Part shown: one piece after another, positions 1 to 64,000 of the stretch | Numbering within the stretch: position 1 is the stretch's first letter | How the letters are laid out: the number at the start of each line of letters is the position of its first letter | From: Macrostomum lignano | Lineage: Eukaryota | Reading direction: 5' to 3' | Length of the DNA stretch: 64,000 bases | Assembly (NCBI GenBank): GCA_002269645.1 | Contig: NIVC01000146.1 | Coordinates: forward strand, 186,001-250,000 | Notes under the pieces: model-generated | What the model saw: only the letters and a program-made list of their open reading frames with translations | Database searches by the model: none | What the model was told of the DNA's origin: nothing | Made by a program: the position numbers and the translations under genes

Positions 1-44
1 TGTTGCACTTTTCACCGCCCGCCTCGTATAGGGACTATGTTCAG
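1..44 (+). CDS. RECQL4: RecQ4-like helicase, internal exon (5' end outside window)
   Basis: Frame from nt 3 reads LHFSPPASYRDYVQ and ends at a CAG|GTGAGT donor. It joins EVGRAGRDG in the next exon to give helicase motif VI (human RECQL4 has [23 protein letters not shown]). Confidence 0.8.
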
Positions 45-89
45 GTGAGTCCGCCCACCATGCTCATTGAGTCGCTAGCAAATCGCCTG

Positions 90-712
90 TACTGACCAAC
101 CACCCGCACTGACCCACCACCCGCACTGACCCACCACCCGTACTGACCCACCACCCGCACTGACCCACTGCCCGCACTGACCCACCACCCGCACTGACCC
201 ACCACCCGCACTGACCCACCACCCGTACTGACCCACCACCCGCACTGACCCACTGCCCGCACTGACCCACCACCCGCACTGACCCACTGCCCGCACTGAC
301 CCACCACCCGCACTGACCCACTGCCCGCACTGACCCACCACCCGTACTGATCCACCACCCGCACTGACCCACCACCCGTACTGACCCACCACCCGCACTG
401 ACCCACCACCCGCACTGACCCACTGCCCGCACTGACCCACCACCCGCACTGACCCACTGCCCGCACTGACCCACCACCCGCACTGACCCACCACCCGCAC
501 TGACCCACTGCCCGCACTGACCCACTGCCCGCACTGACCCACCACCCGCACTGACCCACTGCCCGCACTGACCCACCACCCGCACTGACCCACCACCCGC
601 ACTGACCCGCCACCCGCACTGACCCACCACCCGCACTGACCCACCGCCTGCACTGACCCACCACCCGCACTGACCCACTGCCCGCACTGACCCACACCGC
701 CTGAGATGACCC
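90..712. repeat. 17-bp minisatellite (CTGACCCACCACCCGCA) filling a RECQL4 intron
   Basis: Direct reading. Confidence 0.97.
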
Positions 713-735
713 ACCGCCCCACGCCGCCACCCCAG

Positions 736-973
736 GAGGTGGGCAGGGCCGGTCGTGATGGAGACCCGGCCTACTGCCACACCCTGCTGGCGCATCCGCC
801 AGGCGCCGACCTGCTCCGCCTGCAGCGCCACGTGTTCGCCAACTGCGTTGAGCCGACCGGAGTCAAGGCGCTGATCAGGCGGCTGTTCCCCGTCAAGCCC
901 GACTGCCGGCTGTGCGCCGCTGGTGCCGCTGAAGCCGCCGAGGCTGACAAAATTGAGTGCGAGGGCGGCGCCG
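736..973 (+). CDS. RECQL4: RecQ4-like helicase, exon with motif VI and start of the RecQ4 zinc-binding region
   Basis: CCCCAG acceptor at 735, reads [18 protein letters not shown]...DCRLC, G|GTGAGT donor at 974 (phase 1, matches the next exon). Confidence 0.88.
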
Positions 974-1365
974 GTGAGTGGCAAAGTTTAGAGTGTTAAT
1001 TTTGCACCTGGGAAAGCTGAGGTCAATTGGGGTCAGCTGTGCTGTTTCCTGAAAATAATCTCGCCTGCGGCAGTCAGTGGCACACTGCGGTTTCATGTAA
1101 CGAATGTGTTCGGATTCGCCTATGAGATTCACCCCTAGTGCATGTGCATAGCAAAAATATATTAGTAAATAAACATTCAAGTGAGAGATTGAGCCGGCCC
1201 TGACTTGTTTTTCCTTGTCTTGGCATACCTGATTCACTGTATCAATCACATGCTAACTTCTATCTATATTTAACACTGACATCCTGACGCACACCTTAAA
1301 TGGATAAAAAGCTGATTTTAAGAAAGGTATTTTACTCAATAAGCCATTCGCCTGATCGGATCGCA

Positions 1366-1465
1366 ATGTCCAAGCCGTCGCCAGCATCAGCAGCCTCAAT
1401 GCCAGCAGGAGGTGCCGCTACTGAACGCTCGGCTCTACCGCCGTTTCTACCTCGCAACGAGATCG
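1366..1465 (+). CDS. Nested caspase-like gene, putative exon 1
   Basis: ATG at 1366 (MSKPSPASAAS...). G|GTGAGT donor at 1466, then an AT-rich 96-nt segment ending TGCAG at 1561, with phase 1 on both sides. Confidence 0.6.
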
Positions 1466-1561
1466 GTGAGTCTGCGTCTTGTATTAAATATATTCGAATA
1501 ATACATATTAGCAATATATCAATATTATTAAGATATGAATATTGCAAACACATCGCTGCAG

Positions 1562-3492
1562 ATTTACCAGTGAGCGGTGAGGTTTGCAACCGGCTGGCTG
1601 ACAGTTTTGCCCAGCTGCCCGCTTGCGAGACAGTCGTGCCGCTGCCCACCTGCCCATCAGTGCCTGTCCTGCTGCTGACCCGCTCCTCAGACTCCGCCGC
1701 TGACGCCAGAGCCAAGTTTGATTCGCTGTCTAACAACCAGTGCACAATTCATTGCCAGGTGGCCGACTCGCTAGATAGTTACCATGGCAACGCTGTTAGA
1801 TTCTTGTCCATTGCTAAGTTGCGCGGCGATAGAGAGGCTTGGATTGTCCACGAGGTTAGCGTCACCGCGGACTGCCAGCAGGCGATGATCGGTGGCCAAA
1901 TCGTGATGGACAGCGAGCTTTACGAGCCTCTGTGTGGCCTGCGCGACTCCCAGCCCATCAGGCTGGCTCTGTTTCTCTTGATGACGTGCCAGACGAACTC
2001 TGCGGAGCCTTCTTGTAGCAGCAGCCGTCGTAGCAGAAGCAGCAACAGCAGCAGAAGCAACAGCATAGGCAACAGCAGAAGCAACAGCAGCAGAAGCAAC
2101 AGCATAGGCAACAGCAGAAGCAACAGCAGAGGCAAAAACAGCAGAAGCAACAGCAGCAGAAGCAACAGCATAGGCAACAGCAGAAGCAGCAGCAGAAGCA
2201 ACAGCATAGGCAACAGCAGAAGCAACAGCAGAAGCAGCAGCAGAAGCAACAGCAGCAGAAGCAACAGCATAGGCAACAGCTGAAGCAGCAGCAGAAGCAA
2301 CAGCAGCAGAAGCAACAGCACAGGCAACTGCAGAAGCAACAGCACAGGCAACTGCAGAAGCAACAGCATAGGCCACACCAGCAGAAGCAGATGCAGCACT
2401 GGCCAGTCTAGCAGCGGGCCAGCTCAGACTCCGAAACACGCCTCGCTATGCAACACCGAGATTCACAGTTTCAACTTTGGCAAAAATGGCGTCAACTGGC
2501 GGGAAGTGTTGCAGGCATTCGAGAGTCTGGAGGCCGGCAGCCGGACAGCAACGGTCGATAATTTGGTCAGCGAGGTTGTCAGGCACTGCACGGGGCTCAG
2601 CTCCCGTTGGATGTCGGGCGTGCCGAACGCCGATATCGTGTCAGCCAGTGTGCCAGACAATCCGCTGAGGCGGCTTCAGCTGCTGGGGACCAAGCTGTCC
2701 GCTGAGTGCAGCCAGCGGGGCTCGGCAGATCTCTTCCTGATTGTCGCTGTCGGCAAGTACAAATCAGGTATCAGGCTTGGCTTCGAGATGGACGTGGAAA
2801 ACTTCTCAAAAATTGCTCAGCATCTCGGCTGCTCAAGCGGGAACGTGCGCTCGCTGTGTCCGGCTGACGGCTGCGTGACAGCCGCTGAAATCCGCCGCTT
2901 TATCGAAGATGTCGTCAAGGATTGTCGCAACAAGTGGACTTTGCCTTCCCGCGTATTTCTGGCCGTCTCCGCGCACGGCGGCCAGTCCGGGATTTGCGCA
3001 TCGGACGGCCAGAATGTCACCGTGGAGGAGCTCCTGCTGCCTCTGTCGAGCCTTGGCTCCTTCTTGCTGTACTTCGGCCAGTCGTGTCGCGGCCGCCGCT
3101 TCCATGCCGCTGAGGCGGGCGGGAATTACCGGCCGCCAGCCTTCGCCTGCAGTCTCGGATTCGTCAGCCCGGACACCTCTGGCTGCGTGCTGCCGCCGCA
3201 GCTTCCGCGATCGGCCGCCATCTTTGCCAGCATGGCTGGGTACAAAGCCTATAGGCACGCTGAGAGCGGCAGCTTCATGCCGAAGGCGCTGCTTGATGTT
3301 GTGAGCCGTCCTGGAGCTTTCAGTGTCAGGCAGCTGGCTGAGATGCTGCAGGCCAGGATTCACGAGCTCGTGGATTTCGGGAGGGTCACTTGCCGAAGCC
3401 CTCAAAGCTTAGAACTCTACAAGGTCTATATTCAGACTCAGTACAGTGCCAACGATGGCTATGAGAACTTTATCATCCAGACGGGCTGTTGA
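1562..3492 (+). CDS. Nested caspase-like gene, exon 2: degenerate caspase-like domain, Ser/Asn/Arg repeat, intact caspase domain; one in-frame TGA at 2281-2283
   Basis: Track ORFs 1300-2283 and 2506-3492 share a frame, and I translated 2284-2505 as open. The C-terminal domain has caspase motifs RLG...D, VSAHG (His 2974), FGQSCRG (Cys 3085) and a p10-like AIFASMAGYKAYRHAESGSFM. Whether it is one protein depends on the TGA. Confidence 0.8.
2015..2390 (+). repeat. Coding tandem repeat (AGC AAC AGC AGA / ATA GGC variants) giving an S/N/R-rich linker
   Basis: Direct reading. All unit variants are multiples of 3 nt. Confidence 0.9.
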
Positions 3493-3858
3493 CTCCAAAA
3501 TGTGATCAGTTTTGCAGTGAATATTACTGAGATGTCAGCATGCGCATCAGTGCTAAATTTATACAGAATTGTACACAGCTGTGTTCGTACCCTAAATTTG
3601 TTCTATTCAGCAGTTTTTGTACGAGCTAAATAATACACTGCCTTCCGGTAACGTACTTGCCGCTTGTCAGAACTCAGCTATCATGTGACTGCCTGGTTTG
3701 GGACAATGCCTTGCAACTAACTTTGGCTGTCGTACGCGGCACCTACAAATACTTGTTTACCCCCCCACCCCAGCGAAAATGCTGTCCTGCTTTTTGCTCG
3801 GATTTTAATTATTTTAAATGACTGTTGAGTCTGTTGTTTGGCTTGTCTTTCTGAATCT

Positions 3859-4252
3859 CTGTCTGTCTGTCTTGTTTGTCTGTCTGTCTGTCTGTCTGTC
3901 TATCTGACTGACTGACTGACTGACTGACTGACTGACTGACTGACTGACTGACTGACTGACTGACTGACTGACTGACTGACTGACTGACTGACTGACTGAC
4001 TGACTGACTGACTGACTGACTGACTGACTGACTGACTGACTGACTGACTGACTGACTGACTGACTGACTGACTGACTGACTGACTGTCTGACTGACTGAC
4101 TGACTGACTGACTGACTGACTGACTGACTGACTGACTGACTGACTGACTGACTGACTGACTGACTGACTGACTGACTGACTGACTGACTGACTGACTGAC
4201 TGACTGACTGACTGACTGACTGACTGACTGACTGACTGACTGACTGACTGAC

Positions 4253-4313
<61 letters not shown>

Positions 4314-4317
4314 TGTT

Positions 4318-4370
<53 letters not shown>

Positions 4371-4376
4371 GTCTGC
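3859..4376. repeat. Compound microsatellite (GTCT)n-(GACT)n-(GTCT)n
   Basis: Direct reading. Confidence 0.98.
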
Positions 4377-4580
4377 TTGCCAATGATAGTGCTCCACCGT
4401 ACGGGTCTATGGATGGTATCTTAGTCTGTCTTTCGCACATCTCATACCTAATGAAACATAAATCTTAACCTTAGCATTCGCGAGTTCGAGTCTTAGTTTA
4501 GGAAGCACACGTGTAGAAACTCCCATTTGTTGTTTATCCCTTCGCATTCTCCTCTCCTCCCTGTACTGCCCCACCCGCAG

Positions 4581-5599
4581 TCAGCGGCCAGTCCTGGCCA
4601 CCCGGCGGCCACCTGCGCGCCCTGGACATCGCCGAGACGGTGGCGGAGCTGGACTCCACCGAGGAGACCATCGAGACCCTCCTGTGCTACCTGCAGCTCC
4701 GCTTCCCCGGCCGCTGCCGCCTCCTCGGCCGAGCCAACTCCCGCTACAGCCTGTCCAGCTACTCCGGCCCGGCCGGCCTCGCCTGGGCCGCCAGCCGCTG
4801 CCTCTGCGTGGCTGCCGCCCTGGCCGACCGGGCCGCCGCCGCCGCCGCAGCTGGTGCCGCCGCTGAAGCTGACGACGGCGCCAATCCGACCATCGACTTG
4901 GCCGCCCTCTGCGACCGATTCGGCTGGGACCCCAGCGCCGTCGGTCGCGACCTCGCCGGCATCGAATGGAACGACAGCGGCAGGCGCTCCGGCGTCGTTG
5001 CCAAGCCGGAGCGCCCGGCCTGGATGCTGCTGGCTCGCTGCTGCCAGGGCCACGAGGTCGCCGACCGGCTGGCCAATCACGTGATCGCCCGCCTGCGCCG
5101 AGTGGAGCGCTGCGCCCTGTCCGACATGCGCCGCTTGCACCGCCTGCTGGCCCGGTCCGCCTCCGTCGCTGCCGACCATGGCAACAACGATAGCGTCCCT
5201 AGCAACCAAGAGCCGGGCGAATCCTCCGGCGACAGTCTGCACGACGCCGCCAGCCGCGCCATCGCCGCTGGCGTCTTCGCCTACTTCGCCAATAGTGTCG
5301 AAGGCGATGACCGGTTCGAGGGCGGCGCCGGCGAGGACGACGCCGAGGACGACGACGACGCTGTCGACGAGTCGACGCTGGCCTGCGTCCGGGCCGGCGT
5401 TCGCGCCTTCATCGGGCTGTACGGCGGCGAGCACCGGCTGACGGCGCGGAACATCGCCTGCGTGATGCACGGCATCGGGACGCCCAACTTCCCAGCCGTG
5501 GTCTGGGGCCGCGTGCGCCGCTTCTGGCGGCTCCATGAGGCCGTGCCCTGGCCGGCTGTGCGCCGCGCCGCGCTGGAGGAGCTGCTGGCCACTCTGTGA
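4581..5599 (+). CDS. RECQL4: RecQ4-like helicase, terminal exon (R4ZBD and C-terminal domain)
   Basis: CGCAG acceptor at 4580 in matching phase 1. GHLRALDIAETVAELDSTEETIETLLCYLQL and RNIACVMHGIGTPNFPAVVWGRVRRFW align by eye to the RECQL4-specific GHERAL...LDMPEEAIETLLCYLEL and [27 protein letters not shown]. Stop TGA at 5597-5599. Confidence 0.9.
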
Positions 5600-5689
5600 C
5601 ACCGCGGCCACCGGGATTTTCATGTACTTTTTGGTGCTTTGGAGCTAGGAAGTCGCCCTATCTATAGGTTGTTGCTGTGGTGCTTTGGA

Positions 5690-7020
5690 ACCCCTTTATC
5701 AGTCAATGTAGGGAGGGTCAGATGACCCCATTTATCAGTCAATTTAGGGAGGGTCATATGACCCCATTTATCAGTCAATGTAGGGAGGGTCAGATGACCC
5801 CATTTATCAGTCAATTTAGAGAGGATCATATGACCCCCTTCATCAGTCAATTTAGAGAGGATCATATGACCCCCTTTATCAGTCAACTTAGAGAGGGTCA
5901 TATGACCCCATTTATCAGTCAGTTTAGGGAGGGTCATATGACCCCCTTTATCAGTCATTTCAGGGGGTCATATGACCCCATTTATCAGTCAATTTAGGGA
6001 GGGTCATAAGACCCCATTTATCAGTCAACTTAGAGAGGGTCATATGACCCCATTTATCAGTCAATTTAGGGAGGATCATATGACCCCATTTATCAGTCAA
6101 CTTAGAGAGGGTCATATGACCCCCTTTATCAGTCAATTTAGGGAGGATCATATGACCCCCTTTATCAGTCAATTTAGGGAGGATCATATGACCCCCTTTA
6201 TCAGTCAATTTAGGGAGGGTCATATGACCCCATTTACGAGCGTATTAGTCAATTTAGGGAAGATCAGATGACCCCATTTATCAGTCAATTTAGGGAGGGT
6301 CATAAGACCCCATTTATCAGTCAATTTAGGGAGGGTCATGTGACTCCTTTATCAGTCAATTTAGGGAGGGTTATATGACCCCCTTTATCAGTCAATTTAG
6401 GGAGGGTCATGTGACTCCTTTATCAGTCAATTTAGGGAGGGTCATATGACCCCATTTATCAGTCAATTTAGGGAGGGTCATGTGACCCCTTTATCAGTCA
6501 ATTTAGGGAGGGTCATATGACCCCCTTTATCAGTCAATTTAGGGAGGGTCATGTGACCCCCTTTATCAGTCAATTTAGGGAGGGTCATGTGACCCCCTTT
6601 ATCAGTCAATTTAGGGAGGGTCATGTGACCCCCTTTATCAGTCAATTTAGGGAGGGTCATGTGACCCCCTTTATCAGTCAATTTAGGGAGGGTCATATGA
6701 CCCCCTTTATCAGTCAATTTAGGGAGGGTCATATGACCCCCTTTATCAGTCAATTTAGGGAGGGTCATGTGACCCCCTTTATCAGTCAATTTAGGGAGGG
6801 TCATGTGACCCCCTTTATCAGTCAATTTAGGGAGGGTCATGTGACCCCCTTTATCAGTCAATTTAGGGAGGGTCATGTGACCCCCTTTATCAGTCAATTT
6901 AGGGAGGGTCATGTGACCCCCTTTATCAGTCAATTTAGGGAGGGTCATATGACCCCCTTTATCAGTCAATTTAGGGAGGGTCATGTGACCCCCTTTATCA
7001 GTCATTTAGGGAGGGTCATA
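5690..7020. repeat. 36-bp minisatellite (ATGACCCCCTTTATCAGTCAATTTAGGGAGGGTCAT)
   Basis: Direct reading. 12-aa periodicity in the ORF track. Confidence 0.98.
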
Positions 7021-7519
7021 TCTCATAACATCCTATAATTAGCATGAATACCTTCATTGTTGCAATGCTGCGAATTATATGCTATGCATTTTTAATCATA
7101 ACAGTATCATGTGCTAAAATAAATTTTTCACTGTTTGCGCAATATATTTTGCACTTTTCGCTTAATTTACAATTATCTCTGAGTACTGCTTCAGTGCCCA
7201 AATTATAAATTTAATTTTGCGTGCAAATCTGTCTTCGATTATCGAGTAGCTCGTACGAGTGCGACCCTGCGAATGCAATCTTGTTGCACACATCACAAAT
7301 GTATGAAACCGCTGACTTAAGCCAGTAACATTGCTATTTGCCAAAGATCTCCGTTGCTACACTGTTCTCGACTGTCTAGGTTGCCCAATGACAACTGGAC
7401 AGACTGGTACATGTAGGCCCAATAACAACTGGACAGACTGGTACATGAGGCCTGTTGGTCAGCACGCAGAAGAGCTGACTGTGCCCTGCGTGCCGGATGA
7501 CACGGGCACTTAAAGGTTA

Positions 7520-7980
7520 TGGTGTCCAGGCTTTCGAGGTTGGGTGTCCGAGATTCAAGGTTTGGTGTCCGGGCTTTCGAGGTTGGGTGTCCGAGATTCA
7601 AGGTTTGGTGTCCGGGCTTTCGAGGTTGGCTGTCGTGGCCAGGATTTTGAGGTTGGGTGTCCGAGATTCAAGGTTTGGTGTCCGGGTTTTGGAGGTTGGG
7701 TGTCCGGGGATTCAAGGTTTAGTGGCCGGGATTTCGAGGTTTGATGTCCGGGGCTCGATGTTTCGAAGTTGGGTGTCCATCAGGATTCAAGTTTTTGTGT
7801 CCGAGGGTTTCTAAGACTGGTGTCCAGGGTTTGGGTTGTGGTTGGGTGTCCGTGGTTCAAGATTTTGTGTCCCGGATTTCGGAGTTGGGTGTCCAGGGTT
7901 CGGGCTGGGTGTCCGGGTTCGAGGTTTGGCGTCCGGATTTTTGAAGCTGCGTGTCCGAGGTTCGAATTGGGTGTCCGGCG
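7520..7980. repeat. Degenerate 43-bp repeat with ~21-bp subunits (GGGTGTCCGAGATTCAAGGTT)
   Basis: Direct reading. TGGGTGTCCG recurs at 7541 and 7584. Confidence 0.85.
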
Positions 7981-8757
7981 GTTTCTGCACACTTAACTAT
8001 GTTGCTTAAGTTTTCTGTGCATTTTTCTTTTTAAAATCTGTTAGGTAATCTTCATTATACACTGCATTATGTCACGACTTTAAAAGAAGAAATGTAGCTG
8101 TCGCGGCCGTTAATGGTGTTTGTATTCACATATTCCTAAGGATTAGCTGGCGGTGCGAATCAGATTGCTTAATTGCAAGTATTTATTTATGGCAGTCATT
8201 AATATCGCAGGTAATATAATTATAAGTAACAATAGAGATATAACTGTCGGGCCATTCATCGCCTGTGCAGATTCTGTGCGCCAATGTACAGAGCAGGTGG
8301 GTGCAAAATCGGGTGGAGTGCGCCTGTTTCTATGGCAGAACTGGTTTCAGTCTATATTTTGGGATGATTCGGTGCATGCAAGCGCCAATTTTGTACAATA
8401 TTAGAATGTTCGAAAAAGCAGAGAATTGCAACTTGAGAGCAGGCAAAAGTAATTTAAGTGGCTGGGTTCTTCATCTACTGATACATGGCATGCTGCAGAA
8501 ACTATACTGTTCGAATAATTGCATTGCATGCTACTGATAGCAGTAGCTCAGTGCTGCGAGCATCTTTAAATTTTAAATTTAAACGTTTTTTAAACTGTTT
8601 TCAAGCAACTCGGTTACTCAGCCAACTATAAAAGCTCCTGGATCACAAGGTTTGTTCAGGTAAAAAACAAACCGGAAACTGCTAACGAAAAATTCCGCGA
8701 GTTTTGGCGCGAATTCAAATTCACTCGTGGGCAACAGGTCAGCTGCTGGGATGAATA

Positions 8758-9914
8758 TTAGGCTACGCGAGTCCAGTACTGGCCGTGGATGTCGTACGGC
8801 GACTGCAGCGGCATCGGCAGGCCGGACAGCGGAGTGGCAGACGCCGCAGCGGCCGCCGCCGCAGCCGACTGGGGGTGGTAGTGCGGCAGAGCGGCGGGCC
8901 GCCCGTACGAGTCGTGATGGTAGCCGCTGGGCCCGCTGCCGCCTCCGCTGCCGCCGCCGCCGTACACAGCGGAGCTGCTGCCATGGACCGACGGAGCGGC
9001 GCCCGGGCTCTGCAGGCCGGCGGCGGCGGCGGCGTTCCAGGCGGCGCTCTGGTAGACTCCAGCTGCTGCGGCCGCTGCCGCCGCGGCCGCCGTCCCGGCT
9101 GCCGAATAATCCGCCGCCGCGGCCGCTGCCGCAGCTGCCGCAGCCGCCGAAGTCGCGTGCGGCTGCAGATGATGGTGATGGCTTTGAAGATGGTGATGAT
9201 GCTGGGGCTGCTGCAGGTGCTGCTGGTGATGCTGCTGGTGATGCGGATGCTGCTGGTGCAACAGTTGCTCCTGCTGTTCCTGCTGCAGCTGATGCTGTTG
9301 GTGTTGGTGTTGCAAGTGGTGCTGCAGGTGCGGCTGCTGCTGTGGCGCCAGCTGCCCCAGCGGGGAGTGCATGGGAGCCATCGGTGGCAGCTGCGACATG
9401 TGCGGCGGCGGCGGCGGCTGCTGCTGCTGCTGCTGAGCCAGTTGGAGCGGCTCGTCCACTGAGTCTGGACGTCCCCCGCTAGCGCCTCCGCCGCCGCCGC
9501 CCCGCTGACTGCGCAGCTTCTCCTCGCGGCGCCACTTGGCGCGCCTGTTGGAGAACCAGACCTGGATGCGGGCCTCGGCCAGGCCGATGCGCTTGGACAG
9601 GGTCTCCCTGGCGAACACGTCCGGGTAGTGGGTCCTCTCGAACTCCTTCTCCAGCGCGTCCAGCTGTTCCTGGGTGAACGAGGTCCGGTTGCGCTGCAGC
9701 TTCCGTTTCAGCTTCATCCGCATATCGTCAGATGAGTCCACGCCGCCGCCGCCGCCGCCGCCGCCTCCTCCGGCTCCGACGCTGTCGCCGTAGTCGTCGA
9801 TCGATCCAGGGCCGCCGCCGCCGCCGCCGCCGCACCCGCTGTTGCCGGCCGCGCCTGCGTCGGCGAGGCTGCTGTCGGAGTCCGCCGGACTGCCGAGCTC
9901 GGGGTTGGGCTCTG
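8758..9914 (-). CDS. Pax6: Pax6 terminal exon: paired-class homeodomain (S50) and low-complexity PST-like tail
   Basis: [67 protein letters not shown] and the C-terminal QYWTRVA. CCAG|CAG acceptor at 9915 in phase 1, with an in-frame stop just upstream that fixes the boundary. Confidence 0.97.
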
Positions 9915-9974
9915 CTGGCGGGGTTCAAACGAGGGGGCGGCTTCTGAGCAGGCTGGCCGCCAATCTGCCACTTT

Positions 9975-10279
9975 TTGTGCTTTCCTACTACTATCCGCTC
10001 GCATGTGCTCAGTAGTATCCGGGTGAAATTTGGATTCAATTCTGAGCAGATTGGTTTGCTACGTCCAAGATCCGCTGGAAGGATACACACGGCTCACACA
10101 GGGTGTGCCTTGGGGAGTTGGCCCTCACGGGTGTAAATCGTACGACAACCTCCCGGCGTAATGTCCTACACAAGACACAAATGAATGCGGCCGCCACGGA
10201 ATTGAACCGAGGGGACGTCTGTCTGGTCTGGACACCTCCTTTCCATAATCTCGAAGCTTTACTTCTTTAACTATATCCC
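9975..10279 (-). mobile_element. Candidate tRNA-derived SINE in a Pax6 intron (3' end approximate)
   Basis: Minus strand starts GGGATATAGTTAAAGAAGTAAAGC (tRNA 5'/A-box-like) and has the B-box GGTTCAATTCC at 10198-10208. No cloverleaf or CCA end follows. Confidence 0.45.
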
Positions 10280-10296
10280 AGCTGCTATTTTCTCAC

Positions 10297-10636
10297 CTGC
10301 TTTCACAGCCTCCGACGATGTCGATGCGGCGATGCCGCCGCCGATAACTCCGCCGATGCCGGCCGCCGCGGCGTGGTGGAAGCCGTTCAGCGGCCCATAG
10401 CCGCAGGCGGCCATGCCTGCCGCAGCGGCCGGGAAGCCGGGATAAGCGGCGGCCGAGGCGGCCTGGGAGCCGTACCAGGCGTGCGGGTTGCCCCAGTGCT
10501 GGCCCAGCAGGTGCAGCTTGTCGTAGACACCGCCGCCGCCCCCAGCGCTACCGCCGACGCTGCCCCCGCCGCCAGGCAGAAGATGTCGCTGCGACTCGTT
10601 CGACAGGTTGCGCAGCACGCGGTTGATTGAGGACAC
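10297..10636 (-). CDS. Pax6: Pax6 exon: end of paired domain and linker
   Basis: CAG|GTG acceptor, VSSINRVLRNL, Pax6 linker motif VYDKLHLLGQHWG...AWY, G|GTGAGA donor at 10296. Confidence 0.96.
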
Positions 10637-10654
10637 CTGGATTTGGATCGGTTG

Positions 10655-11728
10655 CGGTTGTCATTTAGCCATAGTCTATGGCCATTGTGGGTGCGGTTGT
10701 CATTTAGCCATAGTCTATGGCCATTGTGGGTGTGATTGTCATTTAGCCATAGTCTATGGCCATTGTGGGTGCGGTTGTCATTTAGCCATAGTCTATGGCC
10801 ATTGTGGGTGCGGTTGTCATTTAGCCATAGTCTATGGCCATTGTGGGTGCGGTTGTCATTAAGCCATAGTCTATGGCCATTGTGGGTGCGGTTGTCATTT
10901 AGCCATAGTCTATGGCCATTGTGGTTGCGGTTGTCATTTAGCCATAGTCTATGGCCATTGTGGTTGCGGTTGTCATTTAGCCATAGTCTATGGCCATTGT
11001 GGGTGCGGTTGTCATTTAGCCATAGTCTATGGCCATTGTGGGTGTGATTGTCATTTAGCCATAGTCTATGGCCATTGTGGGTGCGGTTGTCATTTAGCCA
11101 TAGTCTATGGCCATTGTGGGTGCGGTTGTCATTTAGCCATAGTCTATGGCCATTGTGGGTGCGGTTGTCATTAAGCCATAGTCTATGGCCATTGTGGGTG
11201 CGGTTGTCATTTAGCCATAGTCTATGGCCATTGTGGTTGCGGTTGTCATTTAGCCATAGTCTATGGCCATTGTGGTTGCGGTTGTCATTTAGCCATAGTC
11301 TATGGCCATTGTGGGTGCGGTTGTCATTAAGCCATAGTCTATGGCCATTGTGGTTGCGGTTGTCATTTAGCCATAGTCTATGGCCATTGTGGGTGCGGTT
11401 GTCATTTAGCCATAGTCTATGGCCATTGTGGGTGCGGTTGTCATTAAGCCATAGTCTATGGCCATTGTGGTTGCGGTTGTCATTTAGCCATAGTCTATGG
11501 CCATTGTGGGTGCGGTTGTCATTAAGCCATAGTCTATGGCCATTGTGGGTGCGGTTGTCATTTAGCCATAGTCTATGGCCATTGTGGGTGCGGTTGTCAT
11601 TTAGCCATAGTCTATGGCCATTGTGGGTGCGGTTGTCATTTAGCCATAGTCTATGGCCATTGTGGGTGCGGTTGTCATTTAGCCATAGTCTATGGCCATT
11701 GTGGGTGCGGTTGTCATTAAGCCATAGT
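10655..11728. repeat. 39-bp minisatellite (TTGTCATTTAGCCATAGTCTATGGCCATTGTGGGTGCGG) in a Pax6 intron
   Basis: Direct reading. 13-aa periodicity. Confidence 0.98.
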
Positions 11729-12377
11729 CCCAGACGCGGATTTGAAAACCACGGGGCCTTGGCCCCTTAGCCTATCTCTCAATCTGTTATGAAACCCGCG
11801 CAGAAAGCGCCACTTATCAACGCAAGATTAACTCAGACGAAACCGTCGGCAGCCCCCCTGCAGGCAGATCGGCGCGGAGGAATTCCCAGATCCCATGCTC
11901 TCGTTCCCCTCCCCCCCTCAGCCCAGCTCAGACCCCGGGGTGAAGCTCAGCCGACTGAAAGAAGACCAACTGGGGGTCCATTCTGAGCTCCGGGCAGTGG
12001 GGGGTTTGGCACCGCCGCCACCTGCGAGATAAAACACTTCAGGAATGCAAGGAGGACCTGCATGCGAAGGAGACGGTGGCTCAGGGACCCTATCGCCGGA
12101 TTTTCCGCATCAGCGGAGCCTGGAGAGTCCGCGGCGTCTCGAGCTGGTCTACCGGCAGAACCCCGAGGGGGCGGCAAAGGGGCCCTGAGCGATTTAATGC
12201 CGCACGCTGGTCATCGCCGCTGCCCGCCTTTGAGCGGCTTCGGTTTCCTCTGCTTGTCTCTAATTTGGCCAGGCTCGCACAGAGACACTGCGGGGTGCCG
12301 CGGCCTGCCTTTGTTTGCTAATAGTGGCCTTGTCAATGGGGACCCACAGCCACTTAGGCACTGCGTTTGGCTTGTCA

Positions 12378-13080
12378 GTCATGAACTCTTGTACTCACTT
12401 ATAAACTCATGTACTCACTTATAAACTCATGTACTCACTTATAAACTCATGTACTCACTTATAAACTCTTGTACTCACTTATAAACTCATGTACTCACTT
12501 ATAAACTCATGTACTCACTTATAAACTCATGTACTCACTTATAAACTCATTTACTCACTTATAAACTCATGAACTCATGGACTCGCTCATAAACTCATGG
12601 ACTCGCTCATAAACTCATGGACTCGCTCAAAAACTCATGGACTCGCTCATAAACTCATGGACTCGCTCATGAACTCATGAACTCCCTCATGAACTCATGA
12701 ACTCCCTCATGAACTCATGGACTCCCTCATGAACTCATGGACTCCCTCATGAACTCATGGGCTCCCTCATGAACTCATGGGCTCCCTCATGAACTCATGG
12801 GCTCCCTCATGAACTCATGGACTCGCTCATGAACTCATGGACTCGCTCATGAACTCATGGACTCCCTCATGAACTCATGGACTCCCTCATGAACTCATGG
12901 ACTCCCTCATGAACTCATGGACTCCCTCATGAATTCATGGACTCCCTCATGAACTCATGAACTCCCTCATGAACTCATGGACTCCCTCATGAACTCATGG
13001 ACTCCCTCATGAACTCATGGACTCCCTCATGAACTCATGGACTCCCTCATGAACTCATGGACTCCCTCATGAACTCATGA
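12378..13080. repeat. 20-bp minisatellite grading from ATAAACTCATGTACTCACTT to ATGAACTCATGGACTCCCTC
   Basis: Direct reading. Confidence 0.97.
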
Positions 13081-13104
13081 CTCACTCCCGCCGCCCGCAC
13101 TCAC

Positions 13105-13451
13105 GCTGGGAATGGTGTCCTGGTTGCACACGCCGTCTTGCAGCAGTCTGTCGCGGATCTCCCAGGCGAAGATGCTCGGGCATTCGCGCTTGTACTGGGC
13201 GATCCTGTTCACCACTGAGGAGGTGGCCACGCGAGGCTTGGAGCCGCCGATGGCCTTGGGCCGGATGGAGCCAGTGTCGTAGTATCGACAGAGGATCTTC
13301 GACACGCAGCCGTTGGAGACTTGCAGGATCCGGGAGATGTCGCAGGGCCTGGCGCCGCTGCTGGCCAGCTCAACGATTCGCTGTCTGGTGGTGTCCGGCA
13401 GCGGACGGCCGTTCACAAACACCCCGCCCAGCTGGTTCACTCCGGAGTGAC
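13105..13451 (-). CDS. Pax6: Pax6 paired-domain exon
   Basis: (G)[57 protein letters not shown]...QDTIPS. Acceptor CAG at 13452, donor GTGAGT at 13104. Both intron positions match those conserved in Pax6 genes. Confidence 0.98.
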
Positions 13452-13457
13452 CTGTCA

Positions 13458-13480
13458 GGGTTTAGGGTTAGGGTTAGGGT
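13458..13480 (+). repeat. Short interstitial telomere-like tract GGG-TTTAGGG-TTAGGG-TTAGGG
   Basis: Three TTAGGG copies at 13462-13479, next to the Pax6 paired-exon acceptor. Confidence 0.85.
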
Positions 13481-14004
13481 TGCTTCGGCCTCATAGCACT
13501 GAGTTAGCACTTTACGAGGAACAAAAAGAGGATGCCGTCTGCCTGCTCCACGCCCCCCCTCAGGCCATCCATCACGACGCGCAGTGACGGTCGGTATCCT
13601 GTAACCCCGCGACCAAAACCTCTTTAGGAGTCGCGATTTTTGCCTTGGGATTTCAGATTCGACTCTGGAGCCAACTGCTGAATTGGTATCAATCTGATCT
13701 CTCCCTGGCCTGGGTCATTATTCAGCAAAAGGCCAGAATTTCGTATATATATGGTATATATATATCGCTATATACAGGGCCTACTGAATCTGAGTAACGG
13801 TTCTCGAGTTTGAGGGTGGCGGGGCGGCCCTGGGTTGACGCGGTTTTTTGTTAGAAAATGACTGATGGCCGCAGCGGCCCTGTAATAAGACAGGAGAGTT
13901 CTGAGTCTCTGGCTCTCTGCAAACTTGCAGAGAGTGCCCGTTTGTCTACAGACTTACAGAGAGTGACAAGACTAGAGTGAAGAGTGGTGGAGTGACAAGT
14001 GAAA

Positions 14005-14512
14005 AAGTGACAGTTGAGCAGCAGAAAGAGTGACAGTTGAGCAGCAGAAAGAGTGACAATTGAGCAGCTGAAAGAGTGACAGTTGAGCAGCAGAAAGAGT
14101 GACTGTTGAGCAGCAGAAAGAGTGACAGTTGAGCAGCAGAAAGAGTGACAATTGAGCAGCAGAAAGAGTGACAGTTGAGCAGCAGAAAGAGTGACAGTTG
14201 AGCAGAAGAAAGAGTGACAGTTGAGCAGCAGAAAGAGTGACAGTTGAGCAGCAGAAAGAGTGACAGTTGAGCAGCAGAAAGAGTGACAGTTGAGCAGAAG
14301 AAAGAGTGACAGTTGAGCAGCAGAAAGAGTGACAGTTGAGCAGCAGAAAGAGTGACAGTTGAGCAGCAGAAAGAGTGACAGTTGAGCAGCAGAAAGAGTG
14401 ACAGTTGAGCAGCAGAAAGAGTGACAGTTGAGCAGCAGAAAGAGTGACAATTGAGCAGCAGAAAGAGTGACAATTGAGCAGCAGAAAGAGTGACAGTTGA
14501 GCAGCAGAAAGT
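14005..14512. repeat. 23-bp minisatellite (AGTTGAGCAGCAGAAAGAGTGAC)
   Basis: Direct reading. Confidence 0.97.
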
Positions 14513-15804
14513 AGGGACCAAGCTGGATCAAGAATAATGTTTACAACAGTTATGAGTAAGACATTAGCCTACTGATTGCTCGGAGAGCACTGCAGTGCAC
14601 ACGGGGCTATTGATTTTCTCAATAAGTAGTTGCTTGGTCAGATCCATCCAAGTGGACCGTCAAGTCCTGGATCCGCCACAGAAATTCAATTTGTAAGGAA
14701 AAAGACTGATGGCGGGAGTTCTTGCTCGGGGGGGACTCACTGAGAAATAGGAGTAACTTCGACACTTTTAGGTGCTACTATATTCATATGTATACTGATG
14801 TATATACTGTAGTGTCCAGTTGAAGGTCCGGGCACCAAAAAAAGACCGCATTATCTTGACTCAATATCTCTTCTTTGCGCCCCGAGGAACTCAAAAAAAT
14901 TGGGGGGGGGGGTTAAAATAGCTAATGATAATACTCATTTATATGTGGCGCCTAGCTGACTGCCAAGACTTTGACAGCCAAGGCCGTGCCAGCTGGGGGG
15001 TGTCTGGTCAGTCACTTCATTTAGTGGCTGCTCCTGTTGTATGCCCAGCTTGCTGCATTGATACGAGTATATGGAAAGTAAAGCACAGAATGCAGCGGTT
15101 GAATCGTGAGAACGAGCCAGACCCGAAGTTTTGATCTCTTAGGCTCAAGCCCTCACCTGTAGCGGCATCAAAGACTCGAGGGCGATTCGCTCTCGCAGAA
15201 GTAGTCTGCTCTGTCAGAGCAGCGTCTCAGGGTCTCATGTCAAGTGAATGAGCATCTCTGCAAGCCATTCTTGTCGTGCTGTTAAGCACATCAAACTGTC
15301 TAAAATAGACACACTTTCTCGAACAAGCATAGCACAGTCTCCCCCCCCCCCCTACCTCAGTGTATAGCAGGTGCTCAAGCTACATTCCAGCTGAGCTACC
15401 GACTCAAATTCCCCAAGCAGGTCATGTCAAACTCGCCAGACTCAAACGGACGGCCCTCCCTTACATTTGACCCGACAAAATCGTCTTCCTGAGTCGTTGA
15501 GCGTCAGGGGCTTGCAAATTGGGCCATAAAAGCGAAGCCTTCTTGATTTTTTACCTTGTAAGGACTGTAATGCAATCCGCCCATCCCCCTGTCGCTGCAT
15601 GATCTGTGCCGGATAATGAGGGGCGGAACCAAGCAGGCCCCTGTCGCATCACTTGATAGCCCCGGGTTGATAGAAGAAAACTTGTCTCATTTTTATCGGC
15701 ATTCTCTGCATAGACTACAGAGGCTACAGCTGTCTCTATCCAATTTTTCAACATGGCGAGGCTTTGAAAATCTGCTTTGTGAGGCTCATTTTTGGGATGC
15801 TTAT

Positions 15805-16538
15805 CAGTGGCGCAACCAGAAATTTGTTGAGGGGAGAGGGCGGATTCTGGAGAATGAAGACCCGAGGGGGGCGGATTCTGGAGGGTAAAGACCCGAGAGG
15901 GGGCGGATTCTGGAGGGTAAAGACCCGAGGGGGCGGATTCTGGAGGGTAAAGACCCGAGGGGGCGGATTCTGGAGGGTAAAGACCCGAGAGGGCGGATTC
16001 TGGAGGGTAAAGACCCGAGGGGGTGGATTCTGGAGGGTTAAGACCAAAGGGGGTGGATTCTGGAGGGTAAAGACCCGAGGGGGCGGATTCTGGAGGGTAA
16101 AGACCCGAGAGGGGGCGGATTCTGGAGGGTAAAGACCCGAGAGGGGGCGGATTCTGGAGGGTAAAGACCCGAGAGGGGGTGGATTCTGGAGGGTAAAGAC
16201 CCGAGAGGGGGCGGATTCTGGAGGGTAAAGACCCGAGGGGGCGGATTCTGGAGGGTAAAGACCCGAGGGGGCGGATTCTGGAGGGTAAAGACCCGAGGGG
16301 GTGGATTCTGGAGGGTTAAGACCAAAGGGGGTGGATTCTGGAGGGTAATGACCCGAGAGGGGGCGGATTCTGGAGGGTAAAGACCCAAGGGGGGGGCGGA
16401 TTCTGGAGAGTAAAGACCCGAGGGGGGGGCGGCGGGGGGATGGCTCTGTATTTGGGCGACAACGCGCTTGGTCCCCCCTTTGACTTTTTTCAGGTCTCCG
16501 CGACCGCCCGCCCCCCCCCCCTCCTGGTTGTGCCACTG
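15805..16538. mobile_element. Non-autonomous DNA transposon (MITE-like) containing a ~30-bp minisatellite
   Basis: 15-bp terminal inverted repeats CAGTGGCGCAACCAG ... CTGGTTGTGCCACTG (one mismatch) enclose the GGCGGATTCTGGAGGGTAAAGACCCGAG array. Flanks ATGCTTAT and ATGCTGCT are only a partial 8-bp TSD, so the superfamily is unresolved. Confidence 0.65.
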
Positions 16539-16596
16539 ATGCTGCTAAGAACTAGACTAGATGAAGGGGTTCAGATTAAAGGATGCGCCGTGATCT

Positions 16597-16945
16597 CTGA
16601 AGGATCTGGTGGAGGGGAAGCGGCGCCCCCTGAAGGATCTGGTAGAGGGGAAGCGGCGCCCCCTGAAGGATCTGGTGAGGGGGAGGCGGCGCCCCCTGAA
16701 GGATCTGGTGAGGGGGAGGCGGCGCCCCCTGAAGGATCTGGTGGAGGAGGAGCGGTGCCCCCTGAAAAATCTGGTGGAGGGAAAGCGGCGCTCCCTGAAG
16801 GATCTGGTGGGGGGGGGGAGGCGGCGCCCACTGAAACCACTGAAAGATCTGGTGGGGGGGGAGGCGGCGCCCCTGAAGGATCTGGTGGGGGGGAGGCGGC
16901 ACCCACTGAAAGATCTGGTGGGGGGAGGCGGCACCCCTGAAGGAT
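16597..16945. repeat. ~33-bp minisatellite (GAAGGATCTGGTGGAGGGGAAGCGGCGCCCCCT); mirror at 61865-62460
   Basis: Direct reading. Confidence 0.92.
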
Positions 16946-17308
16946 TTGATAGAGGGAAAACGGCGCCCACAAAAGCTCACAAACGAATATCCGAGCAGTT
17001 TCGGCCACTCACCTCTCTTGGCCTTCTTTTTGCAATTCATTTCCTCCTCGGACCCGTCCGAAATGCCTGAAAATTAAATTTTGTAATTTTCAGTGAAATT
17101 TGGAGGGGGCCGCATTTATTAGGGTGGTGTAGCATGCAGTATTTCGTGTCTTGGTTGGTGCCCCTAAGTGATAGGTGGGCGCCCCTACCCCTAGCTATCA
17201 TTTTTTTTAGGGGCAATTGAGAGGATTCCTTGCCCCCACCCTGTAAGTTCATATAGGTAGGCTGATTGAGATTAAGCTTTAAGCCTTAAAAACGAAGCTA
17301 TTTCTCAC

Positions 17309-17401
17309 CTGATTTGTTTCCAAGTGGATCGGAATCCACCGCATCAAGCTGCTGCTGCTGCTGCTGTTGCTGCTGCTGTTGCTGGTGTTGATGAATCAGA
17401 A

Positions 17402-17436
<35 letters not shown>

Positions 17437-17459
17437 TGCATCATATGCAAGTGCTGCAT
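17309..17459 (-). CDS. Pax6: Pax6 first coding exon, left copy (exon begins at 17495, ATG at 17459)
   Basis: Not in the ORF track. Reads MQHLHMM-Q12-LLIHQH-Q12-LDAVDSDPLGNKS-G|GTGAGA. The phase 1 end completes the G of GHSGVNQ. The four coding exons sum to 1995 nt (664 aa plus stop). Confidence 0.8.
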
Positions 17460-18124
17460 TGCTGCTCTCCTTTTATGTCTTCTTTTAGAAGATTTCTGGG
17501 CAAATAAGGGGAATGAATTAAAATTAGGAATGAGTAAAGTTTTGTAGCCAACCTGGAAGACAGGTCAGGGTGTCAGCTAAGCTGTGGTCACTGTCCTTCA
17601 TCAGCGCTGCTCACTGGTCAGTGTGGGGGAAGCGCTGGGCATCTCCATTCCCTGCTCTGCTGTCTTCCTGCCGACTGACAAAATACAGAATTTTTATATT
17701 GCTTGTATTGTCAGCTTACAAGCGCAGTCAGGGCTCACCTCTGTGCCTTGGGGTGGGGCTGGCAATGGCAAGCAAAGAATTTGGAGTCCCGCTTCTTTTG
17801 ATGCAGGAGCTCAGCCTCCTCCCTCCCCGCTGAACTGCTTGCCTTGTCCTCTCTCCACCGATCAAAGCTGCTCAGAGAGAGACTCAAAGTTGGCCCAGCC
17901 AATGGCATGAGTATAACAACTGCGTGCTCAGCACCCCCGGTCCCAAGCGCCTTTTGTCCAAGCTTTTGTTGTTCAAGTTGACCAGCGCTGGGAGCCAATG
18001 AGAGCCAATGATAGCCAATGAGATCCCTTCCAAGTTTTCGGGTCATTCAATGCAAGTTTAGCTCAAGCTTTTTCTTGGGAAAGGGAAAAGAGATTTGCGT
18101 GGAATAGAATTATAAACTTTGTAG

Positions 18125-18690
18125 TCAGACAGGGGTAGACAGGGGTAGACAGGGAGTCAGACAGGGAGTTAGACAGGGAGTCAGACAGGGAGTCAGACAG
18201 GGAGTCAGACAGGGAGTCAAACAGGGAGTCAGACAGGGAGTCAGACAGGGAGTCAGACAGGGAGTCAGACAGGGAGTCAGGTAGGGGTAGACAGGGAGTC
18301 AGGTAGGGGTAGACAGGGAGTCAGGTAGGGGTAGACAGGGAGTCAGACAGGGAGTCAGAAAGGGAGTCAGACAGTGTCAGTGAGTAAGACAGGGAGTCAG
18401 GTAGGGGTAGACAGGGAGTCAGGTAGGGGTAGACAGAGAGTCAGACAGTGAGTCAGACAGGGAGTCAGGTAGGGGTAGACAGAGAGTCAGACAGGGAGTC
18501 AGACAGGGAGTCAGACAGTGAGTCAGACAGGGAGTCAGACAGGGAGTCAGACAGGGAGTCAGACAGGGAGTCAGGTAGGGGTAGACAGGGAGTCAGGTAG
18601 GGGTAGACAGAGAGTCAGACAGGGAGTCAGACAGGGAGTCAGACAGGGGTAGACAGGGAGTCAGACTGTGGTAGACATTGCGTCAGACAG
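18125..18690. repeat. 12-bp minisatellite (AGTCAGACAGGG); longer mirror at 59740-60700
   Basis: Direct reading. Confidence 0.96.
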
Positions 18691-20257
18691 CGGAGCGACC
18701 TATTCTAGAGCATCTTATTCCTAACTCTTGTGTCCTAGACCTTTATACATTATATATTTTCTCCAAAAAAAGCAAACCAGATAAAGCAACGGGAAACCAG
18801 ATACCCAGTTATTTTCTATTATTCCAAAAACGCAAAAATCGAAAAGCTGCATGAAATTTTTTTACCAGTCCGAGAATCCCATCTCCTTAGCAACTAAAAA
18901 AACCTTACAGACTGACCATCTGACAGGCAAAAGAGCAGCTTATCTAATCGGAATGTGAAAACTTGACTCCTGTTAATTGCAGGCAGGCAAATCCTGTATC
19001 TGAGCAAAAGACTAATTAATTAAGTATAGGAAAATTAGCCTGACAGACCATGGGTCCAGTTTCCAACCATCATTATGAAGGCAGCATGGGACTGCCCGGA
19101 CAGAAACTTAGTGAATCTGTTAACGCTGCTATAGTGAGGCTATTTAACTGGATAATAGTGCCTCGGATACTAACAGGCATAACATGGGTGTGTGCCCTGA
19201 GGCGAAATAAAACCTCAAAAATGCATGTTATATAAGGCTACAGGATTTAAGCATTATGGCAGCTTGCTAAATTAGTAATCTAAGTATATGGATTAGTATG
19301 CTTTCAGATGCAGGCTGCAAGAGGTCTGGAAGTGTGAAGTGCTCATTTCCTGAGCACAGCAGAGGCCGAGGACCCGGGGCTCCATCGAACTTCAATCGAG
19401 ACTTGAGAGTGGCCTCTGGCTGCATCCATGGGCAGTTGAATTCCAGAGCTTCCAGCTTGCAATTATGTTTTTATTTGCGAGTAATTTCTTCTCTGGACCG
19501 GTTAAATGGGGGTTTAGTTTTTACAATCGAGACCAACCGTCAACCCAATGAACCTTGGCTTTAAACTTGGCTTCAGCCATTATCCAAATTAAACAGACCC
19601 AACAAGATTAGTAGCACTACTTGCGCAACACACTACTACTCCACTGTCAGTAGTAGTATAGATTGAGCATGAAGTTTCGAATTTAAAATGAATCTGAACT
19701 GCAGAGTTGGTCTCCCTCGCCAGCTCGCCTTGGAAATTCAACTCGTTTCGAACTATACTGCGGTAGAACAAGCAATGGATCATAATTTCCACAAAATTTG
19801 AATAGTTAGATAAATCAATCCGAAATAAATTTGTGTACAAATTTGACTTTAATACTCGCTAAAATCTGGAACTGGTCTCAACTCTCGAATCAAATAAATT
19901 ACCGAGCTTGAGTCTGGTGTCAAATTCGCGGGAAAATATCTAAAGGCTGAAGGATAACCTCGCACTACTTTACTAATAGTACAGTGCCGGCTGGCCTGAT
20001 CTTCCAGAGGTACCGTGCATGCATTTCAACTCCAAAGGCCGCGAATTGCCTGAAAAAAGCAGGCAAGCAGAAAGGGGAAAAAGGGAGAAGAAGACTGTGG
20101 CGCGGGCCCCCGGGGTCGGGAGTCAGTCCTGGTGTCCTGGCACACTGCCCCCCCCCCATCCCTGGCTTCGGTCCGCCCCTCCCACAGCGGGGCAGTCGCA
20201 GCCCCGGCAGCGGTACAAAAGAAGCAGAAAAGAAGAAGTTTCCATGTGGCTACTTAC

Positions 20258-20375
20258 CTGTGAGAAGCGAATGAGGCCGTCAGAGCGGTTGAGGGCGCCG
20301 GGCGCAAGTCAGGCAGACGGGCAAGGCAAGTGGCGCGGAAGCGGGATGGGGTTGGGCCGCTGCGGCCTGCGACTG
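20258..20375 (-). other. Pax6: Putative Pax6 5' UTR exon, left copy (5' end approximate)
   Basis: Consensus donor CAG|GTAAGT at 20257, in the Pax6 orientation, at the end of a GC-rich promoter-like block. No usable ORF. Confidence 0.45.
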
Positions 20376-20620
20376 TTTTATTCGCATGAGGAGGAAGGGA
20401 GAGCGGAGCGCGGCAGAGGAGGGGGCGGCCCGCCTCGCCTCAGCGAATCGAAAGAAGGTGGCGCGCCCGAAATTGATGATTGAGCACGGATGGGCCCGCG
20501 CAATGAGGCGCGGTTAATGCAAAGCCCAGTGGACTGAACTGCCGCCACACAGGCTTCTGCGTCTGAGTACGAGTCCCCCCGCTACCATTGGCTGCGACAA
20601 GCCTGCCGGGCCAGCCAATC
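20376..20620 (-). promoter_or_regulatory. Putative Pax6 promoter, left copy
   Basis: Two oppositely oriented CCAAT boxes (20587-20591, 20615-20619), GC-rich sequence and an AATAAAA TATA-like motif at 20376-20382 upstream of the putative UTR exon. Confidence 0.4.
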
Positions 20621-20769
20621 AGCGGCCAGGGACATCTTCTGTCTGCCTGCCGGCAACCCAGCGTTTTGCGAATCTTTTGAGTCTCGCCGGCTTGAGAATT
20701 CAACTGGCAATATTTTATATTTGTGTTGAGTGCCAGTCTGCAGCTATGTGTTTGCTTGCCATAGCATTT

Positions 20770-21555
20770 CCCATCTCTAAACTACACCCATTCTATTCTC
20801 TAAACTGCACTATTCTATCTCTAAACTGCACTATTCTATCTCTAAACTACACCCATTCTATCTCTAAACTGCACTATTCTATCTCTAAACTGCTCCGACT
20901 CTATCTCTAAACTGCACCCCATTCTATCTCTAAACTGCACCCCATTCTATCTCTAAACTGCACTATTCTATCTCTAAACTGCACTATTCTATCTCTAAAC
21001 TGCACCCCATTCTATCTCTAAACTGCACTATTCTATCTCTAAACTGCTCCGACTCTATCTCTAAACTGCACCCCATTCTATCTCTAAACTGCACTATTCT
21101 ATCTCTAAACTGCTCCGACTCTATCTCTAAACTGCACCCCATTCTATCTCTAAACTGCACTATTCTATCTCTAAACTGCACTATTCTATCTCTAAACTGC
21201 ACCCCATTCTATCTCTAAACTGCACTATTCTATCTCTAAACTGCACTATTCTATCTCTAAACTGCACTATTCTATCTCTAAACTGCACCCCATTCTATCT
21301 CTAAACTGCATCCAATTCTGTCTCTAAACTGAATCCTCCTCTCCGGTCTCTCCCCCTTTCTCCCTCTCTCTGCCTCCCTCTCTCTGTCTCCCTCTCTCTG
21401 TCTCCCTCTCTCTGTCTCCCTCTCTCTGTCTCCCTCTCTCTGTCTCCCTCTCTCTGCCTCCCTCTCTCTGTCTCCCTCTCTCTGTCTCCCTCTCTCTGTC
21501 TCCCTCTCTCTGTCTCCCTCTCTCTGTCTCCCTCTTTCTGCCTCCCTCTCGCAGT
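20770..21555. repeat. 21-bp minisatellite (TATTCTATCTCTAAACTGCAC) followed by a 14-bp CT-rich repeat; mirror at 56905-57645
   Basis: Direct reading. Confidence 0.96.
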
Positions 21556-22659
21556 CTCTCTTACATCCTCTCAGACCCCAGCTCCGTAATTTCAAAAATA
21601 TGCTTATATACTGAATCTGAATCTGAAAACTCGATTCATCCCATCAACTATGCCATACCATATAGGCCAAAAATATAAATAACACAATAAATATAGTAGC
21701 TGCATCATTTCATACAGCCGTTCCGCTCTTTACACAGAACTGCATGGCTTATCGACAAATTTTATTGCGCTTATCGGAGAGACAGAGAGAGAGGAGAGAG
21801 AGAGTGAAATCTCACCGCACCGGGTAGGGGGGAGGTTATCAGTTGCCAGGGATCTCTGAGATTTGAGATTAATGCCCCGGTGTGCAGCGGTGGGCGGAGG
21901 AGGTCAATAAGTCGCTCCCCCGCTCCCCATCCCGCGCCAACCCCCCCCCCCCCCCCAATTTGATTTCACACACGGCTGGCGAAGCGGCAGGCTATTTCTG
22001 CATTATTCAGAGCAGCCAAAGTATTTTATAGAGAAAGGGAAAAAGCAAGCCTGCATTTTGAAACGGACACAGAAATTTTATTCGCGCAGAATCGAGTATA
22101 GGAGAGAGTAATGGAATGACAGCGCGACCCCCCCCCCCCTACTCAAAATGAAGTCACCCGATCATAATCGAGGCACAATGTCTTGACAAGCTTATAAAAC
22201 TGTTTTGATTGTAGATTTTTATACATTTTAGCGCCGGGAGTTTCTCCCTGGATGAGCCCGAGACATCAGCAGTTTTATGCCCTCGAGGGCGCATGACTGC
22301 GGGAGCTGCTCAAGGCTTCTGGCTTGAGTTAAACTCCCGCTCAGCAGGTCCCTATAAACAAAAATAGCGAGCATTTCAGTCAACTGCTGCCTTGAGGGGG
22401 GAGTAGGAATTGAGTTTCAATGGCCAGTTTTTCACCGCAATATTAAATATCAACAACTGTAATTGAATTTTAACTCAATGATCATCTGTGTGCGTTCGTT
22501 TATGGGGCATGTTTTGTTGGCAATAAAAACACCCGTCTGCCTCCGTCCAGCCACTCTATCGCTAAAAGTTGCGCAATTGATAACATGACTTGACTTTTTG
22601 CTGTAGCTTTTGCATATGCATTCCATAACTCGTGGCTCTGGTGAATACGAGACCCTTTG

Positions 22660-23640
22660 TATCCTGACCCATTCTATCCTTGACCCATTCTATCCTGACC
22701 CATTCTATCCTTGACCCATTCTATCCTGACCCATTCTATCCTGACCCATTCTATCCTGACCCATTCTATCCTGACCCATTGTATCCTGACCCATTGTATC
22801 CTGACCCAGTCTATCCTGACCCAGTCTATCCTGACCCATTCTATCCTGACCCATTCTATCCTGACCCATTCTATCCTGACCCATTGTATCCTGACCCATT
22901 CTATCCTGACCCATTCTATCCTGACCCATTCTATCCTGACCCATTCTATCCTGACCCATTGTATCCTGACCCATTGTATCCTGACCCATTGTATCCTGAC
23001 CCATTCTATCCTGACCCATTCTATCCTGACCCATTCTATCCTGACCCATTCTATCCTGACCCATTCTATCCTGACCCATTCTATCCTGACCCATTCTATC
23101 CTGACCCATTCTATCCTGACCCATTCTATCCTGACCCATTCTATCCTGACCCATTCTATCCTGACCCATTCTATCCTGACCCATTCTATCCTGACCCATT
23201 CTATCCTGACCCATTCTATCCTGACCCATTCTATCCTGACCCATTCTATCCTGACCCATTCTATCCTGACCCATTCTATCCTGACCCATTCTATCCTGAC
23301 CCATTCTATCCTGACCCATTCTATCCTGACCCATTCTATCCTGACCCATTCTATCCTGACCCATTCTATCCTGACCCATTCTATCCTGACCCATTCTATC
23401 CTGACCCATTCTATCCTGACCCATTCTATCCTGACCCATTCTATCCTGACCCATTCTATCCTGACCCATTCTATCCTGATCCACTAAATCCTGACCCACT
23501 AAATCCTGACCTGCTAAATCCTGACCCACTAAATCCTGACCCACTAAATCCTGACCTGCTAAATGCTGACCCACTAAATCCTGACCCACTAAATCCTGAC
23601 CTGCTAAATCCTGACCCACTATATCCCGACCTACTTAAAT
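22660..23640. repeat. 15-bp minisatellite (CTGACCCATTCTATC); mirror at 54900-55820
   Basis: Direct reading. Confidence 0.98.
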
Positions 23641-25494
23641 CCCTATATTGCAAAGACTCAATCAGAGTCTTATTGTCACTGCCGTCTGCAGTGCTATGTT
23701 GGCATGCAAGGATAACAAAGGCAGTTTAGTTTGGTCATAAGTGTGAATTTGTTGGGCAAAGTCACACCTATGAGCAGCGTATAGAAACTGTGAAAGGATT
23801 AACTTGCGGCCACTGTGGAGTACGAGGCGGTCAGTAACAAACAATAATCTGCTCGAATCCTCTTGTTTATCTGGTCAAGCGGGCCCCATACTGCATGGCT
23901 GTTAGCGGATTAAAGCTCGCATCTGTGATGGCCAAACTCATTAGCGAGTTATGCAAACTCAGTTTTTTGTCACTGTTAAATCCGAGCTGTTGCCATGCAG
24001 AACTGCAATCGCGCTTCCTTCTCTCCAGATTCGAACTTGGAGTTGGAAAGAAATTTAGTAAAGAAAAAAAAAATTTTTTACTTGAAACTGCGCCATGCAC
24101 TGAGAACGGAGCTGGCCGAAGGAAGAGAAGAGAGACAAACAGCTACTGCGCTGGATACACAAGTAGCTCGCCACTGTCGCCATAGCAACCGCGGCATCAA
24201 TTTCTTAGGGCGAATCTCTTTTTTTAAAAATGTAATGTAGCAAAAGCAGTTCAAATGATATAATGTATGAAATGTATAGTCGTGACTTTCTTCTCAAATA
24301 TTGAGGACGCGCAGGTCGCCACGTGGGCAGAAGCAGCAGCAGCACTGGCTGATGCGAAATTGCGAGCTGAGATTGCGAGTCCAGGCAAGCGGAAGAATGG
24401 AAACTCAGAAGAGCTCAGAGTCAGTCAGAGAAGAGAGCTGCATGCCCCGACTCCGATGCAGTTGGAAACTTTGCTTTCGGGCGAGAGGTGGGGGGTGGCA
24501 GAGTCTCTCCTGAGCTCCCCGGCTGTCTCTGCGCTGTCACCGCCAGAGGCCTGCCAAAATCCCATGACCTCATTATGCTAATGCGCGACCCACCAGAAAT
24601 CTCCTGCAGTTGCCAAGCCGCTGGGGCACTTGATTAAAAATTCAAATCAGCTGCGGACACAAGAGGATTCTGGATGGCCAATCTCCATCCCTCAGTTCCT
24701 CATCAAAGCTTTAACCCTTCAGCATTTGGAATCGATCCATCTCAGCCCGAGCAGAGGCTGCTGACTGATGGAGCCGGCCGGCCCTGTGCTTCCCTGCTCG
24801 AGACATGAAAAAAACAACACACACGCACAAAATCATTTCTGCCGTCTCCAAGACCTAACTGAATAATTAATGAAGAGCATATTATTATTGTTAAACAACA
24901 AACTCCTCTTTGTAGACTTGATTCATGATCGACTGGCTTGAGTAGTTTCACAAAATGGCGCAAAGTCAAGATTTGAGAATCTGGGGGGGGGGGGCATGGC
25001 GTGATCAACATCGCGTGTTGGCCGGTTTTATGCCAGTTTCGTGCGGTCTAAAATATGGGTAGAGACGGACCAAAGGGATTCTTCTGTAGGACCGGTGGCG
25101 GGCGAGCGACCATCGACGGAATCCCGAAGCCCAGTCTCTTTTGTCAGCTGGTTATCTTGGGGGGGGGGCATTGGTTACCTACTCTGCACGCTATGCGGCC
25201 TCAGCTGCCACCCACTGGCCTTGGAGACTCCTTGGATTGAAAATCTGGGGACTCGGAGCAAATCTCTACGGTGCTAAACCGACTTTGAGCAGGGGGTCAT
25301 TATCGGATTATTCGAGCGTAAGGCAGGCCGGCAGTGGCGGAGAAGAACTGAGGGCCAAGTGAGACAGGGCAGCTCAGATCTCCAGACTCTCGCAAATCGC
25401 CATCGCTCTGATATTGAGGCGGATGAGATATGACTTTTCAGGGCCAAAGCCGCTACGGCTATCTGCAATCTGCAGGGAAGTTGAGTGACTTACA

Positions 25495-26000
25495 GCTATC
25501 TACCCCTGTCCACTCTTGCATCCTACTCTACCTACTTCCAATTCTCTCTCCACTTTCTACACCCTACTCTACCTACTTCCCTTTCTCTCTCCACTTTCTA
25601 CACCCTACTCTACCTACTCCCCCCTCTCTCTCCACTTTCTACACCCTACTCTACCTACTTCCCCTTCTCTCTCCACTTTCTACACCCTACTCTACCTACC
25701 TACCCTTCTCTCTCCACTTTCTACACCCTACTCTACCTACCTACTCTTCTCTCTCCACTCTCACAGCCTACTCTACCTACCTACCCTTCTCTCTCCACTC
25801 TCACAGCCTACTCAACCTACCTACCCTTCTCTCTCCACTCTCACAGCCTACTCAACCTACCTACCCTTCTCTCTCCACTCTCACAGCCTACTCAACCTAC
25901 CTACCCTTCTCTCTCCACTCTCACAGCCTACTCAACCTACCTACCCTTCTCTCTCCACTCTCACAGCCTACTCAACCTACCTACCCTTCTATATCCACTC
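25495..26000. repeat. ~40-bp pyrimidine-rich minisatellite (CTACCTACCCTTCTCTCTCCACTCTCACAGCCTACTCAAC); mirror at 52625-53060
   Basis: Direct reading. Confidence 0.93.
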
Positions 26001-26679
26001 GCTTCTCTCTCTGCGTTCCCATCTAGCATCCCAGCGCAGTCTCGCAGGGCAGATCGATTGCCAGCAAAACAGAAGCCGCGCGCAGCAAAGAGGAGAAAAG
26101 AATTTTTACATTTACGCGCAGCAGTCGCAAAAACATCCCGCGGGGCATTTTTCCCTTTAACCTGATTTTCCGCTCGCCTGGCGGCACAGGCCCGCGAGTT
26201 GGGGATGAGGGGCGCCGCTGATTGCGGAATGCAGGTAGGCTGAGAAGCCTGGAAACGAAAGGCAAATGACAGACGAAGGCCCCGGAGAGGCTGCAGGAAG
26301 CTGCTCATGGGAAACCCGCAGGAGGGGCACCGGTGAAGAGAAGGAGGATAATTCTGCGAGGTGCATTTATCCCAAGCCTCTGCTAATTTGTGTGTTGGGG
26401 ATGCGGAGAGCTGTGGGAAATCCTTTTCAGCCCCTCCCGCTCTCAGGCCTGACCCGTTCTCCCCAGGGATATTTATCCCACACCGAATACTCGAGGTGCG
26501 CATCGCTGCGTCCCACAGACCGGGGTCCATTAGAATCTCGTTTTCGTCTCGTCCTGGCTGCCTTTGCTTCTCCTGTGTTCTCAAAGCTGCTTGGGTCAGG
26601 AAAAACAGGTGCTGCAAATTCACTGGGAGACTCGCAATGATGGCAAATATTACCGATTGATCTATAGTGGGGGAGGCTG

Positions 26680-28290
26680 AAGACCAGCATCCGAGTGATT
26701 TTAGGGGCGGAAGACCGGCATCCGAGTGATTTAGGGGGCGGAAGACGAGCATCCGAGTGATTTGGGGGGGGCGGAAGACCGGCATCTGAGTGATTTGGGG
26801 GGCGGAAGACCAGCATCCGAGTGATTTGGGGGGCGGAAGATCGGCATCCGAGTGATCTGGGGGGCGGAAGACCAGCATCCGAGTGATTTGGGGGGGGGGG
26901 GGCGGAAGACCTGCATTTGAGTGATTTGGGTGAAGACCTGCTCCAAGCGGTACGGGGGGGGGCGGAAGACCTGCTCCAAGCGGTACAGGGGGGGCGGAAG
27001 ACCTGCTACAAGTGGTACAGGGGGGCGGAAGACCTGCTCCAAGCGGTACAGGGGGCGGAAGACCTGCTCCAAGCGGTACAGGGGGGCGGAAGACCTGCTC
27101 CAAGCGGTACGGGGGGCGGAAGACCTGCTCCAAGCGGTACAGGGGGGGGGGGGGCGGAAGACCTGCTCCAAGCGGTACAGGGGGGGGGGGCGGAAGACCT
27201 GCTCCAAGCGGTACAGGGGGCGGAAGACCTGCTCCAAGCGGTACAGGGGGGCGGAAGACCTGCTCCAAGCGGTACGGGGGCGGAAGACCTGCTCCAAGCG
27301 GTACAGGGGGGGGGCGGAAGACCTGCTCCAAGCGGTACAGGGGGGGGGCGGAAGACCTGCTCCAAGCGGTACAGGGGGGCGGAAGAACTGCTCCAAGCGA
27401 TACAAGGGGGGGGGGCGGAAGACCTGCTCCAAGCGGTACGGGGGGCGGAAGACCTGCTCCAAGCGGTACAGGGGGGGCGGAAGACCTGCTCCAAGCGGTA
27501 CAGGGGGGGCGGAAGACCTGCTCCAAGCGGTACAGTGGGGGGGGCGGAAGACCTGCTCCAAGCGGTACAGGGGGGCGGAAGACCTGCTTCAAGCGATACA
27601 GGGGGGGGGGACGGAAGACCTGCTCCAAGCGGTGCGAGGGGCGGAAGACCTGCTCCAAGCGGTGCGAGGGGCGGAAGACCTGCTCCAAGCGGTACAGGGG
27701 GGGGGGCGGAAGACCTGCTCCAAGCGGTACAGGGGGGGGGGCGGAAGACCTGCTCCAAGCGGTACAGGGGGGCGAAGACCTGCTCCAAGCGGTACGGGGG
27801 CGGAAGACCTGCTCCAAGCGGTACAGGGGGGGGCGGAAGACCTGCTCCAAGCGGTACAGGGGGGGGGGCGGAAGACCTGCTCCAAGCGGTACAGGGGGGC
27901 GGAAGAACTGCTCCAAGCGATACAAGGGGGGGGGGCGGAAGACCTGCTCCAAGCGGTACGGGGGCGGAAGACCTGCTCCAAGCGGTACAGGGGGGCGGAA
28001 GACCTGCTCCAAGCGGTACAGGGGGGCGGAAGACCTGCTCCAAGCGGTACAGTGGGGGGGGCGGAAGACCTGCTCCAAGCGGTACAGGGGGGCGGAAGAC
28101 CTGCTTCAAGCGATACAGGGGGGGGGCGGAAGACCTGCTCCAAGCGGTGCGAGGGGCGGAAGACCTGCTCCAAGCGGTACAGGGGGGGGGCGGAAGACCT
28201 GCTCCAAGCGGTACAGGGGGGGGCGGAAGACCTGCTCCAAGCGGTACAGTGGGGGGGGGGCGGAAGACCTGCTCCAAGCGGCACAGGGAG
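26680..28290. repeat. Two-part ~30-bp minisatellite sharing GGCGGAAGACC; mirror at 51230-51950
   Basis: Direct reading: ...AGCATCCGAGTGATTT units followed by ...TGCTCCAAGCGGTACA units. Confidence 0.96.
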
Positions 28291-29814
28291 GACGGCAGAA
28301 GCCAGTCTCCACTGAAGCGAGCCGGCGGGAAGACAGCCAATGACAGGCGAATTCGATTACTCCAAGACTAAAGTCATTCGGACAAACAAGATGCAAATCG
28401 CTGAGCTCGCTACCCCAATTCAGCTTCTCTTTGTGCTGATTGAATTTCTCTGCACACGGCTTGAAAAGTTCTCAAAGGCCAAAATTATCAGTTCTAAGAG
28501 CGATGATGGCGCAGTCCCGCTGGATCCAGCATCCCGCGTATGATGAGGCCAGCAAATTCTTCCCAAGCAGACCTCCCGCTGGGCAAATCACATGGCAAAG
28601 CGGTGTTTGCAAAACGTCCTGAGCATAGGGCTCAGATTCCCGACCCACAATGGGGATAAATTCCTGCGGATCAGTGCAGCAGAAAATCTGCCTCCCTATC
28701 GGAACTCTGGAGGGACTTAACCTCCCCTGCAATCTCCCTCTCAGAACTGAGCGCCTTCCCCATTCACCGCGGGAGTTCCCAGCCGCACCGCCAATGGTAA
28801 GAGGAAGGCCCAGCAGACAAAATACTTTGGAAAAAAAGCTTTTGTCTTCCGGTTGCTTTCGTCACAAAGTGTCGGCAACTCGGCGGCGACGGCGGCCCAG
28901 GTTCGAGTCCCGAGTCCGTGGAGCGCCGGGGGGTTGGGGAGGGGGCAAGCGATCAAGACTTCGGCGGGGCTGGAGGGGAGAAAGGGGAGCGCAGAGCGAC
29001 TTTGTGCGCGGGCAGGCAAGCGGAAGACGGGGGGGGTCTGCGGGCTGTTTGTGGGAGCCGCGGTGGCGGTCAGCGGAGCGGAAGGAGCTCAGAGGGGGGG
29101 GGACATCTGCAGCTTGGGCCCGCAGGTCTTGGGAAAATCTGAGAATTCCAGCCCAGGCCGTGTGTAGAGAGGCCGGTCTGAGAACCCCGAGAGAGAGAGA
29201 GAGAGGGTGAGCATAGCAACTATCGCTATTTACTCTGGGAACAGCGCGAGAGAAATGAGCGAGAACTTATTTATGAACCGGCGACTCAATCAGGTGCCTC
29301 ATCGGCTTGTTGGAGTATTATTTTCGATATCAAAAGCCGGTGTTGTTAAAGTCGTGGCCTGAGGATATTGGGTTACTGAGGCGCCCCCCCCCCTTGATCC
29401 CCGCCCCTCCTGGATGGCGGCTTTGCACTGCTGCTCAAACAATGCAATAACAACAATTTTGCGACTCAAGAGTCGTTGAGGCGCGCGCGAATCTCAGATC
29501 CCAAGCCGAGTTATCTTGACGTTTCATCTCTGCTTTCTACTCTCTCCTCCGCACATATCCAGCTGTAGCCATCTCGCTATCAACTTCACCGAGATCGGCA
29601 AGATTGATCAGCTGTGAAGTGTGTCACTCACTTTTGTCTATGTACCCAATTATTAATTACCTACAGATCACCTGACTGACGTATCGATGTGACTTTCAGA
29701 CGCCTTGAATCTGAATCTTGACAATGGAGCTCTAATTGAAATAATGTGCATGTACCATTGCTGGGTCTGGGCCGTCTGGTTCGGAATCTGTAGCCTTACA
29801 TGTATTGGGAGAAA

Positions 29815-30265
29815 GGGATGGAAGCTGCAGGTATGGAAGCTGCATGGATGGAAGCTGCATGGATGGAAGCTGCATGGATGGAAGCTGCATGGATGGAAGC
29901 TGCATGGATGGAAGCTGCATGGATGGAAGCTGCATGGATGGAAGCTGCATGGATGGAAGCTGCATGGATGGAAGCTGCATGGATGGAAGCTGCATGGATG
30001 GAAGCTGCATGGATGGAAGCTGCATGGATGGAAGCTGCATGGATGGAAGCTGCATGGATGGAAGCTGCATGGATGGAAGCTGCATGGCATTGGGGAATGG
30101 AAGCTGGCATTGGGGAATGGAGGCTGGCATTGGGGAATGGAGGCTGGCATTGGGGAATGGAAGCTGGTATTGGATAATGGAAGCTGGTATTGGGGAATGG
30201 AAGCTGGTATTGGGGAATGGAAGCTGGTATTGGATAATGGAAGCTGGTATTGGGGAATGGAGGCT
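29815..30265. repeat. 15-bp (GGAAGCTGCATGGAT) then ~21-bp (GGAAGCTGGCATTGGGGAAT) arrays; mirror at 49385-49700
   Basis: Direct reading. Confidence 0.96.
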
Positions 30266-31035
30266 GGCAGCAATGGGATAACTAAGTATCGTTATTGGGA
30301 TAACTACGAACGAATTTGGTTTTTAAACACGCACTGATGCAGATCGCACAAATGCTCCCAACTCATGCAGGATGCCAGTTTGATCAACAGATCAGGCAGG
30401 GCTGAGGATCCCTCGCAGGCACGCGAGGATGCCGCTAGCGCCCTCAGCGATCAGCAGCAGCTGATAGTGGCTCCCCCTAAGCGAACGAGTGAGAAACGCG
30501 TGGGGAAGGAGCTCCAGAGCAGAAGGCGAATGCAGGTGCGGTAATTAGGGGAAGCGGTGGGGTGAGCAGTGCGTGCTCGGAGCAAAGGCTAACAAGTTGG
30601 GATCACAAAGCAGTCAAAGCGAGGATTTGAGAAGATGGAGCTCGGAGCAGCGCAGACCTGTAAAGACTTTAATACGAGTTCTAAAAGCAAAAAAAAAGAC
30701 TAAAGCTGAGAGGCTGCATCGAAATTGAAATTCGCCATCATGATACGAGGTGTGGCCAAAAAATAATAATAGAGAATATGGGACTCAAACGTCAGATCGG
30801 CTAATGGGGTGCTCAGTGCTCACAGCACAGCAGACTTTGTCAAATCTTGCTGGCTGTGGCGGCCCAGCCGGGCGTGAAATCGGGGTTGTGAAAGGGAGAT
30901 GGGGGGGGGCTGCGGGATGCGGGGCTCCGTATGGGGCCAAGGAGATCTGGGACTAGGAAGCTGGGGTGCTGGAGGCCCGATAAAACAGCGGCTCTGAACA
31001 AAAGCTTAAAACTGCTGTCAATACTTTTGCTTTTA

Positions 31036-31200
31036 CAAGCTCAAAACTTCACAAGCTCGAAACTTCACAAGCTCGAAACTTCACAAGCTCGAAACTTCAC
31101 AAGCTCGAAACTTCACAAGCTCGAAACTTCACAAGCTCAAAACTTCACAAGCTCGGAACTTCACAAGCTCGGAACTTCACAAGCTCGGAACTTCACAAGT
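31036..31200. repeat. 16-bp minisatellite (AAGCTCGAAACTTCAC), 10 units; identical mirror at 48462-48628
   Basis: The order of unit variants is the same in both arms. Confidence 0.96.
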
Positions 31201-32019
31201 GTTTGTCGAATTCAATCAAGTTTGCGAGCCAGCGGAAGCAACTGGAAATTTTCAAGCTTGTCAAACACTCCCTTCCAGGTCCTTGCACTGGGCCTCCTTG
31301 GCTGGGAGAAAGTGGCCAAGGCATTCGAGGAGGGGAGCCAGCAAGCGAAACTCCCTCCAGTTCGCTTGGCTGAATGCGGAACAATTTCCCCAGCTCTGGG
31401 AGTTCGATCAGTCGCTCGCATAGGCATCGAAGGTTTTAGGGGATAAATTTCCCAAACACGAAACAGAAAAATCTCGCCCCTGCCGCGTGTTGATTCTCAA
31501 TTCGTCCCCGGGTTGTGGCGAATGTTTGTCCGCCTGGGGGTCCGGGTAGCTCCGGTTCAATTAGGCCACTTTGTTTGCGCACCGCATGCAGGTCCCCGGC
31601 GAGCCCCGGGGCTCCGCAGGGCTCATCATTATAGTTTTCCGCTTGGCTTCAGCCAATCAGAGAGAGAAAGTTCTGAGCAAGAGGTGCGCACAGGACTCCG
31701 TGGACGCGACTTGCAAGAGGAAACTCTTGATCAAGAAACATTCGAAGGGGCAAAAGAGACGCACTGACAACTCTGTGTGTTGTTTCTGTTGTTGATTTGC
31801 CTACTTGGCAGCGCGAAAAAGATGTTGATCTCGAGTTTCGCAAGTTTTCTCACCTTTGATTAATCATTCAGGACTGTGGATCAGCTTTCGGGTTCAGTCA
31901 GGTGAATATTCGATGTTCGTAAACCCAATTGATTACAAGTAAGTCTACACTTCCCACTTACTCGTAAATATTCAAGATCCACAATGTTACCCATCTTGTA
32001 CATTTAGAATGTTGTCAGT

Positions 32020-32985
32020 TGGGTTCTAATCTGCGCTCTCTGGATTCTAATCTGGCGCTCTCTAGATTCTAATCTGGCGCTCTCCAGATTCTAATTTGTC
32101 GCTCTCTAAATTCTAATCTGGCGCTCTCTGGATTCTAATCTGGCGCTCTCTGGATTCTAATCTGGCGCTCTAATAGATTCTAATCTGGCGCTCTCCTAGA
32201 TTCTAATCTGGCGCTCTCCTAGATTCTAATCTGGCGCTCTCTGGATTCTAATCTGGCGCTCTCTGGATTCTAATCTGGCGCTCTCCTAGATTCTAATCTG
32301 GCGCTCTAATAGATTCTAATCTGGCGCTCTCCTAGATTATAATCTGGCGCTCTCCTAGATTCTAATCTGGCGCTCTCTGGATTCTAATCTGGCGCTCTCC
32401 TAGATTCTAATCTGGCGCTCTCCTAGATTCTAATCTGGCGCTCTCCTAGATTCTAATCTGGCGCTCTCCTAGATTCTAATCTGGCGCTCTCTGGATTCTA
32501 ATCTGGCGCTCTCTGGATTCTAATCTGGCGCTCTCCTAGATTCTAATCTGCGCTCTCCTGGATTCTAATCTGGCGTTCTCTGGATTCTAATCTGGCGCTC
32601 TCCTAGATTCTAATCTGCGCTCTCTGGATTCTAATCTGGCGCTCTCTGGATTCTAATCTGGCGCTCTCTGGATTCTAATCTGGCGCGCTCTGGATTCTAA
32701 TCTGTCGCTCTCTGGATTCTAATCTGGCGCTCTCTGTGTTCTAATCTGGCGCTCTCTGGATTCTAATCTGGCGCTCTCTGGATTCTAATCTGGCGCTCTC
32801 TGGATTCTAATCTGGCGCTCTCTGGATTCTAATCTGGCGCTCTCTGGATTCTAATCTGGCGCTCTCTGGATTCTAATCTGGCGCTCTCTGGATTCTAATC
32901 TGGCGCTCTCTGGATTCTAATCTGGCGCTCTCTGGATTCTAATCTGGCGCTCTCTGGATTCTAATCTGGCGCTCTCTGTGTTCTA
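32020..32985. repeat. 22-bp minisatellite (TGGATTCTAATCTGGCGCTCTC); mirror at 46750-47640
   Basis: Direct reading. Confidence 0.97.
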
Positions 32986-33774
32986 AGTGACCTATTTGAA
33001 CAGTGTTGTAAACTGGAGTCCCCGCAGAAAGTGAACAAAGCGGTTCATCAATTAGAAACTGATGCTCCATCGGGAGAGGCTGGTGTCGCAAATGAGTGAC
33101 AAAGGAAATTCAAACCCGGCCCAACAAGAGAGGCTCACACCGGCTGTGAGCACCAGCGCAGCCAGCGCACTTGAGCACGAAGGTGCTCGAGCAAGGGCAC
33201 CTGGGTCCCGTAGTACCGTGGGATGGGGGAGGCTTACAGGAGGAAGCCAAGGCAGAATTGGGAAGACTGCAGATTCGCACGCAGCGGAGAGGCCCTCGAA
33301 TGATCAGCGACTGCATGGGAAATGGGATCGCTGGGAGACAGACCCCCCCCCCGGATCCCCCAATAAATGCGCGCACGGCTGACCGAGCGCAGGAGAGAAC
33401 GCGCCAGGTAAGGCTTTATAAGCCCGATGGAGAAGGGAAGCTGGAGAGCGGGGACGCTGGACCCCCCTTTGACGGGGACCACTATCCGTAGCCTGTCTGG
33501 GGATTTGCCCGGGCCCTCGAATTCGGTTGATCGAATTCGAATATTGGGAATAAAATAAGGAGAAGGGCAGGCAGGCCTTGCCGAAGTCAAGAAGGGATTT
33601 CTTCTCGAGCTTTTTTGCTCCTCTCGCCGATCCTCTTTGTCTGCTCTGCCCCCCTCCCCGATCGCAGACTTTGAAGCCCGGATCTCAACGAGAGGCTTCT
33701 CTCGCCGCGCCACCGTGACATGGTCGTATTTTTACGAGCTACTAAAATTCTTACACCATTCTACTTTTTACCAG

Positions 33775-36605
33775 GGCGCCCCTGACAATGGTGTCCTTAA
33801 GGTGGTGCCCCTGACGATGGTGTCCCCAAGATGGCGCCCCTGACGATGGTGTCCCCAAGGTGGCGCCCCTGACAATGGTGTCCCCAAATTGGCGGCGCCC
33901 CTGACAATGGTGTCCCCAAATTGGCGGCGCCCCTGACAATGGTGTCCCCAAATTGGCGGCGCCCCTGACAATGGTGTCCCCAAATTGGCGGCGCCCCTGA
34001 CAATGGTGTCCCCAAATTGGCGGCGCCCCTGACAATGGTGTCCCCAAATTGGCGGCGCCCCTGACAATGGTGTCCCCAAATTGGCGGCGCCCCTGACAAT
34101 GGTGTCCCCAAGATGGCGCCCCTGACAATGGTGTCCCCAAATTGGCGGCGCCCCTGACAATGGTGTCCCCAAATTGGCGGCGCCCCTGACAATGGTGTCC
34201 CCAAGATGGCGCCCCTGACAATGGTGTCCCCAAGATGGCGCCCCTGACGATGGTGTCCCCAAGGTGGCGCCCCTGACAATGGTGTCCCCAAATTGGCGGC
34301 GCCCCTGACAATGGTGTCCCCAAATTGGCGGCGCCCCTGACAATGGTGTCCCCAAATTAGCGGCGCCCCTGACAATGGTATCTACAATGGTGTCCCCAAA
34401 TTAACGGCGTCCCTGGCAATGGTGTCCTTAAGGTGGTGCCCCTGACGATGGTGTCCCCAAGATGGCGCCCCTGACGATGGTGTCCCCAGGGTGGCGCCCC
34501 TGACAATGGTGTCCCCAAATTGGCGGCGCCCCTGACAATGGTGTCCCCAAATTGGCGGCGCCCCTGACAATGGTGTCCCCAAATTGGCGGCGCCCCTGAC
34601 AATGGTGTCCCCAAATTGGCGGCGCCCCTGACAATGGTGTCCCCAAGATGGCGCCCCTGACAATGGTGTCCCCAAATTGGCGGCGCCCCTGACAATGGTG
34701 TCCCCAAATTGGCGGCGCCCCTGACAATGGTGTCCCCAAGATGGCGCCCCTGACAATGGTGTCCCCAAGATGGCGCCCCTGAAGATGGTGTCCCCAAGAT
34801 GGCGCCTCTGACAATGGTGTCCCCAAGATGGCGCCTCTGACAATGGTGTCCCCAAGATGGCGCCTCTGACAATGGTGTCCCCGAGGTGGCGCCCCTGACA
34901 ATGGTGTCCCCGAGGTGGCGCCCCTGAAGATGGTGTCCCCGAGGTGGCACCCCTGAAGATGGTGTCCCCAAGATGGCGCCCCTGACGATGGGGTCCCCAA
35001 GGTGGCGCCCCTGAAGATGGTGTCCCCAAGATGGCGCCTCTGACAATGGTGTCCCCAAGATGGCGCCCCTGACAATGGTGTCCCCAAGGTGGCGCCCCTG
35101 AAGATGGTGTCCCCAAGGTGGCGCCCCTGAAGATGGTGTCCCCAAGATGGCGCCCCTGAAGATGGTGTCCCCAAGGTGGCGCCCCTGAAGATGGTGTCCC
35201 CAAGATGGCGCCCCTGAAGATGGTGTCCCCAAGGTGGCGCCCCTGAGGATGGTGTCCCCAAGGTGGCGCCCCTGAAGATGGTGTCCCCAAGGTGGCGCCC
35301 CTGAAGATGGTGTCCCTAAGATGGCGCCCCTGACAATGGTGTCCCCGAGGTGGCACCCCTGAAGATGGTGTCCCCAAGATGGCCGCCCTGACGATGATGT
35401 CCCCAAGATGGCGCCCCTGAAGATGGTGTCCCCAAGGTGGCGCCCCTGACGATGGGGTCCCCAAGGTGGCGCCCCTGAAGATGGTGTCCCCAAGATGGCG
35501 CCTCTGACAATGGTGTCCCCAAGATGGCGCCTCTGACAATGGTGTCCCCAAAATGGCGCCTCTGACAATGGTGTCCCCGAGGTGGCGCCCCTGACAATGG
35601 TGTCCCCGAGGTGGCGCCCCTGAAGATGGTGTCCCCGAGGTGGCACCCCTGAAGATGGTGTCCCCAAGATGGTGCCCCTGACAATGGTGTCCCCAAGGTG
35701 GCGCCCCTGAAGATGGTGTCTTCAAGGTGGCGCCCCTGAAGATGGTGTCTTCAAGGTGGCGCCCCTGAAGATGGTGTCCCCAAGGTGGCGCCCCTGAAGA
35801 TGGTGTCCCCAAGATGGCGCCCCTGAAGATGGTGTCCCAAGGTGGCGCCCCTGAAGATGGTGTCCCCAAGATGGCGCCCCTGACAATGGTGTCCCCAAGA
35901 TGGCGCCCCTGAAGATGGTGTCCCCAAGATGGCGCCCCTGAAGATGGTGTCCCCAAGGTGGCGCCCCTGAGATGGTGTCCCCAAGGTGGCGCCCCTGAAG
36001 ATGGTGTCCCCAAGTGGCGCCCCTGAAGATGGTGTCCCTAAGATGGCGCCCCTGACAATGGTGTCCCCGAGGTGGCACCCCTGAAGATGGTGTCCCCAAG
36101 GTGGCGCCCCTGAAGATGGTGTCCCCAAGATGGCGCCCCTGAAGATGGTGTCCCCAAGGTGGCGCCCCTGAAGATGGTGTCCCCAAGATGGCGCCCCTGA
36201 AGATGGTGTCCCCAAGGTGGCGCCCCTGAAGATGGTGTCCCCAAGTGGCGCCCCTGAAGATGGTGTCCCTAAGATGGCGCCCCTGACAATGGTGTCCCCA
36301 AGGTGGCGCCCCTGACAATGGTGTCCCCAAGATGGCCGCCCTGACGATGGTGTCCCCAAGATGGCGGCCCTGACGATGGTGTCCCCAAGGTGGCGCCCCT
36401 GAAGATGGTGTCCCCAAAGTGGCGCCCCTGAAGATGGTGTCCCTAAGATGGCGCCCCTGACAATGGTGTCCCCAAGGTGGCGCCCCTGACAATGGTGTCC
36501 CCAAGATGGCCGCCCTGACGATGGTGTCCCCAAGATGGCGGCCCTGACGATGGTGTCCCCAAGGTGGCACCCCTGACGATGGTGTCCCCAAGGTAGCGCC
36601 CCCTG
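33775..36605. repeat. 29-32-bp minisatellite (GGCGCCCCTGACAATGGTGTCCCCAAGAT); mirror at 43310-45962
   Basis: Direct reading. Largest array in the window. Confidence 0.98.
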
Positions 36606-37569
36606 ACAGATAAGCAAGTCTGCCAAAAATAGAGTAATTAATAAAACACGGAAAAAATTGACAAGCTCCGACAACTGCGGGACAGACAAACCAATCCCCC
36701 AACGGCCTTCGGCGAGGCGAGATACGCGACTCTAGCGACCGTCTCCAGCCCAGCTGTCGGACCATTGCTAGCCGCGAGTGCCCTTTGAATGCCAGGACAG
36801 CCCGGCCGCCGCCTGTCAGTGTGACAAATGCGATATTTTATTGACTGACTGAGATCCCTGGCGCCGTCTTGACAGAATTGAAGAACTGCCAAGGCTGAGG
36901 CGTGGGGGGAGGTGTTGGCTGTGAAAAAAATCGGCCCACCAGTCCTCGAAGACCGCATAAATGAGGACGCATTCGACCAGAAAATTCGCGGGCCCATTGA
37001 CATTGAAGCCAATAGCTATGGTGTATATAAATATAATGCGAGGGGCTGCTCAATCTCAGACAGTTATGCAAATGCGACCAGCTGCCGCGCAACTCAGCAT
37101 CGTCACCTTTCCCCTACTGCAGACTCCTCCTCCTCCCACCCATCATCTTATAGGCGCCCGATGCGAAAGGAAAAGTTGGCGACGCGTAAAGCCGGCCGGC
37201 CCGGCCCGGCCTGTCAGGGAGGTTTTCTACTCGGCCAACTCCGGAGCGCCCGCCTACTTCCCGGCTCCTCCTTCCACTTCTCAGCCATCCGCCCTGCATC
37301 CGAACTTCCCGGTGCCAAGAAGGTCTGGCTGGCTGTGACGGCGCAAACGCAATCCGGAGCCGCATGGCAGCCAGGGGGGGGGGGAACAAAGACTCCGGGA
37401 CAGCACTCGAAATTCGGATCGCTGACTCCGCCGCCTCGTCAGCTTTCACTTTTCTGAGTTGCGCGGCTTTGTCTGCCAGAGTTTCCACAGGGCCGCCGAG
37501 TTCTGTTCTACAGTGCTCTGGCTCGGCCTCTTAAAGTTGCAAGTGCTGCTAGCTGCTCTTAGCTACTAG

Positions 37570-39010
37570 TGGTATCTGTCTCATTGCCTGGTCTCTGATC
37601 TTGTCCGGTATCTGTCTGGTCTTGTCCGGTATCTGTCTAGCCTTGTCTCTGGTATCTGTCTGGTCTTGTCTCTGGTATCTGTCTCATTGTCTGGTCTCTG
37701 ATCTTGTCTGGTATCTGTCTGATCTTGTCCGGTATCTGTCTGGTCTTGTCTCTGGTATCTGTCTCATTGTCTGGTCTCTGATCTTGTCCGGTATCTGTCT
37801 GGTCTTGTCTCTGGTATCTGTCTCATTGTCTGGTCTCTGATCTTGTCCGGTATCTGTCTGGTCTTGTCTCTGGTATCTGTCTCATTGTCTGGTCTCTGAT
37901 CTTGTCCGGTATCTGTCTGGTCTTGTCCGGTATCTGTCTGGTCTTGTCTCTGGTATCTGTCTGGTCTTGTCTCTGGTATCTGTCTCATTGTCTGGTCTCT
38001 GATCTTGTCTGGTATCTGTCTGGTCTTGTCCGGTATCTGTCTAGCCTTGTCTCTGGTATCTGTCTGGTCTTGTCCGGTATCTGTCTGGTCTTGTCTCTGG
38101 TATCTGTCTGGTCTTGTCTCTGGTATCTGTCTCATTGTCTGGTCTCTGATCTTGTCCGGTATCTGTCTGGTCTTGTCTCTGGTATCTGTCTCATTGTCTG
38201 GTCTCTGATCTTGTCCGGTATCTGTCTGGTCTTGTCCGGTATCTGTCTGGTCTTGTCTCTGGTATCTGTCTGGTCTTGTCTCTGGTATCTGTCTCATTGT
38301 CTGGTCTCTGATCTTGTCTGGTATCTGTCTGGTCTTGTCCGGTATCTGTCTAGCCTTGTCTCTGGTATCTGTCTGGTCTTGTCCGGTATCTGTCTGGTCT
38401 TGTCTCTGGTATCTGTCTGGTCTTGTCTCTGGTATCTGTCTCATTGTCTGGTCTCTGATCTTGTCCGGTATCTGTCTGGTCTTGTCTCTGGTATCTGTCT
38501 CATTGTCTGGTCTCTGATCTTGTCCGGTATCTGTCTGGTCTTGTCCGGTATCTGTCTGGTCTTGTCTCTGGTATCTGTCTGGTCTTGTCTCTGGTATCTG
38601 TCTCATTGTCTGGTCTCTGATCTTGTCCGGTATCTGTCTGGTCTTGTCTCTGGTATCTGTCTGGTCTTGTCTCCGGTATCTGTCTGGTCTTGTCCGGAAT
38701 CTGTCTGGTCTTGTCTCTGGTATCTGTCTGGTCTTGTCTCTGGTATCTGTCTGGTCTTGTCTCTGCATCAGTCAGGTCTGATCTGGTCTCAGTCAGGTCA
38801 GATCTGGTCTCAGTCAGGTCAGATCTGGTCTCAGTCAGGTCAGATCTGGTCTCAGTCAGGTCAGATCTGGTCTCAATCAGGTCAAAAAAATAAAAGTCTG
38901 GTCTCTTGATCTTGTCTGGTATCTGTCTGGTCTTGTCCGGTATCTGTCTAGCCTTGTCTCTGGTATCTGTATGGTCTTGTCCGGTATCTGTCTGGTCTTG
39001 TCCGGTATCT
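37570..39010. repeat. ~23-bp higher-order array (GGTATCTGTCTGGTCTTGTCTCT) with an embedded 21-bp block (CAGTCAGGTCAGATCTGGTCT); mirror at 40570-42345
   Basis: Direct reading. Confidence 0.96.
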
Positions 39011-39808
39011 NNNNNNNNNNNNNNNNNNNNNNNNNNNNNNNNNNNNNNNNNNNNNNNNNNNNNNNNNNNNNNNNNNNNNNNNNNNNNNNNNNNNNNNNNN
39101 NNNNNNNNNNNNNNNNNNNNNNNNNNNNNNNNNNNNNNNNNNNNNNNNNNNNNNNNNNNNNNNNNNNNNNNNNNNNNNNNNNNNNNNNNNNNNNNNNNNN
39201 NNNNNNNNNNNNNNNNNNNNNNNNNNNNNNNNNNNNNNNNNNNNNNNNNNNNNNNNNNNNNNNNNNNNNNNNNNNNNNNNNNNNNNNNNNNNNNNNNNNN
39301 NNNNNNNNNNNNNNNNNNNNNNNNNNNNNNNNNNNNNNNNNNNNNNNNNNNNNNNNNNNNNNNNNNNNNNNNNNNNNNNNNNNNNNNNNNNNNNNNNNNN
39401 NNNNNNNNNNNNNNNNNNNNNNNNNNNNNNNNNNNNNNNNNNNNNNNNNNNNNNNNNNNNNNNNNNNNNNNNNNNNNNNNNNNNNNNNNNNNNNNNNNNN
39501 NNNNNNNNNNNNNNNNNNNNNNNNNNNNNNNNNNNNNNNNNNNNNNNNNNNNNNNNNNNNNNNNNNNNNNNNNNNNNNNNNNNNNNNNNNNNNNNNNNNN
39601 NNNNNNNNNNNNNNNNNNNNNNNNNNNNNNNNNNNNNNNNNNNNNNNNNNNNNNNNNNNNNNNNNNNNNNNNNNNNNNNNNNNNNNNNNNNNNNNNNNNN
39701 NNNNNNNNNNNNNNNNNNNNNNNNNNNNNNNNNNNNNNNNNNNNNNNNNNNNNNNNNNNNNNNNNNNNNNNNNNNNNNNNNNNNNNNNNNNNNNNNNNNN
39801 NNNNNNNG
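39011..39808. other. Assembly gap (798 N) at the symmetry centre
   Basis: Run of N. Confidence 1.
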
Positions 39809-40190
39809 GGAAGAAGAGAGGAGAGGAGAGAGGGAAGAAGAGAGAGAGAGGAGAGAGGGAAGAAGAGAGAGGAGAGAGAGAGGAAGAAGAGAGAGGAGAG
39901 GAGAGAGGGAAGAAGAGAGAGGAGAGGAGAGAGGGAAGAAGAGAGAGGAGAGGAGAGAGGGAAGAAGAGAGAGGAGAGGAGAGAGGGAAGAAGAGAGAGG
40001 AGAGGAGAGAGGGAAGAAGAGAGAGGAGAGGAGAGGAGAAGAGGGAAGAAGAGAAGGAGAGAAGAGAGAGGAGAGGGGAGAAGGGAGAGGAGAGAGGGAA
40101 GGAGAGAGAGGAGAGGAGAGAGAGAGGGAAGGAGAGGAGAGGAGAGGAGAGAAGGGAGAGGAGAGCATATTAGAGAGAAGGGAGAAGAGA
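39809..40190. repeat. Polypurine GA-rich tract (AGAGG/GAAGA)
   Basis: Almost exclusively A and G for about 350 bp. Only one copy is visible. Confidence 0.95.
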
Positions 40191-40199
40191 TACAAGCCT

Positions 40200-40258
40200 T
40201 GAGCGGCCGGATTGGTATATCGTGAAAGGACCCCGAGGGCCGGAGTTGCCGACCCCTT
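40200..40258 (-). mobile_element. hAT (Charlie/MER58-like) transposon terminus fragment
   Basis: Reverse complement reads AGGGGTCGGCAACTCCGGCCCTCGGGG...AATCCGGCCGC, resembling the CAGGGGTCGGCAAACT.CGGCCC.CGGG termini of Charlie-type hAT elements (from memory, not a database hit). The partner end is not visible. Confidence 0.45.
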
Positions 40259-43200
40259 GGCTTAGTGACTAAAATTGTCTAGAAATTGTCTTTTATTCTA
40301 ATCTCATACCGCAACATACAACCCCTACAAACGAAAGATCTTAGAGCAACAACGCTTTCATGTTGTATTTTTTAATTGTGCTTTTTTGCTGAACTGGAAT
40401 GAACTGGAGCAATCTTTTTTTAATTATTATAAATCCCTTTAAGTACACCGAGCCCAGATTGCACTGGAGAGTTATTATTAGTGTCAATTAGTTGCTATTA
40501 ATAGAATTAATTTAATTTAGTCAAAATCCTTTGTAAGCCTCTTGCACCGTTTTACTTGCTTTTATTTTTTGACCTGATTTGAGACCAGATCTGACCTGAC
40601 TGAGACCAGATCTGACCTGACTGAGACCAGATCTGACCTGACTGAGACCAGATCTGACCTGACTGAGACCAGATCTGACCTGACTGAGACCAGATCAGAC
40701 CTGACTGATGCCAGAGACAAGACCAGACAGATACCAGAGACAAGACCAGACAGATACCAGAGACAAGACCAGACAGATTCCGGACAAGACCAGACAGATA
40801 CCGGAGACAAGACCAGACAGATACCAGAAACAAGACCAGACAGATACCGGACAAGATCAGAGACAGACAATGAGACAGATACCAGAGACAAGACCAGACA
40901 GATACCAGAGACAAGACCAGACAGATACCGGACAAGACCAGACAGATACCGGACAAGACCATACAGATACCAGAGACAAGGCTAGACAGATACCGGACAA
41001 GACCAGACAGATACCAGACAAGATCAGAGACCAGACTTTTATTTTTTGACCTGATTGAGACCAGATCTGACCTGACTGAGACCAGATCTGACCTGACTGA
41101 GACCAGATCTGACCTGACTGAGACCAGATCTGACCTGACTGAGACCAGATCACTGACTGATGCCAGAGACAAGACCAGACATACCAGAGACAAGACCAGA
41201 CAGATACCAGAGACAAGACCAGACAGATTCCGGACAAGACCAGACAGATACCGGAGACAAGACCAGACAGATACCAGAAACAAGACCAGACAGATACCGG
41301 ACAAGATCACCAGACAATGAGACAGATACCAGAGACAAGACCAGACAGATACCAGAGACAAGACCAGACAGATACCGGACAAGACCAGACAGATACCGGA
41401 CAAGATCAGAGACCAGACAATGAGACAGATACCAGAGACAAGACCAGACAGATACCGGACAAGATCAGAGACCAGACAATGAGACAGATACCAGAGACAA
41501 GACCAGACAGATACCAGAGACAAGACCAGACAGATACCGGACAAGACCAGACAGATACCAGAGACAAGGCTAGACAGATACCGGACAAGACCAGACAGAT
41601 ACCAGACAAGATCAGAGACCAGATGAGACCCAGAGACAAGACCAGACAGATACCAGAGACAAGACCAGACAGATACCGGACAAGACCAGACAGATACCGG
41701 ACAAGATCAGAGACCAGACAATGAGACAGATACCAGAGACAAGACCAGACAGATACCGGACAAGATCAGAGACCAGACAATGAGACAGATACCAGAGACA
41801 AGACCAGACAGATACCAGAGACAAGACCAGACAGATACCGGACAAGACCAGACAGATACCAGAGACAAGGCTAGACAGATACCGGACAAGACCAGACAGA
41901 TACCAGACAAGATCAGAGACCAGACAATGAGACAGATACCAGAGACAAGACCAGACAGATACCAGAGACAAGACCAGACAGATACCGGACAAGACCAGAC
42001 AGATACCGGACAAGATCAGAGACCAGACAATGAGACAGATACCAGAGACAAGACCAGACAGATACCGGACAAGATCAGAGACCAGACAATGAGACAGATA
42101 CCAGAGACAAGACCAGACAGATACCGGACAAGATCAGAGACCAGACAATGAGACAGATACCAGAGACAAGACCAGACAGATACCGGACAAGATCAGACAG
42201 ATACCAGACAAGATCAGAGACCAGACAATGAGACAGATACCAGAGACAAGACCAGACAGATACCAGAGACAAGGCTAGACAGATACCGGACAAGACCAGA
42301 CAGATACCGGACAAGATCAGAGACCAGGCAATGAGACAGATACCACTAGTAGCTAAGAGCAGCTAGCAGCACTTGCAACTTTAAGAGGCCGAGCCAGAGC
42401 ACTGTAGAACAGAACTCGGCGGCCCTGTGGAAACTCTGGCAGACAAAGCCGCGCAACTCAGAAAAGTGAAAGCTGACGAGGCGGCGGAGTCAGCGATCCG
42501 AATTTCGAGTGCTGTCCCGGAGTCTTTGTTCCCCCCCCCCCTGGCTGCCATGCGGCTCCGGATTGCGTTTGCGCCGTCACAGCCAGCCAGACCTTCTTGG
42601 CACCGGGAAGTTCGGATGCAGGGCGGATGGCTGAGAAGTGGAAGGAGGAGCCGGGAAGTAGGCGGCGCTCCGGAGTTGGCCGAGTAGAAAAACCTCCCTG
42701 ACAGGCCGGGCCGGGCCGGCCGGCTTTACGCGTCGCCAACTTTTCCTTTCGCATCGGGCGCCTATAAGATGATGGGTGGGAGGAGGAGGAGTCTGCAGTA
42801 GGGGAAAGGTGACGATGCTGAGTTGCGCGGCAGCTGTCGCATTTGCATAACTGTCTGAGATTGAGCAGCCCCTCGCATTATATTTATATACACCATAGCT
42901 ATTGGCTTCAATGTCAATGGGCCCGCGAATTTTCTGGTCGAATGCGTCCTCATTTATGCGGTCTTCGAGGACTGGTGGGCCGATTTTTTTCACAGCCAAC
43001 ACCTCCCCCCACGCCTCAGCCTTGGCAGTTCTTCAATTCTGTCAAGACGGCGCCAGGGATCTCAGTCAGTCAATAAAATATCGCATTTGTCACACTGACA
43101 GGCGGCGGCCGGGCTGTCCTGGCATTCAAAGGGCACTCGCGGCTAGCAATGGTCCGACAGCTGGGCTGGAGACGGTCGCTAGAGTCGCGTATCTCGCCTC

Positions 43201-46200
43201 GCCGAAGGCCGTTGGGGATTGGTTTGTCTGTCCCGCAGTTGTCGGAGCTTGTCAATTTTTTCCGTGTTTTATTAATTACTCTATTTTTGGCAGACTTGCT
43301 TATCTGTCAGGGGGCGCTACCTTGGGGACACCATCGTCAGGGGTGCCACCTTGGGGACACCATCGTCAGGGCCGCCATCTTGGGACACCATCGTCAGGGC
43401 GGCCATCTTGGGGACACCATTGTCAGGGGCGCCACCTTGGGGACACCATTGTCAGGGGCGCCATCTTAGGGACACCATCTTCAGGGGCGCCACTTTGGGG
43501 ACACCATCTTCAGGGGCGCCACCTTGGGGACACCATCTTCAGGGGCGCCATCTTGGGGACACCATCTTCAGGGGCGCCACCTTGGGGACACCATCTTCAG
43601 GGGCGCCATCTTGGGGACACCATCTTCAGGGGCGCCACCTTGGGGACACCATCTTCAGGGGTGCCACCTCGGGGACACCATTGTCAGGGGCGCCATCTTA
43701 GGGACACCATCTTCAGGGGCGCCACTTTGGGGACACCATCTTCAGGGGCGCCACCTTGGGGACACCATCCTCAGGGGCGCCACCTTGGGGACACCATCTT
43801 CAGGGGCGCCATCTTGGGGACACCATCTTCAGGGGCGCCATCTTGGGGACACCATTGTCAGGGGCGCCATCTTGGGGACACCATCTTCAGGGGCGCCACC
43901 TTGGGGACACCATCTTCAGGGGCGCCATCTTGGGGACACCATCTTCAGGGGCGCCACCTTGGGGACACCATCTTCAGGGGCGCCACCTTGAAGACACCAT
44001 CTTCAGGGGCGCCACCTTGAAGACACCATCTTCAGGGGCGCCACCTTGGGGACACCATTGTCAGGGCACCATCTTGGGGACACCATCTTCAGGGGTGCCA
44101 CCTCGGGGACACCATCTTCAGGGGCGCCACCTCGGGGACACCATTTCAGGGGCGCCACCTCGGGGACACCATTGTCAGAGGCGCCATTTTGGGGACACCA
44201 TTGTCAGAGGCGCCATCTTGGGGACACCATTGTCAGAGGCGCCATCTTGGGGACACCATCTTCAGGGGCGCCACCTTGGGGACCCCATCGTCAGGGGCGC
44301 CACCTTGGGGACACCATCTTCAGGGGCGCCATCTTGGGGACATCATCGTCAGGGCGGCCATCTTGGGGACACCATCTTCAGGGGTGCCACCTCGGGGACA
44401 CCATTGTCAGGGGCGCCATCTTAGGGACACCATCTTCAGGGGCGCCACCTTGGGGACACCATCTTCAGGGGCGCCACCTTGGGGACACCATCCTCAGGGG
44501 CGCCACCTTGGGGACACCATCTTCAGGGGCGCCATCTTGGGGACACCATCTTCAGGGGCGCCACCTTGGGGACACCATCTTCAGGGGCGCCATCTTGGGG
44601 ACACCATCTTCAGGGCGCCACCTTGGGGACACCATCTTCAGGGGCGCCACCTTGGGGACACCATTGTCAGGGGCGCCATCTTGGGGACACCATTGTCAGA
44701 GGCGCCATCTTGGGGACACCATCTTCAGGGGCGCCACCTTGGGGACCCATCGTCAGGGGCGCCATCTTGGGGACACCATCTTCAGGGGTGCCACCTCGGG
44801 GACACCATCTTCAGGGGCGCCACCTCGGGGACACCATTGTCAGGGGCGCCACCTCGGGGACACCATTGTCAGAGGCGCCATCTTGGGGACACCATTGTCA
44901 GAGGCGCCATCTTGGGGACACCATTGTCAGAGGCGCCATCTTGGGGACACCATCTTCAGGGGCGCCATCTTGGGGACACCATTGTCAGGGGCGCCATCTT
45001 GGGGACACCATTGTCAGGGGCGCCGCCAATTTGGGGACACCATTGTCAGGGGCGCCGCCAATTTGGGGACACCATTGTCAGGGGCGCCATCTTGGGGACA
45101 CCATTGTCAGGGGCGCCGCCAATTTGGGGACACCATTGTCAGGGGCGCCGCCAATTTGGGGACACCATTGTCAGGGGCGCCGCCAATTTGGGGACACCAT
45201 TGTCAGGGGCGCCGCCAATTTGGGGACACCATTGTCAGGGGCGCCACCCTGGGGACACCATCGTCAGGGGCGCCATCTTGGGACACCATCGTCAGGGGCA
45301 CCACCTTAAGGACACCATTGCCAGGGACGCCGTTAATTTGGGGACACCATTGTAGATACCATTGTCAGGGGCGCCGCTAATTTGGGGACACCATTGTCAG
45401 GGGCGCCGCCAATTTGGGGACACCATTGTCAGGGGCGCCGCCAATTTGGGGACACCATTGTCAGGGGCGCCACCTTGGGGACACCATCGTCAGGGGCGCC
45501 ATCTTGGGGACACCATTGTCAGGGGCGCCATCTTGGGGACACCATTGTCAGGGGCGCCGCCAATTTGGGGACACCATTGTCAGGGGCGCCGCCAATTTGG
45601 GGACACCATTGTCAGGGGCGCCATCTTGGGGACACCATTGTCAGGGGCGCCGCCAATTTGGGGACACCATTGTCAGGGGCGCCGCCAATTTGGGGACACC
45701 ATTGTCAGGGGCGCCGCCAATTTGGGGACACCATTGTCAGGGCGCCGCCAATTTGGGGACACCATTGTCAGGGGCGCCGCCAATTTGGGGACACCATTGT
45801 CAGGGGCGCCGCCAATTTGGGGACACCATTGTCAGGGGCGCCGCCAATTTGGGGACACCATTGTCAGGGGCGCCACCTTGGGACACCATCGTCAGGGGCG
45901 CCATCTTGGGGACACCATCGTCAGGGGCACCACCTTAAGGACACCATTGTCAGGGGCGCCCTGGTAAAAAGTAGAATGGTGTAAGAATTTTAGTAGCTCG
46001 TAAAAATACGACCATGTCACGGTGGCGCGGCGAGAGAAGCCTCTCGTTGAGATCCGGGCTTCAAAGTCTGCGATCGGGAGGGGGGCAGAGCAGACAAAGA
46101 GGATCGGCGAGAGGAGCAAAAAAGCTCGAGAAGAAATCCCTTCTTGACTTCGGCAAGGCCTGCCTGCCCTTCTCCTTATTTTATTCCCAATATTCGAATC

Positions 46201-49200
46201 GATCAACCGAATTCGAGGGCCCGGGCAAATCCCCAGACAGGCTACGGATAGTGGTCCCCGTCAAAGGGGGGTCCAGCGTCCCCGCTCTCCAGCTTCCCTT
46301 CTCCATCGGGCTTATAAAGCCTTACCTGGCGCGTTCTCTCCTGCGCTCGGTCAGCCGTGCGCGCATTTATTGGGGATCCGGGGGGGGGGGTCTGTCTCCC
46401 AGCGATCCCATTTCCCATGCAGTCGCTGATCATTCGAGGGCCTCTCCGCTGCGTGCGAATCTGCAGTCTTCCCAATTCTGCCTTGGCTTCCTCCTGTAAG
46501 CCTCCCCCATCCCACGGTACTACGGGACCCAGGTGCCCTTGCTCGAGCACCTTCGTGCTCAAGTGCGCTGGCTGCGCTGGTGCTCACAGCCGGTGTGAGC
46601 CTCTCTTGTTGGGCCGGGTTTGAATTTCCTTTGTCACTCATTTGCGACACCAGCCTCTCCCGATGGAGCATCAGTTTCTAATTGATGAACCGCTTTGTTC
46701 ACTTTCTGCGGGGACTCCAGTTTACAACACTGTTCAAATAGGTCACTTAGAACACAGAGAGCGCCAGATTAGAATCCAGAGAGCGCCAGATTAGAATCCA
46801 GAGAGCGCCAGATTAGAATCCAGAGAGCGCCAGATTAGAATCCAGAGAGCGCCAGATTAGAATCCAGAGAGCGCCAGATTAGAATCTAGAGAGCGCCAGA
46901 TTAGAATCCAGGGAGCGCCAGATTAGAATCCAGAGAGCGCCAGATTAGAACACAGAGAGCGCCAGATTAGAATCCAGAGAGCGCCAGATTAGAATCCAGA
47001 GAGCGCCAGATTAGAATCCAGAGAGCGCCAGATTAGAATCCAGAGAGCGCCAGATTAGAACACAGAGAGCGCCAGATTAGAATCCAGAGAGCGACAGATT
47101 AGAATCCAGAGCGCGCCAGATTAGAATCCAGAGAGCGCCAGATTAGAATCCAGAGAGCGCCAGATTAGAATCCAGAGAGCGCAGATTAGAATCTAGGAGA
47201 GCGCCAGATTAGAATCCAGAGAACGCCAGATTAGAATCCAGGAGAGCGCAGATTAGAATCTAGGAGAGCGCCAGATTAGAATCCAGAGAGCGCCAGATTA
47301 GAATCCAGAGAGCGCCAGATTAGAATCTAGGAGAGCGCCAGATTAGAATCTAGGAGAGCGCCAGATTAGAATCTAGGAGAGCGCCAGATTAGAATCTAGG
47401 AGAGCGCCAGATTAGAATCCAGAGAGCGCCAGATTAGAATCTAGGAGAGCGCCAGATTATAATCTAGGAGAGCGCCAGATTAGAATCTATTAGAGCGCCA
47501 GATTAGAATCCAGAGAGCGCCAGATTAGAATCCAGAGAGCGCCAGATTAGAATTTAGAGAGCGACAAATTAGAATCTGGAGAGCGCCAGATTAGAATCTA
47601 GAGAGCGCCAGATTAGAATCCAGAGAGCGCAGATTAGAACCCAACTGACAACATTCTAAATGTACAAGATGGGTAACATTGTGGATCTTGAATATTTACG
47701 AGTAAGTGGGAAGTGTAGACTTACTTGTAATCAATTGGGTTTACGAACATCGAATATTCACCTGACTGAACCCGAAAGCTGATCCACAGTCCTGAATGAT
47801 TAATCAAAGGTGAGAAAACTTGCGAAACTCGAGATCAACATCTTTTTCGCGCTGCCAAGTAGGCAAATCAACAACAGAAACAACACACAGAGTTGTCAGT
47901 GCGTCTCTTTTGCCCTTCGAATGTTTCTTGATCAAGAGTTTCCTCTTGCAAGTCGCGTCCACGGAGTCCTGTGCGCACCTCTTGCTCAGAACTTTCTCTC
48001 TCTGATTGGCTGAAGCCAAGCGGAAAACTATAATGATGAGCCCTGCGGAGCCCCGGGGCTCGCCGGGGACCTGCATGCGGTGCGCAAACAAAGTGGCCTA
48101 ATTGAACCGGAGCTACCCGGACCCCCAGGCGGACAAACATTCGCCACAACCCGGGGACGAATTGAGAATCAACACGCGGGAGGGGCGAGATTTTTCTGTT
48201 TCGTGTTTGGGAAATTTATCCCCTAAAACCTTCGATGCCTATGCGAGCGACTGATCGAACTCCCAGAGCTGGGGAAATTGTTCCGCATTCAGCCAAGCGA
48301 ACTGGAGGGAGTTTCGCTTGCTGGCTCCCCTCCTCGAATGCCTTGGCCACTTTCTCCCAGCCAAGGAGGCCCAGTGCAAGGACCTGGAAGGGAGTGTTTG
48401 ACAAGCTTGAAAATTTCCAGTTGCTTCCGCTGGCTCGCAAACTTGATTGAATTCGACAAACACTTGTGAAGTTCCGAGCTTGTGAAGTTCCGAGCTTGTG
48501 AAGTTCCGAGCTTGTGAAGTTTTGAGCTTGTGAAGTTTCGAGCTTGTGAAGTTTCGAGCTTGTGAAGTTTCGAGCTTGTGAAGTTTCGAGCTTGTGAAGT
48601 TTCGAGCTTGTGAAGTTTTGAGCTTGTAAAAGCAAAAGTATTGACAGCAGTTTTAAGCTTTTGTTCAGAGCCGCTGTTTTATCGGGCCTCCAGCACCCCA
48701 GCTTCCTAGTCCCAGATCTCCTTGGCCCCATACGGAGCCCCGCATCCCGCAGCCCCCCCCCCCATCTCCCTTTCACAACCCCGATTTCACGCCCGGCTGG
48801 GCCGCCACAGCCAGCAAGATTTGACAAAGTCTGCTGTTCTGTGAACAGTGAGCACCCCATTAGCCGATCTGACGTTTGAGTCCCATATTCTCTATTATTA
48901 TATCATGATGGCGAATTTCAATTTCGATGCAGCCTCTCAGCTTTAGTCTTTTTTTTGCTTTTAGAATTCGTATTAAACTCTTTACAGGTCTGCGCTGCTC
49001 CGAGCTCCATCTTCTCAAATCCTCGCTTTGACTGCTTTGTGATCCCAACTTGTTAGCCTTTGCTCCGAGCACGCACTGTTCACCCGCCTCCCCCCCCCCG
49101 CTTCCCCTAATTACCGCACCTGCATTCGCCTTCTGCTCTGGAGCTCCTTCCCCACGCGTTTCTCACTCGTTTGCTTAGGGGGAGCCACTATCAGCTGCTG

Positions 49201-52200
49201 CTGATCGCTGAGGGCGCTAGCGGCATTCTCGCGTGCCTGCGAGAGATCCTCGGCCCTGCCTGATCTGTTGATCAAACTGGCATCCTTGTGCTGCATGAGT
49301 TGGGAGCTTTTGTGCGATCTGCATCAGTGCGTGTTTAAAAACCCGTTCGTAGCTATCCCAATAATGATACTTAGTTATCCCATTGCTGCTAGCCTCCATT
49401 CCCCAATGCCAGCTTCCATTCCCCAATGCCAGCTTCCATTCCCCAATGCCAGCTTCCATTCCCCAATGCCAGCTTCCATTCCCCAATGCCAGCTTCCATT
49501 CCCCAATGCCAGCTTCCATTCCCCAATGCCAGCTTCCATTCCCCAATGCCAGCTTCCATCCCTGCAGCTTCCATCCCTGCAGCTTCCATCCATGCAGCTT
49601 CCATCCACGCAGCTTCCATCCATGCAGCTTCCATCCATGTAGCTTCCATCCATGCAGCTTCCATCCATGCAGCTTCCATCCCTGCAGCTTCCATTCCTTT
49701 CTCCCAATACATGTAAGGCTACAGAATCCGAACCAGACGGCCCAGACCCAGCAATGGTACATGCACATTATTTCAATTAGAGCTCCATTGTCAAGATTCA
49801 GATTTAAGGCGTCTCAAAGTCACATCGATACGTCAGTCAGGTGATCTGTAGGTAATTAATAATTGGGTACATAGACAAAAGTGAGTGACACACACTTCAC
49901 AGCTGATCAATCTTGCTGATCTCGGTGCAGTTGATAGCGAGATGGCTACAGCTGGGTAGGTGCGGAGGAGAGAGTAGAAGGCAGAGATGAAACGTCAAGA
50001 TAACTCGGCTCGGGATCTGAGATTCGCGCGCGCCTCAACGACTCTTGACTCGCAAAATTGTTGTTATTGCATTGTTTGAGCAGCAGTGCAAAGCCGCCAT
50101 CCCGGAGGGGCGGGGATCAAGGGGGGGCGCCTCAGTAACCCAATATCCTCAGGCCACGACTTTAACAACACCGACTTTTGAGATCGAAAATAATACTCTA
50201 ACAAGCCGATGAGGCACCTGATTGAGTCGCCGGTTCATAAATAAGTTCTCGCTCATTTCTCTCGCGCTGTTCCCAGAGTAAATAGCCATAGTTGCTATGC
50301 TCACCCTCTCTCTCTCGGGGTTCTCAGACCGGCCTCTCTACACACGGCCTGGGCTGGAATTCTCAGATTTTCCCAAGACCTGCGGGCCCAAGCTGCAGAT
50401 GTCCCCCCCCTCTGAGCTCCTTCCGCTCCGCTGACCGCCACCGCGGCTCCCACAAACAGTCCGCAGACCCCCCCCCCCGTCTTCCGCTTGCCTGCCCGCG
50501 CACAAAGTCGCTCTGCGCTCCCTTTCTCCCCTCCAGCCCCGCCGAAGTCTTGATCGCTTGCCCCCCAACCCAACCCCCCGGTGCGTCGCCTTCGCTCCAC
50601 GGACTCGGGACTCGAACCTGGGCCGCCGTCGCCGCCGAGTTGCCGACACTTTGTGACGAAAGCAACCGGAAGACAAAAGCTTTTTTTCAAAGTATTTTGT
50701 CTGCTGGGCCTTCCTCTACCATTGGCGGTGCGGTTGGGAACTCCCCGCGGTGAATGGGGAAGGCGCTCAGTTCTGAGAGGGAGATTGCAGGGGAGGTTAA
50801 GTCCCTCCAGAGTTCCGATGGGGAGGCAGATTTTCTGCTGCACTGATCCGCAGGAATTTATCCCCATTGTGGGCCGGGAATCTGAGCCCTATGCTCAGGA
50901 GGTTTGCAAACACCGCCTTGCCATGTGATTTGCCCAGCGGGAGGTCTGCTTGGGAAAAATTTGCTGGCCTCATCATACGCGGGATGCTGGATCCGGCGGG
51001 ACTGCGCCATCATCGCTCTTAGAACTGATAATTTTGGCCTTTGAGAACTTTTCAAGCCGTGTGCAGAGAAATTCAATCAGCACAAAGAGAAGCTGAATTG
51101 GGGTAGCGAGCTCGGCGATTTGCATCTTGTTTGTCCGAATGACTTTAGTCTTGGAGTAATCGAATTCGCCTGTCATTGGCTGTCTTCCCGCCGGCTCGCT
51201 TCAGTGGAGACTGGCTTCTGCCGTCCTCCCTGTACCGCTTGGAGCAGGTTTTCCGCCCCCCTGTACCGCTTGAAGCAGGTCTTCCACCCCCCCTGTACCG
51301 CTTGGAGCAGGTCTTCCGCCCCCCCCCTGTACCGCTTGGAGCAGGTCTTCCACCCCCCCTGTACCGCTTGGAGCAGGTCTTCCGCCCCCCCTGTACCGCT
51401 TGGAGCAGGTCTTCCGCCCCCCCCAAATCACTCGGATGCTGGTCTTCCGCCCCTCAAATCACTCGGATGCCGGTCTTCCGCCCCTAAAATCACTCGGATG
51501 CCGGTCTTTCGCCTCTCAAATCACTCGGATGCCGGTCTTCCGCCCCTCAAATCACTCGGATGCTGGTCTTCCGCCCCCTAAATCACTCGGATGCCGGTCT
51601 TCTGCCCCCCCCCCCAAATCACTCGGATGCCGGTCTTCCGCCCCCCAAATCACTCGGATGCCGGTCTTCCGCCCCCCAAATCACTCGGATGCCGGTCTTC
51701 CGCCCCCCAAATCACTCGGATGCCGGTCTTCCGCCCCCCAAATCACTCGGATGCCGGTCTTCCGCCCCCCAAATCACTCGGATGCCGGTCGTCTGCCCCC
51801 AAATCACTCGGATGCTCGTCTTCCGCCCCCAAATCACTCGGATGCTCGTCTTCCGCCCCCAAATCACTCGGATGCTCATCTTCCGCCCCCAAATCACTCG
51901 GATGCCGGTCTTCCGCCCCCAAATCACTCGGATGCTGGTCTTCAGCCTCCCCCACTAGATCAATCGGTAATATTTGCCATCATTGCGAGTCTCCCAGTGA
52001 ATTTGCAGCACCTGTTTTTCCTGACCCAAGCAGCTTTGAGAACACAGGAGAAGCAAAGGCAGCCAGGACGAGACGAAAACGAGATTCTAATGGACCCCGG
52101 TCTGTGGGACGCAGCGATGCGCACCTCGAGTATTCGGTGTGGGATAAATATCCCTGGGGAGAACGGGTCAGGCCTGAGAGCGGGAGGGGCTGAAAAGGAT

Positions 52201-55200
52201 TTCCCACAGCTCTCCGCATCCCCAACACACAAATTAGCAGAGGCTTGGGATAAATGCACCTCGCAGAATTATCCTCCTTCTCTTCACCGGCGCCCCTCCT
52301 GCGGGTTTCCCATGAGCAGCTTCCTGCAGCCTCTCCGGGGCCTTCGTCTGTCATTTGCCTTTCGTTTCCAGGCTTCTCAGCCCACCTGCATTCCGCAATC
52401 AGCGGCGCCCCGGCTCATCCCCAACTCGCGGGCCTGTGCCGCCAGGCGAGCGGAAAATCAGGTTAAAGGGAAAAATGCCCCGCGGGATGTTTTTGCGACT
52501 GCTGCGCGTAAATGTAAAAATTCTTTTCTCCTCTTTGCTGCGCGCGGCTTCTGTTTTGCTGGCAATCGATCTGCCCTGCGAGACTGCGCTGGGATGCTAG
52601 ATTGGGACACAGAGAGAGAAGCGAGTGGACAGAGAAGGGTAGGTAGGTTGAGTAGGCTGTGAGAGTGGATAAAGAAGGGTAGGTAGGTAGAGTAGGGTGT
52701 GAGAGTGGAGAGAGAAGGGTAGGTAGGTTGAGTAGGCTGTGAGAGTGGATAAAGAAGGGTAGGTAGGTTGAGTAGGCTGTGAGAGTGGAGAGAGAAGGGG
52801 AAGTAGGTAGAGTAGGGTGCAGGAGTGCATGGAGAGAGAAGGGTAGGTAGGTAGAGTAGGGTGCAAGAGTGCATGGAGAGAGAAGGGTAGGTAGGTAGAG
52901 TAGGGTGCAGGAGTGCATGGAGAGAGAAGGGTAGGTAGGTAGAGTAGGGTGCAGTAGTGCATGGAGAGAGAAGGGTAGGTAGGTAGAGTAGGGTGCAAGA
53001 GTGCATGGAGAGAGAAGGGTAGGTAGGTAGAGTAGGGTGTAAGAATGGACGGGGGGTAGATAGCTGTAAGTCATTCAACTTCCCTGCAGGTTGCAGATTG
53101 CCGTAGCGGTTTTGGCCCTGAAAAGTCATATCTCATCCGCCTCAATATCAGAGCGATGGCGATTTGCGAGAGTCTGTAGATCTGAGCTGCCCTGTCTCAC
53201 TTGGCCCTCAGTTCTTCTCCGCCACTGCCGGCCTGCCTTACGCTCGAATAATCCGATAATGACCCCCTGCTCAAAGTCGGTTTAGCACCGCAGAGATTTG
53301 CTCCGAGTCCCCAGATTTTCAATCCAAGGAGTCTCCAAGGCCAGTGGGTGGCAGCTGAGGGCGTATAGCGTGCAGAGTAGGTAACCAATGCCCCCCCCAA
53401 GATAACCAGCTGACAAAAGAGACTGGGCTTCGGGATTCCGTCGATGGTCGCTCGCCCGCCACCGGTCCTACAAAAGAATCCCTTTGGTCCGTCTCTACCC
53501 ATATTTTAGACCGCACGAAACTGGGATAAAACCGGCCAACACGCGATGTTGATCACGCCATGCCCACCCACCCCCCCCCAGATTCTCAAATCTTGACTTT
53601 GCGCCATTTTGTGAAACTACTCAAGCCAGCCGATCATGAATCAAGTCTACAAAGAGGAGTTTGTTGTTTAACAATAATAATATGCTCTTCATTAATTATT
53701 CAGTTAGGTCTTGGAGACGGCAGAAATGATTTTGTGCGTGTGTGTTGTTTTTTTAATGTCTCGAGCAGGGAAGCACAGGGCCGGCCGGCTCCATCAGTCA
53801 GCAGCCTCTGCTCGGGCTGAGATGGATCGATTCCAAATGCTGAAGGGTTAAAGCTTTGATGAGGAACTGAGGGATGGAGATTGGCCATCCAGAATCCTCT
53901 TGTGTCCGCAGCTGATTTGAATTTTTAATCAAGTGCCCCAGCGGCTTGGCAACTGCAGGAGATTTCTGGTGGGTCGCGCATTAGCATAATGAGGTCATGG
54001 GATTTTGGCAGGCCTCTGGCGGTGACAGCGCAGAGACAGCCGGGGAGCTCAGGAGAGACTCTGCCACCCCCCACCTCTCGCCCGAAAGCAAAGTTTCCAA
54101 CTGCATCAGAGTCGGGGCATGCAGCTCTCTTCTCTGACTGACTCTGAGCTCTTCTGAGTTTCCATTCTTCCGCTTGCCTGGACTCGCAATCTCAGCTCGC
54201 AATTTCGAGTCAGCCAGTGCTGCTGCTTTTGCCCACGTGGCGACCTGCGCGTCCTCAATATTTGAGAAGAAAGTCACGACTATACATTTCATACATTATA
54301 TCATTTGAACAGTTTTGGCTACATTTAAAAAAAGATTCGCCCTAACAAATTGATGCCGCGGTTGCTATGGCGACAGTGGCGAGCTACTTGTGTATCCAGC
54401 GCAGTAGCTGTTTGTCTGTTCTCTTCCTTCGGCCAGCTCCGTTCTCAGTGGCGCAGTTTCAAGTAAAATAATCTTTTCTTTCTTTACTAAATTTCTTTTC
54501 CAACTCCAATTTCGAATCTGGAGAGAAGGCAGCAGTTCTGCATGGCAACAGCTCGGATTAACAGTGACAAAAAACTGAGTTTGCATAACCCGCTAACGAG
54601 TTTGGCCATCACAGATGCGAGCTTTAATCCGCTAACAGCCATGCAGTATGGGGCCCGCTTGGCCAGATAAACAAGAGGATTCATGCAGATTATTGTTTGT
54701 TACTGACCGCCTTGTACTCCACAGTGGCCGCAAGTTAATCCTTTCACAGTTTCTATACGCTGCTCATAGGTGTGACTTTGCCCAACAAATTCACACTTAT
54801 GACCAAACTAAACTGCCTTTGTTATCCTTGCATGCCAACATAGCACAGACGGCAGTGACAATAAGACTCTGATTGAGTCTTTGCAATATAGGGACTTAAG
54901 TAGGTCGGGATATAGTGGGTCAGGATTTAGCAGGTCAGGATTTAGTGGGTCAGGATTTAGTGGGTCAGGATTTAGCAGGTCAGGATTTAGTGGGTCAGGA
55001 TTTAGTGGATCAGGATAGAATGGGTCAGGATAGAATGGATCAGGATAGAATGGGTCAGTATAGAATGGGTCAGAATACAATGGGTCAGGATACAATGGGT
55101 CAGGATACAATGGGTCAGGATAGAATGGGTCAGGATAGAATGGGTCAGAATACAATGGGTCAGGATACAATGGGTCAGGATACAATGGGTCAGGATAGAA

Positions 55201-57797
55201 TGGGTCAGGATAGAATGGGTCAGGATAGAATGGGTCAGGATAGAATGGGTCAGGATAGAATGGGTCAGGATAGAATGGGTCAGGATAGAATGGGTCAGGA
55301 TAGAATGGGTCAGGATAGAATGGGTCAGGATAGAATGGGTCAGGATAGAATGGGTCAGGATAGAATGGGTCAGGATAGAATGGGTCAGGATAGAATGGGT
55401 CAGGATAGAATGGGTCAGGATAGAATGGGTCAGGATAGAATGGGTCAGGATAGAATGGGTCAGGATAGAATGGGTCAGGATAGAATGGGTCAGGATAGAA
55501 TGGGTCAGGATAGAATGGGTCAGGATAGAATGGGTCAGGATAGAATGGGTCAGGATACAATGGGTCAGGATACAATGGGTCAGGATAGAATGGGTCAGGA
55601 TAGAATGGGTCAGGATAGAATGGGTCAGGATAGAATGGGTCAGGATAGAATGGGTCAGGATAGAATGGGTCAGGATAGAATGGGTCAGGATAGAATGGGT
55701 CAGGATACAATGGGTCAGGATAGAATGGGTCAGGATAGAATGGGTCAGGATAGAATGGGTCAGGATAGAATGGGTCAGGATAGAATGGGTCAGGATAGAA
55801 TGGGTCAGGATACAATGGGTCTCGTATCACCAGAGCCACGAGTTATGGAATGCATATGCAAAAGCTACAGCAAAAAGTCAAGTCATGTTATCAATTGCGC
55901 AACTTTTAGCGATAGAGTGGCTGGACGGAGGCAGAAGGGTGTTTTTATTGCCAACAAAACATGCCCCATAGACGAACGCACACAGATGATCATTGAGTTA
56001 AAATTCAATTACAGTTGTTGATATTTAATATTGCGGTGAAAAACTGGCCATTGAAACTCAATTCCTACTCCCCCCTCAAGGCAGCAGTTGACTGAAATGC
56101 TCGCTATGTTTGTTTATAGGGACCTGCTGAGCGGGAGTTTAACTCAAGCCAGAAGCCTTGAGCAGCTCCCGCAGTCATGCGCCCTCGAGGGCATAAAACT
56201 GCTGATGTCTCGGGCTCATCCAGGGAGCTAACTCCCGGCGCTAAAATGTATAAAAATCTACAATCAAAACAGTTTTATAAGCTTGTCAAGACATTGTGCC
56301 TCGATTATGATCGGGTGACTTCATTTTGAGTAGGGGGGGGGGTCGCGCTGTCATTCCATTACTCTCTCCTATACTCGATTCTGCGCGAATAAAATTTCTG
56401 TGTCCGTTTCAAAATGCAGGCTTGCTTTTTTCCCTTTCTCTATAAAATACTCTGGCTGCTCTGAATAATGCAGAAATAGCCTGCCGCTTCGCCAGCCGTG
56501 TGTGAAATCAAATTGGGGGGGGGGGGTGGCGCGGGATGGGGAGCGGGGGAGCGACTTATTGACCTCCTCCGCCCACCGCTGCACACCGGGGCATTAATCT
56601 CAAATCTCAGAGATCCCTGGCAACTGATAACCCCCCCCCTACCCGGTGCGGTGAGATTTCACTCTCTCTCTCCTCTCTCTCTCTGTCTCTCCGATAAGCG
56701 CAATAAAATTTGTCGATAAGCCATGCAGTTCTGTGTAAAGAGCGGAACGGCTGTATGAAATGATGCAGCTACTATTTATTGTGTTATTTATATTTTTGGC
56801 CTATATGGTATGGCATAGTTGATGGGATAAATCGAGTTTTCAGATTCAGATTCAGTATATAAGCATATTTTTGAAATTACGGAGCTGGGGTCTGAGAGGA
56901 TGTAAGAGAGACTGCGAGAGGGAGGCAGAAAGAGGGAGACAGAGAGAGGGAGACAGAGAGAGGGAGACAGAGAGAGGGAGGCAGAGAGAGGGAGAAAGGG
57001 GGAGAGACCGGAGAGGAGGATTCAGTTTAGAGACAGAATTGTATGCAGTTTAGAGATAGAATGGGGTGCAGTTTAGGGATAGAATTGGGTGCAGTTTAGA
57101 GATGGAATAGTGCAGTTTAGAGATAGAATAGTGCAGTTTAGAGATAGAATAGTGCAGTTTAGAGATAGAATGGGGTGCAGTTTAGAGATAGAATAGTGCA
57201 GTTTAGAGATAGAATAGTGCAGTTTAGAGATAGAATGGGGTGCAGTTTAAAGATAGAATGGGGTGCAGTTTAGAGATAGAGTCGGAGCAGTTTAGAGATA
57301 GAATAGTGCAGTTTAGAGATAGAATAGTGCAGTTTAGAGATAGAATGGGTGTAGTTTAGAGATAGAATAGTGCAGTTTAGAGATAGAATAGTGCAGTTTA
57401 GAGATAGAATGGGGTGCAGTTTAGAGATAGAATCGGAGCAGTTTAGAGATAGAATGGGTGTAATTTAGAGATAGAATAGTGCAGTTTAGAGATAGAATAG
57501 TGCAGTTTAGAGATAGAATGGGGTGCAGTTTAGAGATAGAATCGGTGCAGTTTAGAGATAGAATGGGTGTAGTTTAGAGATAGAATAGTGCAGTTTAGAG
57601 ATAGAATAGTGCAGTTTAGAGATAGAATAGTGCAGTTTAGAGATAGGAAATGCTATGGCAAGCAAACACAAAGCTGCAGACTGGCACTCAGCACAAATAT
57701 AAAATATTGCCAGTTGAATTCTCAAGCCGGCGAGAATCAAAAGATTCGCAAAACGCTGGGTTGCCGGGAGGCAGACAGAAGATCTCCCTGACCGCTG

Positions 57798-58041
57798 ATT
57801 GGCTGGCCCGGCAGGCCTGTCGCAGCCAATGGTAGCGGGGGGACTCGTACTCAGACGCAGAAGCCTGTGTGGCGGCAGTTCAGTCCACTGGGCTTTGCAT
57901 TAACCGCGCCTCATTGCGCGGGCCCATCCGTGCTCAATCATCAATTTCGGGCGCGCCACCTTCTTTCGATTCGCTGAGGCGAGGCGGGCCGCCCCCTCCT
58001 CTGCCGCGCTCCGCTCTCCCTTCCTCCTCATGCGAATAAAA
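57798..58041 (+). promoter_or_regulatory. Putative Pax6 promoter, right copy
   Basis: Mirror of the left promoter: ATTGG 57798, CCAAT 57826, AATAAAA 58035. Confidence 0.4.
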
Positions 58042-58043
58042 CA

Positions 58044-58161
58044 GTCGCAGGGCCCGCAGCGGCCCAACCCCATCCCGCTTCCGCGCCACTTGCCTTGCCC
58101 GTCTGCCTGACTTGCGCCCGGCGCCCTCAACCGCTCTGACGGCCTCATTCGCTTCTCACAG
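58044..58161 (+). other. Pax6: Putative Pax6 5' UTR exon, right copy (5' end approximate)
   Basis: Mirror of 20258-20375, with donor CAG|GTAAGT at 58162. Confidence 0.45.
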
Positions 58162-61100
58162 GTAAGTAGCCACATGGAAACTTCTTCTTTTCTGCTTCTT
58201 TTGTACCGCTGCCGGGGCTGCGACTGCCCCGCTGTGGGAGGGGCGGACCGAAGCCAGGGATGGGGGGGGGGCAGTGCGCCAGGACACCAGGACGGGACAT
58301 TATCCCCGCCACTGACTCCCGACCCCGGGGGCCCGCGCCGCAGTCTTCTTCTCCCTTTTTCCCCTTTCTGCTTGCCTGCTTTTTCAGGCAATTCGCGGCC
58401 TTTGGAGTTGAAATGCATCATGCACGGTACCTCTGGAAGATCAGGCCAGACGGCACTGTACTATTAGTAAAGTAGTGCGAGGTTATCCTTCAGCCTTTAG
58501 ATATTTTCCCGCGAATTTGACACCAGACTCAAGCTCGGTAATTTATTTGATTCGAGAGTTGAGACCAGTTCCAGATTTTAGCGATATCCAAATTTGTACA
58601 CAAATTTATTTCGAAATGATTTATCTAACTATTCGAATTTTGTGGAAATTATTATTCATTGCTAGTTCTACCGTAGTATAAATAGTTCGAAACGAGTTGA
58701 ATTTCCAAGGCTGCCAAGACTGCCAAGACTGCAATCCAACTCTGCAGTTCAGATTCATATTAAATCCGAAATTTCATGCTCAATCTATACTACTACTGAC
58801 AGTGGAGTAGTAGTGTGTTGCGCAAGTAGTGCTACTAATATTGTTGGGCCTGTTTAATTTGGATAAAGGCTGAAGCCAAGTTTAAAGCCAAGGCTGATTG
58901 GGTTGACGGTTAGTCTCTATTGTAAAATCTAAACCCCCATTTAACTAGTCCAGAGAAGAAATTACTTGCAAATAAAAACATAATTGCAAGCTGGAAGCTC
59001 TGGAATTTAGCTGTCCATGGATGCAGCCAGTAGCCACTCTCAAGTCTCGATTGAACTTCGATGGAGCCCCGGGTCCTCGGCCTTTGCTGTGCTCAGGAAA
59101 TGAGCACTTCACACTTCCAGACCTCTTGCAGCCTGCATCTGAAAGCATACTAATCCATATACTTAGATTACTAATTTAGCAAGCTGCCATAATAGTAAAT
59201 CCTGTAGCCTTATATAACATGCATTTTTGAGGTTTTATTTGGCCTCAGGGCACACACCCATGTTATGCCTGTTAGTATCCGAGAGCAGTGTTAACAGATT
59301 CACTAAGTTTCTGTCCGGGCAGTCCCATGCTGCCTTCATAATGATGGTTGGAAACTGGACTCATGGTCTGTCAGGCTAATTTTCCTACTTAATTAATTAG
59401 TCTTTTGCTCAGAAACTGCACAGGATTGCCTGCCTGCAATTAACAGGAGTCAAGTTTTCACATTCCGATTGGATGAAGCTGCATGGCGGTTGGCTGTTGC
59501 TCTTTTGCCTGTCAGATGGTCAGTCTGTAAGGTTTTTTTAGTTGCTAAGGAGATGGGATTTTCGGACCGGTAAAAAAATTCATGCAGCTTTTCAATTTTT
59601 GCGTTTTCGGAATAACAGAAAATAACCGGGTATCTGGTTTCCCGTTGCGATGGTTTGCTTTTTTGGAGAAAATATATAATGAATAAAGGTCTGGGACACA
59701 AGAGTTAGGAATAAGATGCTCTAGAATAGGTCTCTCCGCTGTCTGACTCCCTGTCGACTCCCTGTCGACTCCCTGTCGACTCCCTGTCTGACTCCCTGTC
59801 TGACTCCCTGTCTGACTCCCTGTCGACTCCCTGTCGACTCCCTGTCTGACTCCCTGTCTGACTCCCTGTCTGACTCCCTGTCGACTCCCTGTCGACTCCC
59901 TGTCTGACTCCCTGTCTGACTCCCTGTCTGACTCCCTGTCTGACTCCCTGTCTGACTCCCTGTCTGACTCCCTGTCTGACTCCCTGTCTGACTCCCTGTC
60001 TGACTCCCTGTCTGACTCCCTGTCTGACTCCCTGTCTGACTCCCTGTCTGACTCCCTGTCTGACTCCCTGTCTGACTCCCTGTCTGACTCCCTGTCGACT
60101 CCCTGTCGACTCCCTGTCTGACTCCCTGTCTGACTCCCTGTCTGACTCCCTGTCTGACTCCCTGTCTGACTCCCTGTCTGACTCCCTGTCTGACTCCCTG
60201 TCTGACTCCCTGTCTGACTCCCTGTCTGACTCCCTGTCTGACTCCCTGTCTGACTCCCTGTCTGACTCCCTGTCTGACTCCCTGTCTGACTCCCTGTCTG
60301 ACTCCCTGTCTGACTCCCTGTCTGACTCCCTGTCTGACTCCCTGTCTGACTCCCTGTCTGACTCCCTGTCGACTCCCTGTCTGACTCCCTGTCTGACTCC
60401 CTGTCTGACTCCCTGTCTGACTCCCTGTCGACTCCCTGTCTGACTCCCTGTCTGACTCCCTGTCTGACTCCCTGTCGACTCCCTGTCTGACTCCCTGTCT
60501 GACTCCCTGTCTGACTCCCTGTCCACCCCTGTCTGACTCCCTGTCCACCCCTGTCTGACTCCCTGTCCACCCCTGTCTGACTCCCTGTCCACCCCTGTCT
60601 GACTCCCTGTCCACCCCTGTCTGACTCCCTGTCCACCCCTGTCTGACTCCCTGTCCACCCCTGTCTGACTCCCTGTCTGACTCCCTGTCCACCTCTGTCT
60701 GACCACAAAGTTTCTAGTTCCATTCCATGCAAATCTATTCTTTTCTTCCCAAGAAAAAGCTTGAGCTAAACTTGCATTGAATGACCCGAGAACTTGGAAG
60801 GGATCTCATTGGCTCTCATTGGCTCCCAGCGCCGGTCAACCTGAACAACAAAAGCTTGGACAAAAGGCGCTTGGGACCGGGGGTGCTGAGCACGCAGTTG
60901 TTATACTCATGCCATTGGCTGGGCCAACTTTGAGTCTCTCTCTGAGCAGTTTTGATCGGTGGAGAGAGGACAAGACAAGCAGTTCAGCGGGGAGGGAGGA
61001 GGCTGAGCTCCTGCATCAAAAGAAGCGGGACTCCAAATTCTTTGCTTGCCATTGCCAGCCCCACCCCAAGGCACAGAGGTGAGCCCTGACCGCGCTTGTA

Positions 61101-61358
61101 AGCTGACAATACAAGCAATTTAAAAATTCTGTATTTTGTCAGTCGGCAGGAAGGCAGCAGAGCAGGGAATGGAGATGCCCAGCGCTTCCCCCACACTGAC
61201 CAGTGAGCAGCGCTGATGAAGGACAGTGACCACAGCTTAGCTGACACCCTGACCTGTCTTCCAGGTTGGCTACAAAACTTTACCCATTCCTAATTTTAAT
61301 TCATTCCCCCCATTTGCCCAGAAATCTTCTAAAAGAAGACATAAAAAGGAGAGCAGCA

Positions 61359-61378
61359 ATGCAGCACTTGCATATGAT

Positions 61379-61425
<47 letters not shown>

Positions 61426-61515
61426 TTCTGATTCATCAACACCAGCAACAGCAGCAGCAGCATCAGCAGCAGCAGCTTGATGCGGTGGACTCCGATCCAC
61501 TTGGAAACAAATCAG
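61359..61515 (+). CDS. Pax6: Pax6 first coding exon, right (mirror) copy (exon begins at 61322)
   Basis: Inverted copy of 17309-17459: MQHLHMM-Q15-LLIHQH-Q6HQ4-LDAVDSDPLGNKS-G|GTGAGA, with intact acceptor and donor. The downstream exons would lie beyond nt 64000. Confidence 0.72.
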
Positions 61516-62520
61516 GTGAGAAATAGCTCCGTTTTTAAGGCTAATATAATTTGGAGCTTAATCTCAATCAGCCTACCTATGAACTTACGGGGGGAAAGGA
61601 ATCCTCTCAATTGCCCCAAAAAATAGTGATAGCTAGGGGTAGGGGCGCTCACCTATCACTTAGGGGCTCCAACCAAGACACGAAATACTGCATGCTACAC
61701 TACACCACCCTAATGATTGCGGCCCCCTCCAAATTACACTGGAAATTACAAAATTTAATTTTCAGGCATTTCGGACGGGTCCGAGGAGGAAATGAAGTGC
61801 AAAAAGAAGGCCAAGAGAGGTGAGTGGCCGAAACTGCTCGGATATTCGTTTGTGAGCTTTTGTGGGCGCCGCTTCCCCTCCACAAGATACGAGTACTTCA
61901 GGGGCGCCGCTTCCCCTCTACCAGATACTTCAGGGGGCGCCGCTTCCCCTCTACCAGATACTTCAGGGGGCGCCGCTTCCGCCCACCAGATCCTTCAGGG
62001 GGCGCCACTTCCCCTCCTCCAGATCCTTCAGGGGGCGCCGCTTCCCCCACCAGATCCTTCAGGGGGCGCCGCTTCCCCCACCAGATCCTTCAGGGGGCGC
62101 CGCTTCCCCCACCAGATCCTTCAGGGGGTGCCGCTTCCCCCACCAGATCCTTCAGGGGGCGCCGCCTCCCTTTCACCAGATCCTTCAGTGGAGGCGCCGC
62201 TCCCCCCCCACCAGATCCTTCAGTGGGCGCCACTTCCCCTCCAAGCAGATCCTTCAGTGGGCGCCACTTCCCCTCCAAGCAGATCCTTCAGGGGGCGCCA
62301 CTTCCCCTCCCAGCAGATCCTACAGGGGGCGCCACTTCCCCTCCCAGCAGATCCTTCAGGGGGCGCCACTTCCCCTCCCAGTAGATCCTTCAGGGGGCGC
62401 CACTTCCCCTCCCAGCAGATCCTTCAGGGGGCGCCGCTTCCCCTCCACAAGATCCTTCAGTGGGCACGGCGCATCCTTTAATCTGAACCCCTTCATCTAG
62501 AGTCTAGTTCTTAGCAGCAT

Positions 62521-63053
62521 CAGTGGCGCAACCAGGAGGGGGGGGCGGGCGGTCGGAGACCTGAAAAAAGTCAATGGGGGGACCAAGCGCATTGTCGCCA
62601 AAATACAGAGCCACCCCCCGCTCCCCCTCGGGTCTTTACCCTCCAGAATCCGCCCCCCTCGGGTCTTAACCCTCCAGAATCCGCCCCCGGGTCTTTACCC
62701 CCCAGAATTCGCCCCCCCTTGGGTCTTTACCCTCCAGAATCCACCCCTTGGGTCTTAACCCTCCAGAATCCGCCCCCTCGGGTCTTTACCCTCCAGAATC
62801 CGCCCCCCTCGGGTCTTAACACTCCAGAATCCGCCCCCTTGGATCTTTACCCTCCAGAATCCGCCCCCTTGGATCTTTACCCTCCAGAATCCGCCCCCCT
62901 CTGGTCTTTACCCTCCAGAATCCGCCCCCTGGGGTCTTTACCCTCCAGAATTCGCCCCCCTCTGGTCTTTACCCTCCAGAATCCGCCCCCATTTGGGTCT
63001 TTACCCTCCAGAATCCGCCCTCTCCCCTCAACAAATTTCCGGCTGCGCCACTG
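62521..63053. mobile_element. Mirror copy of the MITE-like element, with fewer internal repeats
   Basis: CAGTGGCGCAACCAG at 62521 and CCGGCTGCGCCACTG ending at 63053. Confidence 0.65.
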
Positions 63054-64000
63054 ATAAGCATCCCAAAAATGAGCCTCACAAAGCAGATTTTCAAAGCCTC
63101 GCCATGTTGAAAAATTGGATAGAGACAGCTGTAGCCTCTGTAGTCTATGCAGAGAATGCCGATAAAAATGAGACAAGTTTTCTTCTATCAACCCGGGGCT
63201 ATCAAGTGATGCGGCAGGGGCCCTGGGTTCCGCCCCTAATTATCCGGCACAGATCATGCAGTCACAGGGGGATGGGCGGATTGCATTACCGTCCTTACAA
63301 GGTAAAAAATCAAGAAGGCTTCGCTTTTATGGCCCAATTTGCAAGCCCCTGACGCTAAACGACTCAGGAAGACGATTTTGTCGGGTCAAATGTAAGGGAG
63401 GGCCGTCCGTTTGTGTCTGGCGAGTTTGACATGACCTGCTTGGGGAATTTGAGTCGGGAGCTCAGACCTAGGCTGGAATGTAGATGGAGCACCTGCTATA
63501 CACTGAGGTAGGGGGGACTGTGCTATGCTTGTTCGAGAAAGTGTGTCTATTTTAGACAGTTTGATGTGCTTAACAGCACGACAAGAATGGCTTGCAGAGA
63601 TGCTCATTCACTTGACATGAGACCATGAGACGCTGCTCTGACAGAGCAGACTACTTCTTCTGCGAGAGCGAATCGCCCTCGAGTCTTTGATGCCGCTATA
63701 GGTGAGGGCTGAGCCTAAGAGATCAAAACTTCGGGTCTGGCTCGTTCTCACGATTCAACCGCTGCATTCGGTGCTTTACTTTCCATATATCAATGCAGCA
63801 AGCTGGGCATACAACAGGAGCAGCCACTAGATGAAGTGACTGACCAGACACCCCAGCTGGCACGGCCTTGGCTTGTCAAAGTCTTGGCAGTCAGCTAGGC
63901 GCCACATATAAATTAGTATTATCATTAGCTATTTTAACCCCCCCCCAATTTTTTTTGAGTTCCTCGGGGCGCAAAGAAGAGATATTGAGTCAAGATAATG

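What the first reader, a model, noticed from the sequence alone, without database searches (positions are those of the whole stretch)
1366..3492. Single-chain tandem pseudo-caspase plus caspase
Seen: the C-terminal domain has the His/Cys dyad (SAHG, QSCRG) and residues matching the Asp-specific S1 pocket (RLG Arg, Gln of QSCRG, YKAYR Arg), with a candidate processing site VSPD|T. Inference from alignment by eye: the N-terminal half follows the same fold. VLLLTRSSDSAADARAKFDSL resembles the first strand and helix, WIVHEVSVT lies where FVCVLLSHG sits (His lost), and LALFLLMTCQT matches KLFIIQACRG (Cys kept at 1987). After the S/N/R repeat, GVNWREVLQAFESL...VDNLVSEVVRH resembles the p10 helices. 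Established: caspases activate as dimers, and the dead homologue cFLIP activates caspase-8 by heterodimerising with it. A covalent dead-plus-live pair would be a pre-formed heterodimer. I do not know a described example, but I cannot search.
Basis: partly seen in the sequence, partly recalled or inferred. Interest (0 to 1): 0.75.

Follow-up and report, generated by a model that had tools for sequence, protein, structure and literature searches.

The report
Flatworm double caspase, reading frame interrupted

Summary
The C-terminal half (2728-3489) is a real animal-type caspase domain. It matches Pfam Peptidase_C14 at E 2.5e-11 and has His 2974, Cys 3085 and the Asp-pocket residues Arg/Gln/Arg.

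The only relatives found are three Macrostomum lignano proteins, about 45% identical. They carry both halves in one chain, and the two intact genes encode them in one exon, so the fusion is real for the family.

The N-half has no significant sequence match to any caspase (Pfam, PDB, profile-profile comparison, my shuffle test). A template-free AlphaFold model of it (pTM 0.62) has the caspase order of strands and helices. Its seven best PDB matches are all caspases, but with weak scores (E 0.04-0.12). I call the pseudo-caspase reading probable, not shown.

An in-frame TGA at 2281-2283 lies inside a 356-bp Ser/Asn/Arg repeat that the relatives lack. This copy may be a pseudogene, a sequence error, or unusually spliced.

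VSPD|T is not conserved, and domain packing could not be judged.

The architecture is already described in Acropora caspase-X (2016, tested in cells), mammalian caspase-16 (2025) and bivalves. This is a new, very diverged flatworm member of a known kind.

The parts
1366..1465 (+). Proposed exon 1 (MSKPSP...PRNEI, plus the first base of the next codon). The start codon is not certain; an upstream in-frame ATG lies at 1300.
   Evidence: The N-terminus aligns loosely with P0001.
1466..1561 (+). Proposed 96-nt intron: GTGAGT...CAG, 72% A+T, keeps the frame.
   Evidence: Its position falls within one residue of the P0001 exon 2/3 junction.
1660..1995 (+). N-domain, large-subunit-like part: four strands and three helices in caspase order. 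Val/Thr stands where the catalytic His would be. A Cys (1987-1989), invariant in all four N-domains, stands at the end of strand 4.
   Evidence: Secondary structure from AlphaFold. Foldseek best hits are caspases. Conserved 38-40% with the M. lignano proteins. No Pfam hit.
2034..2389 (+). Tandem repeat (12/51-nt units, AGC AGA AGC AAC...) encoding a Ser/Asn/Arg tract. It is an insertion relative to all relatives and sits in the loop equivalent to a caspase intersubunit linker.
2281..2283 (+). In-frame TGA stop inside the repeat. It is one base away from the AGA that other repeat units carry at this position.
2443..2652 (+). N-domain, small-subunit-like part: strand (TEIHSFNF), then the G-x-NW motif with an invariant Trp, two helices (REVLQAFESL; TVDNLVSEVVRH) and a last strand.
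   Evidence: Invariant columns.
2653..2727 (+). Linker between the domains. It is variable in length and sequence among relatives (about 25 residues here, up to about 70 in P0002).
2728..3489 (+). C-terminal catalytic caspase domain (Peptidase_C14). His 2974-2976 (SAHG) and Cys 3085-3087 (QSCRG). S1 pocket: Arg 2773-2775, Gln 3079-3081, Arg 3253-3255.
   Evidence: Pfam E 2.5e-11, above the curated cutoff. PDB profile hits to caspases-2, -3, -1 and CED-3, with the Arg/Cys/Arg positions aligned. Foldseek of the full model hits CED-3, caspase-1 and caspase-2. All these residues are invariant in the three full-length relatives.
3490..3492 (+). Terminal TGA stop.

Best explanation
The locus is one copy of a small gene family so far seen only in Macrostomum flatworms. 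I call its members double caspases.

The C-terminal domain is a complete, Asp-directed animal caspase. The N-terminal roughly 330 codons, excluding the repeat, most likely fold as a second, catalytically dead caspase-like domain. In that domain the His is replaced by Val/Thr, the S1 residues are gone and the Cys is kept. It has diverged beyond recognition by sequence.

By analogy with Acropora caspase-X, mammalian caspase-16 and the cFLIP(L):caspase-8 pair, the dead domain is inferred to pack against the live one within the same chain. That would give a built-in pseudo-dimer with one active site, in which the dead domain sets the activity of the live one, either restraining or enabling it. The C-domain linker has no conserved Asp, which fits control by domain pairing rather than by linker cleavage.

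In this window a Ser/Asn/Arg microsatellite has expanded inside the surface loop of the dead domain that corresponds to the intersubunit linker. One repeat unit now reads TGA. As sequenced, this copy cannot make the fused protein.

Shown here: the C-domain identity, the fusion in relatives, the repeat and the stop. Inferred: the N-domain fold (moderate support), the intramolecular pairing, and its regulatory direction.
For: C-domain:
- Pfam C14 at E 2.5e-11.
- Caspase-2/3/1/CED-3 profile hits with the S1 Arg, the catalytic Cys and the second Arg aligned.
- Dyad and S1 residues are invariant in the family.

Fusion:
- The only homologues, P0001 (615 aa) and P0002 (542 aa), cover both halves.
- P0002 is a single exon. 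P0001 has both halves contiguous at L002 10884-12440.

N-domain fold:
- The AlphaFold model from N-domains only (no caspase sequence in the alignment) has pTM 0.62 and core pLDDT 70-84.
- Its seven best matches among 350,542 PDB chains are all caspases: procaspase-7, CED-3, Sf-caspase-1, caspase-8, caspase-7 and caspase-1, with prob 0.57-0.87. Caspases make up most of the top 50, and the related protease legumain also appears.
- The order of strands and helices is the same as in the C-domain.
- The variable-length insert lies exactly between strand 4 and strand 5.
- The only hhalign match, although weak, is in the expected register: GGQIVMDSELYEPL...C against DGQNVTVEELLLPL...C.
- The N-domain is 38-40% conserved among proteins whose N-half DNA gave no nucleotide-level match, which suggests constraint.

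Mechanism by precedent:
- In caspase-X, removing the N-terminal dead domain raised cytotoxicity, and its model pairs the two domains through strand 6 (PMC4715348).
- The same proposal is made for caspase-16 (PMC12198278).
Against: No sequence method links the N-half to caspases:
- Pfam gives nothing at E<=10 for four N-domains.
- The PDB profile search gives nothing.
- The exhaustive search of 1.84 billion representatives finds only the M. lignano family.
- hhalign of N against C gives probability 2-5%.
- In the column-shuffle test 13 of 300 shuffles reached the observed score, and the reversed N-domain scored as high.

The structural support is weak:
- No Foldseek match reaches E<=0.001. TM-scores are 0.38-0.40 and rmsd values are large.
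- The alignment has only four sequences, and three of the five AlphaFold models fell below pLDDT 45.
- Domain-domain packing is unresolved: full-length pTM is 0.37.

For this copy, the TGA at 2281 prevents a fused product unless it is an error or is spliced out.
Confidence: 0.55

Rival explanations
1. The N-half is a lineage-specific alpha/beta prodomain that is not derived from a caspase. On this reading the caspase-like Foldseek hits come from a generic three-layer sandwich produced by a low-confidence model. The protein would be an ordinary caspase with an unusual long prodomain, as the lophotrochozoan survey reports for some other caspases.
For: - No significant sequence similarity to caspases by any method.
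- Foldseek E-values are 0.04 or worse, and APOBEC-type deaminases also appear in the list.
- The AlphaFold alignment is shallow.
- Unusual prodomains are known in flatworm and annelid caspases (PMC11463336).
Against: - The seven best PDB matches, and most of the top 50, are caspases, with alignments of 170-220 columns spanning both sub-parts. The deaminase hits cover only about 110-120 columns at prob <=0.28.
- The order of strands and helices, including the hairpin after strand 3 and the two helices before the last strand, matches the adjacent true caspase domain.
- The insert and variable loop fall at the linker position.
Confidence: 0.3
2. This particular copy is a pseudogene or a truncated gene. 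The TGA is real, and at most a product ending in the repeat is made, that is the dead half-domain only. The caspase domain downstream would then be untranslated or decaying.
For: - The TGA is in frame, and no convincing intron removes it.
- The family does decay. The M. lignano locus L003 (P0003), a duplicate of the P0001 locus with the same homeobox neighbour, has lost about 51 residues including the SAHG region and changes frame. Its N-domain dN/dS against P0001 is 0.76.
- The repeat expansion is absent from relatives.
Against: - Apart from this one codon, the 676 codons carry no other stop or frameshift. Every catalytic and S1 residue is intact, so any inactivation would be very recent.
- A single base in a long microsatellite is also a plausible assembly or polishing error.
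- The rest of the window shows signs of difficult assembly: a palindrome more than 40 kb long made of minisatellite arrays.
Confidence: 0.4
3. The repeat, or most of it, is an intron. The mature mRNA would then join the two halves without the stop, giving a protein with a short linker like the relatives.
For: - Twelve frame-keeping GT...AG pairs span the stop, for example 2015-2422.
- The relatives have only 20-30 residues at this place.
Against: - All three candidate donors are weak (CTT|GTAGCA, GCC|GTCGTA, GTC|GTAGCA).
- There is no pyrimidine tract before any acceptor.
- A+T is 46-48%, against 72% for the canonical intron 1466-1561.
- The relatives have no intron at this position; both halves lie in one exon.
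Confidence: 0.1

Closest known systems
Acropora caspase-X (AmCaspase Xa-Xd; Moya et al. 2016, PMC4715348)
   Same: One chain with a first, inactive caspase-like domain and a second, fully typical caspase domain. A multi-copy, lineage-expanded family. The proposed pairing of the two domains resembles cFLIP/procaspase-8.
   Different: - In caspase-X the first domain is recognisable by sequence as a caspase (CASc) domain and lacks both His and Cys. Here it is invisible to Pfam and keeps the Cys.
- Caspase-X has functional data: in HeLa cells, removing the dead domain raised killing. Nothing has been tested for the flatworm protein.
- Common descent versus independent duplication was not tested.
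Mammalian caspase-16 (Eckhart et al. 2025, PMC12198278)
   Same: An N-terminal prodomain predicted to adopt a caspase fold without the dyad, followed by a C-terminal catalytic domain. The same intramolecular-dimer idea is proposed. Pseudogene copies are frequent (human, mouse).
   Different: - In caspase-16 the duplication is traceable exon by exon and by BLAST. Here both domains lie in one exon with no significant internal similarity.
- The two belong to different phyla and probably different caspase subfamilies.
cFLIP(L) : procaspase-8 heterodimer
   Same: A dead caspase-like domain pairs with a live one and gives a single active site. This is the functional model invoked here.
   Different: - cFLIP and caspase-8 are two separate polypeptides brought together by tandem death effector domains on an adaptor.
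- No DED, CARD or other recruitment domain was found in this protein.
- The pairing here would be covalent.
Bivalve caspases with two CASc domains (Mytilus coruscus, PMC10967218)
   Same: Lophotrochozoan caspases with a duplicated caspase domain in one predicted protein.
   Different: They are reported only as domain counts from gene models. Both domains are detectable by sequence. The passage I read does not say whether either domain is active or inactive.

Membership tests
Caspase (peptidase family C14A), C-terminal domain | Significant match to the Peptidase_C14 profile | tested here: met
   PF00656 at E 2.5e-11, 44.2 bits against a cutoff of 21.4, covering profile positions 5-211 of 233.
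Caspase (peptidase family C14A), C-terminal domain | His-Cys dyad in the SHG and QACxG contexts | tested here: met
   SAHG (His 2974) and QSCRG (Cys 3085) align to the SHG and QACRG of caspase-2/3-type chains. Both are invariant in the family.
Caspase (peptidase family C14A), C-terminal domain | Asp-specific S1 pocket (Arg179, Gln283, Arg341 in caspase-1 numbering) | tested here: met
   The Arg of IRLG aligns with the Arg of TRNG. The Gln precedes the Cys. The Arg of AYR aligns with the Arg of AMRN. All are invariant. The mapping to caspase-1 numbering is from my own knowledge.
Caspase (peptidase family C14A), C-terminal domain | Asp processing site in the intersubunit linker | tested here: not met
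   The Asp of VSPD|T is not conserved (relatives have VSPPK and ENPK). P0001 has no Asp in this linker. This feature is not universal among caspases.
Caspase (peptidase family C14A), C-terminal domain | Cleavage after Asp by the protein | not testable with these tools
   Needs recombinant protein and peptide substrates.
Double caspase (dead plus live caspase domain in one chain: caspase-X / caspase-16 type) | Both halves encoded by one gene and one chain | tested here: inconclusive
   Met in the relatives, where both halves lie in one exon. In this window the frame is broken by TGA 2281-2283.
Double caspase (dead plus live caspase domain in one chain: caspase-X / caspase-16 type) | The N-terminal domain has the caspase fold | tested here: inconclusive
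   The AlphaFold model has pTM 0.62. Its best PDB hits are all caspases, but at E 0.04-0.12 and TM about 0.4. The order of strands and helices matches.
Double caspase (dead plus live caspase domain in one chain: caspase-X / caspase-16 type) | The N-terminal domain is recognisable as a caspase domain by sequence | tested here: not met
   Tested; no test was significant.
Double caspase (dead plus live caspase domain in one chain: caspase-X / caspase-16 type) | The N-terminal domain lacks catalytic residues | tested here: met
   In the structure-guided register, Val134 (Val/Thr in relatives) stands at the His position and the S1 Arg/Gln/Arg are absent. The Cys (1987) is retained and invariant.
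Double caspase (dead plus live caspase domain in one chain: caspase-X / caspase-16 type) | The two domains pair through their last strands within the chain | tested here: inconclusive
   The full-length model has pLDDT 46.8 and pTM 0.37, and no coordinates or error map were available.
Double caspase (dead plus live caspase domain in one chain: caspase-X / caspase-16 type) | Common descent with caspase-X or caspase-16 | not tested
cFLIP / DED-caspase type | Tandem death effector domains at the N-terminus | tested here: not met
   No DED or CARD hit was found in the parts scanned (240 aa and 402 aa, E<=10). The short exon-1 peptide was not scanned.

The most novel reading that the evidence does not exclude
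Macrostomum flatworms independently evolved a single-exon, single-chain pseudo-dimeric caspase. Its dead partner domain has diverged past sequence recognition but keeps the active-site Cys. Its live domain needs no Asp cleavage of its linker (P0001 has no Asp there), so activity would be set purely by intramolecular pairing. That would be a third, convergent origin of the built-in cFLIP solution. It would be experimentally tractable, because the gene has no introns between the domains and M. lignano supports RNAi and transgenesis.
Probability: 0.3. Interest if true: 0.55.

Novelty: new member of a known kind. Interest (0 to 1): 0.35.

Why it matters
Caspases need a partner domain to become active. 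A chain that carries its own dead partner is a natural experiment in how that pairing controls activity.

The design is already known from corals, where it has been tested, and from mammals, where it has been predicted. A flatworm version would show that it recurs across animals.

It would also show that pseudo-caspase domains can hide below the detection limit of sequence profiles. The 2024 lophotrochozoan caspase survey reported only one unusual prodomain in flatworms, a kinase-like one in M. lignano (PMC11463336), so domain surveys may undercount such proteins.

For this window specifically, the practical message is that the gene model needs the stop at 2281 resolved before any claim about a fused product.

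Tried and rejected
- **Profile search with the C-half alignment A2** against the 5.8-billion-protein set returned nothing, not even the known relatives. It was uninformative, probably because the candidate list saturated.
- **Search with the neighbouring RecQ4-like ORF**, meant to identify the source species, also returned nothing. The species stays unknown. 'Macrostomum-like' rests only on the best hits.
- **Exhaustive representative search with the N-half profile** found only the M. lignano family plus two spurious repeat proteins, P0004 and P0005. No deeper alignment could be built for AlphaFold.
- **hhalign of N against C** was tried in local and global modes. It was also tried with AlphaFold secondary structure added at higher weight. 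The latter gives a colinear alignment of 184-204 columns at 18-20% identity, but with E 0.77-1. I used it only to map equivalent residues, not as evidence.
- **Column-shuffle test of N-against-C similarity**: 13 of 300 shuffles reached the observed score, and the reversed control scored equally. I rejected it as evidence for duplication.
- **dN/dS of the N-domain**, P0001 against the L003 copy, is 0.76. This is uninformative about constraint because L003 is itself decayed. The script stopped on a zero-dS segment and I did not pursue it.
- **Synteny between the window and the M. lignano loci**: none. Nucleotide identity is about 66%, and only in the C-half.
- **Second copy in the window**: none.
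- **Rfam scan of the window**: nothing.
- **Pfam on ten other long ORFs**: nothing. Most of them run through minisatellite arrays.
- **Literature search for the M. lignano gene identifiers**: no paper.

Full report
**What is in the sequence**

- The ORF list shows two ORFs in the same frame, 1300-2283 and 2506-3492, separated by a stop.
- The stop is TGA at 2281-2283. It lies inside a 12/51-nt tandem array at 2034-2389 that encodes the Ser/Asn/Arg tract.
- The repeat unit at that position elsewhere reads AGA AGC AAC AGC, so the stop is one base away from an Arg codon.
The model therefore includes a sensible 96-nt intron (GTGAGT...CAG, 72% A+T) but reads straight through the stop.
- Twelve frame-keeping GT...AG pairs could remove the stop. 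All have poor donors, no pyrimidine tract and 46-48% A+T.

**The C-terminal half is a caspase**

- Translations of 2284-3489, 2506-3489 and 2716-3489 each hit Pfam Peptidase_C14 at E of about 1e-11 to 1e-10, well above the curated cutoff.
- A profile of this half and its two relatives hits animal caspases in the PDB: a caspase-2 variant, an ancestral caspase-3/6/7, Sf-caspase-1, caspase-3 and CED-3, with E from 8e-5.
- In those alignments the Arg of IRLG, the QSCRG Cys and the Arg of AYR fall on the caspase S1 Arg, the catalytic Cys and the second S1 Arg.
- All of these, and SAHG, are invariant in the three proteins.
- The Asp of VSPD|T is not conserved. P0001 has no Asp in that linker at all.

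**Relatives and gene structure**

- A search of 5.8 billion proteins with 2401-3489 found only two proteins, both from Macrostomum lignano: P0001 (615 aa) and P0002 (542 aa), 45% identical.
- Both also contain the N-half at 38-40% identity (VLLL..., IVHEI.VT.NCQQP...LLCPTEC), with a 20-30-residue linker where the window has its repeat.
- P0002 is a single uninterrupted exon nested antisense in an inositol-trisphosphate-receptor gene. In P0001 both halves are contiguous in one exon.
- P0001's upstream intron lies within one residue of the window's proposed intron.
- So the two halves are one gene in this family.
- A third M. lignano locus (P0003, L003) has the same homeobox neighbour as the P0001 locus. 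It has lost about 51 residues including the SAHG segment and changes frame, so copies of this family do decay.
- A more distant single-domain caspase paralogue lies 4 kb downstream of P0001.
- The window shares no synteny with these loci and only about 66% nucleotide identity. It is either another species or an unannotated diverged paralogue.

**Is the N-half a caspase fold?**

By sequence, the answer is no.
- Pfam gives nothing at E<=10 for the window or the three relatives' N-domains.
- A PDB profile search gives nothing.
- An exhaustive HMMER search of 1.84 billion representatives finds only the M. lignano family.
- hhalign of N against C gives probability 2-5%.
- In my column-shuffle test 13 of 300 shuffles reached the observed score, and the reversed control scored equally.

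By predicted structure, the answer is probably yes.
- The full-length model (repeat removed, four-sequence alignment) is poor, with pLDDT 46.8 and pTM 0.37.
- It nevertheless gives the N-half the same order of elements as the true caspase half: strand-helix-strand-helix-strand-hairpin-helix-strand, then a linker, then strand-helix-helix-strand.
- A model of the N-domain alone, from an alignment that contains no caspase sequence, reaches pTM 0.62 with a core pLDDT of 70-84. Only two of the five models were that good.
- Searched against 350,542 PDB chains, its seven best matches are all caspases: procaspase-7, CED-3, Sf-caspase-1, caspase-8, caspase-7 and caspase-1, with prob 0.57-0.87 and E 0.04-0.12.
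- Caspases fill most of the top 50, and the clan relative legumain also appears. The only other recurring fold, APOBEC deaminases, gives shorter and less probable matches.
- No match reaches E<=0.001, and TM is about 0.4, normalised over a query of which a third is disordered.
- In the structure-guided register the His position holds Val/Thr and the S1 residues are absent.
- In the same register an invariant Cys (1987) sits at the catalytic-Cys position. An invariant Trp in G-x-NW sits where caspases have GSW.
- The repeat and the variable linker fall exactly where a caspase has its intersubunit linker.

I put the caspase-like fold at roughly 0.65-0.7.

**Mechanism**

- Packing of the two domains could not be judged from the models.
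- The proposed mechanism is a dead domain pairing within the chain with the live one and so setting its activity. This is an inference from precedent.
- The lack of a conserved Asp in the C-domain linker fits control by pairing rather than by cleavage.

**Comparison with what is known**

- Acropora millepora caspase-X proteins have an inactive first and an active second caspase domain. In HeLa cells, removing the first domain increased killing. A model pairs the domains through strand 6, as in cFLIP/procaspase-8 (PMC4715348).
- Mammalian caspase-16 has a dead caspase-like prodomain derived by exon duplication, and the same cFLIP analogy is drawn for it (PMC12198278).
- Four Mytilus coruscus caspases have two CASc domains (PMC10967218).
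- A 2024 survey of lophotrochozoan caspases reports for M. lignano only a kinase-like prodomain, and no other unusual prodomain in flatworms (PMC11463336).
- The flatworm case therefore appears undescribed, plausibly because the dead domain is invisible to domain scans.

**Verdict**

The live caspase and the fusion in relatives are shown. The pseudo-caspase fold is probable. The processing site, the packing and the novelty claim are not supported.
- This is a new, highly diverged member of a known kind. This particular copy may be broken.

Noticed in passing
window 4640-5599 (+): A 319-codon ORF is homologous to the C-terminal region of the RecQ4 helicase (PDB 5lst residues 489-652, E 1.4e-10). 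No helicase-core exon lies between it and the window start. The caspase gene may therefore sit inside, or directly upstream of the last exon of, a RecQ4 gene on the same strand. The relative P0002 is also a nested gene, inside an ITPR gene.
   Followed up: partly
window about 15800-63000, centre near 39900: A giant inverted repeat (palindrome) whose arms are built of many different minisatellite arrays in mirrored order, for example 33958-39010 against 45960-40923 and 19159-23596 against 59287-54892. The arms are 93-98% identical. It could be a real palindrome or a fold-back artefact of long-read assembly. If it is an artefact, base-level accuracy of the contig, including the TGA at 2281, deserves doubt.
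   Followed up: partly
window 91-695, 3858-4375, 5691-7021, 7513-7985: Dense tandem arrays flank the gene: a 17-nt unit x36, TCTG x129, a 36-nt unit x37 and a 22/43-nt unit. Many long 'ORFs' in the window are just these arrays read in frame, and none of the ten ORFs tested had a Pfam hit.
   Followed up: partly
window 38001-40000: G+C drops to 0.295 with strong T excess (AT skew -0.42), then strong A excess in 40001-42000. This lies at the centre of the palindrome.
   Followed up: no
L003 6001-8360 (M. lignano NIVC01000482): This duplicate of the P0001 locus has the same upstream homeobox gene. It lacks about 51 residues including the catalytic-His segment and changes frame at about 7803-7807. 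The annotated 374-aa product P0003 is the truncated remnant.
   Followed up: partly
L002 16459-17328 (M. lignano NIVC01003266): A more distant caspase paralogue (SSHG, YHACRG; 28% identical to the window C-half) lies 4 kb downstream of P0001. No N-half-like sequence was detected there.
   Followed up: partly

Follow-up and report, generated by a model that had tools for sequence, protein, structure and literature searches.

Pax6 at the locus

The window analysed here, a stretch of genomic DNA 64,000 nt long, contains a Pax6 gene and, facing it, the 5' end of an apparent second copy. The left copy lies on the minus strand and has five coding exons, which together encode a protein of 682 aa. Coding exon 1 (17309-17459) opens with MQHLHMMQ(n), runs through a poly-Q stretch to GNKS and ends at a phase 1 donor, AG/GTGAGA, while coding exon 2 (17013-17066), a micro-exon of 54 nt, encodes GISDGSEEEMNCKKKAKR and is homologous to the N-terminus of Dugesia DjPax-6. 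Exon 3 (13105-13451), which falls outside the visible arm of the inverted repeat described below, encodes the bulk of the paired domain; the last residues of this domain and the linker are in exon 4 (10297-10636), and exon 5 (8758-9914) supplies the homeodomain, a poly-Q/H/A tail, the C-terminal QYWTRVA and the stop codon. In the arms, the first coding exon gave no match by homology; it was located by a scan for ATG, phase and donor, and was validated by its conservation between the arms together with the DjPax-6 homology of the adjoining micro-exon.

The assignment to Pax6, already made in the original prediction, proves right. The paired domain is complete (PF00292, E=3e-69, profile positions 1-125 of 125) and 86% identical to human PAX6 over residues 5-122; downstream of it is a paired-type homeodomain (PF00046, E=2e-22), with 85% identity to human PAX6 over residues 202-275. 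Among the best 120 protein matches listed, all the named ones are Pax6, Pax-6-like or twin of eyeless, or are an unnamed product labelled Pax6 by a second source, and a few are nameless. The closest full-length match among those listed, as ranked by similarity rather than by phylogeny, is DjPax-6 of Dugesia japonica (76% identity over 182 aa, from the micro-exon onward), and the protein search with Pax6 gave no near-identical match. Common to this protein and to flatworm Pax6 are a KKKxKRGHSG motif at the N-terminus, a SNExQRHL motif in the linker and the YWTxVA C-terminus, whereas the long poly-Q/H/A/G tracts set it apart from flatworm Pax6 genes.

On the right, coding exon 1 (61359-61515, plus strand) differs from its left counterpart by a gain of 9 nt, a loss of 3 nt, one Q to H replacement and one synonymous change, all in frame, and coding exon 2 (61766-61819, plus strand) by one replacement, N to K. 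The two copies are thus placed head to head with their 5' ends facing, as had been proposed. AG/GT splice sites bound exons 1 and 2 in both arms, so that the earlier description of one Pax6 coding exon per arm with intact splice sites was accurate for the sites and one exon short. Upstream of exon 1, a putative intron leading from a non-coding 5' exon (17544-17747, minus strand) has its donor, CACAGAG/GTGAGC, within the match 17747-17731 and its acceptor, TCTTCCAG/GT, within 17563-17544; the right arm conserves the two sites at 61070-61273. The putative UTR exon and promoter would amount to only this conserved donor/acceptor pair. The DNA upstream of the ATG extends for about 21.5 kb before the contig ends, more than the roughly 18 kb first given. 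The mirror position of the paired-domain exon (13451-13105) would be at about 65.4 kb, past the end of the window, in agreement with the original prediction.

Eight of the longest non-repeat ORFs of the arms have no Pfam match, the arms contain no Rfam matches and no tRNAs, and a 319-aa ORF found no matches in the protein search. A caspase ORF in the window matched only one M. lignano paralogue, at 44%, in the same type of search. The caspase locus of M. lignano lies within an IP3-receptor-like gene and so is not syntenic with the window; it has no Pax6 and no repeats in common with it.

An inverted repeat around an assembly gap

Minus-strand self-alignment of the window yields a single colinear chain, which runs from position 14849 paired with 64000 to about 38884 paired with 40592. 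Together with per-segment matches, this chain defines a left arm at 14849-39010, ending where the left contig ends, and a right arm at 40570-64000, running to the edge of the window. The symmetry persists to that edge (14849 with 64000), and no outer boundary is visible within the window; the estimate of arms at least 24 kb long was therefore correct, with the limit at 14849 imposed by the window edge. The left arm contains 14 non-repeat segments, 12.6 kb in all; each of them is matched colinearly in the right arm, and over the same 12.6 kb neither arm has a private insertion. Segments 16968-18123 and 36428-37570 were both matched in the right arm by direct alignment, the latter with 0 substitutions.

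The centre is occupied by an assembly gap of 797 N (39011-39807), as had been noted, which is the one N run in the window and the only link between the arms; its two flanks have no same-strand similarity to, or overlap with, each other. To its left, a higher-order minisatellite of 22-nt units with a period of about 309 nt (37570-39010, plus strand) runs into the gap, its mirror at 40570-42345 having a period of 301 nt. The left contig thus terminates in 1.5-1.8 kb of higher-order minisatellite, and the right contig in a 358-nt polypurine tract (39808-40165, plus strand). This tract, which is 100% purine (A 0.46, G 0.54, C 0, T 0) and is built on a 26-nt GA-rich repeat called by TRF, has no partner in the left arm. 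It is followed by about 400 nt of AT-rich unique sequence (40166-40569, plus strand) that matches only itself in the window and is either a spacer or sequence that the left contig did not reach. These 762 nt (39808-40569) are specific to the right contig, and the right arm accordingly begins at about 40570 rather than at 40550. Since the arms are separated by 1.56 kb or more of sequence that is not symmetric (797 N and 762 nt), the cruciform that had been envisaged is unlikely even for a real structure.

One candidate account of the gap length was rejected, namely that the 797 N are the mirrored overhang of the right contig, derived from a fold-back alignment: landmarks near the contig end imply 644-1122 nt. 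The apparently exact agreement at 797 nt arises when the diagonal is taken where a gapped alignment of the minisatellite begins.

Divergence between the arms is mosaic

The arms had been described as reverse complements, and this holds in the sense of a colinear inverted repeat; they are not exact, and differ in non-repeat sequence by 208 substitutions in 12,625 nt (1.65%) and by 89 indel events. Tandem arrays (minisatellites) make up 46% of each arm, and array lengths and copy numbers differ between the arms; all the families are common to both, several at nearly equal copy number (55.8/55.4, 10.3/10.3, 43.3/40.3).

Per-segment divergence is a mosaic, ranging from 0 to 5.2%, with an abrupt switch to identity, save for homopolymer noise, at about 31.0-31.5 kb. 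In the outer zone (14849-31034 in the left arm, mirrored at 48628-64000), segments differ by 0.7-5.2% substitutions, about 2.06% overall, and the 207 substitutions are accompanied by multi-base indels of 5-18 nt, codon-level changes in the exons and large differences in array length. The inner zone (31200-39010, mirrored at 40570-48462) is effectively identical: its 2,566 non-repeat nt include one SNP, at 31482, and what remains is single-base changes in homopolymer-run length, typical of long-read consensus noise, and a 29-mer array in which the arms differ by one 175-nt block. Non-repeat identity is therefore about 99.96% over the inner 8 kb and about 97.9% over the outer 16 kb. Judged from the sequence, the abrupt change to identity is the pattern of a heterozygous block beside a homozygous block.

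Both contigs are clearly long-read derived, because multi-kb minisatellites have been resolved and homopolymer noise is present. Past the last variants that distinguish them, the left contig continues for 7.5-8.1 kb and the right contig for 8.4-9.0 kb before ending.

A probable false duplication made in assembly

We regard it as probable, at roughly three chances in four, that the mirror image is a false duplication made in assembly, in which a single Pax6 locus is represented by two alleles, or by homeologous or haplovariant copies, joined tail to tail. That haplotypes or homeologues scaffolded in opposite orientation might look like this was offered as a caveat to the original prediction, and it is this caveat that all the testable features favour. 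They make up a signature of artefact in four parts: the axis falls in a gap, the copies are colinear throughout, their divergence is mosaic and of allelic level, and the contigs end about one long-read length past the point of convergence.

The sequenced material would have carried two versions of the Pax6 locus, either two alleles or homeologous or haplovariant copies as in polyploid Macrostomum. Across the 5' end of the gene and about 13 kb upstream these would be the versions seen to differ by about 2% in substitutions, by small indels and by minisatellite lengths, and we propose that a long-read assembler would have kept them as two contigs because of this divergence. Beyond about 31.2 kb, where the versions are identical, each contig would have been carried on solely by reads with an anchor in the variant part of that contig, and each stops 7.5-9 kb later; these distances and the end sequences are read directly from the assembly, and read length is their presumed cause. 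The scaffolder would then have joined the two same-sequence ends tail to tail across an estimated gap of 797 N, giving the mirror image, a step that has its precedent in Adineta vaga. The 'second Pax6 copy' beyond 64 kb would then be the other allele of the same gene. A tail-to-tail join of haplotigs is not predicted by simple paired-read logic alone; it calls for links without orientation information, as from Hi-C or linked reads, for chimeric fold-back long reads, or for an error of the scaffolder, which must have acted on evidence of some kind.

False duplications of this general kind have been described. Briefly, in the false heterotype (haplotype) duplications of Ko et al. (2022, Genome Biol, PMC9516828), near-identical copies neighbour each other on one scaffold with a gap between them, diverge at the level of heterozygosity and create an apparent gene gain, and they are diagnosed at read level by half depth, haplotype-specific k-mers and discordant pairs. 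The Pax6 pair has the gap between its members, divergence at the level of heterozygosity or of co-resident copies (1.65% overall, 2.06% in the outer zone) and full colinearity, with 0 private insertions. It differs in being inverted, a word that occurs 0 times in the text of PMC9516828. Co-resident genome copies in M. lignano, the one relative identified and only an approximate match in species, differ by 1.39-2.41% (PMC10733133), and in sequence terms the divergence of the arms equals that of such copies; assembly of sister species needed Purge Haplotigs (PMC10468722).

Inverted cases are provided by A. vaga, where 23 of the 25 pairs of homologous blocks sharing a scaffold in the 2013 assembly formed palindromes, and where all 20 of the palindromes re-examined had collapsed in a chromosome-level assembly (PMC5916493; bioRxiv 10.1101/2020.06.16.155473). 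Those 'genomic palindromes' resemble the present one in that palindromes of homologous blocks were read as biology and later collapsed to non-palindromic regions, although they come from another phylum and another sequencing technology, the contigs here being long-read derived.

Alternative origins of the mirror image

The main competitor, which we consider unlikely, is a real inverted segmental duplication of the Pax6 locus, with two complete or partial genes transcribed outward from a short spacer and an inner region of about 8 kb recently homogenised by arm-to-arm gene conversion. Under such a model the assembler would break at the centre, as reads across a near-perfect inverted repeat resemble chimeric hairpin reads, and it is a fact that the scaffolder put the contigs in this orientation and gave the gap a finite estimated length. 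A spacer could be represented by the 762 nt present in the right contig alone, and the geometry also fits one of at most about 1.6 kb; no sequenced base, however, crosses the centre, and the sole support for a real head-to-head palindrome is the scaffold join itself, an N gap whose flanks lack same-strand similarity. Identity peaks beside the centre, as central gene conversion between arms would also produce, but outer divergence of about 2% together with an identical inner zone then demands two processes where the allele model demands one. The 5' exons and their splice sites are intact and in frame in both copies, and macrostomid genomes are highly rearranged (PMC10733133). Against this, the arms have neither arm-specific content nor a visible outer boundary, artefact is the likelier outcome by published base rates, whether of the 'duplicate - gap - duplicate' arrangement or of homologous blocks scaffolded as palindromes, and no palindromic Pax6 arrangement has been reported for flatworms in the literature searched.

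Ampliconic palindromes with arm-to-arm gene conversion, such as P1-P8 of the human Y chromosome, have arms with about 99.9% identity or more from end to end, and they are covered by spanning clones. Large gene-carrying inverted arms around a short spacer are a feature of those palindromes and of the present structure, and the inner 8 kb here are of comparable identity, but identity falls to about 98% in the outer 16 kb, and the centre is not spanned; the uniformly very high arm-to-arm identity expected of palindromes kept by gene conversion is not what is found. Planarian pax6A and pax6B, for their part, are old, dispersed paralogues, whereas the copies here, about 2% apart, would be alleles or a very recent duplicate. 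Were the join correct, which we doubt, a macrostomid-like flatworm would have a palindrome of at least 48 kb in which a spacer shorter than 2 kb separates two intact, head-to-head Pax6 genes; gene conversion between the arms would keep the innermost 8 kb or so of their shared upstream DNA identical while promoters and 5' exons start to diverge (poly-Q length, Q to H, N to K).

A pure fold-back artefact, in which one molecule was read down one strand and back (through a missed adapter or a template-complement chimera) so that both arms are the same molecule, is scarcely credible: false PacBio palindromes of raw-read length, 7-17 kb, were found by Ko et al. (PMC9516828), and an identical inner zone of about 8-9 kb per arm with homopolymer noise only would suit them, but the outer 16 kb of each arm, with its 207 substitutions, multi-base indels, codon changes and array-length differences, is impossible for two strands of one molecule, and these real variants rule out fold-back reads as the origin of both arms. 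In addition, arms of at least 24 kb each are longer than typical chimeric reads, and there is no fold-back axis in the sequenced bases, because the assembled left end has no complement of the 358-nt purine tract that starts the right contig. Such reads could have given the scaffolding link, and at most would account for the join, not for the duplication.

What the mirror image means

Taken at face value, the mirror image would be scored as the duplication of a master regulator of eye and brain whose regulatory DNA is mirrored, and in that form would enter gene-family counts, synteny comparisons and claims about genome architecture. The 'palindromes' of A. vaga were taken as evidence for ameiotic evolution and then shown to be assembly errors (PMC5916493; bioRxiv 10.1101/2020.06.16.155473). 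Recognising the four-part signature set out above prevents a false Pax6 gene gain and marks the scaffold for haplotig purging, with, as a by-product, a clean model of the Pax6 gene in five exons, from a flatworm-like genome that lacks annotation, and two natural allelic variants of the Pax6 N-terminus.

An inverted repeat with unequally diverged arms

Apart from a single run of Ns at 39011-39807 (797 nt), the 64 kb window is fully sequenced, and comparison with its own opposite strand yields one colinear chain that runs from 14849 paired with 64000 inward to approximately 38884 paired with 40592; its left limit, 14849, simply reflects where the window ends at 64000. When the non-repeat segments of the left arm (14849-39010) were searched singly against the right arm (40570-64000), all 14, amounting to 12.6 kb, had a partner at the expected place, with no private insertions in either arm, and direct alignment also paired the arms at 16900-18200 and at 36563-37600, the latter with 0 substitutions over 1,039 nt. 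The inverted repeat is real in the assembly and far beyond chance. Both the chain and the segment partners bear out the original prediction of arms of at least 24 kb, and the Pax6 copies do lie head to head, their 5' exons being on the minus strand in the left arm and on the plus strand in the right.

The most informative result is the way in which divergence is spread along the arms. Across 12,625 aligned non-repeat nucleotides the arms differ by 208 substitutions (1.65%) and 89 indel events. The outer zone, at 14849-31034 and its mirror 48628-64000, has segment divergences of 0.7-5.2% (approximately 2.06% for the whole zone) and carries indels of 5, 6, 10 and 18 nt; its roughly 16 kb are two truly different versions. 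The inner zone has one substitution (at 31482) in the 2,566 nt compared between 31200 and 37569, all its other differences being one-base shifts in the length of homopolymer runs (for example, G4/G3, C5/C4 and T4/T5), and in its 2.8-kb array of 29-mers the arms differ by one 175-nt block of about six units, 12 single-base gaps and 8 mismatches. One-base homopolymer shifts are the usual residue of long-read consensus error. As the inner zone differs by little more than such noise, the inner 8 kb or so of both contigs amounts to a single sequence written out twice.

In each arm 46% of the sequence is tandem repeat, and all minisatellite families are common to both, with copy numbers (left/right) that are near equal in several (55.8/55.4, 10.3/10.3 and 43.3/40.3) and far apart in some (46.7/81.8). 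The last of these is a 12-mer array (18123-18666 and 59734-60689), almost two-fold longer in the right arm, which sits just upstream of the putative Pax6 promoter; the non-repeat DNA adjoining it is among the most diverged, at 5.2% in 99 nt (18024-18122) and 3.3% at 18671-20771.

The centre and the contig ends

The sequenced stretches on either side of the gap, here the left and right contigs, end differently. The left contig ends inside a higher-order minisatellite (37570-39010) of 22-nt units with a period of about 309 nt, an array mirrored in the right contig at 40570-42345. Beyond this mirror the right contig carries 762 nt found nowhere else in the window, consisting of about 400 nt of AT-rich unique sequence and, at the contig end, a 358-nt tract (39808-40165) whose plus strand consists entirely of purines (100%; A 0.46, G 0.54, C and T both absent) and is built on a 26-nt GA-rich unit. 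This tract is likely a triplex-forming sequence of a kind that blocks polymerases and assembly. Comparison of the flanks found no same-strand similarity, overlap or continuity across the gap, and there is no reading frame to keep across it because no coding sequence lies near. A symmetry axis, if there is one, falls wholly within the Ns. Past the last variants that tell the two contigs apart, the left contig extends a further 7.5-8.1 kb and the right contig 8.4-9.0 kb.

Probably one Pax6 locus assembled twice

We consider it probable, at roughly three in four, that this is a false duplication, in which two versions of one Pax6 locus were joined by an assembly artefact. The sequenced material would have held a locus that was heterozygous to about 31 kb and identical beyond. 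A long-read assembler would have kept the versions separate where they differ, and each contig would have extended into the shared part no further than the reach of reads anchored in variant sequence, a step that we infer from read length. The contigs would then have stopped at hard sequence, the minisatellite array on the left and the polypurine tract on the right, and the scaffolder would have joined two ends of the same sequence, leaving a tail-to-tail mirror whose gap length is an estimate. Directly observed are the variants, their zones, the points where the contigs end and the absence of continuity, all of which this one process accounts for. Both sequence-testable marks of false heterotype duplication, the retention of two haplotype versions of one locus (Ko et al., PMC9516828), are present, namely a gap between the copies and colinear divergence at the level of alleles.

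A real palindrome of the Pax6 locus is an unlikely reading, though not a negligible one. Something led the scaffolder to make the join, and an inverted orientation is not the obvious outcome of ordinary paired reads from two haplotigs; the 762 nt private to the right contig may represent a spacer, gene conversion at the centre would likewise make identity rise in that direction, and a true palindrome would come apart at its axis in an assembler that splits hairpin-like reads. On the other side, a real palindrome needs two histories, an old duplication and a recent conversion covering 8 kb or more, against one for the allele model, and has zero sequenced bases in its favour. Classic gene-converting palindromes also have arms of uniform near-identity, unlike those seen here. 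Base rates point to artefact as well. Of the 25 homologous blocks that shared a scaffold in the Adineta vaga assembly of 2013, 23 were palindromes (PMC5916493), and all 20 that were looked at again had collapsed in the chromosome-level assembly; canu assemblies of two Macrostomum species contained separately assembled haplotypes arising from residual heterozygosity (PMC10468722); and in the scaffolded M. lignano reference, duplicated blocks with an identity of 95% or more total 180 Mb (PMC5730564). Co-resident genome copies in M. lignano diverge by 1.39-2.41% in SNPs (PMC10733133), a range within which the 1.65-2.06% between the present arms falls. False PacBio palindromes of raw-read length have also been found (PMC9516828), and a fold-back read can explain the link between the arms; as the origin of both arms it is highly improbable, being unable to explain the 207 substitutions, multi-base indels and codon-level changes of the outer zone. 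The 'giant palindrome' of the original prediction stands as a mirror-image observation, with nothing beyond the scaffold join to back a real palindrome, and its accompanying caveat, that haplotypes or homeologs had been scaffolded in opposite orientation, is the likelier truth, fitting both the gap and the allele-level colinear divergence.

Neighbouring sequences

A single-exon caspase-domain ORF of 328 aa lies at 2506-3492 (+), with a match to PF00656 (E=5e-11) and SAHG and QSCRG active-site motifs. Its sole detectable homologue is an M. lignano protein of 44% identity, encoded at a different, non-syntenic locus that is alike in genome style (GC 48%, tandem repeats 28%; in the window, 53% and 42%). 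The source of the window is probably a macrostomid-like flatworm. Two long ORFs overlap on opposite strands in GC-rich non-repeat DNA, at 4640-5599 (+; 319 aa) and 4493-5623 (-; 376 aa), neither with a Pfam match; for the 319-aa ORF the protein collection yielded no homologue, and the C-terminus of this ORF may resemble that of RECQL4. Minisatellite density is extreme, with about 35 families of periods 12-324 nt (for example, at 5691-7021, 10653-11729, 22660-23498 and 33775-36608), and at 3904-4375 about 88 copies of a (CTGA)n microsatellite, matching at 99%, are followed without a break by some 31 copies of (CTGT)n.

The Pax6 gene

Searching with human PAX6 by tblastn matched the paired-domain exon at 13449-13096 (-) as an uninterrupted exon (86% identity, residues 5-122), together with a linker and a homeodomain exon, all three lying left of 14849. 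Reading of splice sites placed these exons of the left copy at 13451-13105, 10636-10297 and 9914-8758 (all -), and scanning for stretches of the right phase that run from an ATG to a donor added a poly-Q first exon (17459-17309, -), followed 243 nt further on by a 54-nt micro-exon (17066-17013, -). The gene is compact, with five coding exons in 8.7 kb (8758-17459, -), the paired domain mostly within one exon and the homeodomain undivided. Several minisatellites fill its introns, including 27.6 copies of a 39-mer at 10653-11729 and 35 of a 20-mer at 12384-13086, which begins 19 nt downstream of the paired-domain exon donor; within 10 nt upstream of that exon's acceptor, at 13462-13479 (-), are three perfect CCCTAA telomere-type repeats, the sole such run in the window (0 in 100 shuffles).

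In the right arm the first exon lies at 61359-61515 (+) and the micro-exon at 61766-61819 (+), differing from the left in the length of the CAG run (+9 nt, -3 nt) and by a Q->H, a synonymous and an N->K change; none of these shifts the frame, and the splice sites are intact in both arms. A UTR exon and promoter are putative, proposed from a donor/acceptor pair conserved between the arms.

Together the five exons encode, without interruption, a 682-aa protein in which a complete PAX domain and a homeodomain are accompanied by long poly-Q, poly-H/Q, poly-A and poly-G tracts unusual for Pax6. No near-identical Pax6 was found among 5.8 billion proteins; among the named matches listed, the flatworm DjPax-6 of Dugesia japonica gave the widest coverage and had distinctive motifs in common. 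Its BLASTP alignment (76% identity over 182 aa) begins exactly at the micro-exon, ISDGSEEEMNCKKKAKRGHSG against MTESNEDEIKNKKKVKRGHSG, and at the level of sequence this homology validates the predicted micro-exon. Its paired domain, homeodomain and best relatives mark the gene as an ordinary Pax6 family member.
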